From positions 1,750 to 65,749 of the forward strand of contig CAZQUN010000001.1 in the NCBI GenBank assembly GCA_964596615.1: a stretch of 64,000 nucleotides of DNA, written 5' to 3'. The DNA comes from an uncultured Candidatus Saccharibacteria bacterium. GTDB lineage: Bacteria > Patescibacteriota > Minisyncoccia > Portnoybacterales > UBA2143. The notes beneath the pieces are model-generated. The model searched no databases and was not told the origin of the DNA. It saw nothing but the letters and a program-made list of their open reading frames with translations. Each line of letters starts with the position of its first letter. The stretch's first letter is position 1. Shown here piece after piece: positions 1 through 64,000 of the stretch. The translations under genes were made by a program, and so were the position numbers.

Positions 1-143
1 GCCCCTATTAATTTAAGAGTTGAGTTTTCTGAAACCGCGATATCAACCAGCCGTCCATAAAGATACGGAATAACCGCAGCGATAGCAGAGCTAACCAAGG
101 CAACAGAGGCAATGAAATAAACCTTGCCCTTGTACTTCCTCAA
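1..143 (-). CDS. Partial CDS, N-terminus of an ABC-exporter-like transmembrane domain; runs off the window start
   Basis: Reverse-strand translation from a TTG at 141-143 reads RKYKGKVYFIASVALVSSAIAAVIPYLYGRLVDIAVSE, a typical N-terminal TM helix of an ABC exporter. The frame is open to position 1. Confidence 0.35.
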   Translation of the reverse strand, partial: MRKYKGKVYFIASVALVSSAIAAVIPYLYGRLVDIAVSENSTLKLIG

Positions 144-168
144 ATAGCCCCAGATAATTTTTGAGTCC

Positions 169-1305
169 TTAAATATTTCCATTTCTAATATTCTTCTTAA
201 TTTCTTCCATAAACCGAGCCATAAACCAGAGATTATGATAAGTTGCCAGACGAGCACCAAGAATTTCCTTGGCTTTAAATAAATGATTTAAATAAGCTCG
301 GGAGTAATTCTGACAAACAGCACAAGAACAATTCTTCATAATCGGTTTTTTATCATTCTTGTATATTGATTTTAGAATATTTAACTCTCCCTGTGAAGTC
401 AGGAAAGTTCCATGCCGGGCTAATCTTGTCGGATAGACACAATCAAACAAATCTATTCCTCTCTTAACCGCCCCTTTAATATCATCCAAATAGCCAATGC
501 CCAATAAATGACGGGGTTTGTTTTCCGGTAAATAAGGAATAATCCAATCAAGGGTCTTATTCATTTCCTTTTTCCCAAAAGCGCCGCCAATGCCAAATCC
601 ATCAAAATCCAATTGACCAATATATTTCGCACTCTCAATTCTCAAATCCTTAAAAGTCCCACCCTGGACAATACCAAAAAGAAGCTGGTCTTTCCTCTTT
701 TTAGCTTTCAAACATCTTTCTGCCCATTGATGAGTTCTTTCTATTGCTTTTTTAGTGTAATTGTAATCATCTAAAGGCGAAGTACATTCATCAAAATTAA
801 AGATAATATCAGCCCCTAAATCCTCCTGGATTTTAATTGAAGTTTCCGGAGTAAAGCGATGTTTTGAACCATCCAAATAAGAAGTAAAGGTCACTCCATC
901 ATTGTCTATTTTAACCAATTTACCTCTTCTTGAATTCTTTCCTGAAACATCATTTTCTCCCTTAAATAGTTTTCCAACGCTCGAATCCAATCCAGCCCCT
1001 AAACTAAAAACTTGGAAGCCTCCGGAATCGGTTGTAATTGGACCAGACCAATTGATAAACTTATGAAGTCCGCCCATTTTTTTAATTAATTTATGACCGG
1101 GCTGTAAATACAAATGGTAGGTATTGGACAAGATTGCTTCAAAACCAATTTCTTTAATATCTTCCGGGGTTAAACTTTTAACCGTTGCTTTAGTTGCCAC
1201 AGGAAAAAAAGCCGGAGTTTGAATATTTCCGTGTTTTGTTTTAACCAGCCCTATTCGGGCTTTTGATTTTTTGCTTTTTTTTACAATCTTGAACATCGTA
1301 TCCAA
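169..1305 (-). CDS. tgt: Queuine tRNA-ribosyltransferase (tRNA-guanine transglycosylase)
   Basis: 378-aa ORF with the conserved TGT core (LVKTKHGNIQTPAFFPVAT, DSGGFQVFSLG) and a C-terminal CxCxxC zinc motif (CSCAVCQNYSRAYLNHL). Confidence 0.9.
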   Translation of the reverse strand: MDTMFKIVKKSKKSKARIGLVKTKHGNIQTPAFFPVATKATVKSLTPEDIKEIGFEAILSNTYHLYLQPGHKLIKKMGGLHKFINWSGPITTDSGGFQVFSLGAGLDSSVGKLFKGENDVSGKNSRRGKLVKIDNDGVTFTSYLDGSKHRFTPETSIKIQEDLGADIIFNFDECTSPLDDYNYTKKAIERTHQWAERCLKAKKRKDQLLFGIVQGGTFKDLRIESAKYIGQLDFDGFGIGGAFGKKEMNKTLDWIIPYLPENKPRHLLGIGYLDDIKGAVKRGIDLFDCVYPTRLARHGTFLTSQGELNILKSIYKNDKKPIMKNCSCAVCQNYSRAYLNHLFKAKEILGARLATYHNLWFMARFMEEIKKNIRNGNI

Positions 1306-1745
1306 TAACCAGTCGCTCCAAAAGCGACTGAAACATTTAATGATTCTTTTTTACCCGACATGGGCAAATGAATAATTTGATCAGCTTTTTTTAAAACACT
1401 CTTTGAAACTCCTTTAATTTCATTTCCAAGAACTAAAGCCAAAGGAAACTTTGGCTTGAATCGGGTATAGGGCAAACTATTTTTAGTTTGCTCTAGAACA
1501 ATGATATTAACTTTTTCTTTTTTAAGCTTATCAATTATTCGCCAAACTTGCCAGTGATGTTCCCAATCAACATTTTTTTCAGCGCCTAAAGCAGTTTTTG
1601 AAATTTTAGAATGAGGCGGTTGGCCGCAAATTCCAGTTAAAAAAACCTTGGTTACCCCCAAGGCATCAGCCGTTCGAAAGATTGAACCAATATTTTCCAA
1701 GCTGCGAATATTGTCGCAAATTACATAAAATCGTTGTTTTTTCAT
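1281..1745 (-). CDS. SpoU/TrmH-family RNA 2'-O-methyltransferase
   Basis: 154-aa ORF with SPOUT-class motifs (LENIGSIFRTADALGV; LVLGNEIKGVS; IHLPMSG). It overlaps the tgt start. Confidence 0.75.
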   Translation of the reverse strand: MKKQRFYVICDNIRSLENIGSIFRTADALGVTKVFLTGICGQPPHSKISKTALGAEKNVDWEHHWQVWRIIDKLKKEKVNIIVLEQTKNSLPYTRFKPKFPLALVLGNEIKGVSKSVLKKADQIIHLPMSGKKESLNVSVAFGATGYWIRCSRL

Positions 1746-1794
1746 TATTTAAAGTTTTGGGGCTACCGATTTTAATATTCGGTAGCCCACAGAT

Positions 1795-2127
1795 TCAATA
1801 GTCGTTTCCGAGGCGAACTTCGTGAAATCTCTGATGCCTGAAAGCATCAAGGGGAATGCTCTTTTCTTTCTCTGGTTCCTGCTCAAAATCAAGTTTTATA
1901 CCCAACTCATGAAGAATCTGTAAAAATTCAAACATCAAGTCATTATACCGGTCCATATTAAAACATTTTAGAATTTTTCCCGAATACCGGTCCCGAAACT
2001 TAATGTTCACCCTAATGAGAAATGTTCTAATATGTTCTTCGTTAAATTCCCCAGAATCAAGAAGCTCTTTTGTTATTCCCTTAAATAATTTTCTTTGATC
2101 AGGTAAGAAAAATTTTTTTCTTTTCAT
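1795..2127 (-). CDS. Hypothetical protein (110 aa)
   Basis: Intact ORF in the same orientation as its neighbours; no recognisable motif. Confidence 0.45.
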   Translation of the reverse strand: MKRKKFFLPDQRKLFKGITKELLDSGEFNEEHIRTFLIRVNIKFRDRYSGKILKCFNMDRYNDLMFEFLQILHELGIKLDFEQEPEKEKSIPLDAFRHQRFHEVRLGNDY

Positions 2128-2247
2128 TCCTGGCCTCTTCAGTTAAGTTAATGTGCATATACGCAATCACCACACCCTGCCTCCATCATAGGGTGCTTAT
2201 TGGCAATGTTATCAATACCATACCAAAAAGAACTTTAATTGTCAACC

Positions 2248-3264
2248 CTAAAATAATTTCTTGGCTTCTTGCCAAAAAGAATCATTACCATCTATTTTCC
2301 TCCGATACCACCATTCAACCCCCCAGAAATAGGCTTCGTCAAGGCCGGTCTTTTTAGTATATTGAATAATATTCTTGAAAGCAGCTAAATCCATTGACTT
2401 ATTCTGCTCTTCAACCGAGATTTCGTAAATCATTTTCTTACTCCAGGGTTCGCCCTGAAGTTCAACAATGAAAACTTTTTCTATTCCAGTCAGCCATTTA
2501 ACAAAATCTGCTCTTCTGCCGTAGAAAATTGAAGGAATTGGATATTTAAAATGGCCAAGCAAGTCATTCCAGATTGTCCGGTAAAGAGTTGTTCCTAAAA
2601 TATCGCCCTTAATGGCTGGCTGGGTCCAACTGCTTAATTCCCCACTGGCAGTCAAAAGAACCGGTCTTCCTTTTGGATCCAAGCTTTTGACAAGAGATAT
2701 TTCCTTATCAAGAAAATCTTTGTCCAAAGACGGACATTCGCCAAAACCTATTAAAAACGGCTCGTTTTCAACCTGCCAGATTTTAATTGAACTTTCATCC
2801 CGGTAATGCTTAACAACCTCCCCTATTACCCCTAATACCCTCTCCTGCTGTTCTGATTCGGGCATATCTCTCGCCCATCCGGGAATATGACATTCCGGCC
2901 AACGAGGAAGTTTCCTGCCAACCGCTAGGATAATCTCAACACCTCTTTTTCTGGCTTCCCTGATTTGCCAATCAAGATCATCAAAGAAAAAATTGTCTTT
3001 TTCCGGCTCAACATTCGGCCAATAAGCAATCAAACGCATTTTCCTGACCCCTAAATCATCAAGCATTTCGATATAGACCTCTTTCCACTCCAGGCCCATT
3101 TGCTCGGTAAACTGCTGACTGAATGTAACGCCAAAAGTAACCTCTCTTTCTGATTCGTCTCCGCCAAAGAAATAGAAAAAAGCAACAATACCAAGAACGA
3201 AAAACAAAAGAAGAAGTATTTTAATAATCCGCCAAGGACTTAAGATGTCTTTAAAAAACGCCAT
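2248..3264 (-). CDS. Membrane-anchored glycoside hydrolase, GH5/cellulase-like
   Basis: N-terminal TM anchor (IIKILLLLFFVLGIVAFFYFF); catalytic-acid-like motif WQVENEP; TIM-barrel glycosidase-like sequence. Confidence 0.55.
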   Translation of the reverse strand: MAFFKDILSPWRIIKILLLLFFVLGIVAFFYFFGGDESEREVTFGVTFSQQFTEQMGLEWKEVYIEMLDDLGVRKMRLIAYWPNVEPEKDNFFFDDLDWQIREARKRGVEIILAVGRKLPRWPECHIPGWARDMPESEQQERVLGVIGEVVKHYRDESSIKIWQVENEPFLIGFGECPSLDKDFLDKEISLVKSLDPKGRPVLLTASGELSSWTQPAIKGDILGTTLYRTIWNDLLGHFKYPIPSIFYGRRADFVKWLTGIEKVFIVELQGEPWSKKMIYEISVEEQNKSMDLAAFKNIIQYTKKTGLDEAYFWGVEWWYRRKIDGNDSFWQEAKKLF

Positions 3265-4171
3265 TTTGAAAAGCTAAAATTCCCAGACCAAGACCAATTA
3301 AGATAATGGCAATGGCTTTTTGAATAAGAGCTCCTTCGCTAATCTGTTCTTTAATGATCTGAGGAAATTTCCTGGAAAGAAAAATGCCAAGAACCAGAAG
3401 AAAAACATATTGAATCCCTTGAAGAGCATTAACCAGAGAAACGCTCCCCAAGAATATTGCGTAATTAAGCAGAATAAATCCTCCGGCTGAAAGGCCCTTG
3501 CTCAAAACAACCAAAATTCCAGTTCTGGCCTTTGTCCGACGACTTGAATCAAGGATGACCCGACGACTAGCCGGCAAGAGAAAAAGCAATCCAGCCCCTA
3601 AAATCCCTCCAGAGCGAATCCAAATAAAGCCGTTGATAAAGGGCTGATAAGAAAATATGTATTTAGTCAAAACAAATGACCCAGAGAAGAATAAAGCAGC
3701 TAACAGAGCAATCGGCAACCTCTTGATTAAAGGTTGTCGACCGGGAACCCTTTTGCCTTTTCTCGGCCAAAGCATAACCATTCCACCCAGGACGAACAAA
3801 GAAAAAGCAATTAATTGTTCGCTGCCCAATCTTTCAGATAGGAATAGATAGCTTAAAATTAGGGTAAAAATGGGAACAGCCCCGCCAATAATAGGAGTAA
3901 TTCTTGAAACCTCGCCTATTTGAATTGACTTGTAGAAAAACAAAACAGCCAGGACAAAGAAAGTGCCGGCTGAAAAACTAATAATTATCTGGCTAACCGG
4001 CAAAAGATTAAAACCAAAGGGAATTAAAACCAAGGCCAGAGCGCCAAAAATCCCGACATAAAAAGCATAAGCTGCCGGCCGGAGATGAGTCCGGGAAAGA
4101 ATATATTTATCAATAACAAAAACAACCGCTGAAATGGAATGAGCAAAAATAGCAATTAGAAGCCAGTTCAT
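3251..4171 (-). CDS. DMT/EamA-family integral membrane transporter
   Basis: 306 aa with ~10 predicted TM helices in two repeated halves. Start and stop overlap the flanking glycosidase genes. Confidence 0.65.
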   Translation of the reverse strand: MNWLLIAIFAHSISAVVFVIDKYILSRTHLRPAAYAFYVGIFGALALVLIPFGFNLLPVSQIIISFSAGTFFVLAVLFFYKSIQIGEVSRITPIIGGAVPIFTLILSYLFLSERLGSEQLIAFSLFVLGGMVMLWPRKGKRVPGRQPLIKRLPIALLAALFFSGSFVLTKYIFSYQPFINGFIWIRSGGILGAGLLFLLPASRRVILDSSRRTKARTGILVVLSKGLSAGGFILLNYAIFLGSVSLVNALQGIQYVFLLVLGIFLSRKFPQIIKEQISEGALIQKAIAIILIGLGLGILAFQNGVF

Positions 4172-5358
4172 AATTTATTCTCCTGACAAATTTTAGCGTA
4201 CTCAAACGCGCTTAGCCTAATCTTCCTTTCAAAGGATTGGTAATTAACTTCGATTAAACCAAATCTTGGCCAAAAACCCTTATCCCACTCAAAGTTATCA
4301 AGCAAAGACCAATAAAAATACCCTCCGACTTTAATTCCCTCTTCTATGGCTTTATGCGTCCAGCGCAGATGATCTCTAATGAAATCGATTCTTTTCTTAT
4401 CATCTCTATCAGCAATTCCGTTTTCAGTAATATAGATCGGCTTATTGTATTTTTTCAAACCTTTCAAAACATGGTAAATACCTTTTGGATAAATTTCCCA
4501 GCCCAGGTCATTAATAGATTCATTTTTATTACCAAAAAGACGTTGATGGAAATAGTAATTCAGACCAATAAAATCCATTTCTATCTTATTCAAAAAATAT
4601 TTATTCCAGAAATATCCAATCAAGGGAATATTTTCAAAAGCGATATTGTTTTTTGAAATTCCAATCTGGCAATCTAAATCAATCAGACAAAGAGAAGAAT
4701 AGGCCAACTGATGAGCTTTAGCCAGATTTTTAAGAACCTTAAAATATTTAAAAATACTTTTTTTCTGGGGAGGCCAAACACCCCGGTAATATGAATTGGA
4801 AGCATAGATATTCGGCTCATTAATCGTTATCCAGAACCTAACATCATTAAATAAATTCTCTCCGATAATCTTAACATAACGGTCAAAATAGTACGGCGCT
4901 TTCGGATTCAACCAGCCACCTTTTTCAGCTAGCCAATTGGGCAGAGTAAAATGCCAGAGAGTAACAAAAGGTTCAATCCCCCTTTCCCGCAGCGCTTTCA
5001 AAACCTGACGGTAGTGCTCGATTTCTTTTTGATCAATTTTTCCTTCTTTCGGCTCTGTTCTTGACCATTCAATTGAAAAACGATGAGCATTATGATTTAA
5101 TTCCTTAGCCAAATCAAAATCCTCCTTAAAATGATGGTAATGGTCGCAAGCCCGGCCGGAAATATATGTTTTCTCATTAAACATTTCTGGGAATTTCTCC
5201 CGTTGCCATTTCTGCCAATAGGTTTTCGACTCTTTAACCAATCTTTTAGCATTCTCCTTTTCCCATTCTGACCAATCATTAAGATTGCCCCCTTCAACCT
5301 GATGAGAGCTGGTCGCCGCGCCCCAATAAAAGTTGTCCGGAAACCTCATTTCTGGCAT
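4168..5358 (-). CDS. GH1-family beta-glucosidase / beta-galactosidase
   Basis: N-terminal GH1 signature FPDNFYWGAATSSHQVEGG and nucleophile motif YITENG; TLWHFTLP and INEPN motifs. Confidence 0.85.
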   Translation of the reverse strand: MPEMRFPDNFYWGAATSSHQVEGGNLNDWSEWEKENAKRLVKESKTYWQKWQREKFPEMFNEKTYISGRACDHYHHFKEDFDLAKELNHNAHRFSIEWSRTEPKEGKIDQKEIEHYRQVLKALRERGIEPFVTLWHFTLPNWLAEKGGWLNPKAPYYFDRYVKIIGENLFNDVRFWITINEPNIYASNSYYRGVWPPQKKSIFKYFKVLKNLAKAHQLAYSSLCLIDLDCQIGISKNNIAFENIPLIGYFWNKYFLNKIEMDFIGLNYYFHQRLFGNKNESINDLGWEIYPKGIYHVLKGLKKYNKPIYITENGIADRDDKKRIDFIRDHLRWTHKAIEEGIKVGGYFYWSLLDNFEWDKGFWPRFGLIEVNYQSFERKIRLSAFEYAKICQENKL

Positions 5359-6161
5359 TTAGGACAATAAAAAGTTGAACGAGTGTTCATCTTTATTCTC
5401 TTAATTTTACCTCCGCAAACAGGACAAGATTGTCCCTCCTTTTGATAAACTTTAGCAATTGACAAAAAATTACCTTTTTGACCCTGGGCATCTAGATAAT
5501 CATTAGCCGAACTGCCTTTCTTTTTAATCGCCAAATTAAGAATTCTTTTAACCGAAGAATAAATCTTTTTAATTTCTTCTTGTTTTAATGTTTCTACTTT
5601 TCGAATTGGCAGAACCTTAGCCAGAAAAAGAATTTCACTCGCATAAATATTGCCAATCCCGACAATAAAGGTCTGATCCATTAAAAGAGTCTTTATCTTG
5701 GATTTTTTTCTTTTTTCTAATAACTCCCTGAATAATTTAAGATTAAATTCTTTTGATAAGGGTTCTGGTCCGTATTTTTCTTTTTCAATTAAATCATTCA
5801 ATCCTTTTTTATCAACAATTTTAACATAGCCGAATTGTCTCAAATCATTATGAACCAAACGATTCTTGCCGGATAAATAATAGACCAAATGGCTGTGCTT
5901 CCCAACCTCCCCATTATAAATCACCTGCCCGCTTAATTTAAGGTGGATAATCAGAAAATGCTTGTTAGACAATTCAATAATGAGAAGTTTTCCCCTTCGG
6001 GAAAAATTAACAATCTTTTTTCCTTCAACCAGCTTTTTAAAATCCTTTAAAGGATGTTTAACTAGTTTAGCCAGATGAACATCAACTTTTTCTATCTTTT
6101 TCCCTTTAACTATTCCATTCAACTGGGATTTAATTGTTTCAACTTCAGGTAATTCCGGCAT
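5346..6161 (-). CDS. mutM: Formamidopyrimidine-DNA glycosylase
   Basis: N-terminal MPELPEVE catalytic-proline motif and a C-terminal zinc finger CPVCGGKIKRIKMNTRSTFYCPKCQ. Confidence 0.9.
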   Translation of the reverse strand: MPELPEVETIKSQLNGIVKGKKIEKVDVHLAKLVKHPLKDFKKLVEGKKIVNFSRRGKLLIIELSNKHFLIIHLKLSGQVIYNGEVGKHSHLVYYLSGKNRLVHNDLRQFGYVKIVDKKGLNDLIEKEKYGPEPLSKEFNLKLFRELLEKRKKSKIKTLLMDQTFIVGIGNIYASEILFLAKVLPIRKVETLKQEEIKKIYSSVKRILNLAIKKKGSSANDYLDAQGQKGNFLSIAKVYQKEGQSCPVCGGKIKRIKMNTRSTFYCPKCQK

Positions 6162-6164
6162 ATT

Positions 6165-7220
6165 TTACTCCCTGGGCGGTTCCTTGTATTGGCTAGTAAC
6201 CAGAACATCTTTTAGGGCATCAATATCTTCTAAAACCATGCCTGTTCCCCGGACAACCGCTGTTAAAGGATCTTCGACTAATTTAACCGGCATTTCAGTC
6301 TGTTCCTCGATTAATTCATTTAGGCCCCGTAAAAGACCGCCGCCGCCGACTAAATATATTCCTCTTTTCATAATATCAGCGACCAATTCCGGCGGAGTTT
6401 CTTCAATACTTGACTTAATTTCATTGACCAGGGTTTTAACCGACCGGGACAAGGCCTTTCTTATCTGGCTGTCGTCAATAGTAATTTCTTTTGGTAATCC
6501 GGTAACAATATCCCTTCCTCTCATACTGGTTTCCAGTCTTTCTTCCAAGTGATAGGCCGAACCAATTTCTAATTTAATATCTTCAGCAGTTTTTTCTCCC
6601 AATAAAAGATTAAATTCATCTCTGGCGTAGTTAATAATATCCTCATTTAATTTATCGCCGGCGGTTCGTAAACTCCGCGAAACAACAATTCCTCCCAAAG
6701 AAATGACGGCAACCTCAGTTGTTCCCCCGCCAATATCAACAATCATATTGCCGGCGGCTTCCTGAACTGGTAATCGGATTCCAATTGCTGCCGCCATTGG
6801 TTCTTCAATCAGATAAACCTCTCTCGCTCCGGCGCTCCGAGTCGCATCTTCAACTGCCTTTTTTTCAACTTCGGTTACTCCCGAAGGAATACCGACCGCT
6901 ATTCTTGGCCGGGGAAGAATGGAAAAACTTTCCCGATGGACTTTGTCAATAAAGAATTTGAGCATTTGTTCGGTAACTTCAAAATCAGAAACAACTCCGG
7001 CAACTAAAGGCCGGGAGGCAATAATGTGTCCCGGCGTCCGACCAACCATTTTCTTGGCTTCCTGGCCAATTGAAAGAATTTGGCCGGTTTTCTGATTAAC
7101 AGCCACGACCGAAGGCTCATTGATAACAATGCCCCGGCCTTTAACATAGACCAGGGTATTGGCAGTTCCTAAATCAATACCAATGTCTTTTGAAAAAAAT
7201 CCAAAGAGATTATTAAGCAT
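6165..7220 (-). CDS. mreB: Rod-shape-determining actin homolog MreB
   Basis: IGIDLGTANTLVYV, EPSVVA and DIGGGTTEVAVIS phosphate-binding motifs; 351 aa. Confidence 0.9.
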   Translation of the reverse strand: MLNNLFGFFSKDIGIDLGTANTLVYVKGRGIVINEPSVVAVNQKTGQILSIGQEAKKMVGRTPGHIIASRPLVAGVVSDFEVTEQMLKFFIDKVHRESFSILPRPRIAVGIPSGVTEVEKKAVEDATRSAGAREVYLIEEPMAAAIGIRLPVQEAAGNMIVDIGGGTTEVAVISLGGIVVSRSLRTAGDKLNEDIINYARDEFNLLLGEKTAEDIKLEIGSAYHLEERLETSMRGRDIVTGLPKEITIDDSQIRKALSRSVKTLVNEIKSSIEETPPELVADIMKRGIYLVGGGGLLRGLNELIEEQTEMPVKLVEDPLTAVVRGTGMVLEDIDALKDVLVTSQYKEPPRE

Positions 7221-7221
7221 A

Positions 7222-8457
7222 TTAACTTAAAACTTTAGCAACCTCCTCTATTCTAACCAATTCCGTCTTATCGCTTTCCCTCTTTTTTATTTCAACCGAA
7301 TCTTCTTTAATGGTCTTATCGCTAACAACCACCCGATAAGGAATACCAATCAAATCTGCATCAGCAAACTTCTCCCCGGCCGATTTATCCTCCCGGTCAT
7401 CATAGAGAACTTCAATCTCGTTTTTAATTAAATCCTGATAAAGTTTATCAGCCGTTTCTTTTATTCCCTCCAGGCCAATTAAATGAACCTTAAAAGGCGC
7501 GACAATCTCCGGCCAGATTATTCCCTTTTGATCATGGGACTTTTCAACCAGAACTCCCATTGCCCGGGTCGTCCCCCAGCCATAGCAGCCCATAAAAGGA
7601 TGTTTCTTTTTTCCTTTTTCATCAGTATAAGTCAGGTCAAAATCCTTACCATATTTCTGACCCAAATCAAAAACATTGCCAACTTCGGATGCCCGGGCTT
7701 TCTTGAGTTTGCCTTTTTTGCAGCCGGGACAATCATCGTTTTCCTTGTTTTTAGCAATTTCAAGATTAACGCAGAACTCGCAGGAAGGACAATACAGAAT
7801 ATTATCTTCGCCGGCATCAGTTAAAACCATGAATTCGTAGGAAACTTTTTCAGTAAAATCTCCCCCCGAAGCCTCGGTTACCTTGGCAACTAAACCCAAC
7901 CTTTTGTAGGATTCTAAATATGCTTTCTTAACAACTTCGTAAAATTCTTCAAAATCCTCCTGGCTTTCGTGAAAACTATACATATCTTTCATTTCAAACT
8001 CCCGACTTCTTAAAAGCCCCGATTTAGCTCTTAACTCATCCCTGAATTTCCAATGAATCTGATAGACAGATAAGGGTAAATCCTTGTAGCTCTGGATTGT
8101 TTCTTTAACTAAAGGAGTGACAATTTCTTCGTGGCTTTGGCCAAGGGCATAATCTTTATCAGTCCGGCTCTTGACTTTGAATAAAACATCAATATTATCC
8201 CAGCCACCGGTCTTTTTCCAGTTCTCGGCCGGATGAAGAGAAGGCATTAAAATCTCTTGTCCGCCAATTTTATCCATTTCTTCCCTGATAACATTTCTAA
8301 TCTTTTCTAGAACTAAAAGGCCAAGGGGTAGGTATGAATAAACCCCGGCCATGACTTTATAAACAAAACCGGCTCTAATTAAAAGCTGAGCATTAAGAGT
8401 TACCTTATCCTTAGGCGCTTGTTTAATTGTTTTGGTAAAAAGCTTTGATTGTCTCAT
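7222..8457 (-). CDS. proS: Prolyl-tRNA synthetase, short form with no INS editing domain
   Basis: Class II ProRS motifs (LLIRAGFV, YSYLPLGLLVLEKI, FRDE..RSREF, GWGTTRAMG) plus a C-terminal class IIa anticodon-binding domain. Only 411 aa; a Cys4 ribbon (CPSC...CPGC) sits where the bacterial INS domain normally is. Confidence 0.85.
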   Translation of the reverse strand: MRQSKLFTKTIKQAPKDKVTLNAQLLIRAGFVYKVMAGVYSYLPLGLLVLEKIRNVIREEMDKIGGQEILMPSLHPAENWKKTGGWDNIDVLFKVKSRTDKDYALGQSHEEIVTPLVKETIQSYKDLPLSVYQIHWKFRDELRAKSGLLRSREFEMKDMYSFHESQEDFEEFYEVVKKAYLESYKRLGLVAKVTEASGGDFTEKVSYEFMVLTDAGEDNILYCPSCEFCVNLEIAKNKENDDCPGCKKGKLKKARASEVGNVFDLGQKYGKDFDLTYTDEKGKKKHPFMGCYGWGTTRAMGVLVEKSHDQKGIIWPEIVAPFKVHLIGLEGIKETADKLYQDLIKNEIEVLYDDREDKSAGEKFADADLIGIPYRVVVSDKTIKEDSVEIKKRESDKTELVRIEEVAKVLS

Positions 8458-8458
8458 A

Positions 8459-9562
8459 TTAGAATAATCTTACCACATCTCGCCAAGTAATGGCGAGCAT
8501 TAAAAGAATCAAAACAACGAAACCAATTGTATGAGAAATTCCTTCAATCTTCTGACTAACCGGCGACCCCTTAATTTTCTCTATCGCCAGGAAGAGCAGA
8601 CGACCGCCATCAAGGGCCGGGAATGGCAGAATATTAATAATGGCCAGATTAATGCTTAAAATTGCGGTGAACTGGAGGATATAGATAAAGCCTAATTGGG
8701 CTGCCTGTCCGGTTAAAGAAAATATGTAAACCGGGCCGCCGCCATCAATCATAGCTCCCCCAGTAGTTAATAGCTGCCAGATTAAACTAGCCAAAGTTAC
8801 AACAATTACCCCAATTAAAGTCAAGGCGCTGACAAAGCCCATCCAGATCGCCTGATACCAGGGCAATGAAACAATGGCTGTTTCTGACAAACCGATTCCT
8901 AAAGGCCCGTCATTTTCAGAAAAACTCGTCCGGGCAAATATCCTTTCTTCAAAAACTTCCTGACCCCTTTCGAGAACAACTCTGATTTCCTGACCCTTAT
9001 GAGCGTTGATAAATGACTGGGCCTGTTCTGTTGTTGTGATTAATAGGGTTTCTTTTCCGAATGATAATTCTTTAATAGTATCGCCGATTCTTATCCTGGC
9101 TTCTTCAGCCGGAGAACCGGAAACAATCTGGGTAATTTGAACTTTAACATCTTTGAAATCATCCGTCTGGCCTTCGTTAATAATTGTCGGCAAACCAATA
9201 AAGTGGCCGATGCTTAATAAAAGGGCGGCTAAAAGAAAATTCATTATTACCCCGGATGATATAATCCAGATTCTTTTTCTGATTGATTGGTTGTAAAATG
9301 CTCTTTTCTCGTTTTCGGAACCAGCTTTTCCTTTTTTGCCGTCCTCACCAAAAATTTTAACAAAGCCGCCGATAGGCAAAAGGTTGAGAGAATAAATTGT
9401 TTCTCCTCTTTTAATGCCAAAAATCCTTGGTGGCAAGCCAAAGCCAAATTCCTCAATTTTAATTCCAGCCCGTTTAGCTGTAATAAAATGACCCAACTCA
9501 TGGACAAAGACCAAAAGCCCAAGAACCAGAATAAAAACAATAATTATTAGAAGTATTTCCAT
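8459..9562 (-). CDS. rseP: Site-2 zinc metalloprotease RseP/YluC family
   Basis: HELGH motif within TM1, a PDZ-like middle region, a C-terminal LDGG motif, and multiple TM helices. Confidence 0.85.
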   Translation of the reverse strand: MEILLIIIVFILVLGLLVFVHELGHFITAKRAGIKIEEFGFGLPPRIFGIKRGETIYSLNLLPIGGFVKIFGEDGKKGKAGSENEKRAFYNQSIRKRIWIISSGVIMNFLLAALLLSIGHFIGLPTIINEGQTDDFKDVKVQITQIVSGSPAEEARIRIGDTIKELSFGKETLLITTTEQAQSFINAHKGQEIRVVLERGQEVFEERIFARTSFSENDGPLGIGLSETAIVSLPWYQAIWMGFVSALTLIGVIVVTLASLIWQLLTTGGAMIDGGGPVYIFSLTGQAAQLGFIYILQFTAILSINLAIINILPFPALDGGRLLFLAIEKIKGSPVSQKIEGISHTIGFVVLILLMLAITWRDVVRLF

Positions 9563-9565
9563 ATA

Positions 9566-10123
9566 TTAAACTGTCATTATTTCCCCCTCTTTTTTCTTTT
9601 TCATCTCGTCAATCTTCTGATTATACTCATCAACGATTTTCTGAAGTTCATCTTTACCCCTAAATTTATCATCTTCCGTTATTTCCTTCCTCTGTTCTAA
9701 ATCCTGAATTTGCCGCCAGGCTTCTTCCCTTTGCCGACGAACGCTAACTCGGCATTCCTCTACTTTTTCATGAAGAATCTTGGTTAATTCCTTTCTCCTT
9801 TCCTCGCTTAAAGGAGGAATTTGTAAACGAATTGAATCATTGTCAACTACCGGACTTAATCCTAATTTTGACTGACCAATCGCTTTTTCAATTGTCGGAA
9901 TAATGTTCTTATCCCAGGGACGAACAATCATTAAACGGGGTTCCGGAGATTGAATAGCGGCTAATTGTTTTAAGGGCATTTTTTGGTCATAGACCTCAAC
10001 TTCCAGATTCTCTAAAAGACTCGGTGTTGCCCGGCCGGCCTGAAGACCAGCCATTTCTTCTTTGAGATAATTAATGGTTCTTTCAAGGCTGGGCTTAATT
10101 TTATCAATAATTTCCTTATACAT
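9566..10123 (-). CDS. frr: Ribosome recycling factor
   Basis: RRF-like sequence along its length. The start is placed at the ATG (MYKEII) preceded by GAGGA with 6-nt spacing, directly after the upstream stop. The ORF-track start at 10147 would overlap the upstream gene. Confidence 0.85.
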   Translation of the reverse strand: MYKEIIDKIKPSLERTINYLKEEMAGLQAGRATPSLLENLEVEVYDQKMPLKQLAAIQSPEPRLMIVRPWDKNIIPTIEKAIGQSKLGLSPVVDNDSIRLQIPPLSEERRKELTKILHEKVEECRVSVRRQREEAWRQIQDLEQRKEITEDDKFRGKDELQKIVDEYNQKIDEMKKKKEGEIMTV

Positions 10124-10124
10124 A

Positions 10125-11180
10125 TTATTCCTCATGCATACCGACATAAATCATTTTTGGATCATTAGGATCAATGGCGATAACCTTAATATTTCTCTGG
10201 CTGTTTAATCCATGGACAGTCCAGTTAATTCCCCGGTCAATACTCCGGTAAAGAACCGGACCGGCGCCATAATACAAATAGTCGGTATTATTATTTTCAA
10301 CAGTCAGACTTAAAACCGGCTTTGAATTAGGCGGCATAATAATATTGACTTCCTGCCAGGTATTCCCGCCATCTTTGGTCGTTAAAAGCCCGTATTCTGA
10401 CCCGGCATACAAGACACTAGGCCTTTTTGAATCAATAACCAGGTTTTCTACTCTTTCTGACTGGCGAAAGTCCTCTAACTTTTCCTCAAACGAAACCCAG
10501 TTTTTTCCTTTATCAAATGTTTTGTAAATACCTTTTTCAAAAGTGCTTAAATAAACAGTCCGGGTATCCTGAGGGTTAATGACAATGTCTGAAATAATAT
10601 CCTCAAACCATTTCATTGTTTCCCAGGATTTACCATAGTCAGTACTTTTAAGGAATCCGCCCTGGGCAGTACCGATATAGACTACGGCAGAGTCAAAGCT
10701 ATCAATCGCCACCGCAAAAACAGCAAATTTTTCTTTTGAGACAATATAGACTTCTTCCCATGATTCACCGCCGTCCTGACTTCTAAAAACTCGGCCTTTT
10801 TTATCCTGATAAACTCCGGCATAAATCCGGTCAGGATTTTTCGGGTCAATAGCAATATCGTGGACATTAGCCCGGGAAGAAAAAACTCCATTCTTATCTT
10901 CCAATCGATGCCAGTATTTCCCCTGGGAAAAACTTTTGTAAATTCCATTACCCCGGCTACCAAGATAAAGAATATCAGTATTATCCGGATTAATTGCTAT
11001 TGATAAAACATTCAAAGCAGTGATGGAAAGAGCATCATCTCTGATAGTTAAATGTTCCCAGCTTTCGCCTTGGTCAAGGGACTGATACAATCCGCCATCA
11101 GAAATTCTTTCCTGGCACTGAGTTGGTAAAAAAGCCAGAAAAGCAAAGACCGGAACAATAGCAAAAAGAGATTTTTTCAT
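10125..11180 (-). CDS. Secreted BNR/Asp-box repeat beta-propeller protein
   Basis: Signal peptide (MKKSLFAIVPVFAFLAF), then repeated S-x-D-x-G-x-(T/S)-W Asp-box motifs (DQGESW, DGGESW, DYGKSW, DGGNTW, DRGINW). Confidence 0.6.
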   Translation of the reverse strand: MKKSLFAIVPVFAFLAFLPTQCQERISDGGLYQSLDQGESWEHLTIRDDALSITALNVLSIAINPDNTDILYLGSRGNGIYKSFSQGKYWHRLEDKNGVFSSRANVHDIAIDPKNPDRIYAGVYQDKKGRVFRSQDGGESWEEVYIVSKEKFAVFAVAIDSFDSAVVYIGTAQGGFLKSTDYGKSWETMKWFEDIISDIVINPQDTRTVYLSTFEKGIYKTFDKGKNWVSFEEKLEDFRQSERVENLVIDSKRPSVLYAGSEYGLLTTKDGGNTWQEVNIIMPPNSKPVLSLTVENNNTDYLYYGAGPVLYRSIDRGINWTVHGLNSQRNIKVIAIDPNDPKMIYVGMHEE

Positions 11181-12094
11181 ATTTCCAACATTAGAACTTC
11201 CAAAGCTAATCGAGCATTAATGCTCGGATTAACCAAAAGCCAGTCCGTTTTTTTAATTGATTGAATAATTTGTTTAAGTTTTAGAGTTGAATACGATTTC
11301 TGGTATTTAACTGATTCAGGATAAAGAGCCAAATCAGAACAACCGGCGTTTAATAAGATTAAATCTCTGAACCAAAAAATCCAGGTATTAAGAATCCGAC
11401 GAGCCAAAGGAATATTCTTTGATATTTCTTCAGCATACTGATATCTTCCATTCAAATCTGATTTCAAAACCTTTTCTAATTGAGAGATTATCTTTCCTTC
11501 TCTTTTTAAAAGTTCCGGGTTTTCTAAATATTCAACGGCTAATCTTGGCCGACCATTGGCCAAACGAACAATTTGTTTAATATCTCCTTTCTGACCTGAA
11601 AGCCCTTGCTTTATCTTATCGCTTGAAACAGGCAAGAAATTAACCAACTGACAACGGGAAACAATTGTTGGTAAAAGCTTTTTAGGAGCAGAAGTGATTA
11701 AAATCAAAACTGCTTTTCCAGTTGGCTCTTCTAATGTTTTTAATAGAGAATTACTTGCATCAGGTGTCATCATTTCCGCCCGATCAACTAAAGCAATCTT
11801 ATAGGGAGCAGAGTAGGGATACAAACTCATCTGATGAGAGATTTTTCTTCCTTGGGGAATTCCAATTTCTAATTCCTTTCTAATTCCATTTTTTTCAACA
11901 ATTTCCGGCTGAATAATTAAAACATCCGGATTAATCTTATTAACCCCCTGGCCATTAAGCATTTTAATAAACTCTTCGGCGACTGCCCTTTTGCCCAGAT
12001 ATGAAGGACCGGAAAATAAATAGGCGTGAGCAATCCGCCCGTTTTTAACACTTTTCTTCAAGAAATCCAAAACACGCTCATGACCAATAATCAT
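11177..12094 (-). CDS. holB: DNA polymerase III delta-prime subunit
   Basis: N-terminal AAA+ clamp-loader fold (HAYLFSGPSYLGKRAVAEEF), an SRC-like TIVSRCQ motif, 305 aa. Confidence 0.8.
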   Translation of the reverse strand: MIIGHERVLDFLKKSVKNGRIAHAYLFSGPSYLGKRAVAEEFIKMLNGQGVNKINPDVLIIQPEIVEKNGIRKELEIGIPQGRKISHQMSLYPYSAPYKIALVDRAEMMTPDASNSLLKTLEEPTGKAVLILITSAPKKLLPTIVSRCQLVNFLPVSSDKIKQGLSGQKGDIKQIVRLANGRPRLAVEYLENPELLKREGKIISQLEKVLKSDLNGRYQYAEEISKNIPLARRILNTWIFWFRDLILLNAGCSDLALYPESVKYQKSYSTLKLKQIIQSIKKTDWLLVNPSINARLALEVLMLEI

Positions 12095-12136
12095 AGGGTT
12101 ATCTTATCATGTCCGAGGAAATATCACAACAAACCA

Positions 12137-12165
12137 TTGACAAGACCAGTGATAAGTGATATAAT
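12137..12165 (+). promoter_or_regulatory. Consensus sigma70-type promoter TTGACA-17-TATAAT
   Basis: TTGACA at 12137-12142, an exact 17-nt spacer, TATAAT at 12160-12165. It drives a ~70-nt leader ending in AAAGGAGG before the ATG at 12239. Confidence 0.55.
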
Positions 12166-12238
12166 ATAGGCAAGAAAATCGTACATTTACTTGAAAAGGT
12201 TTCGAAATACTAATCCAGACAAAGGAGGATATAATAAG

Positions 12239-12427
12239 ATGATAAAAAGACGATTGTTTGGGGCGTTTTTCGGGCTTTTAATAGCGTTGGGGATTAATCT
12301 TTTTACAGTCCCCGTTATAGATATGCCCGAATACGCCGTTTGGGAAGCAGAGGCCAAAATTGGAATGATTCTTTTCTACGCAGGAATTGCTCCAATTTGT
12401 TCAAAAATTTTTGAAAAAAATTACTAG
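12239..12427 (+). CDS. Small hydrophobic membrane protein (62 aa)
   Basis: ATG at 12239 is preceded by AAAGGAGG. Product MIKRRLFGAFFGLLIALGINLFTVPVIDMPEYAVWEAEAKIGMILFYAGIAPICSKIFEKNY has two hydrophobic helices. Confidence 0.5.
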   Translation: MIKRRLFGAFFGLLIALGINLFTVPVIDMPEYAVWEAEAKIGMILFYAGIAPICSKIFEKNY

Positions 12428-12438
12428 AGGAGAAAAAA

Positions 12439-12540
12439 ATGCAGACAAAAGCAGACAATATATTACACGGCATCATGTTCGCAGCTGTGACCTTGATGCT
12501 CGCGGCGGGGTTAGCCACAATACACTTTCCCGCCTGGTAA
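12439..12540 (+). CDS. Tiny hydrophobic peptide (33 aa), translationally coupled to the preceding small gene
   Basis: AGAGGAG at 12426-12432 sits 6 nt before the ATG at 12439 and overlaps the upstream stop. Product MQTKADNILHGIMFAAVTLMLAAGLATIHFPAW. A terminator follows immediately. Confidence 0.4.
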   Translation: MQTKADNILHGIMFAAVTLMLAAGLATIHFPAW

Positions 12541-12545
12541 AATTC

Positions 12546-12596
12546 GGCCCCTCTAGGACACCAAAGTTCTAAAGTCCTAACGGGGCCTTTTATTTT
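12546..12596 (+). terminator. Rho-independent terminator; its right arm overlaps the stop of the convergent GT gene
   Basis: GGCCCCTCTAGGAC...GTCCTAACGGGGCC stem-loop followed by TTTTATTTT. Confidence 0.6.
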
Positions 12597-13698
12597 CCTC
12601 AAGAATCCTTAAAACAAATTCCTTTATTTCCATCTCAAATCTTTCTGATGAAAATTTCTCAGCCCTTTTTCTAATTAGTATTGGGTTATAACTATTAACA
12701 TTGATTAATAATCGGCGAATTCCGTCAGCCAATGATTCCGTCGCCGGATCATCAAAAAACTCTCCAGTCACCCCCTCAATTATTGTTTCAATTGCCCCGC
12801 CTTTTCGATAAGCCAAAACTGGTTTGCCATAACTCATGGCTTCAACCGGAGCAATGCCAAAATCATCTTCACCGGGGAAAATAAAGGCCCGGCAATTTCT
12901 AAAATATTTCTTAGTAGTTTCATCTGATTGCCAGCCCAGAAACTTAATATTCTTCCTGGCCATTTTTTCCAGGTTTTTTCTTTCCGGTCCCTGCCCGATA
13001 ACGACTAAAGGCAATTCCAGCTTATTAAAAGCATCAACCGCTAAATCAATTCTTTTGTAAGGAGTTAATTGAGAGACGATTAGAAAGTAATCTTTGCCAG
13101 AAAGATTGTTATTCTCCAAAGCCTCTTCTCCTAAATCAACCGGTGGATAAATTACCTTTGACTTTTTGCCGTAATATTTTTTAATTCTTTGAGCGGTTGC
13201 TTTGGAGTTAGCGATAAAGTAATCGACCCGTTTGGCAGCTGACCGATCCCAAAGCCGGATATAGTGCATCATTAGACGAATGGCCAGATTAGTTAAAATC
13301 CCCTTTCTTTGTTGTTTAACATAATTAGCATAAGCATCCCAACCAAATCGCATTGGGCTATGGCAATAGCAAATATGGATAGATTTAGGCCGGGTAATAA
13401 CTCCTTTAATAAAACTACTTGAAGAAGAAATGACTAAATCAAAATCGCGTAAATCAATTGATTCTGGAGCAGTTGGCAGAAAAGGTAAAAGATATTTATG
13501 TCTTTTTCGCCAAAACCGGGGAAAGCCCTGAAGAAATGAAGTATTAACCCTATTGCCCGAAAAATATTTTCCCATTTTCTTCTTATCATAAAGCAGAGTA
13601 AAAGTCTCTGCCTGGGGAAAAATCTTTTTCAAACTTAAAAAGACCCTCTCGGCCCCTCCTAATCTGATTAAATAATCATGAACTAATGCAATTTTCAT
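12577..13698 (-). CDS. Glycosyltransferase family 1 (GT4-like)
   Basis: 373 aa; GT-B retaining-GT signature region (EDDFGIAPVEAMSYGKPVLA), N-terminal MKIALVHDYL..GGAERV. Confidence 0.8.
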   Translation of the reverse strand: MKIALVHDYLIRLGGAERVFLSLKKIFPQAETFTLLYDKKKMGKYFSGNRVNTSFLQGFPRFWRKRHKYLLPFLPTAPESIDLRDFDLVISSSSSFIKGVITRPKSIHICYCHSPMRFGWDAYANYVKQQRKGILTNLAIRLMMHYIRLWDRSAAKRVDYFIANSKATAQRIKKYYGKKSKVIYPPVDLGEEALENNNLSGKDYFLIVSQLTPYKRIDLAVDAFNKLELPLVVIGQGPERKNLEKMARKNIKFLGWQSDETTKKYFRNCRAFIFPGEDDFGIAPVEAMSYGKPVLAYRKGGAIETIIEGVTGEFFDDPATESLADGIRRLLINVNSYNPILIRKRAEKFSSERFEMEIKEFVLRILEENKRPR

Positions 13699-13763
13699 TT
13701 TACTTTACATAACTATGATAATATATTATCTTGTAACTAACAACTAAACAAAGGAGGTGTCTT

Positions 13764-14006
13764 GTGAATATAATAACCATTAAGCCTTTGTATGGGGATG
13801 AAATGAAAATAACAACCGATGGCGAACTCTGGGGATTCAGAGCAGGTGATAAAATTACGGATGAATCTCCGCACAACTCCTGGTACCAAAAAACAGTTAT
13901 CGTCAAAGGATTCAGTCTGAAAGGAAATGGTTTATGGGGACAAGCGAAAGGAGATCTGTTCTGTCTAATGGCTTTCCGACCCGACAATCTAGTTCGTTTA
14001 GAATAA
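13764..14006 (+). CDS. Hypothetical small protein (80 aa), GTG start
   Basis: AAAGGAGG lies 6 nt upstream of GTG 13764. A GGTCCG-gtaa-CGGACC hairpin (14024-14039) follows the stop. Confidence 0.45.
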   Translation: MNIITIKPLYGDEMKITTDGELWGFRAGDKITDESPHNSWYQKTVIVKGFSLKGNGLWGQAKGDLFCLMAFRPDNLVRLE

Positions 14007-14055
14007 CCTCAAAACAGATAATAGGTCCGGTAACGGACCCGTTATTTCATTCCTC

Positions 14056-14083
14056 TTGACAAATTTACATAATTAAGTAAAAT
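14056..14083 (+). promoter_or_regulatory. Sigma70-type promoter TTGACA-16-TAAAAT
   Basis: TTGACA at 14056-14061 and TAAAAT at 14078-14083. Confidence 0.5.
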
Positions 14084-14126
14084 GGTGATATTGTTCTTCT
14101 AACCACTAAATAAAAGGAGTTCTTTA

Positions 14127-14303
14127 TGATTGGTATCGGGCTAGTCTGTAGAAAGAGAAGGCCTCGGAGAGTCTTTTTGCCGAAAGACAAGAGTAGAGAG
14201 GAAAACACAAAAAATGGACAAGGTCTTCCATTTACCAAAATAAACACAACGCAGAAAAGGCTTCCAGCAAACCGACTTAAAACAGTAGAAAACGACTCCT
14301 AAC
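14127..14303 (+). CDS. Candidate small basic protein (58 aa), or the coding part of a small RNA
   Basis: AAGGAG at 14114-14119 lies 7 nt before the ATG. Product MIGIGLVCRKRRPRRVFLPKDKSREENTKNGQGLPFTKINTTQKRLPANRLKTVENDS. It is below the ORF-track size cutoff, and its 3' end overlaps the convergent GT gene by 5 nt. Confidence 0.3.
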
Positions 14304-15354
14304 TATTCGCTAGGACCCTAAGGGTTCCCTCAGCGCATTTTTGCCAGGAAAATCTCCTGGCATTTTTCTTTCCCTGACTGACTAATCTTTTCTTTAATTC
14401 CTTGTCATCAATAATCTTGTACATTGCCTGAGCAATTTGTTCAACATTATCCGGCTCCACCAGAATTGCTCCCTGACCGGCAACTTCCGGCATAGAGGAT
14501 ATATTGGAAGTTATGACCGGACAGCCAACCGCCTGGGCTTCTAAAATTGGGAATCCAAAACCCTCATAAAAGGATGGCAAAACAAAAGCATCGGCATTTT
14601 TTAAAAGATTCCATTTTTCATTTTCCTGAACATATCCTTTTTCAATAATATCACTTTCTTTTTTTTCTTGATACCCATAACCCTTTGACCCAACCAGAAC
14701 CAATTTATGCGACGCCTGATATTTCTTCTTAAACAAACTAAAGGCCTTAATTAATCCATTAATGTTTTTCTTGCTCTCCAGACGACCAATAAAGAGAAAA
14801 TATGGTTTTTCTGTTGATTGAGTCGGCATTAAATATTTTTCATCAGGAGCTTCAATTCCATGAGCAACAACTTCAATCTTATCTGGATTAATTTTATACA
14901 ATTCAACCAAATCCCTTTTAGTGCTTTCTGAAGGAGTAATAATCTTTCTGGCATTTCTTGAAGCATATTTAGTCGCCCATCTTAAATAGATTAAATGTTT
15001 TTTTGGATACAATTCGGGATAATATTCATATTCCAAACCCTGAATTGTAACAACCGAATTAGAAGGATGAATTAAAGGCAGAACATGAACAGGGATAAAT
15101 AAGATATCTGGTTTGTTAATTGCCATTTCTCCGGCTAACCTGATTTGAGTCCACATTGGCAAAGGCCATTTTAATCTTTTTAATTCAAAATTCTCCGGCA
15201 AGTCAATTTGGGAAGAACGATTGTTATACAAAAGAAAACGATGCTTTCTGGCTCCCTCCAGCATCGTTAGATGTTTAATTAATTGATGAGTATATTCCTC
15301 TACTCCTGTTCTCGGCTCTTTGAAAGCCGCAACAGCATTAATACCAATCTTCAT
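14299..15354 (-). CDS. Glycosyltransferase family 1 (GT4-like)
   Basis: 351 aa; GT-B C-terminal domain motif (LPSFYEGFGFPILEAQAVGCPVITS). Confidence 0.8.
   Translation of the reverse strand: MKIGINAVAAFKEPRTGVEEYTHQLIKHLTMLEGARKHRFLLYNNRSSQIDLPENFELKRLKWPLPMWTQIRLAGEMAINKPDILFIPVHVLPLIHPSNSVVTIQGLEYEYYPELYPKKHLIYLRWATKYASRNARKIITPSESTKRDLVELYKINPDKIEVVAHGIEAPDEKYLMPTQSTEKPYFLFIGRLESKKNINGLIKAFSLFKKKYQASHKLVLVGSKGYGYQEKKESDIIEKGYVQENEKWNLLKNADAFVLPSFYEGFGFPILEAQAVGCPVITSNISSMPEVAGQGAILVEPDNVEQIAQAMYKIIDDKELKKRLVSQGKKNARRFSWQKCAEGTLRVLANS
14342..14371 (+). terminator. Plus-strand intrinsic-terminator-like hairpin inside the 3' end of the convergent GT gene
   Basis: TGCCAGGA-aaatc-TCCTGGCA, a perfect 8-bp stem, followed by TTTTTCTTT. 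Confidence 0.4.
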
Positions 15355-15355
15355 A

Positions 15356-16363
15356 CTATTTCTTGCTCATTATGCTTTTTTTGTAAACTTCTAAATGTTC
15401 CAAAGCCAGACCGGCTCCTTTGGCAACACAAAGCATTGGCTCTTTGGCTATTCGACAGGAAACACTCGTCTTTTCCGAGATAAGACCATCCAGGTTTTTA
15501 AGCAATGCTCCGCCTCCGGATAAAATCATGCCTCGGTCCATAATATCAGCAACAAGTTCAGGCGGCGTATCCCTTAAAACTGATTTAACCGTTTCAATAA
15601 TTTCTCTTAACTGTTCACCGATTGCTTCTGTGATTTCATTGCTCCTGACTTCAACTGTTTTAGGCAATCCATTAACAAAATCTCTTCCCTGGATTGTCAT
15701 GGCTAATTCTTCTCCCTGTGGAAGGGCGCTACCCAGTTTTACCTTGATCTTTTCAGCGGTTCTGTCGCCAATGGCTAAATTATGTTTCTTTCTGATAAAT
15801 TCACTAATGGCCTGGTCGAGTTTATCTCCGCCAACCCGGACTGAATCACAAGCAACAATCCCGCCCAATGAAATGACGGCCATTTCTGAAGTTCCGCCGC
15901 CAATATCAATAATCATATGACCAGCCGGCTGATTAATATTCAAACCAGCCCCAATTGCCGCCAAGACCGGCTCTTTGACAACATAGGCATTCTTGGCTCC
16001 GGCTTTAACCGTTGCCTCAACAACCGCTCTTTTTTCTGTTGAAGTAATCCCAGCTGGAACAGAAACCATAATATCAGGACGAAAAACCCGCCAGCGGCCT
16101 AAAACTTTGCCGATAAAATATCGGAGCATGGCCTCTGTTATCCGGTAATCAGCAATAACACCATCTTTCATTGGTCGATAAACCGCAACAATATCAGGCG
16201 CCCGGCCAAGCATTTCTTTAGCCTGATTGCCAACTGCCAAAATCCGGTTGTCCTCAACTGAAACCGCCACAACCGTTGGTTCATTGACAATAACTCCCTT
16301 TTTAGGGAGATAAACTAAAGTATTGGCCGTACCTAAATCAACTCCTATTTTCTTAACTAACAT
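15356..16363 (-). CDS. mreB: Second MreB/Mbl-family actin homolog
   Basis: IGVDLGTANTLVYL, EPTVVAV and DIGGGTSEMAVIS; 335 aa; clearly a paralog of 6165-7220. Confidence 0.85.
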   Translation of the reverse strand: MLVKKIGVDLGTANTLVYLPKKGVIVNEPTVVAVSVEDNRILAVGNQAKEMLGRAPDIVAVYRPMKDGVIADYRITEAMLRYFIGKVLGRWRVFRPDIMVSVPAGITSTEKRAVVEATVKAGAKNAYVVKEPVLAAIGAGLNINQPAGHMIIDIGGGTSEMAVISLGGIVACDSVRVGGDKLDQAISEFIRKKHNLAIGDRTAEKIKVKLGSALPQGEELAMTIQGRDFVNGLPKTVEVRSNEITEAIGEQLREIIETVKSVLRDTPPELVADIMDRGMILSGGGALLKNLDGLISEKTSVSCRIAKEPMLCVAKGAGLALEHLEVYKKSIMSKK

Positions 16364-16367
16364 AAAT

Positions 16368-17627
16368 TTAACTAACTCTTTTAATATTCCCTCCTAATTC
16401 TTTAATTCGTTCCTCTATTTTTTCATAACCCCGGTCAATCTGATAAATATTGTCAATGGTTGATTCGCCTTTAGCCATTAACCCGGCAATAACCATGGCA
16501 ATCCCCGCCCTAATATCAGGACTGGTTAAATGTCGGCCAGACAATCCAGTCGGACCCTGGACAACAACCCGATGAGGATCGCAGATAATGATATTAGCGC
16601 CCATTTGATTTAGAATATCGGTATAGAAAAGACGGCCTTCAAAAATGGTCTCATGAACCAGAGACTGACCCCTGGCCTGAGTCATTAAAACAGTAAAAGG
16701 CGCCTGTAAATCAGTTGGAAATCCGGGATACTCATGAGTTCTAATATTAACCGCCTTTAATTCTTTAACTGGTTTTATCTTAACAAAATTTCTGCCAATT
16801 TCAAAATTAACTCCGGCTTTTTCAAAAAGAAACCAAAGAACTTCTAAGTGCTCCGGATTAAGGCCAACAACTTTAATCGGACTATTAGTCGCCGCGCCTA
16901 AAATAGCGAAACTGCCGGCTTCAATCCTATCAGGAATAATCCGGCATCGGCCGCCTTTCAAATACTTAACTCCTTCAATTTCAATATATGGAGTGCCGGC
17001 TCCTTTAATTTTCGCTCCGGATTGATTAAGATAATCAGCCAAAGCAACCACTTCCGGCTCACAGGCTGCATTAAAAAGATTTGTCTTTCCTTTGGCTAGG
17101 ACCCCGGCCAGCATCATTGTTTCGGTTGCCGTAACACTAACCAAAGGAAAAACAAATTTAGTTCCTTTTAATTTACTGGCTAAAAGAAAATATTCGTCTT
17201 TTTTCTCTTTAATTTTAGCGCCAAAAGACTTAAATCCATCAAGGAAGATATCTCTGGGGCGCTGGCCAATGACACAGCCGCCCGGCCTGGGAAAACTAGC
17301 CTGTCCGAACCGAGCTAGCAAGGGCCCAGTCATTAAAACAGAGCCTTTTAGTTTTCTGGCAATTTCTGGTTCTAAAGATGTCTTGTTAATTCCTTTGGCC
17401 GTAAGACGATAAATCCCTTTTGACTTTTTCTTGATTTCTACGCCAATGTCTTCTAATAGTTCTAATAAACGAAAAATGTCCTCAATTTGAGGAACATTGG
17501 AAATATGACATTCTTCATCTGTTAAAAGAGTTGCCGCTAAAATTTTCAAAGCGGCGTTCTTGGCTCCATTAACTTTAATTTCTCCTTTGAGCCGTTTCCC
17601 CCCTTTGATAACAAATCTCTCTGCCAT
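16368..17627 (-). CDS. murA: UDP-N-acetylglucosamine 1-carboxyvinyltransferase
   Basis: 419 aa EPSP-synthase-fold enzyme with MurA motifs (KNAALKILAATLL, catalytic Cys in GGCVIGQRPRD). Confidence 0.9.
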   Translation of the reverse strand: MAERFVIKGGKRLKGEIKVNGAKNAALKILAATLLTDEECHISNVPQIEDIFRLLELLEDIGVEIKKKSKGIYRLTAKGINKTSLEPEIARKLKGSVLMTGPLLARFGQASFPRPGGCVIGQRPRDIFLDGFKSFGAKIKEKKDEYFLLASKLKGTKFVFPLVSVTATETMMLAGVLAKGKTNLFNAACEPEVVALADYLNQSGAKIKGAGTPYIEIEGVKYLKGGRCRIIPDRIEAGSFAILGAATNSPIKVVGLNPEHLEVLWFLFEKAGVNFEIGRNFVKIKPVKELKAVNIRTHEYPGFPTDLQAPFTVLMTQARGQSLVHETIFEGRLFYTDILNQMGANIIICDPHRVVVQGPTGLSGRHLTSPDIRAGIAMVIAGLMAKGESTIDNIYQIDRGYEKIEERIKELGGNIKRVS

Positions 17628-17664
17628 AGTATCTTTATCCTACCCCAGCCAACCATTTCTGACA

Positions 17665-17707
17665 AGAAAAAAGAGTCCCGAGAGTTCATTTTGAACCCTC
17701 GGGACTC
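17665..17707 (-). terminator. Rho-independent terminator, minus strand
   Basis: GAGTCCCGAGGG-loop-CTCTCGGGACTC hairpin followed on the minus strand by TTTTTTCTTGTC, ~130 nt downstream of the stop of 17835-18638. Confidence 0.5.
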
Positions 17708-17834
17708 TGGATTTCGGATTAGGTTAAGCTCCGATTTCCTTTTCTTTCTTCTCTAGGCGAAGGATAACATCGGAAACAATCTCCTTCAACGCTTTTAGGC
17801 TTTCGTCACCACCCTCTGTTCGGCGCCGCTCTAC

Positions 17835-18638
17835 TCATTGAATTACGTATTCCGGGCCGTGGAATCCTTCCAAAGAAACCGCCGGCATTGGCACCTTATT
17901 TCCCTCAACAAGGTTCAACAAGTTCCTGACTATTTCCTTTTCTGTCTTCCGAGCTAAATCATATCGCAACTTCGCCTCTAAAATTTTCTGTTGCTCCCCA
18001 AAGTACTCCTTGCCGGCCTCTGAGTCAATGACTTTATCCTTTCCCTTAGGCCATTTCTGATTAAATTGTTCGGCCAGTTCGTCATAAATTGATTCCGCCT
18101 TTGCTGTTTCTTCCTCGGCCCCGATTAAAGAGGCATTGATCTTGATAAGCGTCTCTTTAGCTTCTTGATTAAGAGCAAAAGATAGATAATGATAGAATTT
18201 CAGCGCCTCTTTACGACAAGAAAGAAGCATTTTCCCGAAACTTTCCTCTGAGATACCGCCATTAGAAGCAACAGTATGCATTTCTGAAATAAATTTTTCC
18301 ACATTTCGCTCATAAAAACTCAAAAGAACTTCGGGCTTGATTATTTCAGCAAGAACCGCTTCCCTCAATAGGTCTCTGATGTCAGTAGTATAAATACTGA
18401 CCTTGGGATTCTGCTTTTCATATTCGCTATAAGCGACATCTCTAGCATCGTAGTTCAAATAATTAAAGTAGGGTTTGCCGTCATCGTCATAGGAATAGTT
18501 GGATACTACACTAGCCGCCATTTTATAAACAACGGTCTTGGTAATATAGTAATCCAATAAACTCAATGCCAAAGGCCCGCCGCTGAAAAACAAAAAAACT
18601 ACCAAAATTGTTCCGATAATCAAACTTTTCTTTTTCAT
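17835..18638 (-). CDS. Hypothetical secreted or membrane-anchored protein (267 aa)
   Basis: N-terminal signal/anchor (MKKKSLIIGTILVVFLFFSGG); no known motif recognised. Confidence 0.5.
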   Translation of the reverse strand: MKKKSLIIGTILVVFLFFSGGPLALSLLDYYITKTVVYKMAASVVSNYSYDDDGKPYFNYLNYDARDVAYSEYEKQNPKVSIYTTDIRDLLREAVLAEIIKPEVLLSFYERNVEKFISEMHTVASNGGISEESFGKMLLSCRKEALKFYHYLSFALNQEAKETLIKINASLIGAEEETAKAESIYDELAEQFNQKWPKGKDKVIDSEAGKEYFGEQQKILEAKLRYDLARKTEKEIVRNLLNLVEGNKVPMPAVSLEGFHGPEYVIQ

Positions 18639-18757
18639 AATTCTCTTTCCTTTTCTGTTTTTGGGTTAAAATAAAATTGTTAAGGATGCCTTATACTAAC
18701 ACAATAAATAAAATAAGTCAAGGTTGACGGCGCTCGTCTATATTGTATTCTTAAAGT

Positions 18758-19741
18758 ATGACTAATAAGACCCGTCGGATTATTCTCTATCTGGCATTTA
18801 TCTTTTTTGTTCTGGTTGTTCCGCCAGTGCTTTTTTATGCCTGGGGATATAGCTTTGATTGGGAAAGTAAAAAGCCGGTTCTAACCGGCGGTCTTTACCT
18901 TAGATCAATTCCTAAAGATGCCCAGATTTTTCTTAATGACAAATCCAGAAAAGAAACTCCAACCTTTATTAAACGCCTTTCGCCCAAAGATTACCAAATC
19001 AGAATTGAAAAAGAAGGATTCCATTCCTGGCAAAAAAAATTAAAGATTGAATCAAAATTAGTTACCGAGGCAAAAAACATTCTTTTGATTCCAAATGAGA
19101 TTAAAATAGAGGAAATTGACCAGAAATTTCCAAATGTTTTTTCTCTGGATAATTATCTTAATCCTGAAGGACTTGATGAAGCCTTTTTTATCCAAAAACA
19201 AACTCAGATTCTTTACCAAACTGATTTAGACGGAACAACAGAACAAATTAGTTTAACTCCCCTGCCAAAAGGAAATTACCAGGTTTTTGTTTCGAATAAC
19301 AAAAGAGTGGCTGTATTGAATAATGCCAAAGAACTTTATTTATACAATCCAGAAACCAGAGCTTTTGAACTAATCAGCCGAGATGTTTCAGGATTAAAAT
19401 TTTCCAGCGATAATCAAAAACTTCTCTTTTATACCCCGAGTGAAATCTGGGTCTATTATCTAGAAGACATTTTTGAACAGCCTAATAAAAAAGCGGATGA
19501 AAAAGAATTAATCACCCGACTGAGCCAGAAAATATCAGAGGTTATTTGGTATAAAAACGACCACATTATTTTCTCAACTGGCCAGGATATTAAAATTACT
19601 GAACTGGACGGCCGTGACCAAAGAAATACCTTTGATTTAATCAAACTGAATTTTGAACAGATTGGGTATAATCCGGAAGATAAAGGTATCTATTTTTTCA
19701 AACAAGGCAAGTTGTCTAGATTTTTATTAGAAGAAGAATAA
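18758..19741 (+). CDS. Membrane-anchored PEGA-domain protein with a C-terminal beta-rich domain
   Basis: N-terminal TM (IILYLAFIFFVLVVPPVLF), then a PEGA-like motif (LSPKDYQIRIEKEGFHSWQKKLKIE). Confidence 0.5.
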   Translation: MTNKTRRIILYLAFIFFVLVVPPVLFYAWGYSFDWESKKPVLTGGLYLRSIPKDAQIFLNDKSRKETPTFIKRLSPKDYQIRIEKEGFHSWQKKLKIESKLVTEAKNILLIPNEIKIEEIDQKFPNVFSLDNYLNPEGLDEAFFIQKQTQILYQTDLDGTTEQISLTPLPKGNYQVFVSNNKRVAVLNNAKELYLYNPETRAFELISRDVSGLKFSSDNQKLLFYTPSEIWVYYLEDIFEQPNKKADEKELITRLSQKISEVIWYKNDHIIFSTGQDIKITELDGRDQRNTFDLIKLNFEQIGYNPEDKGIYFFKQGKLSRFLLEEE

Positions 19742-19746
19742 AAAAA

Positions 19747-19766
19747 GGCAGGATCTTGTCCTGCCC
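19747..19766 (-). terminator. Hairpin flanked by an A-run and a T-run (minus-strand terminator, possibly bidirectional)
   Basis: AAAAAAGGCAGGAtcttgTCCTGCC; the T-run reads on the minus strand. Confidence 0.4.
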
Positions 19767-19793
19767 GATACTAGAGAGAACAGTATTATTCTC

Positions 19794-20114
19794 TTAAAAG
19801 AACGGTAATAGAGAATCTGCTCTGCGTAGATTCTCTTCAGCTAGTTCTATTTTTTCTATTAATTTCCGTTCCTCTCTCTGGTAATGTTCTTGAGGTGTAA
19901 GTTTTCTAAGTCCTTGTAATTCTATTTCCATTTTCGCTAATATAGATCTGTTCTTCCATTTCGCAAGAAGTAGAGCTCCTGTGAATATAACGGAAAGGAC
20001 TAGAATAATAACCAGAAGAAATTTCAAAAAAATCTTACTAGAAGACATTATCCTCTTTCCTATAATATGATAAGAAGTTTCCAAAACACACCCCCTCAAA
20101 AAGTTATTAAACAA
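19794..20114 (-). CDS. Small bitopic membrane protein with a coiled-coil tail
   Basis: TM helix (IFLKFLLVIILVLSVIFTGALLL), then a charged helical region. The start is probably at an internal Met (MSSSKIF). Confidence 0.4.
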   Translation of the reverse strand: MFNNFLRGCVLETSYHIIGKRIMSSSKIFLKFLLVIILVLSVIFTGALLLAKWKNRSILAKMEIELQGLRKLTPQEHYQREERKLIEKIELAEENLRRADSLLPFF

Positions 20115-20126
20115 CTTATATAATCC

Positions 20127-20645
20127 TTACCTTTTTCTCCACTGGGGAGCTCGCCTGGCTTTTTTCAAGCCCGGCTTTTTTCTTTCTTTTTCCCTTGGAT
20201 CACGAGTCAGAAAACCTCCTCTTTTTAGTTTTTTTGAAAAATCAGGGTTAAATTTGACTAAAGTTCTGGCCAGGCCATGGGAAATGGCCTCAGCCTGTCC
20301 TTTAATTCCGCCACCCTTAACTTTAGCCGTAACTTCAAACCTATTCAAAGACTTCATCTTTATTAAAGGATTAATAGCAGTTTGCTGAAGTTCAAAGGTT
20401 GGAAAGAATTCAGTATAGGCTTTATCATTAACCTTGACCTTTCCTTTTTTATCTTCAAAAGGCTGACAGGTAAAAAGTCGGACCCGGGCAACTGCCCTTT
20501 TCCGACGACCAACCGCTTCATAATATTTTTTCGTTACTTTCTCTGTTTTTTTCGGAGCTTTCTTCTTGGTTGCTTTCTTGACCGGAGTTTTTTTAACCTT
20601 TTTAACCGAAGCGGTTTTTTTAGTTGTTTTTTTCTTTTCCGGCAT
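20127..20645 (-). CDS. rpsI: 30S ribosomal protein S9 with a Lys-rich N-terminal extension
   Basis: S9 core (GGGIKGQAEAISHGLARTL...RRAPQWRKR), preceded by ~40 aa of K/T/A-rich sequence. Confidence 0.9.
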   Translation of the reverse strand: MPEKKKTTKKTASVKKVKKTPVKKATKKKAPKKTEKVTKKYYEAVGRRKRAVARVRLFTCQPFEDKKGKVKVNDKAYTEFFPTFELQQTAINPLIKMKSLNRFEVTAKVKGGGIKGQAEAISHGLARTLVKFNPDFSKKLKRGGFLTRDPREKERKKPGLKKARRAPQWRKR

Positions 20646-20999
20646 TTATTTCATTTCTCCTTTATGAAGTTCTAATTTTGTAATTATCCTATTCCTCAAC
20701 TTATTCTTCGGCAACATGCCATAGACCGCTTTCCTTAAAACTTCCCGGGAATCTTTTTTCATGGCTTCCTCTAATCTGGTTTCCTTTATTCCGCCCGGAT
20801 AGCCGGAATGATGGTAATAGATTTTATCTTTCATTTTCTGGCCGGTCACTCTGATTTTATCAGTGTTTTTGACAATAACTTGGTCGCCTTTGTCTAAATA
20901 AGGAACAAAGTCCGGTTTTCCTTTGCCGCGCAATAAGTTAGCGATTTCAACCGCTAATCTTCCCAGTATTTTATCTGTCGCGTCAATAGTGTGTTTCAT
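20646..20999 (-). CDS. rplM: 50S ribosomal protein L13
   Basis: 117 aa; L13-like sequence (DATDKILGRLA..., YHHSGYPGG). Confidence 0.9.
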   Translation of the reverse strand: MKHTIDATDKILGRLAVEIANLLRGKGKPDFVPYLDKGDQVIVKNTDKIRVTGQKMKDKIYYHHSGYPGGIKETRLEEAMKKDSREVLRKAVYGMLPKNKLRNRIITKLELHKGEMK

Positions 21000-21350
21000 T
21001 TATTTAACTAACTCAATTATTGCCATTTCCGCTCCATCTTTTTTCCTTGGAATGGTTTTAATAATTCTGGTATAACCCCCTTTTCTTTCTTGGTAGCGGG
21101 GACCAATTTCTATCCTGATTTTCTTTCTGGCTTTTTCCGACAGGTATCTGGCCAGGTATCTGGTTGAAGCCAATTTATTCTCTCTGCTCTTGGTAATTAA
21201 TTTCTCGACAAAAGGACGGAGTTCTTTGGCTTTAGCCTGAGTGGTAGTAATTCTTTCTTTCAAAATTAAACTGGCAGCTAAACTTTTTAAAAGCGCTTTG
21301 CGTTCATCTTTTTTTCTGCCAAGTTTTCTGCCCTTTTTTAAATGTTTCAT
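21000..21350 (-). CDS. rplQ: 50S ribosomal protein L17
   Basis: 116 aa; L17 signature (HLKKGRKLGR...GGYTRIIK). Confidence 0.9.
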   Translation of the reverse strand: MKHLKKGRKLGRKKDERKALLKSLAASLILKERITTTQAKAKELRPFVEKLITKSRENKLASTRYLARYLSEKARKKIRIEIGPRYQERKGGYTRIIKTIPRKKDGAEMAIIELVK

Positions 21351-22312
21351 TACTTTGATTTCAGGGTCAATCCTAATTTACCTAAAGCCCTCTTTATTTC
21401 AACAATTCCTTTGCTACCAAGCCCTTCAATTTTTTCTAAATCAGATTCGCTTTTTCTGATTAGTCCGGCAACGGTTTTAAGCCCAACAGAATCCAGAACA
21501 CTAATATTCCGGGTAGAAATCTTTAACTCGGATGTCTTTTTCTTAGTGACATCTTCTTTAACTTCTCTAACCTTTTCTTCTTTTTTCTCTTTCTTTTTCT
21601 TCTTCTTGATTGGTTTTTTCTTTTTATCTTTCTCCCCTACCAATGAAAAAACCTGGAAGTGGTCAACTAAAATCTGGCTGGCTTTAAGAAAGGCCTCTTC
21701 AGGAGTAATTGAACCATCAGTTTCAATATTAATTTTCAAACGGCCATAATCAGTCCTTTCTCCAACCCGCATATTCTCAGTCGAATGAGTTACTTTTTTA
21801 ACCGGGCTAAAAATGGCATCAACCGCGATTTTACCAATCTCAAGTTTCCTCTTTTTTCTTTCTTCAAAGGGAGAATAACCTAATCCCGGCTCAATTTCAA
21901 TCTCCATATCCAAATCTGACTTTTTGTCAGTCAGAGTGGCGATATAGGCATCTTTGCTAACAATCTCTACTTCCGGTCCAATTTTAATATCGCCGGCCTT
22001 AACTTCCTTTTGGCCCTTAATTTTCAAAGTTGCTTTGACTGGTTGGTCGGTGTGAAGTTTAAATCTGACCTGTTTGAGGTTAAGAATAATCTGGACAACA
22101 TCTTCCTTAATATTAGGGATAGCAGAGAATTCATGCTGAACTCCTTTAATTTTAATGCCGGTGATAGCCGCTCCCGGCAAAGAAGAAAGAAGAACCCGGC
22201 GAAAAGCATTTCCCAAAGTGGTTCCATAACCCGGATAACAGGCTTCAATTTCGAAAACTGCCCGGTTTTCCTCTTTTTCAACTATTTTTGGCTTTTTTGG
22301 TAAAGTGATCAT
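21350..22312 (-). CDS. rpoA: DNA-directed RNA polymerase alpha subunit with a Lys-rich linker
   Basis: Alpha-NTD (EIEACYPGYGTTLGNAFRRVLLSSLPGAAI) and alpha-CTD (NISVLDSVGLKTVAGLIRKSESDL), joined by KDKKKKPIKKKKKKEKKEEK. Confidence 0.9.
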   Translation of the reverse strand: MITLPKKPKIVEKEENRAVFEIEACYPGYGTTLGNAFRRVLLSSLPGAAITGIKIKGVQHEFSAIPNIKEDVVQIILNLKQVRFKLHTDQPVKATLKIKGQKEVKAGDIKIGPEVEIVSKDAYIATLTDKKSDLDMEIEIEPGLGYSPFEERKKRKLEIGKIAVDAIFSPVKKVTHSTENMRVGERTDYGRLKINIETDGSITPEEAFLKASQILVDHFQVFSLVGEKDKKKKPIKKKKKKEKKEEKVREVKEDVTKKKTSELKISTRNISVLDSVGLKTVAGLIRKSESDLEKIEGLGSKGIVEIKRALGKLGLTLKSK

Positions 22313-22336
22313 AATAAATATTTTTAATTTAATTTT

Positions 22337-22960
22337 TTAACGACTATAGTACTCAATAATCATATTAATTTGACCAATTCTATCCAAATTCTCCAACTTG
22401 GGCTCATCTTTTACTCTGGCCTCAAATTTTTCTTTCTCTGATACCAGCCAGGTTGGAACCTGGTGTTTTTTCAAAGTCATTTTTAAATCCTTGAAAAGAT
22501 TTGATTTCTGGCTTTTTTCTTTTAGGGTAATCAGATCATCTTTTCTGACATGGTAGGAGGGAATATCAAGTTTTCTGCCGTTGATCAGGACATGTCCGTG
22601 ATTGACCAGCTGCCTGGACAAATTTCTTGATTTGGCCCAACCCAGACGGAAAACAACATTATCAAGACGCTTCTCCAGTTTCTGGGCTAAAAGCTCTTCC
22701 TTATTCCCCTTTTGGTTGGCAATTTCCTTAAAATATTTTTTAAACTGTTCTTCAGAAATGCCATAGGCATATCTAACTTTTTGCTTTTCTGCTAATTGCT
22801 GGCCATATTCAGAAAGACGGGACCTTCTTGATTTCCCATGAACTCCAGGAGGATAAGGTCTCCTGACCATAGCGCATTTCTGACTAAAACATTTATCTCC
22901 TTTTAAAAAGAGTTTTTCTCCTGCTCTTCTGCATTTTTTACATTTTGAATTAATTATCAT
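22337..22960 (-). CDS. rpsD: 30S ribosomal protein S4
   Basis: N-terminal Zn ribbon (CKKCRR...CFSQKC) and an S4 domain. The start is set at Met13, directly after the rpsK stop. Confidence 0.9.
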   Translation of the reverse strand: MIINSKCKKCRRAGEKLFLKGDKCFSQKCAMVRRPYPPGVHGKSRRSRLSEYGQQLAEKQKVRYAYGISEEQFKKYFKEIANQKGNKEELLAQKLEKRLDNVVFRLGWAKSRNLSRQLVNHGHVLINGRKLDIPSYHVRKDDLITLKEKSQKSNLFKDLKMTLKKHQVPTWLVSEKEKFEARVKDEPKLENLDRIGQINMIIEYYSR

Positions 22961-22961
22961 A

Positions 22962-23426
22962 CTAGACTCTCCTTGGTTTTTTTGGCCGACAGCCATTATG
23001 CGGAATAGGGGTCATATCTTTAATTGAACTAATTTCAAGCCCGTAATTAACCAGGGCTCTAATAGCCGCATCCCGACCGCTGCCAACTCCCCTGACGAAA
23101 ATAGAGACTTCTCTTAAATCCAGCCCCCTGGCCTTTTCAATTAAAGTTTCAACCACTTTTGAAGCGGCAAAGGGCGTTGCTTTTTTCGGACCCTTAAAGC
23201 CAACCGAGCCGGCGCTTGACCAGGCAACAATATTGCCCTCCAAATCAGTTAAAGTAATCATGGTATTATTGTAGGTTGACTGGATATAGACATTGGCACG
23301 ATTAAGACGACCGAGTTTCTTTTTCTTGCCTTTTTTAGGAGTAGCTTTAACTTCTTTTTTCTCAGCCCCCTCTGTCTCTTTTAAGAGTTCTTCTTCAGTT
23401 TTTTTAATAATTCGTTTCTTGCCCAT
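22962..23426 (-). CDS. rpsK: 30S ribosomal protein S11 with a Lys-rich N-terminal extension
   Basis: S11 core (ANVYIQSTYNNTMITLTD...GSGRDAAIRAL), preceded by ~35 aa of K/E-rich sequence. Confidence 0.9.
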   Translation of the reverse strand: MGKKRIIKKTEEELLKETEGAEKKEVKATPKKGKKKKLGRLNRANVYIQSTYNNTMITLTDLEGNIVAWSSAGSVGFKGPKKATPFAASKVVETLIEKARGLDLREVSIFVRGVGSGRDAAIRALVNYGLEISSIKDMTPIPHNGCRPKKPRRV

Positions 23427-23428
23427 GA

Positions 23429-23818
23429 TTATGTCTTTTCAGCGGCTTTCTTTCTTCCGCTGCCCATTGTTTTTCGAACATTACCCCTGACTGTCCGGGT
23501 ATTGGTTTTGGTCTGTTGGCCTCTGACCGGCAGGCCTTTGCTGTGACGGCTTCCCCGGTAAGAACCGGTATCTTTTAGGCGTTTGATGTTAAGCATTTTT
23601 TCCCGTCTTAACTCACCTTCAACCCGGTGCTCCTTTTCAACTATCTCTCTTAAACGATTGGCTTCCTGACTGGATAATTGCTTCGACCGGGTATCAGGAT
23701 TTATCTTGGCTTCAGCCAGAATCTTGTTACTTAAAGAACGACCTATGCCGTAGATATAGGTCAGAGCAATTTCTATTCTTTTGTTCTCCGGAATATTTAC
23801 TCCGGCAATTCTTATCAT
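23429..23818 (-). CDS. rpsM: 30S ribosomal protein S13
   Basis: Start set at [10 protein letters not shown], the canonical S13 N-terminus; ORF-track residues upstream of it are probably not translated. Confidence 0.85.
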
Positions 23819-23831
23819 AGTATTAAAAAAA

Positions 23832-23945
23832 TTAGCCCTGTCTTTGCTTGTGCTTGGGGTTTTTACAAATAACATAAACCCGACCTTTACGTCGGACAAT
23901 TTTACACTGGACACACATTTTTTTAACCGAGGCTCTTACTTTCAT
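23832..23945 (-). CDS. rpmJ: 50S ribosomal protein L36
   Basis: [37 protein letters not shown], the Zn-ribbon L36. Confidence 0.85.
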
Positions 23946-23946
23946 A

Positions 23947-24171
23947 TTATTTCTCCCGATAAACAATTCTTCCTCTTGTTTCATCATAGGGGCTGACTTC
24001 AATTCTAACCCTATCACCAACAAGGACCCGAATACGATTAAGCCGCATCCGGCCGGAAAGAGTAACTAAAACCTCTTTGTCGCTTTCGTTTAGCTTAACC
24101 CGAAAAGTGGTTCCAGGCAGGGCTTCAATAACAATTCCTTCTTTTGTGTTTATTTCCTTATCTTGTCGCAC
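23947..24171 (-). CDS. infA: Translation initiation factor IF-1 (GTG start)
   Basis: S1-like OB fold ([33 protein letters not shown]). The start codon is GTG. Confidence 0.85.
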
Positions 24172-24176
24172 TTTTG

Positions 24177-24206
24177 TATATTAGACAATATTTTGAAAAT
24201 AGTCAA
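24177..24206 (-). promoter_or_regulatory. Candidate promoter for the infA-led ribosomal operon (TTGACT-18-TAATAT), ~7 nt from the GTG start
   Basis: Minus-strand TTGACT (24201-24206) and TAATAT (24177-24182). There is no SD between the -10 and the GTG, so the mRNA may be leaderless. Confidence 0.35.
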
Positions 24207-24266
24207 CACAAGACCTCCCACCATTAAGGAGGACTCATATGATAAAAAAACCTGTTTTAATTAAAA

Positions 24267-26150
24267 TTATTCAACTGTAATTTTAATCTTCTTCTCTTGT
24301 TTTGGTATCCTATTAGCCCAAAACGGCCAAAAAGTGACCTTGGCCTTTTCAATCTCCGGCTGGCTGGTCAGATATTTCCTAACTTCAACTTCTTCTTTTC
24401 CGACTAAATTACTTTTAAGTTTATCCGTATCAATCTTAAAAGCCAAATCTTCCTCTATCTCAAGAGAAAAACTTACTTCGCCTTTTTCCCAGTCAATAAT
24501 TGGTTCCTGCCATTTAATCTTTTGGGTATCAGACAAAGGCCTTTTTTCTTCAGTAATCTGGGCAATTAAATTAAGGTCTATCAAATCTTTCAAATCCTCT
24601 TCCCTGTAAAGCAGAGCCCGGATAACCATATCAATTCCTAAATTAAATTTATCGGCCTGGTCATCTTCTTTGGCGGTAGAAGTAATATCGGCAATCTCTT
24701 CTTTTAGTCCGCCTTCCAATATCTTCAAATCACTTGGAATCTGTTCTTCCAGGGCCTGGCTAACTTCGCCCTTTAACTGTTCGATTAAAATCTTTTCAGC
24801 CTGTTCCAAATCTTCAGCTAGAACAACCTTAACCTTTTCAATTGAACCGCCGGACATTGATTCTTTCGATTTGCCGTAGAAACTGGCGAATTTGGGACCG
24901 CCTTTAAATCCAGGGATGGTGAAATCAGCCGGACCAATATTGTAATCATCTCCTGGCTGGTCAGCGATAACTTCAACATCAATACTGCTGGCAATTATTC
25001 TTCCTTCTTCAATTTTTGCTCCTGGAACGGTAATGGTTTTAGGTATTCTGAAAATCTTGCCATCAGGTGATTCAAAACGGGTGGTTGCGACTAAGGTCTG
25101 ATCACTCGAGCTGTACTCATTATAGACCGTGATGGTTCCTTTTGCTTTTTCATCTAATTGTTTTTCTCCTGTTGCCAGGAATTCTTGACTATTTGATTTG
25201 ACTACCTTGACCTCTTGAAGAGGAAGACGATTCAGAATTTCATCAATCCTTGAAATACTGACTGTTCCGATTAAAGATAAGTCAAAACTCTTTTTTTCAA
25301 CCTTAGGGGTAATGGTAATTTCAGTGCTGGGCAGGACCAGGTAAGTAACCGTTCCTGAAATAACAACGGCCAGGATAATGAAAAGAATAAAAATCTTTGA
25401 CCATTTTAATCTTCTTCCTTCGTGTTCAACTCTGACTGGTTCCATTCTTGGGGGAATAATATCTTCCTGCCTTGGCTGAGGTTCAATTCTTTCTTGGGGA
25501 ATCTTCTTCTTGGAAAGAAACTTTTCGCCTAAAATTCGGCGTCTGAAGAAATTAACTTTAACATCTTCCGGGTCAACAATATCCATTGATTTTTTCTTTG
25601 GCTTTTTCAGAGAAAAAACATCAATACTTTTGTTTTTCAGAGGAACAAATCTGTCTAAGCCAGAAGGAGATTTCTTCTGAACTAATTGAGTAACAACTTC
25701 ATCTTCTTCTTTATTCAACGAAGAATTAATCTTGTCTTTTTCCTTATCTGATTCCATTTCTTCAACCAAAAGACCAATCATATTTTCCTTATTCTTGCCT
25801 AGTCTTTCCTTTGGCGAAGTCAATGTTTTTACTTTTATTGCCTTGGGTTCTCTTTTTTTCTCTGTTGGTTTGGCCTGAGCCAGTTCAATTGGAAAATCAT
25901 TTTCTCTCCTAACCTTAAAACCAACATTCTCAGCCGCTTCTTTTTCCAAACTATCCGTAACAATCAAAGTTACGTCCTTGCCTAAAATATCTGCTTCTCG
26001 CTTGAGCAATTTCAAATTAATCGAACTCTGCCAGACCTGGGCCCCCCGGGGAATAACTAAACCAATCTCCTTTCCCTTATCCTGAGCGAGTCGGTCGATA
26101 ATGGAGACGATTTCCTCATTTGGTTCAATAAAAATGTTTTTTTGTTCCAT
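24267..26150 (-). CDS. Hypothetical bitopic membrane protein (627 aa) downstream of ftsA
   Basis: ~240-aa cytoplasmic N-region, a single TM (IFILFIILAVVISGTVTYLVL), and a ~360-aa extracytoplasmic C-region. No FtsZ motif (GGGTGTG absent). Confidence 0.5.
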   Translation of the reverse strand: MEQKNIFIEPNEEIVSIIDRLAQDKGKEIGLVIPRGAQVWQSSINLKLLKREADILGKDVTLIVTDSLEKEAAENVGFKVRRENDFPIELAQAKPTEKKREPKAIKVKTLTSPKERLGKNKENMIGLLVEEMESDKEKDKINSSLNKEEDEVVTQLVQKKSPSGLDRFVPLKNKSIDVFSLKKPKKKSMDIVDPEDVKVNFFRRRILGEKFLSKKKIPQERIEPQPRQEDIIPPRMEPVRVEHEGRRLKWSKIFILFIILAVVISGTVTYLVLPSTEITITPKVEKKSFDLSLIGTVSISRIDEILNRLPLQEVKVVKSNSQEFLATGEKQLDEKAKGTITVYNEYSSSDQTLVATTRFESPDGKIFRIPKTITVPGAKIEEGRIIASSIDVEVIADQPGDDYNIGPADFTIPGFKGGPKFASFYGKSKESMSGGSIEKVKVVLAEDLEQAEKILIEQLKGEVSQALEEQIPSDLKILEGGLKEEIADITSTAKEDDQADKFNLGIDMVIRALLYREEDLKDLIDLNLIAQITEEKRPLSDTQKIKWQEPIIDWEKGEVSFSLEIEEDLAFKIDTDKLKSNLVGKEEVEVRKYLTSQPEIEKAKVTFWPFWANRIPKQEKKIKITVE

Positions 26151-26152
26151 AA

Positions 26153-27424
26153 CTACTTATGCATTATTCTGACCATTCGCCGTAGAATCGGCGGCAGGAC
26201 CTTATCTTCTTCTGTAGCAATTTCTAAGGTTAAACTTGCCAAAGCCAGAGGAGTAACATCCTCTGGTCCATTCAAACTATTAGTTCGGTCAATAATATTC
26301 TCGATATGCCCCGGTTGGATAAAGCCAACCTGAGGGGACTGGGAAAAAGGAAACTTCTCCCACCATTGCCGAAGAACAGCTTCTTTTTTTAAAATATTCT
26401 TGACTCCGGGCAACAAACTTCCTCCCCCGCATAAAAGAATTGAAGAAGGAAAATATTCAGCCTGCTTAAAATCCTCTAAGATTAATTCTATTCCGTCAAA
26501 CCAGATTTCCATATCTCTTTTTAAAATTTCATTGATTTTTCTTCTGACACTCTGACTTAACTGGCGATAACCATAGCGAACCTTTATTTCCTCGGCCTCA
26601 TTCATGCCTAAACCAAGATTCTGACAAAGCCGTTTGGTAAATGTTTGTCCGGCTAAAGCAAAGCTCTTTATTCCATCAACCCTGTTCTGACGAACCAGGG
26701 CAACATCAGTTGTTCCTCCGCCAATATCAATGAAAATGGCGCCGGCGGTTGGATTAAATCCAGAACTCTTAGTTAAGGCATAAGGGTCAGCAACAACCGA
26801 GAGCAGATCCAAATTTAGTTTTGAGGCAATACTTTCCAATGCCTTCAAATGAACCAAAGGCGCGTAAACGCTAAAGGTATTTAAAAATATTTCTCCTCCT
26901 TCAAAACCCAGAGGATTAGTTACCGGATAGCCGTCAATCCTGATATCAGTTACCAAAGCATTAACCAATCTAATCTCAATTTCTGACTGACAGGTTTCGC
27001 AGGCCAAAACTTTCCGGGCTTTATCATAGGCCTTCCATTGGGCTTTTTGGATAATATTCTGGAGCTCAGATAAATCAATCTTTTTTTCCGGCTCTTCTCT
27101 TTGAGAGGAAAAGGTTGTTGTTGAGCCTTTAACGAATTCACCTGCTACTCCAATGACTGCCCGAGATGGCCTGATTCTGGCCATTTTCCCGGCTTCGTCA
27201 ATTGCCTTCTGGCAGGTCAAAGATACTCCGTCAATATTAGCAACTGCTCCAGCCAGCATATCGCCTGGCTGTTGCCTTGTCCGGGAAAATCCAACAACAA
27301 CACCTTTTTTCTTTTTCTCGTCGCCTAAAATATCTTCTTCTATTTTAAAAATTAAAACCTTAACAAACTCTGTTCCGATATCCAAAGCCAAGAGATAATC
27401 CTTTTTTGATTTTAATCTCCCCAT
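26153..27424 (-). CDS. ftsA: Cell-division actin-like ATPase FtsA
   Basis: LALDIGTEFVKV and IDIGGGTTDVALV phosphate motifs; strong collinearity with the FtsA 1C/2 subdomains. Confidence 0.75.
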   Translation of the reverse strand: MGRLKSKKDYLLALDIGTEFVKVLIFKIEEDILGDEKKKKGVVVGFSRTRQQPGDMLAGAVANIDGVSLTCQKAIDEAGKMARIRPSRAVIGVAGEFVKGSTTTFSSQREEPEKKIDLSELQNIIQKAQWKAYDKARKVLACETCQSEIEIRLVNALVTDIRIDGYPVTNPLGFEGGEIFLNTFSVYAPLVHLKALESIASKLNLDLLSVVADPYALTKSSGFNPTAGAIFIDIGGGTTDVALVRQNRVDGIKSFALAGQTFTKRLCQNLGLGMNEAEEIKVRYGYRQLSQSVRRKINEILKRDMEIWFDGIELILEDFKQAEYFPSSILLCGGGSLLPGVKNILKKEAVLRQWWEKFPFSQSPQVGFIQPGHIENIIDRTNSLNGPEDVTPLALASLTLEIATEEDKVLPPILRRMVRIMHK

Positions 27425-27451
27425 TTATATATTTTACAATAAAACCTAGAT

Positions 27452-29200
27452 TTATTCCAGTACAGCTTTGATGCGACGGATACCAGCGCTGGAAGATTGT
27501 TCCTTGGTAATTTTAAAATGACCTAATTCTCCTGTTTTTTCAACATGGGGACCGCCGCAGATTTCCTTTGAAAAATCTTTAATATCGTAAACTTTAACTT
27601 TTTCTCCGTACTTTGATTCAAAGACTCCGGTTGCTTTTTGTTTTTTAGCATCTTCCAAGGACATTTCATCGCAAATAACTGGGAGGTCTTTTTCAATAAC
27701 TTCATTAACTATTTTTTCAACTTCTTTAATTTGTTCATCGGTCATTTTCTCCGGATGAGAAAAATCAAACCTTAATCTTTCAGCAGTAATATTGCTCCCT
27801 TTTTGAATCACGTGGTCGCCAAGAACTTTTTTCAAAGCCGCTAAAAGCAAATGGGCGACAGTATGAAGTTTTTTGGTTTCCTCACCAGCATCAGCCAAGC
27901 CACCTTTGAACTTTCCGGCCGAAGCAGTTCTTGATAATTCCTGATGTTTTTCTAATTCTTTTTCAAATTCTTTTTTATCGACTTTAATCCCTTTTTCCTC
28001 CGCCAATTCTTCAATCATTTCAATTGGAAAGCCGTAGGTTTGATAAAGATTAAATGCATTTTTGCCGTTAATCTCTTTTAGTTTGTTAAATTCTTTCAAT
28101 CCTTTTTCCAGGGTTTGCCTAAACTTTTCTTCTTCTTTTTCTAATTCATTCAGAATAAAATCCCTATTCTTCTCAAGTTCTGGATAAATGTCTTTATGAG
28201 TATCAATACAAACCTGAGCTATTTCTTTCGTAAAATCAGAATTAATGCCAAGAATTTTTGCCTGTCGGATAGATCTCCTGATTAAACGACGTATTGTATA
28301 GCCCTGGTCTACATTTGAAGGTGGAATACCTCTGTCATCGCCCATTATGAATGTTGCCGACCGAAGATGGTCGGCGATAATACGAAAAACCCTCAGATTA
28401 TCTTTGTATTTCTTGCCGGAAATATCTTCAATCTTTCCTATAATCGGCTGAAAAAGATCTATTTTATAGTCATCCTCCTTATTCTCACCCATAACAGCTG
28501 TTATCCGTTCCAGACCGAGACCAGTATCAATATTTTTCTGGACTAATTCCTTAAAAGAACCATCTGGTTCCCTGTTATACTGCATAAAAACAATATTTCC
28601 TAATTCTGTATATTTTCCGCATTGGCAAGAAGGATTACAATCTTCATTGCATTTATCAATACCGAAATCATAAAATATTTCGCTATCAGGTCCGCATGGT
28701 CCTGTTTCTCCAACCGGACCCCACCAATTCTCCTTCTTTGGAAGATAAAAAATTCTTTCATCAGGAATACCTAATTTCTTCCAAATCTTTACCGCTTCGT
28801 CATCACGCGGAGCATCTTTATCGCCTTCAAAAACAGTTACATTTATCTTTTTAACAGGAATTCCTAATTCCGAGGTAAAAAATTCAAGATTCCATTTAAT
28901 GGCATCTTCTTTGAAATAGTCGCCTAGAGACCAGTGGCCGAGCATTTCAAAAAAAGTATGATGGAAACCATTTCCGACTTCGTCTATGTCATCCGTCCTG
29001 ACACATTTCTGTATATTAACTAAACGCTTACCTTCGGGATGTTTTTCTCCTATTAAATATGGGACTAAAGGATGCATCCCGGCTGTGGTGAATAAGACCG
29101 ACGGATCATTTTCCGGAATTAAAGAAGCGCTTGGAATAAAAGCGTGGTTTTTTGACTTAAAAAAATCAATATATTTCTGTCGTAGTTCTTTTGATGTCAT
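27452..29200 (-). CDS. alaS: Alanyl-tRNA synthetase, short form lacking the C-Ala domain
   Basis: AlaRS catalytic core (FTTAGMHP, WGPVGETGPCGPDSEIFYD), tRNA-recognition and editing domains with HxxxH...CGGPHV zinc motifs. Only 582 aa. Confidence 0.85.
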   Translation of the reverse strand: MTSKELRQKYIDFFKSKNHAFIPSASLIPENDPSVLFTTAGMHPLVPYLIGEKHPEGKRLVNIQKCVRTDDIDEVGNGFHHTFFEMLGHWSLGDYFKEDAIKWNLEFFTSELGIPVKKINVTVFEGDKDAPRDDEAVKIWKKLGIPDERIFYLPKKENWWGPVGETGPCGPDSEIFYDFGIDKCNEDCNPSCQCGKYTELGNIVFMQYNREPDGSFKELVQKNIDTGLGLERITAVMGENKEDDYKIDLFQPIIGKIEDISGKKYKDNLRVFRIIADHLRSATFIMGDDRGIPPSNVDQGYTIRRLIRRSIRQAKILGINSDFTKEIAQVCIDTHKDIYPELEKNRDFILNELEKEEEKFRQTLEKGLKEFNKLKEINGKNAFNLYQTYGFPIEMIEELAEEKGIKVDKKEFEKELEKHQELSRTASAGKFKGGLADAGEETKKLHTVAHLLLAALKKVLGDHVIQKGSNITAERLRFDFSHPEKMTDEQIKEVEKIVNEVIEKDLPVICDEMSLEDAKKQKATGVFESKYGEKVKVYDIKDFSKEICGGPHVEKTGELGHFKITKEQSSSAGIRRIKAVLE

Positions 29201-29253
29201 AAAACATCTTCCCTGATCTAATCAGGTCAAATTATTAAAATTATACTACCCTA

Positions 29254-29511
29254 CTATTCTGATTTAATAAACCTATTATAAAGCCAGGCAAAAATCCATC
29301 CGCCAATAAAGCCATAGATAAAGCCCCAAACCAGACCAATAAAAGCGCCCATATAACTGATTGAGTAACCAAAATAGAATTGTTCTATGAGGGCTAATGT
29401 ATTGCCGCCATCCTTTAACATTACCCAGATAGTCATTATTAAAACTATCAACCCCCAAGTAATTCCAGAAGCCAGGGCAAAGGCCTTTTTGTCTAATTTC
29501 ATTTTTCTCAC
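29254..29511 (-). CDS. Small two-helix membrane protein
   Basis: 85 aa with two long hydrophobic segments. Confidence 0.45.
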   Translation of the reverse strand: MRKMKLDKKAFALASGITWGLIVLIMTIWVMLKDGGNTLALIEQFYFGYSISYMGAFIGLVWGFIYGFIGGWIFAWLYNRFIKSE

Positions 29512-29523
29512 CCCCCTTCTTTT

Positions 29524-31179
29524 TTAAGATTTTTCTTCTTTTGATTCCTGATCTGGTCCGATAACTTCCTTTAATTCCTCTCTTAATTCCCCGAGATTAA
29601 CTTCTTTTCTTTCTTTTTTAGGATGAAATGACTGAGCTTCTTGTTTTATTGCTTCTCCTAAAGAAATTTTTTCTTCTGGAGATTGAGCGGTTTTTGGTTC
29701 TTTGGTAATAATAGAAGAGTCTTTGTCTTCTTTTTCTTGTCTAACTTTTTCTAAACACTCCGGACAATAGACCGGTCTAACATTATCTGGTTCAAATTTA
29801 ACTTTTGTTTTTTTACTACACTCAGAACAGACCGCATCATGCAAGGGTTGCCTGGTTTGACTGGCTTTTTTTTCTGTTTCAATTACCTTGCTAACACCGC
29901 TCCATTTAGTAATCTTTTCTTCAACTTCTCTCTGTGAATTGGCATATCTCTCCCTTGAAACATTTACTATTTTCTCCCTCTGGTCAGTAGAGCCAATATC
30001 TATTGGCGGCAGGGTTTTGGCAGAGAAAGGCCGACGATTAACACCATCAATCATTAATCGCAGATAGACACAATAGTTTTCCAGATTAACCAGGTCCTGG
30101 ATATTGAATTCCGGAGAAAATTCTTTCTCCAAGAATTCAGCGTCAGCGGCGCCAACCCGAAACGAAATTAAAGTGCCAACATTGCCAAAAACCGCATCCC
30201 TAACCTTGGTTGTTTGTTCATCTACCAGTTGGCCAATATATTGATGGGCAATAACCAGATTAAGACGATATTTCCTGGCTTCGGATAGAACTCCGGCAAA
30301 AGAATCAGTAGCAAAATTCTGAAACTCGTCAACATACAAATAGAAATCCTTTCTTTGATCTTCCGGAATACGAACTCTTTCCATGGCGGCTAATTGAATT
30401 TTTGTAATGAGCATTGCTCCTAAAAGAGCAGAATTATCTTCTCCGACTCTTCCCTTGGAAACATTGACCAAAAGAATTTTCTTGTCGTCCATAATTTCAG
30501 GAATCCTGATTGTGCTCTTTGACTGGCCAACAATATTACGAATCAGTCCGGTTGAGAGGAATTGCCCAACTTTGTTCTGAATTGGAGCAATGGCTTCATT
30601 CCTGAATTGGTCCCGCCAACTGGCATATTCATTAATCCAAAAGGCCCGGACAACCGGATCTTTAACATTATCAATAATTTTCTGGCGGTAATCCTTGTCA
30701 ACCAGGATCCTTAAAATCCCCAAAAGAGTTGTTCCCTCGGTGTCCAAAAGAGCCAAGACACAGTTATTTAAAATATATTCCATTCGGGCTGACCAGACAT
30801 TAGCCCACATTTTAGTAAAAATACCCATTAGATCAGAAGCGACCAGGTGTTTGTATTTCGGGTCAACAACTTCCAAAACATTAAAGCCAATTGGATATTC
30901 AGTGTCAGCCGGGTTGAAATAGACGACGTCGTTGACCCGATGAGAAGGAATTTTATCAACAACTTCTTCAACAAATTCTCCGTGCGGGTCAACAATACAA
31001 ACCCCATGGCCGTTCTGAATATCCTGAAGGGCCATATTTTTAAGAAGAACGGTTTTACCAACACCGGTCTTACCAATAATATACATGTGCTGGCGTCGGT
31101 CATTCTTCTTAATGCCAAAAGTCTTATCTTCTCCTCGAAAATTAGTCTTGGCAAAAAATGTAATATTATTCTCTTCCAT
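29524..31179 (-). CDS. FtsK/HerA/TraD(VirD4)-superfamily P-loop ATPase with a C-terminal Zn ribbon
   Basis: Walker A IIGKTGVGKT, Walker B LYVDEFQNF, and a VIAHQ sensor-like motif. Has no TM helices of its own. C-terminal CSEC...CPEC ribbon and a charged low-complexity tail. Confidence 0.6.
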   Translation of the reverse strand: MEENNITFFAKTNFRGEDKTFGIKKNDRRQHMYIIGKTGVGKTVLLKNMALQDIQNGHGVCIVDPHGEFVEEVVDKIPSHRVNDVVYFNPADTEYPIGFNVLEVVDPKYKHLVASDLMGIFTKMWANVWSARMEYILNNCVLALLDTEGTTLLGILRILVDKDYRQKIIDNVKDPVVRAFWINEYASWRDQFRNEAIAPIQNKVGQFLSTGLIRNIVGQSKSTIRIPEIMDDKKILLVNVSKGRVGEDNSALLGAMLITKIQLAAMERVRIPEDQRKDFYLYVDEFQNFATDSFAGVLSEARKYRLNLVIAHQYIGQLVDEQTTKVRDAVFGNVGTLISFRVGAADAEFLEKEFSPEFNIQDLVNLENYCVYLRLMIDGVNRRPFSAKTLPPIDIGSTDQREKIVNVSRERYANSQREVEEKITKWSGVSKVIETEKKASQTRQPLHDAVCSECSKKTKVKFEPDNVRPVYCPECLEKVRQEKEDKDSSIITKEPKTAQSPEEKISLGEAIKQEAQSFHPKKERKEVNLGELREELKEVIGPDQESKEEKS

Positions 31180-31180
31180 A

Positions 31181-32560
31181 TTATTCTACAGGTAAATCAA
31201 TTGGCGCTTCACGCTTTCTAGCTTCAACTTTGGGCGCTAACGGCGCTTTAACTGTTTCAATTGGGAAATGATAAATTGTTGCTAATTCTTCAACATTAAA
31301 TGTAAAGGGTTTACTTCTCATAAAAATCCATTTTAGAATCGGCAAACGCTCAAAAAGATGGGGTCTTAGATAAGGGATATTATCCGAATGTTGGACAAAG
31401 TCCCTTTTTTTGTAATCAGCAAAAACTCTTCTGGCCCGATAACTTTCCCTTGGTCCTTTTATTTGAAGCCGGTAATCAATAAAATCGGTTGAGATTTTTG
31501 CGCTGGGCTTAAATCCATTAAGACCCTGGATAGTGAATTGCTTAAAAGAACCAATAACCGTATTGACATTAGGTCTTTGATAGACATCCCTGTCAGCCAG
31601 GTAAATAAATCGGATAATTGTATCAAAGCCAAGTTTAGAAATATTTCTTTCTATGGCGCTAATAGTCTCTTGTTCTCCTTTGGTTGTTGTCCACAAAAAT
31701 GGGGTATCCGTCTTTCCATCCTCCCCGGCTGGAGATTCAAGCGGTTTGCCGGTAACCAATTGATGACCAACCGACTTGGAAGCGTCTTTCCAGGCGACGG
31801 CCTCTTTTTTTACCTCGCCCTGATTTTTTTCTACCTTACGGCCAACTAGTTTATCCCTTAATTCTTCCCCTTTCTTTTGCCAAGTATCGTCAACCGGCCG
31901 GACTAATGTTTGAATCCAAATTTGTTCCCTTGGTCCCATTTTAGACATAATCTCCATTAAAGAAGCGATTGGGTCAATCCGTTGCTCTTCTGAACTAGCT
32001 TCCTTTTCAAATTCAAAGTAGGTTCTAATCGGATAGGCATCTTCTTTGAGTAAAATAAATTCCGTTCCCCAAAGAGTGCGATTTTCATCTGGAAGATCAT
32101 CCGGAACAGAATCAACGTAATCTGCTACCTGGCTAATTTCTGCTTCGGGATACTGGGCGTAAATATTGGACTCAATTAAATTACGAAGTCCAGAGACAGT
32201 TCTGATATAGAAATGGATTTCTCCGCCCAAACTGACCATTTCCATACTAAACCACCTTTGAACTTCTCCTAAAATATTCCTTTCCCACCAGTTTTTCCCG
32301 CCCTGAGCGCCATGTAAGGAACAAAAAAACTGCTCCATAGCCTGAGCGGTCTTTTTAATGTCTTGGGGCGGGATGACTTCTAAAAGAATCCAATCCATTT
32401 CATTGATATAGAGATTTCTTTTCCATCTCAGCCAAAAACCTTTGGTTAAATAAAATAGAAGCAAAGGAAGCCAAATCCACCAAAAGGATAACAAAAACCC
32501 TCCAATAAACAACAGGACACTAATAAGAAGTGAAAAAATTTGAATCAAAAAAGATAGCAT
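31181..32560 (-). CDS. Membrane protein partner of the TraD-like ATPase
   Basis: Two N-terminal TM helices (IFSLLISVLLFIGGFLLSFWWIWLPLLLFYL) and a ~400-aa soluble domain. The stop sits 1 nt before the ATPase start. Confidence 0.5.
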   Translation of the reverse strand: MLSFLIQIFSLLISVLLFIGGFLLSFWWIWLPLLLFYLTKGFWLRWKRNLYINEMDWILLEVIPPQDIKKTAQAMEQFFCSLHGAQGGKNWWERNILGEVQRWFSMEMVSLGGEIHFYIRTVSGLRNLIESNIYAQYPEAEISQVADYVDSVPDDLPDENRTLWGTEFILLKEDAYPIRTYFEFEKEASSEEQRIDPIASLMEIMSKMGPREQIWIQTLVRPVDDTWQKKGEELRDKLVGRKVEKNQGEVKKEAVAWKDASKSVGHQLVTGKPLESPAGEDGKTDTPFLWTTTKGEQETISAIERNISKLGFDTIIRFIYLADRDVYQRPNVNTVIGSFKQFTIQGLNGFKPSAKISTDFIDYRLQIKGPRESYRARRVFADYKKRDFVQHSDNIPYLRPHLFERLPILKWIFMRSKPFTFNVEELATIYHFPIETVKAPLAPKVEARKREAPIDLPVE

Positions 32561-32634
32561 TGATAATTTAATATTACCAAAATTAGAGAATAAGCGCCAG
32601 TAACTAATTTTTAAAAAACAGGTTTAAGTTTACC

Positions 32635-33693
32635 CTATTTTCCAATTAAAACATATTTGCCATCTGAACTCTTGGCAAAATATTTCTTGTTCTGAAGATT
32701 AATTAAAACAGTATTGGTTTTAGCCATTCGGGATTCCAAAACTTTTCCAAGAATTTCTTCCTTGGCCATTGGACCATTTTCTTTTAGGGTCTGGATAATG
32801 ACATCCTTGATTGTCCCGGGCTGATAACCCCATTCTTTAAGAGCGTAAGTCCCCCGGCCAACCAGAATAAAGCGGGGATCTTTAATTAACTCATTATGAA
32901 CGGTCTGGGATTGAGCCAGATTAGAACCAAGATTAGCAACATTAATTAAATCAGAAACTTCTCTGAAATGCAGAGGGCGACCCTGTTCTTTAAGAACGAT
33001 GTAGGCTTTGTCTTTAGCGCCTCGAGGATTAATTTCTGGCCACTTGGAAAGGCCGAAGTAGCCAAAATTATTCTGGCTGATTTGTTTGGTCGCATCAAGA
33101 TAGGAATCCAAAGTCCTCTTATTAATCTTCTTATTCAATTCTTTGGAATAATCCAGAATCTGACTTGAAGAAATTACCTTTTCTCCGTTCTCAATCTTTT
33201 TAACCAAAAAATTAACTAATTTATCAGCCTGATTCAAGGCATCTTTTGAATTAGCCCAAAGAGGATAAAATTTATCTGACTCAACAAAGCGCTGGTAGGG
33301 CTGGCCCAGAGTCAAAGCAAAGTAGACCGCTCCTCTGGCCGGATGAGAAGAATCAGTTCCTGTTAAAGAGGAAAGTAATCTTTCTTCCCTGGCAACTCCG
33401 CCTTCCTGGTTTAAGAAATTATCAACAAAAGAAAAACTTGGCTTTAAAGCATTAATTGATTCTGATCTTTTCAAATCCGAAAAAGCGACTTCTTCTATTT
33501 GACGAACCCGCTCTCTGGTAATGCCATATTTTTGCCCAATCTCTTCTAAGGTCTTTCTTTGTCCGTCTTTAAGACCAAAGCGAAGGGAAATAATATCGCG
33601 TGTTCTTTGGTTTGAAACATTTTTAAGCGCTTCAGAAACCATTTTTTCGTAACTTGTCAGAGTTGTTTTACTCATCACAAAAAAGTTTAACAC
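32635..33693 (-). CDS. Sigma-70 region-4-like HTH protein with an uncharacterised C-terminal domain
   Basis: N-terminal TLEEIGQKYGITRERVRQIEEVAF matches the sigma70 region 4.2 HTH. The remaining ~250 aa has no region 2 or region 3 motifs. Confidence 0.55.
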   Translation of the reverse strand: MLNFFVMSKTTLTSYEKMVSEALKNVSNQRTRDIISLRFGLKDGQRKTLEEIGQKYGITRERVRQIEEVAFSDLKRSESINALKPSFSFVDNFLNQEGGVAREERLLSSLTGTDSSHPARGAVYFALTLGQPYQRFVESDKFYPLWANSKDALNQADKLVNFLVKKIENGEKVISSSQILDYSKELNKKINKRTLDSYLDATKQISQNNFGYFGLSKWPEINPRGAKDKAYIVLKEQGRPLHFREVSDLINVANLGSNLAQSQTVHNELIKDPRFILVGRGTYALKEWGYQPGTIKDVIIQTLKENGPMAKEEILGKVLESRMAKTNTVLINLQNKKYFAKSSDGKYVLIGK

Positions 33694-33715
33694 AATATTT
33701 TTTTCTAGTCAACCC

Positions 33716-34600
33716 CTATTCCCTGTATCTTCTTCCCTGCCATAAAACAATCAAAGGGCTGGTAATGAAGATTGAGGAGTAGGTACCAATAATTATTCCG
33801 ATAATTAGAGCAAGAGAAAAGTATTTAATCGTTTCTCCGCCTAAAAGGAATATCGCCAAGAGAACGAAAAGGGTTGTCAGGGCGGTATTAAGACATCGGC
33901 TAATGCTCTGGTTAATGCTTAAATTAATCGTCTCAGTAAAATCTTTCCAATCGGTCTTTAAAAGGTTCTCTCTCGCCCGGTCAAAGATAACAATACTGTT
34001 ATTAACAGAATAACCCAAAATAGTCAAGAAGGCGGCGACCAAAGGCAGTCCAATTTCAATTTGTTTGATTTCTCCCAGAATTGAGAAAAAGCCGAGGGTA
34101 ATGAAAACATCATGGAATAAAGCAGCAATGGCGACCAGGCCGTACTGCCAGGAAGCAACCGGCTTGGAAACTTTTCTAAAGGCCCAGGCAATATAGATAA
34201 TGATGGCCAAAAGAGCCAAGCCAATTGCCCAAAGAGCTTTTCTTTTCAATTCAGAACCAATAACCGGACCAATTGATTCAAATCTTTCTTCTTCAACCGG
34301 ATTAATCTTTGAAAGAATTTCCTGATGAGTTGCCTCGTCAAGATTTTTTAATCTTAAAATTAATCCATTTTCTCCGGTTGGCTGTAAATTAATTTGTCCT
34401 AAATCCAAATCGTTTAGCTTTTCCTTAATCTGATCATTGGACGGCCTTCCTTCCATAAATTCAACTTCAATTAGACTGCCGCCGGTAAAATCAATTCCTA
34501 ATCTTAATCCAAAAAATATTAAACTCAATAGGCTTCCCAAGATTAAAAGGAGCGAAAATGAAAGATATATTTTTCTGCGTTTAATAATTTCTATTGCCAT
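33716..34600 (-). CDS. secF: Protein translocase subunit SecF
   Basis: 294 aa, six TM helices, SecF periplasmic domain and DFTGGS motif. Confidence 0.85.
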   Translation of the reverse strand: MAIEIIKRRKIYLSFSLLLILGSLLSLIFFGLRLGIDFTGGSLIEVEFMEGRPSNDQIKEKLNDLDLGQINLQPTGENGLILRLKNLDEATHQEILSKINPVEEERFESIGPVIGSELKRKALWAIGLALLAIIIYIAWAFRKVSKPVASWQYGLVAIAALFHDVFITLGFFSILGEIKQIEIGLPLVAAFLTILGYSVNNSIVIFDRARENLLKTDWKDFTETINLSINQSISRCLNTALTTLFVLLAIFLLGGETIKYFSLALIIGIIIGTYSSIFITSPLIVLWQGRRYRE

Positions 34601-36033
34601 ATTTTTCTAACTTCTTCAAATTTAGTCCCAACAAAAACCTTTAAAAAATTCTTAGTGATAACAATAGCAGAGAACATACTCAAAAGAACACCGATTCCCA
34701 GAGTTAGGGCAAATCCTTTAACCAGCCCGGTAGCAAAGATGTAGAGGATCAAGCTGGTAATAATAGTTGAGATGTTGCCGTCGCGAATTGCCGGCCAGGC
34801 CCTTAAAAACCCTTCGTCAATACTACCAGCTAAACTTTTGCCCGATCGAAATTCTTCTTTGAATCTTTCAAAAATTAAAATATTGGCGTCAACCGCCATA
34901 CCAATTGAAAGAATAAAACCGGCAATCCCAGCCAGGGTTAATGTTACCGGAATCAATTTAAAAATAGCCAGAATTAAAACAACATAAACAATTAAAGCCA
35001 AGCTAGCCATTAAACCAGGCAAGCGGTAATAGACAATCATAAAAAGCAGAACAGCGATAAATCCCCAGAGAGCAGCCTGAAGGGATTTGTCCAAAGAAAT
35101 TCTTCCCAAACTAGCTCCGATTGTCTGCTGATTAATCAGATTAATTGGAACAGGCAAAGCGCCGGCATTAAGACGCTGGGCCAGTTCTTTGGCCTCGGCT
35201 AAATTAAAACTGCCTGTAATTTCAGCTTTGCCGCCGGAGATTGCTTCCTGGACAACCGGAACACTAATTGGTGCTCCGTCTAAATAGATTGCTATTCGTT
35301 TGCCAATATTATCTCCGGTTAATTCTTCAAAGATTTTGCCGCCCTCATCATCAAATTCCAGACCAACATGAGCCTGGCCGGTTGTCTGATCAAACTGAAG
35401 CTGAGACCCTTTTAAGAATCTTCCGGTTAATTGAGTTGTTTCAAAAAATGGATCTTGGAGTAAAATTCCTTCTTCTTTTAAGTTTATTTCTTCGCCTCTT
35501 TCCATTTTTTCTCTAATCTCTGTTTGTTTATTTAAAATACCCTCTGCTTCTTCCTGGGATTTCTCTGTTCTGAAATCCAGAGAAGGCGTCTGGCCAATCA
35601 TTTCAATTGCCTGAGAAACATCCTTTATTCCAGCCAATTCAACAATTAAACGATAACTTTCCCCAACCTTATTAACCTGAACAACCGGTTCTGAAACGCC
35701 AAAAAGATTAACCCGCCTTTCAATCACATCCCTGACTCCTTGCATTGAAGCAGAATAATCTTCTGAAGGAATACTGGATAAATCGGCCTCGTAAATTAAA
35801 TGTGTCCCGCCCTGTAAATCAAGGCCCAATTTAAAGGGTCGGTTAAAGAAATTAGGCAGTATCTTTGTTCCGACATATTTATTAACCCAATTAGCTGGTT
35901 TATCCCATAAAGCCGGGGCATCAAAAAAAGCCGCTAAAAGAGCGACGAGGAGGATAAGAAAAATAGCCCCAAGGACTTTTCTGTTTCTTTTGCCTCTTAT
36001 CGGCTTATCTGTCTTTTTTCTAAAAATTCCCAT
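34591..36033 (-). CDS. secD: Protein translocase subunit SecD
   Basis: 480 aa, LGLDLQGG motif, RND-like TM bundle. Overlaps secF by 10 nt. Confidence 0.85.
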   Translation of the reverse strand: MGIFRKKTDKPIRGKRNRKVLGAIFLILLVALLAAFFDAPALWDKPANWVNKYVGTKILPNFFNRPFKLGLDLQGGTHLIYEADLSSIPSEDYSASMQGVRDVIERRVNLFGVSEPVVQVNKVGESYRLIVELAGIKDVSQAIEMIGQTPSLDFRTEKSQEEAEGILNKQTEIREKMERGEEINLKEEGILLQDPFFETTQLTGRFLKGSQLQFDQTTGQAHVGLEFDDEGGKIFEELTGDNIGKRIAIYLDGAPISVPVVQEAISGGKAEITGSFNLAEAKELAQRLNAGALPVPINLINQQTIGASLGRISLDKSLQAALWGFIAVLLFMIVYYRLPGLMASLALIVYVVLILAIFKLIPVTLTLAGIAGFILSIGMAVDANILIFERFKEEFRSGKSLAGSIDEGFLRAWPAIRDGNISTIITSLILYIFATGLVKGFALTLGIGVLLSMFSAIVITKNFLKVFVGTKFEEVRKIWQ

Positions 36034-36054
36034 AATCTTAAACTAACTCATTTA

Positions 36055-36117
36055 TTCATTTTTGTCAAAGAATCTGCTTTCTTTCTTGACAAATTATGTT
36101 CTGTATGATATAATTAT
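36055..36117 (+). repeat. Direct repeat copy 1 (63 nt): promoter and operator region of the secreted-protein cassette
   Basis: Identical 63-nt string TTCATTTTTGTCAAAGAATCTGCTTTCTTTCTTGACAAATTATGTTCTGTATGATATAATTAT recurs at 36641-36703. Confidence 0.9.
36086..36114 (+). promoter_or_regulatory. Consensus promoter TTGACA-17-TATAAT (cassette 1) with a flanking 8-bp inverted repeat
   Basis: TTGACA at 36086-36091, TATAAT at 36109-36114. TTTGTCAA (36061-36068) is the exact reverse complement of TTGACAAA (36086-36093). Confidence 0.6.
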
Positions 36118-36177
36118 GGTATACTATTTCAATGTTCTTAACTTTTTAACCCTAAAATCAGAAAGAGGAGGATTGAA

Positions 36178-36567
36178 ATGAAAAAAGTTCTTTTTATCAG
36201 TTTGGGTATCGCCCTGGTTCTGACCGTTGTTTCCGTTGCTGTAACAGAGGAAGAGGAAACAGCTTCTTCTTTAATTTTTATTATTGAGGGTGCTGAGCTC
36301 TCAGGAGTAGATAAACAGAACACCGTTGATTGGATAACGTCCGGACATAACATATACCCAAAACTTATTAAATTGGTCCGGATCCAGGTTGACTACCTGG
36401 TCCGCGTAAAAATCGTGGACCATGACGGCAAAGAATACTCCGTCCGGCAAATCTGGTCAAGTAGTGTCCCGGTGGCAAACGCAACCCTTTCAGCTGTCGT
36501 CGACACTTTGGTGAAACGAAATGAGGAGTTGAGCCAGATCGTCACCGGAAGTGGCGGAATGCACTAA
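36178..36567 (+). CDS. Small secreted protein A (129 aa, signal peptide)
   Basis: AGAGGAGG lies 6 nt before the ATG. Signal peptide MKKVLFISLGIALVLTVVSVAV, then an acidic stretch EEEE. Confidence 0.6.
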   Translation: MKKVLFISLGIALVLTVVSVAVTEEEETASSLIFIIEGAELSGVDKQNTVDWITSGHNIYPKLIKLVRIQVDYLVRVKIVDHDGKEYSVRQIWSSSVPVANATLSAVVDTLVKRNEELSQIVTGSGGMH

Positions 36568-36587
36568 TGCACCCGCTCCAAAACAAC

Positions 36588-36627
36588 AAGGCCTGTTCAA
36601 AAAGCCGACAGGTCTTGTTTTTTTATA
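36588..36627 (+). terminator. Rho-independent terminator of cassette 1
   Basis: AAGGCCTGT-loop-ACAGGTCTT (9 bp with one G-U), then GTTTTTTTAT. Confidence 0.6.
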
Positions 36628-36640
36628 AAAATAATTTCTT

Positions 36641-36703
36641 TTCATTTTTGTCAAAGAATCTGCTTTCTTTCTTGACAAATTATGTTCTGTATGATATAAT
36701 TAT
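36641..36703 (+). repeat. Direct repeat copy 2 (63 nt, identical to copy 1)
   Basis: See copy 1. The similarity continues with divergence through the 5' UTR (TTTTAACCCTAAAA...AAGGAGGATGAAATG). Confidence 0.9.
36672..36700 (+). promoter_or_regulatory. Consensus promoter TTGACA-17-TATAAT (cassette 2)
   Basis: TTGACA at 36672-36677, TATAAT at 36695-36700, same inverted-repeat context as cassette 1. Confidence 0.6.
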
Positions 36704-36755
36704 AGCAAGTTATTTTAACAATTTTAACCCTAAAACAAGCAAGAAGGAGGATGAA

Positions 36756-37454
36756 ATGAGAACAAAAGGATTAGTTTTAGTCGTAGTCGCCCTGGTTGTT
36801 GTTGGATGTGTGTCTAACAAGCAGATCCGGACCGAGCCCGAGTTGGTGGCTCGGATTGATGTTAATAACAAGTGGCAGAATGTCATAGGGTTTGGGCCAG
36901 TTGGTGTCCATTACAAGCAAAAGTTCCTAGGAATTGCCTCTTGGAAGAACGGAAAGATAAATGTACAAAGAACTAAGGGCATTGTACGTTCGACCCTTAG
37001 TAAAAATATTGTGTATTTATCACTCCCGGAAGACGACCCGGAAATAGGGCGATTGCGGATCAGAGTTGAATACAAGCAGGGAAATCTTTGGTTCCGACTT
37101 GGCCCATATCATATTTTTCTCGAAAGCTGGGAAAGAGAAGTCCGTAATGGTTCGGCTGTAGAGCTGATCGTCGGTGAGACTTATTTTCTACCGGGTCTGG
37201 GCTACAAAATCCGGAGAACAAACAAGATCTTCTACGACAAAGAAGGAGCTTATGACAAGGACATAGAAATACACGACGGCTTTTCTTGGAGGCCTATCCC
37301 TGACTATATCGGTAAATACGGCGCTTACTTCATCGGCCATTACACGTGGACACTGGGGATCGCGGGCATGGATCTGAACAAGGATAAGAAAGAGGATGTT
37401 GCCAGGGTTTTCCTCTTTAGAGCAGATCCATCCCTGGAACAAAAATTACGGTAG
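36756..37454 (+). CDS. Secreted lipoprotein B (233 aa)
   Basis: AAGGAGG lies 5 nt before ATG 36756. Signal peptide with an LVVVGC lipobox (MRTKGLVLVVVALVVVGCVSN). The ORF-track start at 36567 is upstream of the promoter and unlikely. Confidence 0.6.
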   Translation: MRTKGLVLVVVALVVVGCVSNKQIRTEPELVARIDVNNKWQNVIGFGPVGVHYKQKFLGIASWKNGKINVQRTKGIVRSTLSKNIVYLSLPEDDPEIGRLRIRVEYKQGNLWFRLGPYHIFLESWEREVRNGSAVELIVGETYFLPGLGYKIRRTNKIFYDKEGAYDKDIEIHDGFSWRPIPDYIGKYGAYFIGHYTWTLGIAGMDLNKDKKEDVARVFLFRADPSLEQKLR

Positions 37455-37475
37455 TCAAACAAGAAGCAAAACAAC

Positions 37476-37506
37476 AAGGCCCGTTCAACACGAACGGGTC
37501 TTTTCT
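37476..37506 (+). terminator. Rho-independent terminator of cassette 2, a paralog of the cassette-1 terminator
   Basis: AAGGCCCGTTC-aacac-GAACGGGTCTT followed by TTTTCT. It is preceded by the same CAAAACAACAAGGCC lead-in as cassette 1. Confidence 0.55.
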
Positions 37507-37843
37507 ATTCCGTAAAAACTTTCTCTTTTTTTAGTTCTTCTAAAATATCTTCCGGAATAGGGATTTCCTGGCCAATTGGACTAATTCCCGGGTAGCGCCA
37601 GGCAGAAATCATTTTCTTTTTTTTATTTACCTGTTGATACATCAACCAAATTTCACTTGGTTTTTTTGTTCCGGCAGGCTGCATCAAAGCAATTGTTTCC
37701 GGAGCAATTCCCTCTTCCTTTCTTTTGAAACTTTTCAAAACCCGGCGAAGCCGTCCTTCACCCAAACCATAATAGCGCATCTTTCTTTTAATATGATTAG
37801 TCCAGTAAAATTCTTTTGTATTCTCGGGCTCTTTGTAAAACAT
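37505..37843 (-). CDS. Hypothetical protein (112 aa)
   Basis: Intact ORF with no recognised motif; its stop abuts the cassette-2 terminator. Confidence 0.4.
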   Translation of the reverse strand: MFYKEPENTKEFYWTNHIKRKMRYYGLGEGRLRRVLKSFKRKEEGIAPETIALMQPAGTKKPSEIWLMYQQVNKKKKMISAWRYPGISPIGQEIPIPEDILEELKKEKVFTE

Positions 37844-37846
37844 AGG

Positions 37847-38425
37847 TTAATTCCGTAAGGTCTTTTTGATACATCTTCTTATCGACAATAATCTCTTTTT
37901 TTCGAAATCGGGATGGTCTTTAAACCACTTTATATTGACCGGCGAGGGATGAGGTAAGACAAATGTTCGCGTTTTATTTAATTCCTGGTCAGCAAAAATT
38001 AGGTCTGTAAATGCCTGTTTGGGAAAGAAAAATTCTGCAGCAATCCTTCCAACCACAAGGTATAACCGAGGGTTTAAATAAGATATCTCTCGCCTGAGCC
38101 AACGGTTTGCCAAATGAAATGACGGTTTTTTATCTCCGCCCTTTTTGTCTTTGCCGGGAAAATACATACCGACTGCCGTAAAATAGAAATTATCAGGATT
38201 ATAGAATGCTTCATCAGAAACTCTATACCACTCGCTCCTTAATCTCTTGCCGCTTTTATCTGAAAAAGGTTTTTGATTCTTGATTGCAGACATTGAAGGA
38301 GCTTGGCTTATTGAAACAATCTTGGCTTCTTGGTTGCCCCAAAAAGAACCAGCCAATTGCCCGAATTCTTTTTTAAAAGACAATCTCATTTTATTTCTAA
38401 ATTTAACAAATTCCCTATTTCCCAT
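37847..38425 (-). CDS. Uracil-DNA glycosylase superfamily protein (divergent)
   Basis: C-terminal LPHPSPVN matches the HPSP motif-B of UDG families 4-6. The N-terminal motif A is GNQEA instead of GEGPG. Confidence 0.55.
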   Translation of the reverse strand: MGNREFVKFRNKMRLSFKKEFGQLAGSFWGNQEAKIVSISQAPSMSAIKNQKPFSDKSGKRLRSEWYRVSDEAFYNPDNFYFTAVGMYFPGKDKKGGDKKPSFHLANRWLRREISYLNPRLYLVVGRIAAEFFFPKQAFTDLIFADQELNKTRTFVLPHPSPVNIKWFKDHPDFEKKRLLSIRRCIKKTLRN

Positions 38426-38456
38426 GGTATTTTTGACATTTTTTATCTAAACCACA

Positions 38457-38855
38457 TTAATGACCCACGTATGCCAAACACTTTTCTACTTTTCTTTCTT
38501 TAAACACGTGGTATCGAGCGTATCCATCGAAAATCAGTAAATCAGAACCTCGAAGTATTAAAGGAGGAATTGGTTTGTCTTGAGAGTTTAATTTTTGCTG
38601 CTCTTTGATTCTTGGCAAAAGGTCTTTCTGAAATTTTTCCGTTTTAAGCATTTCGTAATTCGGTTTAATTTTCCTCACCTCAATTACCTCTAAACTCCAT
38701 TCGGATTTATATAAATCATCTCCATATTTCAAAAAATCGTCTCCGCTCCATTCCTTGTTAGCAATCTCTACCACATAATCTTTTATTTTATCCTCGCTTA
38801 CTAAGCAATATCTAATTCCGTTCAATTTTTTTTCTTTTTTAAAAGATATTTTCAT
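38457..38855 (-). CDS. Hypothetical protein (132 aa)
   Basis: Start set at the internal Met (MKISFKK), 4 nt after the secA stop. The longer ORF-track version would overlap secA coding sequence. Confidence 0.4.
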   Translation of the reverse strand: MKISFKKEKKLNGIRYCLVSEDKIKDYVVEIANKEWSGDDFLKYGDDLYKSEWSLEVIEVRKIKPNYEMLKTEKFQKDLLPRIKEQQKLNSQDKPIPPLILRGSDLLIFDGYARYHVFKERKVEKCLAYVGH

Positions 38856-38859
38856 ATGT

Positions 38860-41247
38860 TTATTTATTCCCACAACACCTTTTATACTTCTTCCCCGAGC
38901 CACATGGACAGGGAGAATTTCGACCAACCTTGTTCTTGTCTTGAACTTTTGGGCTATGCTGATGATGCTCATGGTGATGTTGCCCGGCCGGAGCCAATCC
39001 GACCTGATAAATCATTTTAACTGCTGTTGCCTCAATCGAACCAAGTAATTGCTGGAATAATCTCATTCCTTCATTTTTGTATTCAATCAAAGGGTCTTTC
39101 TGGCCATAGGCCCGCAAACGAACGCTATCCCTTAAATGATCCATATTATCCAAATGGTCCATCCATAAGATATCAACACTTCGAAGCAGAACAAACTTTT
39201 CTGCCTGTCGCATATTTTCTTTTCCCAATTCCTCTTCTTTTTTTTGATAAGTTTCAAGCATTTCTTTTTCTTTTCCTTTTGCCTGTTCTTCGATCATTTC
39301 TATTATTTCTTTTTTAAGGTCTTCTTTTTCTAGAATCTCTCTTCGTCTTTTGTAAATTGTTTCTCTTTGTTTATTCAAAACATCATCATATTCCAAAACA
39401 TGTTTTCTCATATCAAAATGGTGGCCTTCAATTTTTGACTGAGCTGATTCAATTGCTTTTGAAACTAATTTGTTTTCTATGGGCTGGTCATCAGGAACCC
39501 TTAATGTTTCCATTAATGATTTAACCCGGTCACCGCCAAAAATTCGCATCAAATCATCTTCCAATGAAACAAAGAACTGACTTGAACCAGGATCGCCCTG
39601 CCTGCCGGAACGACCGCGCAACTGGTTATCAATCCTTCTGGCTTCATGACGCTCTGTTCCGATAACATGAAGGCCGCCTAATTGAACGACTCCTTCGCCC
39701 AAAACAATATCAACTCCCCGACCAGCCATATTAGTCGCAACTGTGACTGCGCCTTTTTGCCCGGCCCGAGAAATGATTTTGGCTTCTTGTTCATGATTCT
39801 TGGCATTTAGAATCTGGTGAGTAATTCCTTCTTTTTGAAGATATTTGGAAAGAAGTTCATTTTTTTCAATTGAAACTGTTCCGACTAAAACCGGCTGTCC
39901 TTTTTGATATCTTTGTTTAATCTCTTTAACCAATGCCTCGATTTTACCTTTTTCATTTTTGTAAATACTGTCGGGCAAATCTTTCCTCACCATCTCCTTG
40001 TTGGTCGGAATGACAATAACATCCAAGTTATAGACCTTATGGAATTCTTCGGCTGAAGTCAAGGCTGTTCCGGTCATACCAGCCAATTTGGGATACATTC
40101 TGAAATAGTTCTGGAAAGTGATTGAAGCCAAGGTCCGGCTTTCATGCTGGACATTAACTTTTTCTTTGGCTTCCAGGGCCTGATGAAGCCCGTCAGAATA
40201 TCTTCGACCCGGCATTAACCGACCGGTAAATTCATCGACAATTATGACCTGGCCGTCTTTAACAACATAATCCTTGTCTTTTTTGAAAACAATTTCTGCT
40301 CTTAGGGCCTGTTCCAAATGATGGACATAGCGAATTCCCTGCTGGTAAATATTATCCATGCCTAATATTTTTTCTACCTTGTTAATCCCTTCTTCGGTCA
40401 AAGTAACGGCCTTGGCTTTTTCATCTAGATTGTAATCAGCGCTTTCTTTTAGCTTGGGAACAATCGCAGAAAACTGCTGATACATTTTGGTTGATTCAAC
40501 ATCGGGCATGGAGATTATTAAAGGAGTCCTGGCTTCATCAATTAAAATACTATCAACTTCGTCAATGATGGCGAAATGGGGTTTTCTTTGGACCATTACT
40601 TCCAAAGAAGGAGCCATATTATCTCTCAAATAGTCAAAGCCGAATTCATTATTGGTTCCGTACAAAATATCGGCAGCATAAGCTTCTTTTCTTGAAACTT
40701 CTTTCAGGTTTTCCATTTCAACGCTGACTTCTTCTCCGTCCGGTTTTGTTTCGGGAGAAAACAAATATGATTTTTCATGATTAAGGCAGGCGCAAGTCAG
40801 TCCGAGCAAATGATAAATTGGACCCATCCAATTGGCATCTCTTCGGGATAAATAGTCATTAACGGTGATAATATGAACACCATTGCCTGATAGGGCGTTT
40901 AAATAAACTGAAAGAGTCGCGGCTAAAGTTTTTCCTTCGCCGGTTTTCATTTCAGCAATTTTTCCTTGATGAAGAGTGATTCCGCCGATTAATTGAGAAT
41001 CAAAATGCCGCTGGCCAATGGTTCGTTTAGCCGCTTCTCTGATTAAAGCAAAAGCCTCGGGCAGAATATCATCTAAAGTTTTTCCATTTTTTAATTCCTC
41101 TTTGAAACTCTTGGTTTTTTCTTTCAATTTTTCACTAGAAAAAGACTCGAACTGGGGTTCGAGTTGATTTACCTTTTCAACCAATGACTCCATCTTTTTT
41201 AGTTCCTTCTCATTAGCATTACCAAGGAATTTATTTAATATGGACAT
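38860..41247 (-). CDS. secA: Preprotein translocase ATPase SecA
   Basis: 795 aa; DEAD-like motor motifs ([29 protein letters not shown]), C-terminal zinc tail [14 protein letters not shown]. Confidence 0.9.
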
Positions 41248-41290
41248 GGTAATATTCTAGGATAAAACAAAGAAAAAATCAACCAACAAC

Positions 41291-41313
41291 AAAAAGCAGC
41301 AATGCTGCTTTTT
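41291..41313 (-). terminator. Bidirectional-looking terminator hairpin (A5-GCAGCA...TGCTGC-T5)
   Basis: AAAAAGCAGCAATGCTGCTTTTT lies between the secA start region and hpf. Confidence 0.5.
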
Positions 41314-41349
41314 ATACTAGCAAGTGAAATTGGAATCTATTATCAAAAA

Positions 41350-41475
41350 CTATTTCTTCTTCTTTCTCCGAACGACTCTTTTCTTGGTTGTTTTTTTTCT
41401 CTTAGCAACTTTTCTCTTTTTTGGAACAGCTTTCTTTACTTTTTTAGCTATTTTCTTCCTAAGTTTTTTTAACAT
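41350..41475 (-). CDS. Candidate 41-aa extremely Lys/Arg-rich small protein between hpf and its terminator
   Basis: The minus-strand ORF encodes MLKKLRKKIAKKVKKAVPKKRKVAKRKKTTKKRVVRRKKKK. No SD is evident. It is flanked by the hpf stop and the terminator at 41291-41313. Confidence 0.25.
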   Translation of the reverse strand: MLKKLRKKIAKKVKKAVPKKRKVAKRKKTTKKRVVRRKKKK

Positions 41476-41526
41476 TTTTTTGTATTTATTAATATATGGA
41501 CAAACCGACCTCCCATTTATCCATCA

Positions 41527-41940
41527 CTATTTCCTCCTAAGAATTTTATTAACCTTCGAACCGCGGAAACGCGCCAGAGGGCTAACCTGCCAGAATTTTT
41601 TCCAGGAACGAGCTCCTCTAATATATTTAGTCGCTTCCTTTTCTTTGTAATGCTTTATTTCTCTGGCTAATTCATCCCTGACTAAGTCAATTGCCGCGTT
41701 TAAGGACTCTTCTGTTTTTTCAGCCCGGATCATATGTCCGTTCAAACCTAAATTAACTTCGGTTAAATAAATATCTCCTTTCCTTTGTCCGCGAGTAACC
41801 ATTCCAACCTCAACCCTGGCCTCAACTAAATTAGGATCAAATTTTCTTAAAAACTTCTCCAAGCCGCCAATCTTTTCCTCGATGTATTGTTTAATGCTTG
41901 GAGATAATTGAATATTGGTTGCTTTAATGACTATCTTCAT
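41527..41940 (-). CDS. hpf: Ribosome hibernation promoting factor / RaiA (S30AE family)
   Basis: 137 aa; S30AE pattern (MKIVIKATNIQLSPSIKQYIEEKIGGLEKF...VEARVEV...). Confidence 0.8.
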   Translation of the reverse strand: MKIVIKATNIQLSPSIKQYIEEKIGGLEKFLRKFDPNLVEARVEVGMVTRGQRKGDIYLTEVNLGLNGHMIRAEKTEESLNAAIDLVRDELAREIKHYKEKEATKYIRGARSWKKFWQVSPLARFRGSKVNKILRRK

Positions 41941-41962
41941 ATTTCTATTCTAGCATAGAAAA

Positions 41963-42817
41963 TTAAAATCCCAAATACTCAATTTCTTCTTCTAATTCTA
42001 TTTGATATTTTTCTTTGATTGTTTCCTTGATTAAATCAATCAATTTAATTACATCTTTGGCCTTGGCGTTGTTAGAGTTGATAATGAAATTAGCGTGTTT
42101 CTGAGATACAACTGCTCCGCCAATCTTTTTACCTTTCAGGCCAGCTTGATCAATGAGGCGGCCAGCTGGAACTGTGTTGTCCCAACAAACAATATCTCTA
42201 GGAATTAACTTCTCTGCTTTTGCTTCGGATTCCGCAATTTTTGTATTTTTGAAAATACACCCCGGGCAAAATTCCCCAATCGGCTGAGTCTGTTTTCTTT
42301 TTTTAATAATTTCCTTAATTAATTTTCTGCTTTCTTTTTGCTTTCCTTTTTCTAATTCTAATTCAACTGAGAGAATAATATTATCTTTTTTTTCTGTCTT
42401 TTTAACTAAATTCTTCATTTCTCCGCCAAAGCAAGAAGCATTAACTTTAACCGCCCCGCCGATTGTTCCCGGAATGCCAATTGCCCATTCCAATCCGGCC
42501 AAACTATTCTCAACTGAAAAATTAACTAAATCACTTAATCTTGCTCCGGCTTCTGATATAATCCTATTGCCCTTAATTGAGTAATTTCTGTTTTCGGTTT
42601 TAATGACTAATCCATTAAATCCCTTATCGCTGATTAAAAGATTACTCCCGCCGCCGAGAATAAAAAAAGGCAGGTTTTCTTTTTTAGCAAAATCAACTGC
42701 CTTAATCAAATCCTGACTGTTTTTAATAACAAAGAAATATTTAGCTGGCCCGCCAATCCTAAAAGTCGTATAGGGCGCTAGCAAAACATTCTTTTGGAAA
42801 TTATTGATACATAACAT
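41963..42817 (-). CDS. murB: UDP-N-acetylenolpyruvoylglucosamine reductase
   Basis: FAD-binding-4 N-domain (APYTTFRIGGPA...ILGGGSNLL) and MurB C-domain. The start is set at MLCINNF; the ORF-track start would overlap the upstream gene by ~60 nt. Confidence 0.85.
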   Translation of the reverse strand: MLCINNFQKNVLLAPYTTFRIGGPAKYFFVIKNSQDLIKAVDFAKKENLPFFILGGGSNLLISDKGFNGLVIKTENRNYSIKGNRIISEAGARLSDLVNFSVENSLAGLEWAIGIPGTIGGAVKVNASCFGGEMKNLVKKTEKKDNIILSVELELEKGKQKESRKLIKEIIKKRKQTQPIGEFCPGCIFKNTKIAESEAKAEKLIPRDIVCWDNTVPAGRLIDQAGLKGKKIGGAVVSQKHANFIINSNNAKAKDVIKLIDLIKETIKEKYQIELEEEIEYLGF

Positions 42818-44585
42818 CGGCGCCAGTGGTGTAATAGCCAACTTCCCAATCATTGACAACATAGACCATATCCCATTTATGGCCAGTCAGAGCAAATTCT
42901 TCAGCAGTCATATTAAGCCAATGCTTTGTTCCATCAGCGTTTAATTCGTAGACCTTAGTACCACTTACTCCTCTAATCATCCATGATTCCGTATATTGAT
43001 TCAAAACAGACTGGTCAATATCAATAATATCTTCCCATTTCAAATGGCCGTAGCGATTGAAAAGTTCGGCCGTTTGTATCCATCTTTTGTAATTGCCTTT
43101 GACAATATAGACCTTGTAGCCGCCTTTGGCTCTGATTAGACTGCCGTCTGGGTAAATAACCGAAGGATTGTTTTCGGAAGAACCTTCTTCTGGAGAATCT
43201 GATTCTTCCGGAACCAAATCATTTGAAATACTTGAGGCGGTAAAAGAGAAAAGAGTAAAAGGATCACTGCTCTTAAAATCACTTTCTTTGAACTGGTTAA
43301 TTGGAATAAGAGTAACGGTTTTGTCTGAGCTGGTGAAGTTGGGGATATAGGCTATTCCCTTTTTATCTTCCAAGGAAAGAGTTTTAACCGTCGTGTTACT
43401 ATACTGGTCAGTAATAATATATGGAACGCTGAAATTACTCCGGTACTGGTCAGCCGAAGCATCAAATTCCAGTTTCAAGGCATCGTTTTCAGTTGGAACA
43501 GTTCCATTCTGCCTGAACCGATACCAGCGAGGCGACCAATCTTTAACCGAACTGCTCCGAGAAACAATCAGACCGGGAAAGCCGCTGTAACTGGCAGAAT
43601 AGTTAACTTTCAATCTTTGAGGGGTCAGGTTTTTATTTAGATAGCAATACTGGCCGCTGTCAATTTGGCAATTATTCAGATAATTAGCTATTGCCCAGTC
43701 AGTAAAAACATCAGAAAATGTTTTTGAATAACCCAAGCTCGACAGGGCAAAATTAATGCTTTCTATCCCAGTCTTGCCGCTCAAAATCGTTCGGGTTAAA
43801 ACTTCTTGGCCGTAATGGTCAACTAGATAGTGTACAAACAGGTTAATTGCTCCGTAATCAGGAACATTGTTTTTCCATTCAGCCAAGGGCTCTGTTGGAT
43901 AATCTAGAAAAGTGTCAACCCGGTCAGCCAAATAACTGTTGTTATAACTCTCACTATACCCACAGACTGTTGGCGCATATTCAGACCGGGCTTCATTCAG
44001 CCAAATATCATCTTCAATACCATGAACAATTGTTTTCTGATAAAAACTGATTAAGTGTTGGAATTCATGGGCAATAAGGGCTTTGTTTTTTGAGCTAAAA
44101 ACATTAACAGCATTGAAATAGATCATTTCCCTTTCATTGGAACTGGCAATTTCCGAACGAGAATACTCATCATAGGTGTTAAAATAGCCACCAGCGTCAC
44201 TAACTAATTCAGTCGCCAAAATGGTGATCCGACTGTCATCATCAATGCCCGGATTCCACTCTGAACCATAGACCGCCCTCAATTTAGGGTAAATAATATT
44301 GTCGAATTCATCAGCCAGAATTTCAAGTTCTTCCCTGATAGCATTTTTGTATGTTCCATTTAATTTCTGGTAATAGTCGTCTTCTAAATAAAAGTAGGCG
44401 TGTTCGCCGATAGCCTTCATGGTCGCCGTAATCTGGGCTCGACCGGAAACATCATAGGTCGAATCAACAAAAAAAGTTTTCTGATCATTAAGATTATCAG
44501 CCAGAGCCAGAGAAGGAAAAACAAAAAATCCTCCTAGAATAAAGAGACCGAAAACTCCAAATTTTAAGTTAATTCTGTAACTCAT
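42801..44585 (-). CDS. Secreted HEXXH zinc-metallopeptidase-like protein with a C-terminal beta-rich domain
   Basis: Signal peptide (FGVFGLFILGGFFVFPSLALA), HEXXH motif (LIAHEFQHLIS), 594 aa. Confidence 0.5.
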   Translation of the reverse strand: MSYRINLKFGVFGLFILGGFFVFPSLALADNLNDQKTFFVDSTYDVSGRAQITATMKAIGEHAYFYLEDDYYQKLNGTYKNAIREELEILADEFDNIIYPKLRAVYGSEWNPGIDDDSRITILATELVSDAGGYFNTYDEYSRSEIASSNEREMIYFNAVNVFSSKNKALIAHEFQHLISFYQKTIVHGIEDDIWLNEARSEYAPTVCGYSESYNNSYLADRVDTFLDYPTEPLAEWKNNVPDYGAINLFVHYLVDHYGQEVLTRTILSGKTGIESINFALSSLGYSKTFSDVFTDWAIANYLNNCQIDSGQYCYLNKNLTPQRLKVNYSASYSGFPGLIVSRSSSVKDWSPRWYRFRQNGTVPTENDALKLEFDASADQYRSNFSVPYIITDQYSNTTVKTLSLEDKKGIAYIPNFTSSDKTVTLIPINQFKESDFKSSDPFTLFSFTASSISNDLVPEESDSPEEGSSENNPSVIYPDGSLIRAKGGYKVYIVKGNYKRWIQTAELFNRYGHLKWEDIIDIDQSVLNQYTESWMIRGVSGTKVYELNADGTKHWLNMTAEEFALTGHKWDMVYVVNDWEVGYYTTGADVMYQ

Positions 44586-44612
44586 AAGTATCTATTTATT
44601 TTAATTGATTTA

Positions 44613-44661
44613 CCTTGATTTATCAAGTCAAGGTGATAGAATGAAAGAACTTGTATATAAT
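44613..44661 (+). promoter_or_regulatory. Divergent promoter region upstream of the glycan island: palindrome plus candidate -35/-10 elements
   Basis: Palindrome CCTTGATTTATCAAGTCAAGG (44613-44633). TTGATT-16-TAGAAT at 44615-44642. TTGTATATAAT (44652-44661) is an extended-minus-10-like element 11 nt before ATG 44673. Confidence 0.4.
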
Positions 44662-44672
44662 AATTTTTTAAT

Positions 44673-46031
44673 ATGCCTAATCTGAAAAAAATCACCCTAT
44701 TCTTCGGTGATGTTATAATCCTTTATTCTTCCCTCTGGCTAATGCTCTTTATCCGCTACGGGGGCAGTTTTGATATGGGGAGATTTGAACAACACTTCTG
44801 GCCTTTCACTATTATCTACTTTTTTTGGTTAATCATCTTTTACATTATCGGTCTCTATGATTTAACCCTAGCTAGAAACAACATTAATTTCTATTCAACC
44901 CTGTTTAAGACATTGGCTATTAATGCTGGTTTGGCAATCTCCTTCTTCTACTTCATTCCATATTTCGGCATCACTCCAAAAACAAATCTTTTTCTTAATC
45001 TTGTCATTGTCGCTTTTCTAATCTCTTTCTGGAGACAAGCCTATAATCGTCTCCTTAAATCCCAGGCTCTAATCAATAATGTCCTCATTATCGGCAAAAG
45101 CGATAAAAACAAGGAAACCAGGCAGATAATGAAATTGGTTAAAAGTAATCCTCAGCTGGGCTATCGGGTAATAAAGACAATTAAGCCAAGCGAGATAAGG
45201 ACCGCCTTTGACCTATTAGAAATGGCTACCCAGAGAAACATTAAAACTATCATTACTGCCATTGATCCCCATTATGATTCTAAATTAGTCCAGAGCTTGT
45301 ATCAATGCCTTCCCCTCAAAATCCATTTCAGCGACCTGCCTTCCTTTTATGAAAAAACATTAGGCAAAGTTCCAATTTCTTCCATTGGTGAAATCTGGTT
45401 TCTGGAAAATCTAACCGAAAGCCAGAAAAACTTCTACGAAGCGGCTAAAAGAATTATTGACATGATTGGGGCTTTGGTTTTCGGATTAGTTAGTCTAATC
45501 TTGTACCCTTTTGTTACTTTAGCCGTTAAGATAGACAGTCCTGGGCCAATTTTTATCAAACAAAGAAGGATTGGTCACGACGGACAGATTTTTACTTTGT
45601 ATAAATTTAGAACTATGTATGCCACCACCAAAGACGGTAGTAGTGAGCCAGGAGGGAAACCTATTTACGCTCAGGTCAATGATCCTCGCATTACTAAATC
45701 AGGCAAATTCTTAAGAAAGAGCCGGTTAGATGAATTGCCCCAGTTATTTAATATTTTATTCGGTCAAATGAGCTTTATTGGTCCCCGACCAGAAAGAATT
45801 GAATTTGTCCAGCAATGTGAAAAAGAAACCCCTTACTATCAAATTCGTCATATTGTTAAACCCGGTTTAACCGGCTGGGCGCAGGTCAATTTCAGATACG
45901 GCGCTTCAGTCAAAGACAGCATTGAAAAACTTCAATACGAACTCTACTATATCAAACACCGCTCTCCAATTTTAGACTTGAGCATTCTTTTAAAAACAAT
46001 CACCATTGTTTTGAAAGGAGGAGGCCGATAA
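44673..46031 (+). CDS. Polyprenyl-phosphate sugar-1-phosphate transferase (WbaP/WcaJ bacterial sugar transferase family)
   Basis: N-terminal TM bundle and a C-terminal catalytic domain with KFRTM, PRITKSGKFLRKSRLDELPQLFNIL and GPRPE motifs. Confidence 0.85.
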   Translation: MPNLKKITLFFGDVIILYSSLWLMLFIRYGGSFDMGRFEQHFWPFTIIYFFWLIIFYIIGLYDLTLARNNINFYSTLFKTLAINAGLAISFFYFIPYFGITPKTNLFLNLVIVAFLISFWRQAYNRLLKSQALINNVLIIGKSDKNKETRQIMKLVKSNPQLGYRVIKTIKPSEIRTAFDLLEMATQRNIKTIITAIDPHYDSKLVQSLYQCLPLKIHFSDLPSFYEKTLGKVPISSIGEIWFLENLTESQKNFYEAAKRIIDMIGALVFGLVSLILYPFVTLAVKIDSPGPIFIKQRRIGHDGQIFTLYKFRTMYATTKDGSSEPGGKPIYAQVNDPRITKSGKFLRKSRLDELPQLFNILFGQMSFIGPRPERIEFVQQCEKETPYYQIRHIVKPGLTGWAQVNFRYGASVKDSIEKLQYELYYIKHRSPILDLSILLKTITIVLKGGGR

Positions 46032-46891
46032 TGAAATTCTCTATCATCATCCCAACCTATAACGAAGAAGAATCTATTGGGCAAACCTTAGAAGAATTAA
46101 AGGAATATTTGAGTGGTAAAAAATATCAGGCTGAAATTATTGTCATTAACGACGGCTCCAAAGATCAGACCCAAAAAATACTTGAAAACATCAAAGGGAT
46201 TAAGGTGATTAATAGTCCATACAACAAGGGATATGGAGCCTCAATTAAAAGCGGGGTAAGTCAAGCCCAGTATAGCTGGATTTTGCTCTATGACGGCGAT
46301 GGACAGCACCGGCCGGAATATATTGAAAAATTAGTCAGAGAAAGAAAAGATTTTGATATGATTATTGGAGCCAGAACCGGATACAAAGGGCCGATTTCCC
46401 GACAGCCGGGGAAAAAACTTCTAACCTGGATAGCTAACTATTTAGTCCAGCAGAAAATCCCTGATTTAAATTCCGGTTTCCGTTTAGTCAAAAAGAATCT
46501 ATTTTTGAAATTCTCACATATTTTTCCAAGCGGGTTCTCTCTAACAACAACCATTACTCTGGCTTTTTTCAAAGAAGGCCTTAATGTTAGATATATTCCA
46601 ATTAGAATAAACAAGAGGAAAGGAAAAAGCACTGTTGGGACAAAAGACGGCTTTGAAGCCATAATGACTGTTTTCAGAACTGTGACTCTTTTTTCTCCTC
46701 TAAGAATATTTTTCCCAGCCAGTTTTCTGCTTTTCTGTCTTTCTATTGTCATTTCAATTATCCAGTCTATTCCCTTAAAAGAATTTAATATAAGTGATGC
46801 GACAATTTTAATTTTTGTCTCATCCTTATTCCTATTCTTCTTCGGTCTTTTAGCTGACCAAGTTTCAGCTATCCGAAGAGAAAAAAAATAG
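46031..46891 (+). CDS. GT2 glycosyltransferase, polyprenyl-phosphate sugar synthase type (ArnC/GtrB/DPM1-like) with C-terminal TM helices
   Basis: FSIIIPTYNEEESI, VINDGSKD, DGDGQH (DxD) and two C-terminal TM helices. ATGA overlap with the upstream gene. Confidence 0.8.
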   Translation: MKFSIIIPTYNEEESIGQTLEELKEYLSGKKYQAEIIVINDGSKDQTQKILENIKGIKVINSPYNKGYGASIKSGVSQAQYSWILLYDGDGQHRPEYIEKLVRERKDFDMIIGARTGYKGPISRQPGKKLLTWIANYLVQQKIPDLNSGFRLVKKNLFLKFSHIFPSGFSLTTTITLAFFKEGLNVRYIPIRINKRKGKSTVGTKDGFEAIMTVFRTVTLFSPLRIFFPASFLLFCLSIVISIIQSIPLKEFNISDATILIFVSSLFLFFFGLLADQVSAIRREKK

Positions 46892-46894
46892 CTT

Positions 46895-47551
46895 ATGGAT
46901 TTTTTTAACCTAATTAAAACCAGGAGAAGCGTTAGGATTTTCCAGGACAAAGAAGTCGACCAAGAATCGATTAAAAAGATTATCGAGATGGCGACTTATG
47001 CTCCTTCAGCCTGCAACATCCAGGGCTGGAGATTCATTATCATCACCGATCAGAAGAAAAAAGAAGAAATTGTTAATTTGGGCGGCTCAGTCATTATCAA
47101 AAGCGCTCCGGTTGGCATTTTAGTCCTCTATGATAACCAAACTAAAAACACTCAATACTCCGACGATGTTCAAAGCGCTTCCGCCGCTATCCAGAATCTA
47201 CTTTTATCAGCCCATTCTTTAGGACTGGGCGCCTGCTGGATTTGTCATCTTCCTCCTAAAAATCAGTTAAGAAAACTATTTCAAATTCCAAATTCTCTAT
47301 CGCCGGTTGCGTATGTTATCCTTGGCCATAAGAAAAATGAACCAGGCCAGGTACCAAGGAAATACAACCTCAGCCAGCTTATCAGTTACAATGCTTTTTC
47401 TTCAAATGTTCCTCTGAAAAATATCAATTTTCTGAAAGTTTTCATCCTGAGAGCCCTAATGAAAACGTATTTCCTTATCCCAAAACTCATCAGGAAAAAA
47501 TGGCTGAATAAATTCGCTGATAAAAGATTTGTTAAAAAGTTCGAGAATTAA
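46895..47551 (+). CDS. Nitroreductase-family flavoprotein
   Basis: IKTRRSVRIFQDKEV...ATYAPSACNIQGWRFIII, the nitroreductase fold signature; 218 aa. Confidence 0.8.
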   Translation: MDFFNLIKTRRSVRIFQDKEVDQESIKKIIEMATYAPSACNIQGWRFIIITDQKKKEEIVNLGGSVIIKSAPVGILVLYDNQTKNTQYSDDVQSASAAIQNLLLSAHSLGLGACWICHLPPKNQLRKLFQIPNSLSPVAYVILGHKKNEPGQVPRKYNLSQLISYNAFSSNVPLKNINFLKVFILRALMKTYFLIPKLIRKKWLNKFADKRFVKKFEN

Positions 47552-47552
47552 A

Positions 47553-48278
47553 ATGAAGAATAAATTTACCATTGAACAAGTTCGAGAATTTTGGAATGAG
47601 ACCGCCCCTATTTACGAAGATTGCAACAAAAAAGTAGAAGATACCCATCATCAAAGATTTAAGGAAGCAGTCAAACACTTGAAATTAGAGTCCGGACAAA
47701 AAGTTTTAAATATCTGGGCAAGAACCGGCTTAGCTATTCCTTATCTCCGCCGAGAATGCCCTGAGATTGAAATATTTAACCTAGAGGTTTCGCCTGAGTT
47801 TATTAAAATCGCTCAAAAGAAATTCCCTAATGAAAAATTCCAGCAAACCGATTTAGACTATCTGCCTTTCGAAGACAACTATTTTGACCAAATCCTTTCT
47901 CTTGAAACCCTTGAGCACACTCCTAATCCTTCCCTTTTTCTAAAAGAACTTTTCCGAACTTTAAAGCCAGGGAAAACATTGGTAATGAGTTGTCCGCCAG
48001 CCATAACCGATATTCCTTTTAAAATCTATGGAATTATTTTCAACGACCATGGCGAGGGACCTCATAAATTCCCTTCCTCTCGAAGAGTAAAAAAACTTTT
48101 GAAAGAAACTGGTTTCAGGCTCATTCTTCACAAAGGAACCCTTCTAATTAATCTTGGTCCTCAGTGGCTAAAGGATTTTGGGGAAAGAATTATAAACAAA
48201 TTCCAAAAAACACCAATTAGTGAATTAGGCTTTAGACAATTCTATGTTGCCAAAAAAGAAAATAATTCTAACATTTGA
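47553..48278 (+). CDS. Class I SAM-dependent methyltransferase-like protein with a degenerate motif I
   Basis: Methyltransf_11-like core (DLDYLPFEDNYFDQILSLETLEH...LKPGKTLVM). Motif I reads VLNIWARTG instead of a GxGxG loop. Start set at MKNKF (47553). Confidence 0.65.
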   Translation: MKNKFTIEQVREFWNETAPIYEDCNKKVEDTHHQRFKEAVKHLKLESGQKVLNIWARTGLAIPYLRRECPEIEIFNLEVSPEFIKIAQKKFPNEKFQQTDLDYLPFEDNYFDQILSLETLEHTPNPSLFLKELFRTLKPGKTLVMSCPPAITDIPFKIYGIIFNDHGEGPHKFPSSRRVKKLLKETGFRLILHKGTLLINLGPQWLKDFGERIINKFQKTPISELGFRQFYVAKKENNSNI

Positions 48279-49014
48279 TTTAGAATTTTGGTATAACAGC
48301 AAATTCTTAAAAAAATATTTATCTCAAAATGAAGACCCACCCAACGACTATGTCAGAGAATCTGTTGAGCCAATTCTTAATCTTTTGAAACAACACAATC
48401 AAAAAGTGACTTTTTTTGTTTTGGGACAAATTGCAGAAAGACACCCGGAATTAATTAAAAAGATATTTCAATCAGGACATGAGATTGCTTCTCATGGATA
48501 TTCTCATACAATTCTATCCCAATTAGGAAAAGATGGCTTTGAAAGAGAAATTGAAAAAACCAATCAGATAATCGAACAAATCATTGGCCAAAAACCGACT
48601 GGATTCCGGGCACCCAATTTTTCTCTTAACAATAAAACTAAATGGGCTTTTGATATCCTAAAAAAGCATGGCTTTAAATACGACTCAAGCATTCATCCTT
48701 TTTCGTTTAAAAAGAATTTCCAATATTCCCTAAAAGAACTACCTCCTTCTTTGGGAGGAATATATTTCCGGGCTTTCCCCTTTTGGTTTTATCTTATTCT
48801 AGTCAGAATATTCTCTAAAACCGATTCCCCAGTTATCTACTTACATCCCCATGAATTATTCGATTCAGCCCCAAGAATAGAATCAGCCCCTCGGTTTCTA
48901 AAAAAAATCAAATACTGGGGAACCAAAAGCGCTTTAGATAAATTTGAGAAACTATTAAAAAAATTCAAGTGTATTTCAATAAAGGAACACCTTAATGAAA
49001 GTACTCCTAATTAG
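48244..49014 (+). CDS. Polysaccharide deacetylase (NodB-homology, CE4)
   Basis: TFDLEFW, HEIASHGYSH and FRAPNF motifs. Confidence 0.8.
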   Translation: MLPKKKIILTFDLEFWYNSKFLKKYLSQNEDPPNDYVRESVEPILNLLKQHNQKVTFFVLGQIAERHPELIKKIFQSGHEIASHGYSHTILSQLGKDGFEREIEKTNQIIEQIIGQKPTGFRAPNFSLNNKTKWAFDILKKHGFKYDSSIHPFSFKKNFQYSLKELPPSLGGIYFRAFPFWFYLILVRIFSKTDSPVIYLHPHELFDSAPRIESAPRFLKKIKYWGTKSALDKFEKLLKKFKCISIKEHLNESTPN

Positions 49015-50407
49015 TCCGCCTAATCTTAATACAATTTCCAGTTGCATGCCTAAGGTTCTTGAAGAAGACCTTGATTTTTTGCCGCCTCTTGGGTTAATGT
49101 ATTTGGCTGGATATTTAACCGAAAAGACATCTCATCAAGCAAGTATTCTTGATTGCCAGGTAGAACAATTAAACTACCAGGATTTAAAGGAAAGAATATC
49201 TCAGGAAAATCCAGATGTTATTGGTATCACCGCCATGACTTTTACCCTAATTGACGTGATTAAAACCGCTCAATTAGCCAAAGAAACTAATCCGGAAATC
49301 AAGATTGTTTTAGGTGGTCCCCATGTTAATATTTATCCCAAAGAAACTTTGGCAATCAATGGAATTGATTTCCTCGTTCTTGGAGAAGGAGAAGAGCCAC
49401 TTGAAAAACTACTAGATAATATTAATCAAATCGAAGAACTTCGCCAAACAAAAGGGATTGTCTTTAAAGATGGGGACGAAATCATTAATACTGGCCATCA
49501 AGAGTTAATCAGAGATTTGGATTCTATCCCTTTCCCCAAAAGAGACCTTCTTCCTTATCAGAAGTATTTTTCAATTGTTTCTTCAAAAGCGCCAGTAACA
49601 ACAATGTTTACCAGCCGGGGCTGTCCTTTTCAGTGTCTTTTCTGCGACCGGCCCCATCTGGGAAAAATCTTCCGGGCCCGTTCAGCTAAAAATGTTGTCG
49701 ATGAAATGAAGGAATGCCAAGATATGGGCATTAAAGAAATTATCATCTACGACGATACTTTTGGAGTTAACCGGCAAAGAGTTCTAGATATTTGTTCTGA
49801 AATAAGGGAAAGGAGATTAACCATTGCTTGGGATGTCAGAACCAGAGTTGATACTGTTGACGAAGAAGTTTTAAAGGCGATGAAAAGTGCCAATTGCCAG
49901 AGAATTCACTACGGGGTAGAAGCTGGAACAGAAAAAATCCTTAAAATCCTTAAAAAAGGCATCAACTTGAAACAAATTAAAAATGCCTTTAAAATGACTA
50001 AGAAGATTGGCATTGAAACGATTGGGTATTTCATGATTGGCTCTCCTCGAGAAACAAAAGAAGATATTTTGGAAACAATTAAATTAACTAAAAAATTGAA
50101 TCCTGATTTTATTCATGTCTCTATAACGACTCCTTTCCCCGCGACCGGCCTCTACTTTCTCGGTCTAGAAAATAAAATTCTTCCCTACGATTACTGGAAA
50201 GAATTTGCTCAAAACCCTAAATCTGATTTTACTCCTCTTCCCTGGGAAGAAAATCTAAAAAAAGAAGAATTATTCCACCTTTTAAAACGGACTTACCGGT
50301 CCTTTTATTTCCGACCGAGATATATTATTAAAAGATTATCAAAACTTACCTCTTGGCAAGAGTTAAAAAATAAAATTAAAGCTGCCCTAAAATTATTAAG
50401 GGTTTAA
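48995..50407 (+). CDS. Cobalamin-binding radical SAM enzyme (class B) paralog 1
   Basis: N-terminal B12-binding Rossmann domain (KVLLISPP...VIGITAM...KIVLGGPHV), then a radical-SAM domain with CPFQCLFC (CxxxCxxC); 470 aa. Confidence 0.85.
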   Translation: MKVLLISPPNLNTISSCMPKVLEEDLDFLPPLGLMYLAGYLTEKTSHQASILDCQVEQLNYQDLKERISQENPDVIGITAMTFTLIDVIKTAQLAKETNPEIKIVLGGPHVNIYPKETLAINGIDFLVLGEGEEPLEKLLDNINQIEELRQTKGIVFKDGDEIINTGHQELIRDLDSIPFPKRDLLPYQKYFSIVSSKAPVTTMFTSRGCPFQCLFCDRPHLGKIFRARSAKNVVDEMKECQDMGIKEIIIYDDTFGVNRQRVLDICSEIRERRLTIAWDVRTRVDTVDEEVLKAMKSANCQRIHYGVEAGTEKILKILKKGINLKQIKNAFKMTKKIGIETIGYFMIGSPRETKEDILETIKLTKKLNPDFIHVSITTPFPATGLYFLGLENKILPYDYWKEFAQNPKSDFTPLPWEENLKKEELFHLLKRTYRSFYFRPRYIIKRLSKLTSWQELKNKIKAALKLLRV

Positions 50408-50413
50408 CTATCT

Positions 50414-51082
50414 ATGAACAAAACTACTAAAATACATCAAAAAGAGTATTGGGAAAGAAAAGAATTGGCCAAAAGAAGATCTCCCAAGCATCCTGTTATA
50501 GCAGCTTATATTCTCCCAAAAATCAATGTGATCAGGCGCCATATTAATATAAACAAGCAAACCCGTCTTTTAGATGTTGGCTGTGGCAATGGCTTCTTCA
50601 CCTTTTATTTTGATAAAATCTGCGATGCTCACGGCGTAGATTATTCTGAAAAAATGCTGCAAATGAATCCTGTCAAAAAAAAATCCCTGATGGATGCCAA
50701 CAATCTGGAGTTTGAAGATAATTCCTTTGATGTGGTTTTTTGTCATTTCCTTCTGCACCATACCGATAATCCTGATAAAATAATTCAAGAAATGCGAAGG
50801 GTCTCTAAAAAATATGTTGTTATTCTTGAGCCAAATAGAAACAATCCTCCAGAATTTCTGTTTTCACTTATTGTCAAAGAGGAAAGAGGAGCCCTAAAAT
50901 TCTCGTTGGCCTATTTGAAAAAAATAGTCGCTAGAAATAAACTGCGAATCATAAGTTCGTTTTCGTATGGCATGATAGTTCCTAATAAAACTCCGACTTG
51001 GTTAATACCATTAACCAAGCTTTTCAACTTCAAACAACCATTCGGCATAACAAGCTTTGTTATAGCTGAAAAAAACAAATAG
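50414..51082 (+). CDS. Class I SAM-dependent methyltransferase
   Basis: Canonical motif I LLDVGCGNGFF and the post-I acidic loop; EFEDNSFDVVFCHFLLHH. Confidence 0.8.
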   Translation: MNKTTKIHQKEYWERKELAKRRSPKHPVIAAYILPKINVIRRHININKQTRLLDVGCGNGFFTFYFDKICDAHGVDYSEKMLQMNPVKKKSLMDANNLEFEDNSFDVVFCHFLLHHTDNPDKIIQEMRRVSKKYVVILEPNRNNPPEFLFSLIVKEERGALKFSLAYLKKIVARNKLRIISSFSYGMIVPNKTPTWLIPLTKLFNFKQPFGITSFVIAEKNK

Positions 51083-51084
51083 AA

Positions 51085-52533
51085 ATGAAAGTCCTATTAA
51101 TCAACCCACCATACATCAACTTTGAAGGAATGAAGGATTCTGGCGGGCATGCTATTCCTTTTAACCTGGCTTATCTAGCCGGCTATTTAAGAGATAAGAT
51201 TGACTGCCAAATTAAAATCCTCGATACAGAAGTCATGGCCCTGGACTATGACGGCATAAGAAAAGCAATTAAAAAAGAGGGGCAACAGGATGTTATTGGC
51301 TTTACCTGCCCTTCTCCGACTGTTAAACACGTCTTCAAGATATCAGAAATGATTAAAGAAGACCTAGGTTTTAATCCGGTTATTGTGGTCGGCGGAACTC
51401 ACCCGACTATCCTACCCAAAGAAATGCTTAAAAATCCCCATATTGATATTGCAGCTATCGGTGAAGGTGAGATTACTTTTTACGAAATAGTCAATGCCGT
51501 CAAAGAAAAGCGAGATGATTTTGAAAATATTAATGGGATTTACTACAAAAAGGGTGGTCAAATATTAAAGACCCCACCTCGAGATCTTATCCCTGACCTA
51601 GATGATATTCCTTTTCCAGCTCGCGATCTCTTTAATCTTAAGATGCATTACTCAGCTCCGACTAAAGTTGTTAGCTCCGAATTATCTTCGCCAATATTCA
51701 CTTCTCGAGGATGCGCCTTTGACTGCATCCATTGCGTTTCAAAAAGTGTCTGGAAGAGAAAAGTCAGGTATCGAAGCGCCAGAAATATTATCGCTGAAAT
51801 TGAAGAATGTATTAACAAACACAACATTAAAGAATTTAATATTCTTGATGAAAACTTTACCCTAAATAAGTCCAGATGCCTCGAAGTTTGCCAAGAGATC
51901 ATCAATAAAAAGCTACCAATTTACTGGGTTTGTTTTTCCAGAGCTGACACTATTGACGATGAAGTTGCTTCTATTATGGCTAAGGCCGGCTGCAGAAAGA
52001 TATCTTTCGGGCTTGAATCAGGTTCACAGAAAATATTGGATTTAATGAGAAAACAAAACACTGTTGAGCAAGGACGAAAGGCTATTGCCACAGCCAGAAA
52101 ATACGGCATCCAGCCTCACGCCAGTTTTATGTTCGGCAACATCGGCGAAACCAAAGAAACCATTAGGGAAACGATTGATTATGCTAAAAGCTTAGATCTT
52201 GATATTTCAACGTTTTTTATCACTTGTCCTGTCCCCGGTTCCGATCTCTACTATTACGCCAAGGACAATGGCTTTATCCCCGAAGGCACCCCTTGGGAAA
52301 TGTTTGCTCCTTTGACTGATAGAGAACCAATCCCGGTCCAAAGAAATCTTAGCCAGGAAGAACTAGTTTATTGGCAAAAAAAAGCTTTTCGAGAATTTTA
52401 TCTTCGCCCAAAATATGTTATCCAGCGACTAAAACAGCTTAAATCCAAAAACGCTCTTAAGATTACTTTGGCTGGCTTTAAGGTTTTGCTAAGAATCTTT
52501 TTTAAGCCAAAACCAAAAAATGATCAAAGATAA
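51085..52533 (+). CDS. Cobalamin-binding radical SAM enzyme (class B) paralog 2
   Basis: B12-binding domain (KVLLINPP...VIGFTC...VIVVGGTHPT), then CAFDCIHC; 482 aa. Confidence 0.85.
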   Translation: MKVLLINPPYINFEGMKDSGGHAIPFNLAYLAGYLRDKIDCQIKILDTEVMALDYDGIRKAIKKEGQQDVIGFTCPSPTVKHVFKISEMIKEDLGFNPVIVVGGTHPTILPKEMLKNPHIDIAAIGEGEITFYEIVNAVKEKRDDFENINGIYYKKGGQILKTPPRDLIPDLDDIPFPARDLFNLKMHYSAPTKVVSSELSSPIFTSRGCAFDCIHCVSKSVWKRKVRYRSARNIIAEIEECINKHNIKEFNILDENFTLNKSRCLEVCQEIINKKLPIYWVCFSRADTIDDEVASIMAKAGCRKISFGLESGSQKILDLMRKQNTVEQGRKAIATARKYGIQPHASFMFGNIGETKETIRETIDYAKSLDLDISTFFITCPVPGSDLYYYAKDNGFIPEGTPWEMFAPLTDREPIPVQRNLSQEELVYWQKKAFREFYLRPKYVIQRLKQLKSKNALKITLAGFKVLLRIFFKPKPKNDQR

Positions 52534-53530
52534 ATTAATTTCATCAATATTTAAAAGGTCTAATTTTGGCAAGCTTTCTGACCTAATTGAAAAGAGCTTC
52601 TTTTTAAAAATCCCGTACAAGCTGATTAGCCAAAAAATGATCTCGTATGATTTTCCTGTTCATCTTTTTATCGAAACAACCAACGCCTGTAATCTCAAAT
52701 GCCAGTTTTGTGCCCGAACCGATAAAAAGTTCGAAATTGGCAGCATGGATTTTAATCTGTTCAAAAAGATAATTAACGAGGCCAAAGAATATGGACCAAG
52801 AACCTTTTCTCTTCATCTTTTCGGAGAACCGCTTTTAACCAAGAATATCTTTGAAATGATTGAATATATTAAGAAAGCTAATCAGAGCAATACTGTTTTT
52901 CTGACAACTAACGGAACCTTGCTTAACAAAGAAAACGCCAAGTCAATAATCAAAACTTCTGTTGACCGCCTTTCAATTAGCTTTCCCAGTGTTAAAAAAG
53001 AAAGCTATCAAAGAATTGCCGGTTTTGACCAATTAGAAAAAGTGGAAGAAAATATTAATGGTCTGATTGAATTAAAAAAAGAAAAAAAAGTCAATCACCC
53101 CCTTATTTATCTCCGAATGGTTTTAAACAAGGATAACTTTGACGAAAAGAAAATTTTTGAAAAGAAATGGAAGAATAAGCCTGTTATTTCAGAAATCAGA
53201 GACGCTCATAATTTCGGTGGTTATTCTAAAGAATTCTCCCTTAGGAAAGGGCAAACTAAAAAAATCAAAAGATATCCCTGTTATCATCTTTGGTTTTCAC
53301 CGGCTATTCATTTCAACGGTGACTTTTCCATCTGTTGTGATGACTGGGGCAAAAAAACTGTTTTAGGAAACGTCAAAAACCAAACCATTAATCAAATTTG
53401 GAATTCAAAAAAAATTAACCAATACCGCCAGGCTCACATGAGAGGCAAATATGATAAGGTCCCTCTTTGTCAAGGATGCGATGTTTGGACAATGTATCAA
53501 GACATTTTCTTTGACTGGCAAAAAAAATGA
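52520..53530 (+). CDS. Radical SAM protein with a C-terminal SPASM/twitch-type auxiliary cluster domain
   Basis: CNLKCQFC near the N-terminus; C-terminal Cys-rich region (CYHLW...ICCDDWG...CQGCDVW); 336 aa. Confidence 0.8.
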   Translation: MIKDKLISSIFKRSNFGKLSDLIEKSFFLKIPYKLISQKMISYDFPVHLFIETTNACNLKCQFCARTDKKFEIGSMDFNLFKKIINEAKEYGPRTFSLHLFGEPLLTKNIFEMIEYIKKANQSNTVFLTTNGTLLNKENAKSIIKTSVDRLSISFPSVKKESYQRIAGFDQLEKVEENINGLIELKKEKKVNHPLIYLRMVLNKDNFDEKKIFEKKWKNKPVISEIRDAHNFGGYSKEFSLRKGQTKKIKRYPCYHLWFSPAIHFNGDFSICCDDWGKKTVLGNVKNQTINQIWNSKKINQYRQAHMRGKYDKVPLCQGCDVWTMYQDIFFDWQKK

Positions 53531-54192
53531 AACTATTAACCCAAGAAGATTTAAAACCATTAGTTCAGGCCGACCCAAATCAGATGATATATTCCATCGA
53601 TAGCTATTTCAAGCCAATCAGAAAAATTCTTTTTCGGAAAAGATTAAAAATGGTTTTAAAATTAATGGGAAACAAAGAATATCAGAACTTCTTGGATATT
53701 GGCCTTGGTAGCGGCATATTTCTTCCGGAATTATCCAGTCGAACCAAAAAACTAACTGCCACTGATACTCACAAAAACATTGAAGTCGTTAAAAATATTA
53801 TTAACTCAAAAAATATTTCGGCCAATCTGTTGAAAGCCGATGTTCGTCAAATGCCTTTTGAAGATAATAGTTTTGATGGTATTCTCTGTTTAAGTGTCTT
53901 AGAATTTGTTTCAGATATTAATCAGGCCATTAAGGAAATTAAAAGGGTTGCCAGGCCAAAAGCCAAAATTATCATTGGCATCCCAGTTTTTAACCCAATC
54001 ACCGACCTTTGTTACAAAATGATTGGATACAAGAAATATGCCGACTCTTTTCATAAATCAAATCACCAGATAATTATCAAAGCGATTAAAGAAAACCTCT
54101 CGATTAAAAAAATCAAAACTTATCCCTTTTTTTTGCCAGTTAATTTATCTCTCTTTGTTGCCCTGGAAGCAACTAAAGTTGATTTTAATTAG
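53527..54192 (+). CDS. Class I SAM-dependent methyltransferase
   Basis: Motif I FLDIGLGSG; PFEDNSFDGILCLSVLEF. Confidence 0.75.
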   Translation: MKLLTQEDLKPLVQADPNQMIYSIDSYFKPIRKILFRKRLKMVLKLMGNKEYQNFLDIGLGSGIFLPELSSRTKKLTATDTHKNIEVVKNIINSKNISANLLKADVRQMPFEDNSFDGILCLSVLEFVSDINQAIKEIKRVARPKAKIIIGIPVFNPITDLCYKMIGYKKYADSFHKSNHQIIIKAIKENLSIKKIKTYPFFLPVNLSLFVALEATKVDFN

Positions 54193-54213
54193 AAATCATT
54201 GTATAAATAAATT

Positions 54214-55083
54214 ATGGAAAAAAAGTTTTCAATCATTATCCCCCTATACAACGAGGGAGAATCTATCGAGCAAGTAATTGCTGATATCAGGAAACACTTG
54301 CCAGAAAATAGCTACGATTATGAAATTGTGGTTGTTAATGATGGTTCAACTGATAATAGCCAGGAGGTATTGAATAAAATAGATAACATTAAAATTATTA
54401 AATCCCCGGAAAACAAAGGTTATGGCGCATCAATTAAAAAAGGTATTAGTCAATCCGAAAGAGAATATATTGCCATCATAGATGCTGATGGAACCTATCC
54501 AGTCAAGGCCATGCCAGAATTAATCAAATACGCTAAGGATTATGATATGGTTTCTGGCCTTAGACGAGGTAAAAACCTAGACCAACGCTGGCTCTATTCC
54601 CAAAGAATAGGAAAGATGATCTTAAAGAAATTGGCTGGCTATGTAACTAAGACCGAAATCCCGGATATAAACTGCGGCTTAAGAATTTTTAGAAAAGATA
54701 TTGCTCAGCAGTTCTGGGGTCTTTATCCGGATGGATTCTCTTTTACGACAACTTCGCTAGTTGCTTTTATTTCCAACGGCTATCAGATTAAATTCATCCC
54801 GATTGAGTACCACAAGCGAATTGGCAAATCTACTCTTAAGCCGATGCGGAGCTTTACCGCCTTTGTTAATTTAATCTTAAAAATCAGTCTATTCTTTAAG
54901 CCAATCCGAGTTTTTCTACCAGCCAGTTTAATAATTCTTTTCTTTGCTGTTGGAATTACCGTCTATGGTATTTATTCTAAAGATGTTTTTTATGACACAA
55001 CCTTAATTCTTCTCTCGGCCATAGCTCTTCAAACATTTTTCTTTGGTCTTTTGGCAGAAATAATTGTTCATAATCGAAAATAA
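54214..55083 (+). CDS. GT2 glycosyltransferase, polyprenyl-phosphate sugar synthase type (paralog of 46031-46891)
   Basis: FSIIIPLYNEGESI, VVNDGSTD, DADGTY, C-terminal TM helices. Collinear with the first GT2. Confidence 0.8.
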   Translation: MEKKFSIIIPLYNEGESIEQVIADIRKHLPENSYDYEIVVVNDGSTDNSQEVLNKIDNIKIIKSPENKGYGASIKKGISQSEREYIAIIDADGTYPVKAMPELIKYAKDYDMVSGLRRGKNLDQRWLYSQRIGKMILKKLAGYVTKTEIPDINCGLRIFRKDIAQQFWGLYPDGFSFTTTSLVAFISNGYQIKFIPIEYHKRIGKSTLKPMRSFTAFVNLILKISLFFKPIRVFLPASLIILFFAVGITVYGIYSKDVFYDTTLILLSAIALQTFFFGLLAEIIVHNRK

Positions 55084-56501
55084 TGAGAATTCTTCTTATT
55101 AACCCCAGTTTGCATCAAGTTGCGACTGGACAATATGAAAAAGATGTTGAAAAAGAAAGGGGCGTTTATCCGCCTCTTGGTTTGTTATACATCGCTTCTA
55201 TTTTAGAAAAGCATAATCACCAAGTTGTTTTAATTGATATTGATATTGAAGGAAAAGAAGCAGAAAACAGGATTAAAAGTGCCTACCAGGAACTCAATCC
55301 TGAAATGGTTGGCTTTTACGCAACAACCTGGGGCTATGCCCAAGCCAAAGATTTAGCCGAAAGGTTCAAACAGCTTAATCCTGAAATCATTACCGTCATT
55401 GGCGGACCAAATGTAACTTCCCTTCCCCGGGAATCACTCCAGCTAGGAAACTTTGACTTCGGAGTCATGAGCGAAGGAGAGGAAACAATTATTGAGCTAA
55501 TTGAGAAATTAGAAGGAAAAAAGAATTTAGAATTTGAACAAATCCTTGGTCTGGTCTTTAAAAAAGACGATCAGATTGTTATCAATCCTCCCCGACCTTT
55601 AATTGAGGATATGGACTCAATTCCTTTCCCAGCCCGACACCTTATTCCAGCCAAAAAATATTTTGATGTTTTTTCAAGAAACAAGCACTTTATTACAATT
55701 ATGGCAACAAGAGGATGTCCTTTTAATTGTCTTTTCTGTGACAGGAAAAACCGATTGGGCAGAAAATGGCGGGTCCGTTCTCCGGAAAATATCGCCCGGG
55801 AAATTAGACAAGTTATCAACGATTACGGCATCAGAGAATTCATGTTTTTTGACGACGACTTTATTGTCGACAAAAATTGGGGAACGAAGGTCTGTCAGGA
55901 ATTAAAACCTTTAAATATCATTTGGGAATGTCGTAACAGGGTTGATATGCTTGATGAAGAAATGCTTAAAGCCATGAAAGAAGCTGGCTGTTACCGAGTT
56001 CGCCTTGGATTTGAATCAGGCGATAACCATGTTTTAAGGGTCTTAAAAAAAGGCATTACTGCTGAACAATCCCTGGCCTGCGCTAAGCTCTGCCAGAAAA
56101 TTGGCATTGAGGTTTTCGGTTACTTCATGATGGGCCTGCCTGAAGAAACTCCTCAGGCAATTAAAAGAACAATTGATTTAGCTTTAAAAATTGACCCGAG
56201 CTTTGCCATTTTTAGTAAAACCAGGATTCCTCCTGCTAGCGATCTTTTTGACTATGCTGTCAGAACCAATCAAATCAAAAAAGACCACTGGCAAAAATAT
56301 TTAGCTGAAGAAGAATCAAACGGAGCCCCAGCCCTTTCAACCAAAGAATTATCAGAAGAGATGGTTAATCAGTATCTTAAAAAGGCCATCAGAAAATTTT
56401 ACTTTCGCCCGGGATATATTATTAAAAGAATTTTATCGGTTAAAAGTTTTCGTCATTTAATCAGCCAAGCCAGGATTGGCTTCGCTCTTCTATTCAAATG
56501 A
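55083..56501 (+). CDS. Cobalamin-binding radical SAM enzyme (class B) paralog 3
   Basis: B12-binding domain (RILLINPS...MVGFYATT...VIGGPNVT), then CPFNCLFC; 472 aa. Confidence 0.85.
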   Translation: MRILLINPSLHQVATGQYEKDVEKERGVYPPLGLLYIASILEKHNHQVVLIDIDIEGKEAENRIKSAYQELNPEMVGFYATTWGYAQAKDLAERFKQLNPEIITVIGGPNVTSLPRESLQLGNFDFGVMSEGEETIIELIEKLEGKKNLEFEQILGLVFKKDDQIVINPPRPLIEDMDSIPFPARHLIPAKKYFDVFSRNKHFITIMATRGCPFNCLFCDRKNRLGRKWRVRSPENIAREIRQVINDYGIREFMFFDDDFIVDKNWGTKVCQELKPLNIIWECRNRVDMLDEEMLKAMKEAGCYRVRLGFESGDNHVLRVLKKGITAEQSLACAKLCQKIGIEVFGYFMMGLPEETPQAIKRTIDLALKIDPSFAIFSKTRIPPASDLFDYAVRTNQIKKDHWQKYLAEEESNGAPALSTKELSEEMVNQYLKKAIRKFYFRPGYIIKRILSVKSFRHLISQARIGFALLFK

Positions 56502-57451
56502 AAATCCTAAAAGAATTTTCTCGGCACTGGTATATCATTATCGGCATTCTAATCTTTCTCTATATTGTTTTCTACAAGATAAATTTAAGGGAAGTTTTTA
56601 GCATACTCGCTCAGGCCAATCCATATTCCATCCTCTTGGCTGCCTTTTTTACGATTTTAATGATTACCCTTCAGCCAATTAGGTGGAATTACTTAAAAAG
56701 AATTCAGGATATTAAGTATTCTCATAAGGATTCTTTTTTAATTTATAACGCTGGATTTTTCTTTTCATCAATTACTCCTGGAAGAGTTGGTGACTTTATT
56801 AAAGTTTTTTATTTGAAAAAAGATGGTCATTCAATCGGAAAGTCAATGGTTAGTATTACGATCGATAGAGTGGCTGATGTTCTTTTTCTTTTTCTCCTCG
56901 GATATTTTAGTCTCCTTTTCTTCTTTCCCTCTTTTCGAAAAGAAATTATTCTTCTAACCTTTCTTTCTCTAATTATCTTGGGAATCTTTGTCTTTTTCAG
57001 AAAAAACGGGCTTTTAAAAATCCTTTTTAACAGGGTTTCCAAGATAATAATTCCATCTAAATATCAAAAATCCTGGCATTTGAATTACCAGGATTTCATT
57101 AATGGCCTAAAGGAGTATCGATTCAAAAATTATTTTATCCTTCTTCTTTTCACCATTCTTAACTGGTTTTTCTATTATACCTCGATGTATTTTCTGGCTA
57201 AAAGCATTAATTTGGACAATATTCCTCTTTTTTACTTCGTCGGCTCGGTTGCCTTAGCTGCTTTAGCAGTCCTGATTCCAATTTCAATTTTTGGACTAGG
57301 AACCAGAGATGCAACTCTTCTGTTTTTCTTTTCTGCTGTTGGCATCAGTCCGGAGAAAACAATTGGCTTTTCAACTCTCTTTCTTTTGATTCTCCTGATG
57401 GCAACCCTAATTGGTTTTCTGGCCTGGTTGAAAAAACCATTAAAGTTTTAA
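56498..57451 (+). CDS. Polytopic membrane protein, flippase-like (UPF0104 / lysyl-PG-synthase TM-region family)
   Basis: 317 aa, ~8 TM helices, PGRVGDF motif. This family is usually found next to GT2 genes. Confidence 0.5.
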   Translation: MKILKEFSRHWYIIIGILIFLYIVFYKINLREVFSILAQANPYSILLAAFFTILMITLQPIRWNYLKRIQDIKYSHKDSFLIYNAGFFFSSITPGRVGDFIKVFYLKKDGHSIGKSMVSITIDRVADVLFLFLLGYFSLLFFFPSFRKEIILLTFLSLIILGIFVFFRKNGLLKILFNRVSKIIIPSKYQKSWHLNYQDFINGLKEYRFKNYFILLLFTILNWFFYYTSMYFLAKSINLDNIPLFYFVGSVALAALAVLIPISIFGLGTRDATLLFFFSAVGISPEKTIGFSTLFLLILLMATLIGFLAWLKKPLKF

Positions 57452-58504
57452 GAAATTCTTTATCAAAATCGGCCAATTAGAAGGATTGTTGACTAAACTG
57501 CTTTGAATTGCGTTCTCAAAAGTACAAGCGCATTTCTTATCCTTAATATATTTTAAAGTTTTCCTAGCCCTTTCGGTTGAAAGGACTTTTTTAATATCAT
57601 AATTAAAATCTTTTAAATTGCCGAAATCAGCATCGAGAATTTCACAAGGCCTGACCAGGCCATCTTCTGAAATGACGACCATTTCCTTTCCAGCCGAACA
57701 AACGTGTTTTCTTTTTCCTGTTCTAAGAAATCCTTCAATAATTTCCCTGGTTGCCATCTTATTCGCCGCCATAAGCCGGGAAAAAGCAAAGCCAGAACTA
57801 AAATTTTCTTTTTCCTTATTAACCATATCAGCAATCTGATGATAATCTTTATCAGAAAGATTACTAGTCCCGACCTCTCTAACACTTCCTCTTGCCCAGG
57901 AAAAATTAAAATCAGCCAAAGGCATTTCATTTCTGACAAAATTCATTACTTCCTTAACTTTGGTGTAGTTTTTGGTTGAAACCGTCATGTTAATCAGTAT
58001 TTCAAAGTCCTTAACGTTCTTTTTTAATTCAACCAGATTTCTGTAATTAACAACTACTTTTTCAAAACAGCCTTCCACTCTTCTGATCTTATTATGATCT
58101 TTGCCCAGGCCATCAAGAGAGAGACAAAGCTTTAAATATGGGTGCTTGGTTGTTTTAAGGATTTCTTCAACCATATCCTTTACCTTATCGACTAAAATAG
58201 AGTTAGTTGGAATGCTGATAAATTGAACTTTATTATTTCTGTCAAAAATTCGGGCGATTTCGGGCAAATCATTTCTTAAGGTCGGCTCGCCGCCAGTTAA
58301 AGTAACATATTCCAATTGGCCGAAAGATTTGGAAATCCTTTCAATTTCATCCAAAGATAATTCCTTATTAATAGCGGCCTGATCAATTTCTTTCCAATAA
58401 AAGCACATTGCGCAACGAGCATTGCACCGGGCAGTGGTAAAGAAAATGATGTAGGTTGGTGTTTTAGAGAATAAGTTTCTAAAACCCTTTAAGTATTTAT
58501 TCAT
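57440..58504 (-). CDS. Radical SAM protein with a C-terminal SPASM/twitch-type domain (second copy, opposite strand)
   Basis: CNARCAMC near the N-terminus; C-terminal CSAGKEMVVISEDGLVRPC...CACTFENA Cys cluster; 354 aa. Its 3' end overlaps the convergent gene by 12 nt. Confidence 0.8.
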   Translation of the reverse strand: MNKYLKGFRNLFSKTPTYIIFFTTARCNARCAMCFYWKEIDQAAINKELSLDEIERISKSFGQLEYVTLTGGEPTLRNDLPEIARIFDRNNKVQFISIPTNSILVDKVKDMVEEILKTTKHPYLKLCLSLDGLGKDHNKIRRVEGCFEKVVVNYRNLVELKKNVKDFEILINMTVSTKNYTKVKEVMNFVRNEMPLADFNFSWARGSVREVGTSNLSDKDYHQIADMVNKEKENFSSGFAFSRLMAANKMATREIIEGFLRTGKRKHVCSAGKEMVVISEDGLVRPCEILDADFGNLKDFNYDIKKVLSTERARKTLKYIKDKKCACTFENAIQSSLVNNPSNWPILIKNFLKL

Positions 58505-59468
58505 CTTTTTTGAAAGGATAGAAGATTAATGAAAATCCTGCTCCCAAGGCAGTCAAAAAGCAAAAATATAAATCGAGAATAAAGAAAGGGAAAATTAAGT
58601 GAATTCTTCTTTCCTTAATTAGAAACCAATAAAATCCGTAGTTATACAAAAGATAAACAAGAAAAAATGAAAGAAGAAGATAGAAAAAAGAAGGAAGAAA
58701 AACCAAAACAAGGATTAAAGGAAAAATCATTGCCCCGATTAAAGTTTTAATCCCTCTTTCTTTGGTTGAATAAACCGGATCAAATTTCTTTCTTTTGATA
58801 AAAAGACGGATCCATTGCCAGCTTCTTTTTAGTGTTTTCTTTGTCAATTGTCTGAAGGTCTCAAAATGATGACCGACCAAAATATTCCTGGCGATATATA
58901 TTTTAATATTTTCCTTGGCCAAACGATAGCCAAATTCAAAATCCTCAACATCAGCCCCTTTGTATTTTTGATCAAAATATCCGAATCTATCAAAGATATT
59001 TCTTTTAACGGCTGAACGCTCGGTAGTAAAAGATGTCTGGTATTCTCCTGGCTGACTCCAAAGATAATATTTGTAATAGGCGATATACAATGGAGTTAAT
59101 CCTTTGTTCAGAGGAGTCTTATCTTTGACCATAATAATTCCATCGATTTCCGGTTTTTCCAAGAAAATTTCATTTAATTCCGAAAGGGCATTATTCTCTT
59201 TAAAAGTGACATCCGAGTCAACAAAGACAACGATTTCTCCTTGGGCTTTTTTAATGCCGACGTTTCTGGCTCCGGCTGGACCCAAATTCTTTTCCAAAAC
59301 AATCTGTTTAGCATTGTATTGATTAATAATTTCTTCGGTTTTATCAGTTGAAGCATCGTTGATTAGAATAACCTCAAAATCAGAAAAGTTCTGCCTCTTC
59401 ACAGAATCTAAACACTTTCCTATTGTTTTTTCAGCATTGTAAGCCGGGATAACAATTGAGAATTTCAT
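58497..59468 (-). CDS. GT2 glycosyltransferase with a C-terminal TM anchor
   Basis: FSIVIPAYNAEKTI, ILINDASTD, FVDSDV (DxD) and a C-terminal hydrophobic domain. Confidence 0.75.
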   Translation of the reverse strand: MKFSIVIPAYNAEKTIGKCLDSVKRQNFSDFEVILINDASTDKTEEIINQYNAKQIVLEKNLGPAGARNVGIKKAQGEIVVFVDSDVTFKENNALSELNEIFLEKPEIDGIIMVKDKTPLNKGLTPLYIAYYKYYLWSQPGEYQTSFTTERSAVKRNIFDRFGYFDQKYKGADVEDFEFGYRLAKENIKIYIARNILVGHHFETFRQLTKKTLKRSWQWIRLFIKRKKFDPVYSTKERGIKTLIGAMIFPLILVLVFLPSFFYLLLSFFLVYLLYNYGFYWFLIKERRIHLIFPFFILDLYFCFLTALGAGFSLIFYPFKKDE

Positions 59469-59469
59469 A

Positions 59470-61188
59470 TTACCTGATTAGATTTAAAAACCAGCTTTTA
59501 GTTTGAGAGGTTTCCGGCAAGGAGACCTCAATATTATCGGAAGCAATATTTTCAACCCGAGAATTATTTAAAATCTCTTTGGTTAATTCAGGAGAGTAGC
59601 CAAGAACATATTTAACATTGAACTTATCAAAAGCAGGCTGAAGATTTTTCTGCTCAATTAGCTTTTCTATTGTTTTGGGCGCGAAAATGACAATTGATTT
59701 TTCAGTCTGGTAAGCTATTTTCTCCCACTGAGTCCCTGGTATACCAGGGCTGCTTAAGGCAATAATTTCTTCATCTTTAATCTTAAATTTCTTTATTTCC
59801 CTAACATGGGTATCAGCAGCCAAATATTCTTCGTTGTCATAGATTCTCCCCCACAAGACATGATTACTTAGAACCAGATTGTACAAAACCAACAGAATCA
59901 ACAGGGCTCCCATTATTCTCTTTCCATTATCTCCCATTCGAAAATACTGGGATAGAATATTGATCAAGAATAATAAGCCGAGAGCAATGACCAAAGCAAT
60001 CCCCCAACTAAAATCCATCAAATGATTGCGGGTTCCCATGTAGACATAGGAAGCAAAAAACAGAAAGAAGACGATCCAAAAAACAAAAAACCAATATAAA
60101 TAACTGTGTTCTCTTTTCAAAAATAAAAATCCAAAGATAAAAAGCAGAAAAATAAATGGTCCGCCAATATCCTCAATGGCAAAGAAACGAAAACTATGCC
60201 TTAAGAAATTAACTGTTCCAACCTTTAATCTTCCCACCAACCCCGGACTTTTAAAAGCCTGGGTGGCAGATACTTTGATTGCTTCTATCTCTTCGAACAT
60301 TCCCAAGTCAGGAGAAACGACACTTAGCCTTAGATCGTTTAGAAAGTTCTCTCGGTCAAAATGATAGGTATAAGGGTCTGGGAAAATATGATGATAGAGA
60401 AAAAAATCGAAAAAATCAGTTCTTTCTTCAATATCGGCCTTAAGAGGTTGCGCATAATAATCTTTGCCAGAAAATATCTCTGGCAGCCAGAAAAGAGAAA
60501 CAATGATAATAAATGGAATAAAAGTATAAATTAGGCACTTTTTTTCTTTTCTGAACAACAGATAAAGAAAAAAGGCAGGGGCAGCTGTGAACATTGCCTC
60601 CTTGGCTATGCCAGTTAGAGCTAAAAAAATACCTGATAGAAAGATTAAAAAATATCTGTATTTAAATTCTGATTTCAGTCCGATAAAGAATAATAGTGAG
60701 AATAAAGAAAAGAAAAGAAGGCAAATTTCATAAGTTCCGAAATTATAAACAATATAATACCAATTAAAAGGCAAAAGAACATAGACAAGAGAAAAAAGAG
60801 CGGCTATTTTAAAATCAAAAAGATAATAAACTACAATAGTGAAAATAATTAAAGTCAAAACCAGAATAGCTATTGAAACAAAAATCAAATTATTGTATTC
60901 GGGTAAACCAGTAATCCTAAAAATCTGAGCCAGGACAACAGAAGTCAGCTTATTACCAACAATAGAATTCTGCGCCTGTTCTTTGACTAAAGAGGGCGCC
61001 AGAATAATATTAAGACTATTTTCTGTTCCATAGATGCCTTCTTGAAAGTAATTCCGAGCCAATAATAAAGAACCGCGCGAAACCGTAGCTGAATAACCCT
61101 TGAACATTGTTGGGGCATACCAGACCGAAACAGCAAAAACAGCAACCCCAGCCAAAAGAATAATGAATTTTAATTTTTCTTTAGACAT
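59470..61188 (-). CDS. Large polytopic membrane protein, GT-C-fold glycosyltransferase-like (ArnT/PMT/oligosaccharyltransferase-like); tentative
   Basis: 572 aa, at least 11 predicted TM helices and a C-terminal soluble domain. Sits beside polyprenyl-P-sugar synthases. No diagnostic motif confirmed. Confidence 0.4.
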   Translation of the reverse strand: MSKEKLKFIILLAGVAVFAVSVWYAPTMFKGYSATVSRGSLLLARNYFQEGIYGTENSLNIILAPSLVKEQAQNSIVGNKLTSVVLAQIFRITGLPEYNNLIFVSIAILVLTLIIFTIVVYYLFDFKIAALFSLVYVLLPFNWYYIVYNFGTYEICLLFFSLFSLLFFIGLKSEFKYRYFLIFLSGIFLALTGIAKEAMFTAAPAFFLYLLFRKEKKCLIYTFIPFIIIVSLFWLPEIFSGKDYYAQPLKADIEERTDFFDFFLYHHIFPDPYTYHFDRENFLNDLRLSVVSPDLGMFEEIEAIKVSATQAFKSPGLVGRLKVGTVNFLRHSFRFFAIEDIGGPFIFLLFIFGFLFLKREHSYLYWFFVFWIVFFLFFASYVYMGTRNHLMDFSWGIALVIALGLLFLINILSQYFRMGDNGKRIMGALLILLVLYNLVLSNHVLWGRIYDNEEYLAADTHVREIKKFKIKDEEIIALSSPGIPGTQWEKIAYQTEKSIVIFAPKTIEKLIEQKNLQPAFDKFNVKYVLGYSPELTKEILNNSRVENIASDNIEVSLPETSQTKSWFLNLIR

Positions 61189-62614
61189 TTTTTTTCTTTT
61201 TTCTTAAACTAACCTGATTACTAAAGAGCCAATAACTGAAAGCATCTTTAATTGAAGGTCGATAAAACCAAAAGGTCTGCCAGGCAAAAAACGAAGAATG
61301 AACAGTTTCAAAAAATATATTTCTTTTAAGCTTTATCAGCCGTCTAACAATTGGTTCTAGAAAATATATCTTTGAAAGGAGAGGAATAAAGAAAAGTAAA
61401 TTTTCCAATTCCTCTTTATTCTCTAGGTTAAAAGGAGAATAATATTGGCTATTTAAATCCATCTGATTTGGATCATAATCTTCATCCAGATATCCCTTTT
61501 CCTTAGCGTAATCTAAAAGATGAGTTCCTGGAAAGGGCTGGGCAAATCCAATCGCAACAAGATCTGCCTTAATCTTACTATTAATCTGAGCAGTCTTAAA
61601 TCCATCATCAATTGACTCTCCCGGCAAGCACATCATATTAAAGGTTTTTAATTTCAATCCCTTGCTTTTAATAATCTTGGAGGCTCTGATAATATCATCA
61701 TCCGAAACATTTTTTTTCAAAATCTCATTTCGCAAACGCTCGTTGCCGGTTTCAATACCCATAGTTACCCCCCTGCAACCAGCGCTTTTTAAAAGATCAA
61801 CAGTGCTCTCATCAATTAAATCAGCTCTTACCTGGGCAATAAACTCTAGATTAATTTTCTCTTTGTACTTCCGAGAGAATTCTTTTAGCCAATCTTTCTT
61901 CAGAATAAAGGTATCATCTGAGAAATATATTCTCTTCAGACCATAATTATCTCTAACCATTGATATTTCCTCTATCAAACTATCAACGCTTCGTAATCTG
62001 GTGTATTTGCCTTTTCCAGCATAAAGATTCTTGTAAGCCTGGTTAACACAGAAAATGCAATCAAAAGGGCATCCCCGGCCGGCAATAAAATTCTTAACAA
62101 TGCTTTTTCTAAGATAATCATACTTTTTGTAATAGAGATCCCTATCAGGCAAAGGCAAGGCATTCAAATCTTCAATTAATGGCCTTAATGGATTTTTAAT
62201 AATTCTATCTCCTTCTTTTATCCAAATGTTTTCTATTCTTTTAATATCTTCTTTTCTTTCCATTTTTTCCACTAATTCCAAGAGAGCCTCTTCTCCTTCA
62301 CCGATACAAATCATATCAATTCCGTCCTGATTTAAAACATTAGGAGAAAAAGTCGGATGAGGGCCACCCATAATAATTGGGATATCAAATCTTTTTTTAA
62401 TTATTCTGGCCTTTTCCAAGGCCCAGTTATGAATTGTTGTTGTACAGGAAAATCCTATCAAATCGGGCTTAATCTGCCCTATTTCTTCAATCAAATCTTG
62501 ATTGTTTGAAGGAACAATAAGGGAGGCCTCGAAGCCAGCCTTTTTCAAAACACTTGAAAGATGCATTAGCCCAAAAGAGACAAACCCCGAATAACTGACA
62601 AAGAGAATTTTCAT
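61181..62614 (-). CDS. Cobalamin-binding radical SAM enzyme (class B) paralog 4
   Basis: B12-binding domain (KILFVSYSG...LIGFSC...IIMGGPHPT), then CPFDCIFC. Start set at MKILFV (62614). Confidence 0.8.
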   Translation of the reverse strand: MKILFVSYSGFVSFGLMHLSSVLKKAGFEASLIVPSNNQDLIEEIGQIKPDLIGFSCTTTIHNWALEKARIIKKRFDIPIIMGGPHPTFSPNVLNQDGIDMICIGEGEEALLELVEKMERKEDIKRIENIWIKEGDRIIKNPLRPLIEDLNALPLPDRDLYYKKYDYLRKSIVKNFIAGRGCPFDCIFCVNQAYKNLYAGKGKYTRLRSVDSLIEEISMVRDNYGLKRIYFSDDTFILKKDWLKEFSRKYKEKINLEFIAQVRADLIDESTVDLLKSAGCRGVTMGIETGNERLRNEILKKNVSDDDIIRASKIIKSKGLKLKTFNMMCLPGESIDDGFKTAQINSKIKADLVAIGFAQPFPGTHLLDYAKEKGYLDEDYDPNQMDLNSQYYSPFNLENKEELENLLFFIPLLSKIYFLEPIVRRLIKLKRNIFFETVHSSFFAWQTFWFYRPSIKDAFSYWLFSNQVSLRKKKKNV

Positions 62615-64000
62615 TTGAGTATGTTGCATAGGACTAAAAGACCTCTCAGATAGCGCCTCCATTCCATTGGTCTAGAAATTTTTCTAATTATATACCCAGG
62701 CCTTAAATAGAACCGACGGTATGCCCTTGAGACAACCCTTTTTAATTCATCCTTGTTCTTGTATCCCTTGGGTAAAAATGGATGACCTGAAATATCAAAG
62801 GATTTATCATCAATTGATGATACCTCTCCCCATTTTTTTCCTTCTTTATCAAGAGCGGTAAAAGGAAAGGCAATCGTTGAATGGAACTGGACAAAATCAG
62901 GCTCCAACTTAATTAAATCATCAACAGTTTTCTCCGCTATTTCCGGGGTCTCGCCCGGCAAGCCCAGCATCATAGACATCCGGGTCTCTATTCCAGCTGC
63001 CTTGGTCAATTTAACCGCCTGGTAATTAAACTTCAATTCCATCTTCTTATTAATATTATCCAATAACTCCTGGGAAAAACTTTCGACTCCGTAAAGAATT
63101 GAAACACAACCTGCTTTTTTCATTAATTCAAGTATTTCTTTATCAACTAAATCAGTTCTAGTCTGACAAGACCAAATTATCCCTAGATTTTCTTTAATTA
63201 ACAACTGACACAAATTCTTAACCCAATTCCTATTAACCGTAAAATTCAAAGAACCAAAATTAATCTGTTTTGCCCCGTAATCCTTTTTAACCAGCTTTAT
63301 CTCTTCAATAATCTTTTCGGGAGAACGAACCCGATAATTTCTTCCACCAACAATATTTAAAAGACAAAAAGTGCAGTCATATGGACAACCCCGCGAAGTT
63401 AAAACATCAAGACAAGGTTCTTTAACTACAGTATGGGGTAATTTCCGGTAATATTCCATCTTAAGCAACTCTCTGCTGGCCATAGGCAAATCATCAAGAT
63501 TTATCGGTGGCCGGACTTCATTCTCAATAATTTCTTTTCCTTTTCTAAAAATCAGCCCCTTTATTAATTCTTTCTCTCTTCCATCAACAAGTTCTTTAAT
63601 TGTTTCTTCCGGATCGCCATAGGCGCTGGCATCTATCCTTGGATTATTCCTCATGACTGACCTGATTAATTCTTTGCTGTAACTTCCAAAAAGAACGACT
63701 TGGCTGTTTTTAAGAGTGTTAGCAATGCTAATCGCGCCTTCCAAGCCCCAGCGACATCTATCAAAAGGGGCAAAGAGAACAAAATCCGGAGAAAAATTAT
63801 CAACATCTTTCAGAATGCTTTCCAAATGCCTATCTTCAACCAGACAATCAAGGATTTTTACCTGGTGGCCGCTATTAATCAAAACCGGAGCAAGAGTAAC
63901 AGCCTCCAATGGAAAAAGAGTCGTTCTAAAATTCCTTTTGAAGGAATTCTTTTCTTTGGGCTCCTTTCTTTTTTCTGGAGCAATATTGGGCGGGGAAATG
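62611..64000 (-). CDS. Cobalamin-binding radical SAM enzyme (class B) paralog 5; the 5' end runs beyond the window
   Basis: CPYDCTFC radical-SAM motif and a B12-domain-like N-region. The reading frame stays open upstream to position 64000, and the aligned N-terminus of the paralogs is missing, so the true start is outside the window. Confidence 0.75.
   Translation of the reverse strand, partial: ISPPNIAPEKRKEPKEKNSFKRNFRTTLFPLEAVTLAPVLINSGHQVKILDCLVEDRHLESILKDVDNFSPDFVLFAPFDRCRWGLEGAISIANTLKNSQVVLFGSYSKELIRSVMRNNPRIDASAYGDPEETIKELVDGREKELIKGLIFRKGKEIIENEVRPPINLDDLPMASRELLKMEYYRKLPHTVVKEPCLDVLTSRGCPYDCTFCLLNIVGGRNYRVRSPEKIIEEIKLVKKDYGAKQINFGSLNFTVNRNWVKNLCQLLIKENLGIIWSCQTRTDLVDKEILELMKKAGCVSILYGVESFSQELLDNINKKMELKFNYQAVKLTKAAGIETRMSMMLGLPGETPEIAEKTVDDLIKLEPDFVQFHSTIAFPFTALDKEGKKWGEVSSIDDKSFDISGHPFLPKGYKNKDELKRVVSRAYRRFYLRPGYIIRKISRPMEWRRYLRGLLVLCNILK

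Follow-up and report, generated by a model that had tools for sequence, protein, structure and literature searches.

The 64-kb stretch of DNA analysed here (the window; 64,000 nt of a 163-kb contig) carries a gene island that probably, at a probability of roughly 0.6, encodes a surface-glycan, lipid-linked glycosylation pathway of the "three-component" type with modular radical SAM tailoring in a Patescibacteria (CPR) bacterium. The island spans at least 28 kb, from position 44673 to about 8.6 kb past the window end, and consists of two convergent operons with intergenic gaps of -35 to +21 nt. The analysis established which genes it contains, the domains and folds to which they are assigned, how far their motifs and neighbourhood are conserved, and that its paralogs diverged long ago. 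A CPR-like organism had been proposed in an earlier reading of the sequence alone (the sequence-only reading). Consistent with this, the order of genes from SecA to the radical SAM gene B1 is shared with a Patescibacteria contig, and a MAG labelled Saccharibacteria contains the homolog closest to B1 (82% identity).

All five ORFs that the sequence-only reading had described as cobalamin-binding radical SAM genes were confirmed, and the view that they are genuine class B (B12-domain) paralogs is supported. They encode B1 (48995-50407, plus strand, 470 aa), B2 (51085-52533, plus strand, 482 aa), B3 (55083-56501, plus strand, 472 aa), B4 (61181-62614, minus strand, 477 aa) and B5 (62611-64000, the window end, minus strand), and every CxxxCxxC motif quoted for them (CPFQCLFC, CAFDCIHC, CPFNCLFC, CPFDCIFC, and CPYDCTFC) was found. 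Alternative start codons of B4 occur upstream, as far as position 62662. A check for pseudogenes found no frameshift in any of the five, and their lengths agree with those of orthologs. All match the Pfam Radical_SAM family PF04055 with 84 to 102 bits (B1, 95; B2, 91; B3, 102; B4, 84; B5, 101). The shared B12-binding domain is present in all five at the fold level and is also detected by PF02310 in B1 to B4 (98, 65, 78, and 71 bits, with a gathering cutoff of 32.1 bits), but B5 falls below that cutoff. Similarly, the three cobalamin-contact motifs of TokK and QCMT, which were defined on the OxsB, TsrM, and TokK structures (PMC9204698), are retained by B1 to B4 (GGTH and GEGE in B2, GGPN and SEGE in B3, GGPH and GEGE in B4), whereas the GG and GE motifs are missing from B5. 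The GGPH and EGE motifs of B1 are invariant across 37 orthologs. More than 4,400 B1 homologs were scored, the best 120 of which (query left out) are 62 to 82% identical and nearly all about 470 aa long. The AF2 model of B1 has a pLDDT of 92. A count of five radical SAM genes proved too low, with two SPASM genes (S1 and S2) located among B1 to B5 and a sixth B12-type gene (B6, 480 aa) about 8 kb past the window end.

The truncation of B5 is due only to the window edge, and an identical 30-kb contig (L096; 12,820 nt of overlap with 0 mismatches) completes the gene with a start codon 14 nt past position 64000, giving a protein of 467 aa. Full-length B5 scores 21.8 bits with PF02310, and in its subfamily the conserved motifs FDRCRWG, xSY, and YGDPE replace Gx(S/T), GG, and GE. 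B5 orthologs share 66 to 71% identity, followed by sequences at 40 to 49%, which come mostly from DPANN MAGs. B5 probably does not bind cobalamin in the canonical manner.

The sequence-only reading had also suggested iterative or combinatorial modification, in which the paralogs may act sequentially on one substrate, and had raised recent tandem duplication as an alternative to ancient divergence. The genes are clustered and co-oriented within operons, and iterative action is known for the class B methylases TokK and CysS (PMC9204698). However, pairwise identity among B1 to B5 is 28 to 38%, whereas the best orthologs in other genomes reach 82% for B1, 69% for B2, 62% for B3, and 71% for B5, with B4 matched loosely at 39%. 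In a neighbor-joining tree of 88 sequences, the window paralogs fell into separate clades. B2 forms its own clade with orthologs that are 55 to 69% identical. B3, the nearest paralog of B1 (38% identity), belongs to a small orthogroup with one representative at 62% and the next at no more than 44%, and B4, which is 28 to 31% identical to the other paralogs, forms its own loose clade. B1 to B5 are anciently diverged lineages, and recent tandem duplication was rejected. Successive action on one substrate is the less likely alternative. The island encodes two putative polyprenyl-phosphate GT2 enzymes and at least two GT-C transferases, and parallel branches are therefore likelier than one substrate passing through five enzymes; many related clusters also manage with B1 alone. 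Duplication followed by stepwise action on one substrate is thus highly unlikely.

The plus-strand operon begins with PGT (44673-46031), a polyprenyl-phosphate glycosyl-1-phosphate transferase scoring 204 bits with Pfam Bac_transf and 355 bits with NCBIfam TIGR03025 (EPS_sugtrans; cutoff, 295.6). The best sigma-70-like site of the island, a consensus match only, lies just 5' of it at 44633-44661. GT2a (46031-46891; Pfam Glycos_transf_2) and GT2b (54214-55083; 39% identical to GT2a) are putative polyprenyl-phosphate sugar synthases, each with two C-terminal transmembrane segments. GT2a is GtrB/DPMS/ArnC/AglJ-like; its nearest solved proteins are GtrB sll0501, Dol-P-Man synthase, and ArnC, and its top NCBIfam matches (AglJ, PgfS, Dol-P hexose transferase, and PpgS) all score below the cutoff. 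GT2b best matches AglJ, Dol-P hexose transferase, ArnC, and PpgS. A nitroreductase-family flavoprotein (46895-47551; Pfam Nitroreductase, 111 bits), with a partial BluB-like match of 82 bits (below the cutoff of 150), is an accessory module travelling with the class I SAM methyltransferase MT0 (47553-48278; Pfam Methyltransf_11/23/25). The pair also occurs in L005, L007, L020, L036, L047, L048, L052, L056, L063, L073, and L086, and MT0 orthologs in related loci are 52 to 77% identical. The polysaccharide deacetylase family protein (48244-49014; Pfam Polysacc_deac_1, 103 bits, plus DUF3473) has as its top NCBIfam match the XrtA-system polysaccharide deacetylase (187 bits; cutoff, 276), and its gene is directly 5' of B1 in many loci. 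The position of the deacetylase gene is analogous to that of ArnD and HpnK.

Further along the same strand are the class I SAM methyltransferase MT1 (50414-51082; Pfam Methyltransf_11, 75 bits), whose orthologs in related loci are 49 to 85% identical, and the radical SAM/SPASM enzyme S1 (52520-53530; Pfam Radical_SAM and SPASM). The closest solved protein to S1 is BtrN (E = 1.7e-16), and S1 travels with the class I SAM methyltransferase MT2 (53527-54192; Pfam Methyltransf_11, 72 bits), a pair repeated in L004, L005, L009, L017, L020, L036, L043, L047, L056, and L073. The island has four class I methyltransferases, including one past the window; only MT1 directly adjoins radical SAM genes, and a single gene separates MT0, and likewise MT2, from the radical SAM genes beside which they had been placed. 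No radical SAM enzyme, methyltransferase, or deacetylase of the island has a transmembrane segment. The last plus-strand gene encodes a flippase-like membrane protein (56498-57451; LPG_synthase_TM/TIGR00374; Pfam, 158 bits), which passes the cutoff of the TIGR00374 "flippase-like domain" model (88.8 versus 43.2).

The minus-strand operon includes S2 (57440-58504), a radical SAM protein (Pfam Radical_SAM, 65 bits) with a weak SPASM domain (20.9 bits, below the cutoff of 21.5) and weak PDB matches to MoaA, GDGT-MAS, and cytosylglucuronate decarboxylase, and GT2c (58497-59468; Pfam Glycos_transf_2, 116 bits), an ordinary family 2 glycosyltransferase whose top NCBIfam matches (EpsD and TuaG-like) are below the cutoff. 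The next gene (59470-61188) encodes a 572-aa membrane glycosyltransferase of the GT-C fold, a putative final transferase. It has no Pfam or NCBIfam match, and a few of its homologs carry PF13231 (PMT_2). Its AF2 model (pLDDT, 89; pTM, 0.90) retrieved only GT-C proteins among the top 33 Foldseek matches in the PDB, led by STT3, AglB, and PglB (TM-score, about 0.5) and followed by ALG9/12, PMT, AftA, PimE, and Emb. Past the window end, L096 encodes a second GT-C protein (54% identical), Wzx, GT9, the fourth methyltransferase, and B6. The phosphoglycosyltransferase, GT2s, flippase-like protein, and GT-C transferase that flank the radical SAM and methyltransferase genes agree with the cell-surface context proposed earlier.

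Conservation of this neighbourhood was assessed in 16 metagenomic B1-ortholog loci flanked by 5 kb or more on both sides. A GT2a/b homolog lies beside the B1 ortholog in all 16, a flippase-like gene is present in 13 (usually directly after B1), PGT and GT-C homologs are each present in 12, and a methyltransferase is present in 11. The minimal unit around B1 is the triad GT2-B1-MT. Related clusters contain one to six B12-type radical SAM genes, and in many of them B1 is the sole one; B1 is the only conserved core gene, and the remaining paralogs are accessory modules that vary in number. In a Pacearchaeota locus, the same toolkit of radical SAM, GT2, and flippase-like genes directly adjoins AglB/STT3 and GT4, and the gene cluster is common to a CPR bacterium and DPANN archaea. 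The constant association of B1 with GT2, flippase-like, and GT-C genes speaks against a role of the cluster in making a RiPP or some other small natural product for secretion, such as a heavily C-methylated peptide of the polytheonamide/ApyD type or a phosphonate. Abundant radical SAM and methyltransferase genes are typical of RiPP clusters, and the ApyD, PhpK, and RiPP C-methyltransferase models match B1 to B5 with 70 to 187 bits, but every one of these scores is well short of its cutoff. Because the gaps between genes are so tight, there is no space for a precursor peptide gene, and annotation of the island revealed no peptidase, ABC exporter, pepM, or leader-recognition element. A natural product cluster is the least probable of the explanations considered.

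The hopanoid side-chain module of HpnI (GT2), HpnK (deacetylase), HpnJ (B12-domain radical SAM), and HpnL (LPG_synthase_TM-like) contains the same four protein types per locus as the island (PMC13459092). Among curated models, HpnJ scores best with B1, B3, B4, and B5; the alignment spans the full length, and the size of about 470 aa is the same. The shared logic would comprise addition of HexNAc to a lipid, deacetylation, and radical chemistry on the lipid-bound amino sugar. HpnK belongs to the YdjC family, whereas the deacetylase of the island belongs to PF01522. The likeness raises the possibility that the target is the head group or tail of a membrane lipid, as for hopanoids, GDGTs, or ladderanes, and not a surface-polymer glycan; in a CPR cell, this could be remodelling of scavenged host lipids. 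A "lipid biosynthesis B12-binding/radical SAM" model is also matched (106 to 146 bits), as are HpnL weakly by the flippase-like protein and GDGT-MAS and Tes weakly by S2. However, family assignments below the superfamily level all score under curated cutoffs, and with the HpnJ model the paralogs reach 139 to 246 bits, just 24 to 43% of the trusted cutoff of 577.6. The island lacks shc, hpnG, and hpnH, and no squalene-hopene cyclase, hpnG/hpnH equivalog, or other lipid-synthesis gene was found in the window or related loci. In addition, it is glycan machinery (PGT, GT-C, Wzx, and GT9) that is conserved alongside these genes, and the archaeal version adjoins AglB. A membrane lipid target is quite improbable; the glycan pathway favored here would presumably use a polyprenyl-phosphate carrier as its lipid, with the product exported and then transferred by GT-C enzymes. 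The chemistry of HpnJ itself was inferred from a knockout only (PMC13459092).

The sequence-only reading had noted that no cobalamin biosynthesis genes are visible, which is true of the window. Neither cob nor btu genes turned up when 49 of its ORFs, among them the 18 genes of the island, were annotated with Pfam, and an Rfam search of the 64 kb gave no match to a cobalamin riboswitch or any other family. The strict dependence on scavenged corrinoid that the same reading had deduced is hypothetical. Cobalamin dependence of the window enzymes is plausible but unproven, since AprD4, the nearest relative with a known structure, does not bind B12. AprD4 (PDB 6FD2), a radical SAM 1,2-diol dehydratase of apramycin biosynthesis that acts on an amino sugar (paromamine), shares the two-domain layout of B1 and is its best PDB match by both sequence (E = 2.4e-35) and fold (TM-score, 0.76 to 0.79). 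AprD4 and ArsL group with B12 radical SAM proteins in similarity networks, although neither of them binds cobalamin (PMC12931638). The island enzymes could likewise be cobalamin independent, with the Rossmann domain as a structural relic, a 5'-deoxyadenosyl radical performing dehydration, deoxygenation, or rearrangement, and no corrinoid scavenging; the motif loss throughout the B5 subfamily and the window's lack of cobalamin-related genes and riboswitches are in line with this. However, the sequence match of B1 to AprD4 is limited to the radical SAM core (residues 166 to 392), with the N-terminal domain contributing 4.5 bits and showing no detectable similarity except for a 24-residue stretch, and NCBIfam AprD4 model scores are 72 to 139 bits against a cutoff of 500. 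Taken alone, the N-terminal domain of B1 finds its best matches in the cobalamin domains of TokK (top), 4Q37, and CysS and not in AprD4, and B1 can be aligned gap-free with TokK through LALSCYVW...GGPHV...GEGE. Together with the PF02310 scores and contact motifs of B1 to B4, this makes cobalamin independence rather unlikely.

The island enzymes share with the class B sugar C-methylases GenK, GenD1, Fms7, and MoeK5 and the iterative methylases TokK and CysS the Gx(S/T)-type, GGPH, and GEGE motifs of an N-terminal cobalamin Rossmann domain, as well as a CxxxCxxC TIM barrel. TokK Trp76, which lies beneath the cobalt, aligns with an aromatic residue (Phe83 in B1; Trp in B3, B4, and B5). Identity in structural alignments is 17 to 23%, however, and the C-terminal domains differ. 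The sugar substrate of MoeK5 is lipid linked. By analogy, methyl transfer would be a likely chemistry of the window enzymes; in the biosynthesis of moenomycin A, MoeK5 adds a methyl group to a sugar (PMC9204698).

Three-component periplasmic glycosylation systems (GtrA/B/C, ArnC/D/E-F/T, CsbB/GtcA/YfhO, and pentofuranose systems with epimerases) resemble the island in having a GT2-type polyprenyl-phosphate sugar synthase with C-terminal transmembrane helices, a flippase, and a GT-C transferase. As proposed for the island, their sugar can be tailored while lipid bound. The deformylase ArnD acts in this way. So do the epimerases ORF13 or DprE1/E2 (PMC11127046). The island differs in its flippase candidate, which is of the LPG_synthase_TM family rather than GtrA or SMR, in a GT-C protein outside the described families, and in tailoring by up to eight radical SAM enzymes; the literature searched contained no description of radical SAM tailoring in three-component glycosylation. 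Archaeal Agl N-glycosylation loci are also similar, with the Dol-P sugar synthases AglJ/AglD and the oligosaccharyltransferase AglB. AglJ is the top NCBIfam match of GT2a and GT2b (about 100 bits versus a cutoff of 325), and AglB, STT3, and PglB are the best fold matches of the GT-C model. However, the window organism is bacterial, with MurA, MurB, and MreB, and the 572-aa protein is much smaller than AglB, matches it with a TM-score of only about 0.5, and showed no WWDxG-type motif when its sequence was read. Since its best matches are oligosaccharyltransferases, it might transfer a Pol-PP-linked oligosaccharide and not a single sugar.

Homology and gene context suggest a route, including its substrate, order of steps, chemistry, and cobalamin requirement. 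GT2a and GT2b would place a sugar, probably HexNAc, on polyprenyl phosphate at the inner membrane face, and the deacetylase would free the amine. The soluble B1 to B6, the SPASM radical SAM enzymes, and the four methyltransferases may then rework the lipid-bound sugar, for which HpnI/K/J (PMC13459092, PMC9204698) and the epimerases of three-component systems (PMC11127046) are precedents of lipid-linked monosaccharide tailoring. The closest solved homologs of B1 (AprD4) and S1 (BtrN) both act on sugars; the data fit either a lipid-bound (polyprenyl-phosphate) sugar or a nucleotide sugar as substrate, between which the comparison does not discriminate. Likely chemistries would include C-methylation of unactivated carbons as by GenK and MoeK5, ring contraction as by HpnJ, dehydration or deoxygenation as by AprD4, and N- or O-methylation, and S1 is similar to the aminocyclitol dehydrogenase BtrN. 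The putative flippase would carry the product across the membrane, and the GT-C-fold transferases would join it to an acceptor made by the PGT, GT2c, GT9, and Wzx genes. B1 to B4 and B6 are probably cobalamin binders, and the organism would probably need to import cobalamin. B1 would be the conserved partner of the GT2, and B2 to B6 may be interchangeable modules that diversify the product between strains.

Five B12-type radical SAM genes, termed B1 to B5, lie near the end of the window. ORF calling and translation found the CxxxCxxC motif in all of them (CPFQCLFC, CAFDCIHC, CPFNCLFC, CPFDCIFC, and CPYDCTFC, in order), with Pfam Radical_SAM (PF04055) scores of 84 to 102 bits. B1 (48995-50407, plus strand), B2 (51085-52533, plus strand), B3 (55083-56501, plus strand), and B4 (61181-62614, minus strand) are intact ORFs encoding 470, 482, 472, and 477 amino acids (aa), and the AF2 model of B1 displays a radical SAM (partial TIM) barrel. 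B5 (62611 to the window end, minus strand) was called first as a 432-aa ORF with a TTG start. Its truncation or decay to a pseudogene was rejected because the frame is open to base 64000 and an intact 467-aa protein is encoded on L096, a 30-kb Logan contig identical to window positions 51181-64000 (12,820 nt, 0 mismatches), where the complete B5 starts 14 nt past the window. The sequence-only reading of five paralogs was correct and even understated. It had also placed three class I SAM methyltransferases directly beside radical SAM genes; all three (MT0, MT1, and MT2) are real, but only MT1 (50414-51082, plus strand) directly abuts radical SAM genes, and the other two stand one gene away.

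Whether the paralogs arose by recent tandem duplication or by ancient divergence had been left undecided, and recent duplication is refuted here. The five proteins share only 28% to 38% pairwise identity, far less than with their own orthologs elsewhere: B1 is 82% identical to a protein on a Saccharibacteria-labelled MAG contig and 62% to 77% identical to hundreds more, B2 orthologs reach 69%, B3 has one cluster representative at 62% (the remainder at ≤44%), and B5 orthologs share 66% to 71%, with the next tier at 40% to 49%. In a neighbor-joining tree of 88 B12-type radical SAM proteins from these clusters, the window paralogs fell into separate clades, with B3 forming a long branch beside the B1 clade and B4 grouping loosely with its relatives. 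The B1 family comprises more than 4,400 scored homologs of about 470 aa, the closest 120 of which are at least 62% identical and span MAGs labelled CPR, DPANN, and Deltaproteobacteria. B3 alone has 13,084 relatives at E ≤ 1e-30, counted as representatives at the 50%-identity level, which shows how large the superfamily is. Four distant B3 relatives (P0298, P0312, P0322, and P0340) are giant proteins of 1,879 to 2,633 aa with two to five matched radical SAM stretches each, and are fused multi-radical-SAM enzymes.

Membership of the paralogs in the HpnJ, BchE, AprD4, PhpK, and ApyD families was rejected, since all curated scores were far below the cutoffs. Against HpnJ (TIGR03471; cutoff, 577.6 bits), B1 to B5 scored 237.9, 198.3, 246.4, 138.6, and 178.3 bits, respectively; the hopanoid context genes shc, hpnG, and hpnH were not found among the annotated window ORFs, and the HpnH model gave 58.5 bits (cutoff, 225) for S2, a SPASM-type radical SAM gene. 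The scores were 117.5 to 228.4 bits for BchE (TIGR02026; cutoff, 481.35), with no bacteriochlorophyll genes found, and 120 to 187 bits for ApyD (cutoff, 750). The AprD4 family diol dehydratase model (NF033070; cutoff, 500) matched the radical SAM core only, at 71.9 to 139 bits, although the fold similarity is high.

An N-terminal Rossmann-type B12-binding domain had been attributed to all five paralogs. The Pfam model (PF02310; gathering score, 32.1 bits) bears this out for B1 to B4 (98.4, 65.2, 77.6, and 70.6 bits, respectively) but not for full-length B5 (21.8 bits); B6, a sixth paralog of 480 aa located beyond the window on L096, scored 54.9 bits. In class B radical SAM enzymes the cobalamin is base-off and His-off and is contacted by downstream Gx(S/T)xL-type, GG, and GE motifs, as taken from the structures of OxsB, TsrM, and TokK (PMC9204698), and thus no single signature histidine is expected. 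The signature residues are kept upon alignment in B1 to B4, which carry, in order, IGITAMT, IGFTCPS, VGFYATT, and IGFSCTT for the first motif, GGPH, GGTH, GGPN, and GGPH for the second, and GEGE, GEGE, SEGE, and GEGE for the third; in B5 all three are replaced. The alignment of B1 is gap-free with TokK over 'PDVLALSCYVW...VVAGGPHV...LAHGEGE' and with QCMT over 'GGP...GEGE'. Among 37 orthologs of B1, no variation was seen at G77, T79, G107-G108-P109-H110, or E131-G132-E133. The position of TokK Trp76, beneath the cobalt, is occupied by Phe83 in B1, Pro in B2, and Trp in B3, B4, and B5.

The best PDB match of B1 is AprD4, both by sequence (E = 2.4e-35, radical SAM core only) and by fold (TM, 0.76 to 0.79; AF2 model pLDDT, 92.4), followed by fold by the cobalamin-bound enzymes QCMT, TsrM, OxsB, CysS, and TokK (TM, 0.6 to 0.76). 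AprD4 and ArsL look similar to such enzymes yet do not bind cobalamin (PMC12931638). Since AprD4 and the cobalamin-bound enzymes all match B1 at TM values of 0.6 to 0.79, structure alone cannot settle cobalamin binding. A PDB sequence search with only the N-terminal 167 residues of B1 matched the cobalamin domain of TokK (E = 1.4e-4), 4Q37, and CysS but not AprD4. B1 to B4 are probably cobalamin-binding proteins.

The B5 subfamily has its own strictly conserved Rossmann-domain motifs, FDRCRWG, xSY, and YGDPE, which replace the cobalamin-contact motifs in all 34 homologs examined (P0171-P0204). It is doubtful that B5 binds cobalamin in the canonical way, and the Cys and Asp residues conserved in the subfamily hint at a different ligand or cofactor. 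Named members of this subfamily are found mostly in DPANN-labelled MAGs (Pacearchaeota and Nanoarchaeota).

As the sequence-only reading had noted, cobalamin genes are not visible: Pfam annotation of 49 window ORFs found no cob, cbi, or btu genes. Neither a cobalamin riboswitch nor any other Rfam family was detected in the 64-kb window at gathering thresholds. The nitroreductase gene near B1 was considered as a BluB-type dimethylbenzimidazole (DMB) synthase and rejected, because the match is N-terminal only (82 bits versus 150) and was judged to be generic fold similarity. CPR-type organisms are thought unable to make B12. A strict dependence on scavenged corrinoid may reasonably be supposed, though it would not apply to B5.

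The paralogs belong to one tightly packed, putative surface-glycan island that starts at 44673 and has gene gaps of -35 to +21 nt, which leave no intergenic room for a RiPP precursor gene adjoining the radical SAM genes. Its two convergent operons meet at 57440-57451. The plus-strand genes encode, in order, a polyprenyl-phosphate glycosyl-1-phosphate transferase (PGT), the putative polyprenyl-phosphate sugar synthase GT2a, the nitroreductase and MT0 (46895-48278), a polysaccharide deacetylase, B1, MT1, B2, the SPASM-type radical SAM protein S1 (52520-53530), MT2, the second putative synthase GT2b, B3, and a flippase-like protein. Those on the opposite strand encode S2 (57440-58504), the ordinary GT2 glycosyltransferase GT2c, a 572-aa membrane protein, B4, and B5. 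PGT, the first gene of the island, reaches the TIGR03025 cutoff, and the nearest solved homolog of S1 is the aminocyclitol dehydrogenase BtrN (E = 1.7e-16). GT2a and GT2b, which are 39% identical, each have two C-terminal transmembrane (TM) segments; their best solved matches are GtrB, Dol-P-Man synthase, and ArnC, and their best curated matches (AglJ, Dol-P hexose transferase, PpgS, PgfS, and ArnC) are all below cutoff. This predicted architecture is that of polyprenyl-phosphate sugar synthases, a role that we regard as putative. The flippase-like LPG_synthase_TM protein reaches the TIGR00374 cutoff, and no GtrA- or SMR-type flippase is present. The radical SAM enzymes, methyltransferases, and deacetylase all lack TM segments and hence are presumably cytoplasmic. 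The nitroreductase-family protein may supply electrons or act on the substrate; its gene and that of MT0 are invariably paired in related clusters. The G+C content of the island (0.360) is slightly under that of the remainder of the window (0.385).

The 572-aa membrane protein had no Pfam or NCBIfam match, and PF13231 (PMT_2) was found in some of its homologs. A Foldseek search of the PDB with its AF2 model (pLDDT, 89.3; pTM, 0.90) returned GT-C glycosyltransferases for all of the top 33 matches, with STT3/AglB/PglB at a TM score of about 0.5, followed by ALG9/12, PMT, AftA, PimE, and Emb. As modelled, the protein is a GT-C transferase at the fold level, with a putative lipid-linked donor.

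Contig L096 reveals that the island runs at least 8.6 kb past the window end. This stretch (L096:497-8595, virtual window coordinates 64020-72118) encodes, in addition to B6, a second GT-C paralog (567 aa, 54% identical to the 572-aa protein), a fourth methyltransferase, a Wzx-type flippase, a GT9 glycosyltransferase, and a 577-aa multi-TM protein with no detectable family, which has no profile similarity to the 572-aa GT-C (hhalign probability, 0.4%). In total, the island of about 28 kb contains eight radical SAM genes, four methyltransferases, and two GT-C-fold transferases.

The first 44.6 kb of the window carries housekeeping genes, including those for TGT, Fpg, two MreB proteins, aminoacyl-tRNA synthetases, RseP, RRF, MurA, RpoA, S4, S13, an FtsA-like protein (26153-27424), SecDF, SecA, and MurB; ARAGORN found no tRNA genes in the 64-kb window. 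The two full-length MreB paralogs lie within 10 kb of each other (6165-7220 and 15356-16363, both on the minus strand; Pfam, 468 and 444 bits). At 29524-32560 (minus strand), a coupling ATPase of the VirD4/TrwB type, which carries a treble-clef zinc finger at its C terminus, adjoins a 459-aa ORF without a Pfam match, and the two may belong to a type IV secretion or DNA-uptake system or be what is left of one. A 594-aa protein that has a hydrophobic segment at its N terminus (42801-44585, minus strand) shows a weak match to MXAN_6640-type HExxH metalloproteases (27 bits versus 140), and its gene is divergently paired with PGT in the window and in at least nine related loci.

Gene neighborhoods around B1 orthologs were compared in contigs of MAGs labelled Patescibacteria, Nanoarchaeota, and 'Deltaproteobacteria DG_8' and in 80 metagenomic loci. 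The recurrent order is PGT, GT2, optionally nitroreductase and MT0, optionally the deacetylase, B1, optionally B2 or a methyltransferase, the flippase-like gene, and optionally S1 and MT2, with GT-C convergent at the end. In the 16 metagenomic loci that extend 5 kb or more beyond B1 on either side, a GT2a/b homolog occurred in all 16, the flippase-like gene in 13, PGT and GT-C in 12 each, and a methyltransferase in 11. These loci have from one (eight loci) to four B12-type radical SAM genes, and two contigs outside this set carry six each; the smallest B1 unit is the triad GT2-B1-MT. These counts, copy numbers, and minimal triad indicate that B1 is the conserved core partner of GT2 and that the other paralogs are accessory and shuffled. 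B1 is more conserved than every neighbor and is common to bacteria and archaea. A cell-surface pathway with combinatorial modification, proposed in the sequence-only reading, gains support at the level of gene context. On one related 373-kb contig (L005:14848-17403), genes for ferredoxin, NifS, NifU, and an FNR-like FAD/NAD reductase lie among the radical SAM genes, which would fit dedicated Fe-S assembly and electron supply for the radical SAM enzymes.

The order SecA, HPF, MurB, 594-aa HExxH protein, PGT, GT2, B1 is common to the window and to a 480-kb contig of GCA_018830295.1 (60% to 69% identity), which carries P0042, labelled 'Patescibacteria group bacterium' in NCBI. The Saccharibacteria-labelled MAG contig has the same order from the 594-aa HExxH protein through B1 (seven genes, 67% to 88% identity), with the nitroreductase, MT0, and deacetylase genes placed as in the window. 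On the basis of this synteny and identity, a CPR origin is well supported, and a reduced genome is plausible. The toolkit also occurs in archaea. On a 154-kb Pacearchaeota contig (L097; GCA_001787285.1), a flippase-like gene, GT2, a SPASM radical SAM gene, four B12-type radical SAM genes (one a B5 ortholog with 48% identity), and a PMT_2 GT-C directly adjoin AglB/STT3 and an AglH-like GT4. The adjacency to AglB/STT3 ties the toolkit to lipid-linked glycosylation in archaea too. A B1 ortholog in a Nanoarchaeota-labelled MAG (L004) is 76% identical to that of the window. These archaeal occurrences suggest that genes have moved across domains between CPR and DPANN or, in the case of the short L004 contig, that it was mis-binned.

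What the analysis shows is how the island genes are linked and which domains and folds their products are assigned to; from this we infer a pathway with a candidate substrate, step order, chemistry (C-methylation, ring contraction, or dehydration), and cobalamin need. GT2a and GT2b would make polyprenyl-phosphate-linked HexNAc (Pol-P-HexNAc), which the deacetylase would convert to Pol-P-HexN. The lipid-bound sugar would then be modified by B1 together with accessory radical SAM enzymes and methyltransferases and exported by the flippase-like protein, and the GT-C enzymes would join it to an acceptor built by the products of the PGT, GT2c, GT9, and Wzx genes. The island is not a new kind of system; all of its parts come from known superfamilies. 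It has the layout of a three-component glycosylation system, with a putative Pol-P sugar synthase, a candidate flippase, and a GT-C-fold transferase; in systems of this type the sugar can also be tailored while lipid-bound (PMC11127046). The island also parallels the GT2, deacetylase, and B12-domain radical SAM logic of the hopanoid HpnI/K/J/L module, in which GlcNAc attached to the lipid by a GT2 is deacetylated to the free amine and HpnJ is believed to carry out a ring contraction (PMC13459092, PMC9204698). Compared with the Arn, Gtr, and Hpn modules, the island would work alike but differs in the family of its candidate flippase, in a GT-C of an undescribed family, and in having as many as eight radical SAM enzymes. 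In the literature searched, B12-type radical SAM enzymes were not linked to CPR/DPANN glycosylation or to three-component systems, and clusters like this one were not described.

Because CPR bacteria and DPANN archaea spend their lives attached to other cells, their surface glycans are the interface for host recognition, phage attack, and immune-like defenses. To our knowledge, next to nothing is known of the surface glycan chemistry of these groups. We tentatively propose, with a probability of roughly one in four for the proposal as a whole, that the B1 family and its relatives form a new cobalamin-dependent radical SAM class acting on polyprenyl-phosphate-linked amino sugars; that the products are C-methylated, deoxygenated, or ring-contracted (carbocyclic) sugars that cultured microbes are not known to make; that CPR and DPANN exchange the modules across domains, diversifying the host-contacting surface; and that the pathway is gated by host- or community-derived corrinoid. 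For glycobiology, the island would represent a version of the three-component pathway that was not found described in the literature searched. For radical SAM enzymology, it offers a testable substrate hypothesis (polyprenyl-phosphate HexN) for a large uncharacterized clade adjoining HpnJ and BchE. Much of a very small genome would be devoted to radical chemistry on a lipid-carried sugar, and the work also raises a concrete question of cofactor dependence, for cobalamin, Fe-S clusters, and SAM, in organisms of this kind.

Follow-up and report, generated by a model that had tools for sequence, protein, structure and literature searches.

Two twitch-type radical SAM enzymes of a Patescibacteria bacterium and their putative role in tailoring a lipid-linked sugar

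Which substrates are handled by two radical SAM enzymes that lie among glycan genes, and have neither a peptide nor a sulfatase at their side? The question is posed by a stretch of 64,000 nucleotides, referred to as the window, of the genome of a Patescibacteria (CPR) bacterium. In a preliminary description two ORFs, here called P1 and P2, had been singled out as SPASM/twitch-type enzymes carrying an N-terminal CxxxCxxC motif and a C-terminal multi-cysteine auxiliary domain, and set between glycosyltransferases and methyltransferases. Both ORFs occur exactly where they had been placed (Table 1). Pfam matches and conserved cysteines confirm the two motifs in either protein, and the Pfam assignments of the neighbouring genes confirm the setting. 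Predictions from sequence depict P1 and P2 as soluble enzymes, each with a [4Fe-4S] cluster that cleaves SAM and a single auxiliary Fe-S cluster.

Table 1. Genes and promoter-like site of the island, with positions in the window
Feature	Positions	Strand	Basis or remark
Promoter-like site	44633..44661		Ahead of the Bac_transf gene
Bac_transf polyprenyl glycosylphosphotransferase	44673..46031	+	Pfam 1.5e-60; TIGR03025 355 bits (above cutoff); opens the + strand operon
GT2, polyprenyl-phosphate sugar synthase type (AglJ/DPM/ArnC/PpgS-like)	46031..46891	+	2 C-terminal TM helices
Nitroreductase-family flavoprotein	46895..47551	+	Kept in cassette
MT_a, class I SAM methyltransferase	47529..48278	+	Kept in cassette
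Polysaccharide deacetylase with DUF3473	48244..49014	+	XrtA-system deacetylase-like
B12_a, B12-binding radical SAM enzyme	48995..50407	+	
MT_b, class I SAM methyltransferase	50414..51082	+	
B12_b, B12-binding radical SAM enzyme	51085..52533	+	14 nt overlap with P1 start
P1, BtrN-like twitch radical SAM enzyme, 336 aa	52520..53530	+	Pfam, BtrN matches, AF2/Foldseek, invariant Cys
MT_c, class I SAM methyltransferase	53527..54192	+	Overlaps P1 stop; kept directly 3' of P1
Second GT2, polyprenyl-phosphate sugar synthase type	54214..55083	+	2 C-terminal TM helices
B12_c, B12-binding radical SAM enzyme	55083..56501	+	Best NCBIfam match HpnJ, 246 bits (below 578-bit cutoff)
Flippase-like membrane protein (LPG_synthase_TM)	56498..57451	+	TIGR00374 above cutoff; weak HpnL match
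P2, twitch radical SAM enzyme, 354 aa	57440..58504	-	SkfB-like motif, no RRE; Pfam, SkfB profile, AF2/Foldseek, Cys conservation
GT2_mem, membrane-anchored GT2	58497..59468	-	8 nt overlap with P2; kept neighbour of P2 in other phyla
Mem572, 572-aa polytopic membrane protein	59470..61188	-	Candidate divergent GT-C (PMT_2-like)
B12_d, B12-binding radical SAM enzyme	61181..62662	-	
B12_e, B12-binding radical SAM enzyme	62611..63909	-	

P1 matches the Pfam families Radical_SAM (1.3e-18) and SPASM (7.9e-14; 52.1 bits, cutoff 21.5). P2 matches Radical_SAM (1.5e-17), and its SPASM score (20.9 bits) is just below the same cutoff; neither protein reaches the cutoff of an NCBIfam equivalog. In P1, C57/C61/C64 form the CxxxCxxC motif, and C254, C272, C273, C317 and C320 make up a CX12GX4C...CX2C pattern plus one extra cysteine. 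All eight residues are invariant in an alignment of 40 homologs. P2 has C27/C31/C34 and a C-terminal CX12GX4C-X37-CXC motif (C269, C287, C325, C327). Across its 40 aligned homologs four of these (C34, C269, C287, C327) never vary, and the other three (C27, C31, C325) are at least 90% conserved; C127 and C146 are present, and are not conserved. Judged from the alignments, the conservation of cysteines in both enzymes is far beyond chance. A SPASM domain requires the arrangement CX9-15GX4C-gap-CX2CX5CX3C-gap-C, of which twitch is a truncated, one-cluster form (PMC6231123). The full seven-cysteine motif is absent from P1 and P2 alike, and of the double label given at first only the twitch half stands. 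By its sequence features, P1 is a twitch radical SAM enzyme with a single auxiliary cluster, not a full SPASM protein, and C254, C272, C317 and C320 are the candidate ligands of that cluster. Among 137 representatives of the wider P1 family these four positions are kept in 136 and C273 in 119, a difference which marks C273 as a plausible functional, non-ligand residue. A conserved N-terminal extension of 45 aa is folded into three short helices in the AF2 model of P1 (pLDDT 92).

The closest characterised relative of P1, by sequence, profile and predicted fold, is BtrN, the 2-deoxy-scyllo-inosamine dehydrogenase of the butirosin pathway (PDB 4M7S/4M7T). Both domains are aligned by phmmer (E 1.7e-16), the P1 family profile finds BtrN at 3.6e-25 and the runner-up at 9e-10, and 4m7t is the top Foldseek match of the model (E 5e-16, target-normalised TM-score 0.76-0.80). 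BtrN is likewise a twitch radical SAM enzyme; it acts on a small carbohydrate-derived substrate, and needs no peptide. In the alignment C272, C317 and C320 of P1 correspond to C187, C232 and C235 of BtrN, and C254 falls at the spacing of the first ligand. An Asp two residues past the ligand cysteine (P1 D275, BtrN D190) and an Arg in the next helix (P1 R303, BtrN R218) are common to both. Yet, identity is only ~20%, and BtrN lacks the N-terminal extension and the conserved C-terminal tail of P1, has Phe188 at the place of Cys273, and resides in an aminoglycoside cluster, whereas P1 resides in a lipid-linked glycan cassette. SPASM/twitch enzymes similar in sequence may differ wholly in function, and similarity networks fail to predict function among them (PMC6231123).

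In NeoN, HygY and the peptide epimerase EpeE/YydG, which are also twitch-type, one non-ligand cysteine delivers a hydrogen atom. In NeoN a cysteine is the hydrogen donor, and in HygY, according to the title of a paper cited in PMC10991966, mutating the donor cysteine unmasks dehydrogenase activity. EpeE is among the fold matches of P1. P1 likewise has an additional cysteine beside the ligand C272, namely C273, whose conservation is high though not universal. The chemistry of P1 and P2 may be epimerisation, dehydrogenation or C-C bond formation. In a BtrN-like reaction of P1, a 5'-deoxyadenosyl radical would take hydrogen from the carbinol carbon of a sugar or cyclitol. The substrate radical would either become a ketone via the fully Cys-ligated auxiliary cluster, as in a dehydrogenase, or be quenched from the opposite face by Cys273, as in the epimerases NeoN, HygY and EpeE.

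P2 is, by its sequence, an SkfB-like twitch radical SAM enzyme with one auxiliary cluster, not a SPASM enzyme. SkfB, a sactisynthase (PDB 6EFN), is its best profile match (2.5e-16), and heads the top Foldseek matches of the AF2 model (pLDDT 93), followed by MoaA, anSME and BlsE. The cysteines before and after the beta-hairpin align, and a C-terminal CXC is found in both, as CX33CXC in SkfB and CX37CXC in P2. The C-terminal cysteines of the two island enzymes hence line up with the twitch ligands of BtrN and SkfB. Unlike P2, SkfB carries an RRE at its N-terminus and is paired with a precursor peptide, SkfA; P2 lies in the context of a GT2 and a GT-C gene. SkfB modifies a peptide, and for P2 this counts against a sugar substrate.

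The 19-kb island is tightly packed, the largest gap between positions 44673 and 63909 being 21 nt, and hosts seven radical SAM genes. Beside P1 and P2 these include five of the B12-binding class, on which the preliminary description was silent. HpnJ is the best NCBIfam match for four of the five; the other one matches BchE first and HpnJ second. The true start of B12_e is probably located beyond the end of the window, as it is listed for locus L007 with 467 aa that overrun the locus end. A Pfam search with Mem572 itself returned nothing, and PMT_2 is matched by 9 of the 23 members of its family (best 3.4e-10); the protein has about 11 hydrophobic segments followed by a soluble C-terminal part. 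With no aminotransferase and no gene of an NDP-sugar pathway in the island, which sugar is involved can only be guessed.

The P1 cassette is seen again in more than 15 loci, the majority labelled Patescibacteria. B12_a, the flippase-like gene and MT_c adjoin P1, and Mem572 is convergent. The conserved set comprises a polyprenyl-phosphate GT2, a nitroreductase, methyltransferases, a deacetylase, B12-radical SAM enzymes, the flippase-like protein and the divergent GT-C. Of the partners of P1, B12_a is conserved best, at 53-66% identity in syntenic loci, and locus L003 encodes it as one fused protein with the flippase-like protein; an apparent in-frame fusion joins B12_b to P1 in locus L017. P2, in turn, is accompanied by a GT2 of ~320 aa and a large membrane/GT-C protein in five further loci of the sample, which belong to Portnoybacteria, Omnitrophota, an unclassified bacterium, a Nanoarchaeota archaeon (DPANN) and a 'Proteobacteria' MAG. 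Among the loci sampled P1 and P2 coexist only in the window, and therefore need not share one pathway. The kinship of P1 with BtrN and the conserved glycan and lipid-linked-sugar cassettes around both genes favor the early suggestion that these enzymes act on a sugar or lipid, outside RiPP and sulfatase systems.

Modification of the isoprenoid or lipid part, whether in the polyprenyl carrier or in a different membrane lipid, rather than the sugar, is an unlikely task for P1, P2 or both. Such a task could be the addition of 5'-deoxyadenosyl to a double bond, as by HpnH, or a C-C bond between chains, as by Tes or GDGT-MAS. NCBIfam does relate P2 weakly to HpnH (58.5 bits) and to Tes (55 bits), but only through the generic radical SAM core and far short of the 225- and 450-bit cutoffs; a sequence match in the PDB relates it to GDGT-MAS. 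The fusion of B12_a to a membrane protein lets a lipid-linked substrate be expected. In L003, the radical SAM gene in the equivalent position beside P1 weakly matches DUF3463, the C-terminal domain of HpnH, but its product is just 24% identical to P2. The association of P2 with GT2 and GT-C across phyla points to a glycan, and P1 specifically resembles a cyclitol dehydrogenase.

It is less likely still that the product of the island is diffusible, an aminocyclitol or aminoglycoside-like compound and not an envelope glycan, and that P1 is a tailoring enzyme of the BtrN/NeoN/HygY type. Besides the kinship with BtrN, this is suggested by a distant P1 homolog of Pseudoalteromonas, which resides in an aminosugar/aminocyclitol-like cluster with an APH kinase, an N-acetyltransferase, a GFO/IDH/MocA oxidoreductase and a DegT aminotransferase. 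The window cassette, however, lacks an aminotransferase, 2-deoxy-scyllo-inosose synthase and inositol dehydrogenase. It opens with a polyprenyl glycosylphosphotransferase, includes two membrane-anchored polyprenyl-phosphate GT2s and flippase-like and GT-C-like proteins, and is conserved as a core cluster of the chromosome in many Patescibacteria with small genomes.

We see little chance that P1 and P2 are protein maturases, which would generate formylglycine in the manner of anSME, mature a metalloenzyme or cofactor, or modify the glycoprotein acceptor. The top NCBIfam matches of P1 include a 'tungsten cofactor oxidoreductase radical SAM maturase' and a 'metalloenzyme maturase' family, but cover the N-terminal core only and score far under the cutoffs (127 versus 380 bits), and an oxidoreductase partner is absent. 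Though anSME is among the fold matches of both enzymes, its seven-cysteine motif is in neither, and the PROSITE sulfatase signature is absent from every ORF of the window, in agreement with the lack of a sulfatase partner noted at the outset. A 594-aa secreted protein adjoins the island, but is kept beside the cassette in just one close relative.

The RiPP-maturase reading, with a precursor unannotated, located elsewhere or nested in a larger gene, is the most improbable and has been largely refuted already: RiPP maturation is common among SPASM/twitch enzymes, P2 matches SkfB, and P1 matches CteB and SuiB at lower rank, but no free small ORF lies beside P1 or P2, the island gaps offer no intergenic room, the small ORFs that recur between any of 17 related loci are just a ferredoxin of 65-69 aa, the ORF antisense to it and a pair of 19 aa due to chance, neither enzyme has an RRE or PqqD-like domain (P2 leaves no room for one because its CxxxCxxC begins at residue 27, and the 45-aa extension of P1 is no RRE, which would span ~90 aa), and the cassette lacks genes for a PqqD-like protein, a leader peptidase or an ABC exporter.

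Tailoring of a lipid-linked sugar has precedents. HpnI, HpnK and HpnJ turn lipid-linked N-acetylglucosamine into a lipid-linked cyclitol, and the calditol synthase Cds is a further case (PMC13459092). The hpnI/hpnJ/hpnK/hpnL module and the island share the same kinds of parts, namely a GT2, a deacetylase, B12-type radical SAM enzymes and an LPG_synthase_TM-like membrane protein; yet all matches of island proteins to HpnJ and HpnL are far under the family cutoffs, the GT2s resemble polyprenyl-phosphate sugar synthases, a squalene-hopene cyclase context is missing, and the hpn module has no BtrN-like enzyme. The island deacetylase is of the Polysacc_deac_1/DUF3473 type, presumably distinct from the HpnK family. 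In three-component glycosylation systems (ArnC/ArnD/ArnEF/ArnT, GtrB/GtrA/GT-C, CsbB/GtcA/YfhO) the polyprenyl-phosphate sugar is produced by a membrane GT2, moved by a small flippase and passed on outside the cell by a GT-C. In the Arn pathway a deacetylase-family enzyme tailors the sugar while lipid-linked. Reviews of such systems include PMC11127046, PMC7389260 and PMC12690121. In the island the flippase candidate is of the LPG_synthase_TM kind, not a GtrA or ArnEF protein, and up to seven radical SAM enzymes are inserted, an addition not known from any described three-component system.

A scheme assigning substrate, order of steps, reaction types and acceptor may be proposed on this ground. 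The DPM/ArnC-like GT2 would put a sugar, probably an N-acetyl-hexosamine, on polyprenyl phosphate at the cytoplasmic face, where it would be remodelled by P1 together with the deacetylase, the nitroreductase-like flavoprotein, the methyltransferases and the B12-radical SAM enzymes. The flippase-like protein would carry the remodelled lipid-linked sugar across the membrane, and Mem572, as a PMT_2-like GT-C, would hand it to a surface acceptor. P2 would stand apart, as a twitch enzyme linked to the membrane GT2/GT-C pair of the convergent operon, with the lipid-linked product of that GT2 as substrate. On balance, it seems probable that P1 and P2 tailor a membrane-lipid-linked sugar, within a three-component surface-glycosylation pathway of this Patescibacteria bacterium.

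P1 and P2, the two radical SAM enzymes of the island (the gene-dense stretch 44673-63909), were confirmed as ORFs of 336 and 354 aa at the positions assigned to them in the preliminary description. Both carry the CxxxCxxC motif, at residues 57-64 and 27-34, respectively, and both match the Pfam Radical_SAM model PF04055 (P1 68.2 bits, 1.3e-18; P2 64.8 bits, 1.5e-17; cutoff 29.5); in Foldseek searches both predicted folds find radical SAM structures. The cysteine pattern of the two proteins is real, and goes far beyond chance. In P1 the C57/C61/C64 triad is followed by C254, C272, C273, C317 and C320, and all eight residues are invariant in an alignment of 40 homologs. In P2 the C27/C31/C34 triad is followed by C127, C146, C269, C287, C325 and C327. 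Among 40 aligned homologs of this protein C34, C269, C287 and C327 are invariant, as is the GGE motif, C27, C31 and C325 are conserved in at least 90%, and C127 and C146 show no conservation. P1 and P2 share only 23% identity across the core, and are therefore not recent paralogs.

[quoted passage not shown] Conserved motifs of this form are found in P1 (C254-X12-G-X4-C272, then C317-X2-C320) and P2 (C269-X12-G-X4-C287, then C325-X-C327), and in both AlphaFold models the hairpin precedes a helix. The seven-Cys SPASM motif is absent from P1 (5 Cys) and P2 (4 conserved Cys). Since the CX5CX3C part is missing in both, the two proteins are twitch enzymes, each with a predicted single auxiliary Fe-S cluster. 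The Pfam SPASM model still matches (P1 52 bits, 7.9e-14; P2 20.9 bits, just below the cutoff of 21.5) because it also spans the twitch part. The SPASM/twitch label given earlier to the pair is thus to be narrowed: the C-terminal auxiliary-cluster domain is there, of the twitch type, and its cysteines align with ligands of BtrN (P1) and SkfB (P2), but the full SPASM domain is not.

The closest characterised relative of P1 is BtrN. Searched against all PDB sequences, it hits BtrN with an E value of 1.7e-16, core and C-terminal domain being both aligned; the P1 family profile gives 3.6e-25 (runner-up CteB, 9e-10), and BtrN (4m7t, E 5e-16) is the top PDB match of the AlphaFold model (pLDDT 92.3) in Foldseek, with a TM-score of 0.76-0.80, normalised to BtrN. 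In an ungapped HMMER alignment C272, C317 and C320 fall on C187, C232 and C235 of BtrN, and C254 is spaced as the first ligand; residue numbers of BtrN ligands beyond those displayed by the alignment are presumably as in Goldman et al. 2013. Four Cys residues ligate the auxiliary cluster of BtrN (PMC10337720; PMC9012708), and both this ligation pattern and the overall fold are found in P1. Orthology, or a shared pathway context, is not supported. Identity to P1 is about 20%, and BtrN is an enzyme of an aminoglycoside/2-deoxystreptamine gene cluster, whereas P1 is encoded among lipid-linked glycan genes, in an island with neither a 2-deoxy-scyllo-inosose synthase nor an aminotransferase. D275 and R303 of P1, both highly conserved in the wider family, correspond to D190 and R218 of BtrN, and C273 stands at Phe188.

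Close homologs of P1 number 628, and the wider family includes 4,564 clusters at 50% identity (E <= 1e-30). When 137 of the best representatives were aligned to the P1 profile, the four ligand positions were conserved in 136, and C273 was kept in 119, being replaced otherwise by S, N, P or V. The pattern fits four putative ligands plus one functional non-ligand cysteine. A hydrogen-donor role of a cysteine has reportedly been indicated for HygY, in the title of a paper, and EpeE C223A structures are among the fold matches of P1. In twitch/SPASM epimerases a non-ligand Cys, such as Cys249 of NeoN, donates a hydrogen atom (PMC10991966). Given these precedents and the extra conserved cysteine, P1 may be, by analogy, an epimerase, instead of or besides a dehydrogenase. 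A distant homolog (30% identity) resides in Pseudoalteromonas ardens, next to genes encoding transketolase subunits, an APH kinase, a Zn-ADH, an FkbM methyltransferase, an aminoglycoside-3-N-acetyltransferase-like protein, a GFO/IDH/MocA oxidoreductase and a DegT aminotransferase. This setting is possibly an aminosugar/aminocyclitol pathway, and would suit BtrN-like reactions in the wider family. The neighbours of distant homologs in Azospirillum (TrkH, BrkB, FabI-like) are uninformative.

The best match of the P2 family profile is SkfB (2.5e-16), and cysteines before and after the hairpin align. SkfB, MoaA, anSME, SuiB and BlsE are found by the AlphaFold model of P2 (pLDDT 92.9) in Foldseek, with TM-scores of about 0.55-0.65. 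Twitch ligands are spaced CX33CXC in SkfB (PMC6231123), CX37CXC in P2. SkfB comes with a precursor peptide and carries an RRE at its N terminus, whereas no such domain occurs in P2, in which CxxxCxxC starts at residue 27 and leaves no room for it. P2 lies outside the usual P1 cassette. The constant of its family is a GT2 of about 320 aa, adjacent or within one gene, and a membrane or GT-C protein (PMT_2 or STT3) of 510-870 aa is also found; the pairing occurs in Portnoybacteria, Omnitrophota, an unclassified bacterium, a Nanoarchaeota archaeon and a 'Proteobacteria' MAG. P2 and the flippase-like gene converge, and their 3' ends overlap by 12 nt (57440-57451), so that there is no terminator space between the two operons.

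Features of the island, of the rest of the window, and of related loci from other genomes (designated L; positions are those of the locus)
Feature	Position	Strand	Remarks
Polyprenyl glycosylphosphotransferase		+	first in operon; TIGR03025 above cutoff
GT2 like AglJ, dolichyl-phosphate hexose transferase, ArnC, PpgS		+	2 C-terminal TM helices; full-length model matches
Nitroreductase-family protein		+	third in operon
Methyltransferase MT_a (class I SAM)	47529-48278	+	
Deacetylase		+	Polysacc_deac_1/DUF3473
B12_a (B12-binding radical SAM)		+	
Methyltransferase MT_b (class I SAM)	50414-51082	+	
B12_b (B12-binding radical SAM)		+	
P1	52520-53530	+	
Methyltransferase MT_c (class I SAM)	53527-54192	+	
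Second GT2, AglJ/DPM/ArnC/PpgS-like, with 2 TM helices		+	
B12_c (B12-binding radical SAM)		+	
Flippase-like LPG_synthase_TM protein		+	last in operon; TIGR00374 above cutoff
P2	57440-58504	-	convergent operon
Membrane GT2	58497-59468	-	convergent operon
Mem572 (572-aa polytopic membrane protein)	59470-61188	-	convergent operon
B12_d (B12-binding radical SAM)		-	convergent operon
B12_e (B12-binding radical SAM)	62611-63909	-	convergent operon; probably cut by window end; L007 counterpart 467 aa; TTG start likely internal
594-aa protein	42801-44585	-	divergent, adjoins island; N-terminal hydrophobic signal-like segment; no Pfam match
Two full-length MreB paralogs and FtsA/MreB-like protein	6165-7220, 15356-16363, 26153-27424		beside MurA-like and GT4 genes
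VirD4/TrwB-like coupling ATPase with treble-clef zinc finger, then 459-aa protein without family match	29524-32560	-	possibly part of DNA-uptake or secretion apparatus
B12_a ortholog fused to flippase-like protein	L003 7611-10004		
B12_b C-terminal part fused to P1 homolog	L017 5-1672		
Ferredoxin, NifS-like, NifU, FNR-like genes	L001 13432-15987, L014 11996-12205		right after cassette
Divergent P1-like paralog	L012 3519-4559		directly upstream of GT2
Divergent P1-like paralog	L026 3452-4474		directly upstream of GT2, after phosphoglycosyl transferase
Divergent P1-like paralog	L014 15023-15973		between methyltransferase and B12-radical SAM gene
Pseudoalteromonas ardens locus	L043 4515-16852		distant P1 homolog and neighbours

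All the seven CxxxCxxC ORFs of the 64-kb window are clustered in a 15-kb stretch (48995-63909). Five encode class-B radical SAM enzymes that bind B12, and in NCBIfam these come closest to HpnJ/BchE, far below cutoff; no Rfam riboswitch match was found upstream of them. GT2s and methyltransferases surround P1 and P2, in keeping with the neighbourhood first described. Mem572 found no family match in direct Pfam, NCBIfam and PDB sequence and profile searches, and 9 of 23 full-length homologs scanned singly match PMT_2, a GT-C family (best 3.4e-10). Membrane GT2 of the DPM/ArnC/GtrB type, flippase candidate and GT-C, the set of three-component glycosylation, thus lie in one locus, as family-level assignments. 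A 54%-identical paralog of Mem572 (P0245) is found on the same 163-kb source contig, and either the GT-C-like gene alone or the entire cassette may therefore be present twice in the genome. The 594-aa, putatively secreted neighbour of the island was considered as a conserved substrate, but lies beside the cassette in the closest relative only (L011, 45% identity), and is therefore no general partner. Elsewhere the window carries common chromosomal genes (MurB, SecA, SecDF, MreB, tRNA synthetases, RpoA). The names of homologs assign the organism to Patescibacteria.

The cassette is conserved. A P1 ortholog (45-54% identity) resides in the same setting in over 15 loci, the majority of which carry the label Patescibacteria, nearly always with B12_a (53-66% identity). 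Usual partners are a DPM-like GT2, the nitroreductase, MT_a, the deacetylase, the flippase-like protein and MT_c; Mem572 is usually convergent, downstream of the cassette. Some cassettes host a second, divergent P1-like twitch paralog, scoring 89-125 bits to P1. Two gene fusions are informative. In L003 one continuous ORF of 797 aa joins the B12_a ortholog to the LPG_synthase_TM flippase-like protein, which implies a location of radical SAM chemistry at the membrane. In L017 the reading frame of B12_b continues from its C-terminal part into a complete P1 homolog, and no Met marks the junction; the ORF is truncated at the end of the contig, and may be a genuine fusion or the product of a frameshift in the assembly. 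Taken together, the two fusions speak for joint action of P1 and the B12 enzymes, at the membrane, on a lipid-anchored substrate. In two loci the cassette is immediately followed by a small ferredoxin gene, and then by genes for a NifS-like cysteine desulfurase, NifU and an FNR-like flavoprotein; this set has the look of a system devoted to providing the radical SAM enzymes with electrons and Fe-S clusters.

The logic of the cassette is that of a polyprenyl-phosphate GT2, a flippase-like protein and a GT-C. The Arn pathway and similar systems offer examples both of three-component glycosylation and of the tailoring of a sugar in its lipid-linked state. In the pathway we infer, the GT2 would make a polyprenyl-phosphate sugar, probably N-acetylated since a deacetylase is part of the cassette. 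The sugar would be remodelled at the cytoplasmic face by the deacetylase, the B12-radical SAM enzymes, the methyltransferases, the flavoprotein and P1, then flipped, and transferred by the GT-C to a surface acceptor. P1 would abstract a carbinol hydrogen from the substrate. The electron could then pass to the four-Cys auxiliary cluster, giving a ketone, as in BtrN; alternatively, a hydrogen could be received from C273, giving an epimer. P2 would act on the product of its partner GT2. A precedent is provided by HpnI, HpnK and HpnJ (GT2, deacetylase and B12-type radical SAM enzyme), which lead to bacteriohopanetetrol cyclitol ether, and calditol synthase is a further case of radical SAM chemistry on lipid-linked sugars (PMC13459092). 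The hpn module includes HpnL, to which the flippase-like protein of the island is weakly similar. It is possible, if rather unlikely, that the cassette is an anaerobic radical-SAM route which converts a polyprenyl-phosphate-linked aminosugar to an unusual head group, then flipped and attached to the CPR surface. Candidates for this head group are a carbocyclic cyclitol, of the sort present in hopanoid cyclitol ethers and calditol, or else a sugar that has been multiply C-methylated, oxidised or epimerised.

Rather than the sugar, the lipid tail might be the target of these enzymes, especially of P2, by HpnH- or Tes-like chemistry, but the likeness is one of generic core matches. HpnH scores 58.5 bits versus a cutoff of 225, MoaA 60-84 versus 231-325, PqqE 51 versus 381, and the best NCBIfam scores of the two proteins, 127 bits (P1) and 71 bits (P2), stand against cutoffs of 380 and 306, respectively. 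None of the equivalogs HpnH, MoaA, PqqE, AlbA, MftC, AhbD, NirJ and Tes reached cutoff with either protein; the subfamily check suggested earlier (PqqE, AlbA, MftC, anSME-type) gave the same answer. A diffusible aminocyclitol product is less likely, because membrane GT2s, a flippase-like protein and a GT-C are present in the cassette.

The preliminary description had noticed neither a precursor ORF nor a sulfatase near P1 and P2, and left room for an unannotated tiny precursor gene. Both absences hold, and the hidden gene did not materialize. Genes of the island abut or overlap, the largest gap being 21 nt, and a six-frame scan for free ORFs of 18-110 aa, carried out on the island and 16 related loci, found in common only 65-69 aa ferredoxins, a ferredoxin antisense ORF and a 19-aa chance pair; across these 17 loci no other small ORF family than the ferredoxin is conserved. 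P1, P2 and their neighbours have no RRE/PqqD-like Pfam match, and genes for a PqqD-like protein, a leader peptidase or an exporter were not found in the cassettes. CxxxCxxC is preceded by 26 residues in P2, and by 45, folded as three helices, in P1. With neither an adjacent precursor gene nor a recognition element, P1 and P2 do not qualify as RiPP maturases of the AlbA, SkfB, CteB, PqqE, MftC or SuiB kind, and a RiPP or protein maturase role is disfavoured because partner genes are absent. The anSME assignment was similarly discarded, there being no seven-Cys SPASM domain, no PROSITE sulfatase signature (PS00523) in any ORF of the window, and no anSME model among the best 25 NCBIfam matches.

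P1 and P2 are therefore radical SAM enzymes of the twitch type, which lack a peptide or sulfatase partner and are set in conserved glycan cassettes, and we rate them as probable enzymes of sugar tailoring in a radical-SAM-rich three-component cassette typical of CPR bacteria. Nothing in these findings contradicts current understanding. In databases the proteins go under generic names ('radical SAM/SPASM domain-containing protein'), no published description of the cassette was found in the open-access literature searched, and the case cautions against annotating SPASM/twitch enzymes by default as RiPP maturases. The P1 family emerges as large, uncharacterised and BtrN-like, with a diagnostic CCxD motif, the second Cys of which, present or absent, may divide epimerases from dehydrogenases. 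The CC-versus-C motif is a testable hypothesis, and Pseudoalteromonas ardens, being cultivable, is a possible experimental way into the family. Were the less likely route to an unusual head group true, P1 would be the first BtrN-type dehydrogenase/epimerase known to serve primary envelope biosynthesis by acting on a lipid-linked sugar. The two fusions suggest that it would then form a complex at the membrane, together with the flippase-like protein and B12-radical SAM enzymes. CPR/Patescibacteria are host-dependent organisms with tiny genomes, and to our knowledge their cell-surface chemistry is almost unknown. The cassette devotes as many as seven radical SAM enzymes, among them five of the cobalamin type, to apparently one lipid-linked sugar; for the small-genome CPR organism of the window, which probably cannot make cobalamin, this outlay is striking. 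The maintenance of the cassette in many CPR suggests an unusual surface glycan that matters to their lifestyle.
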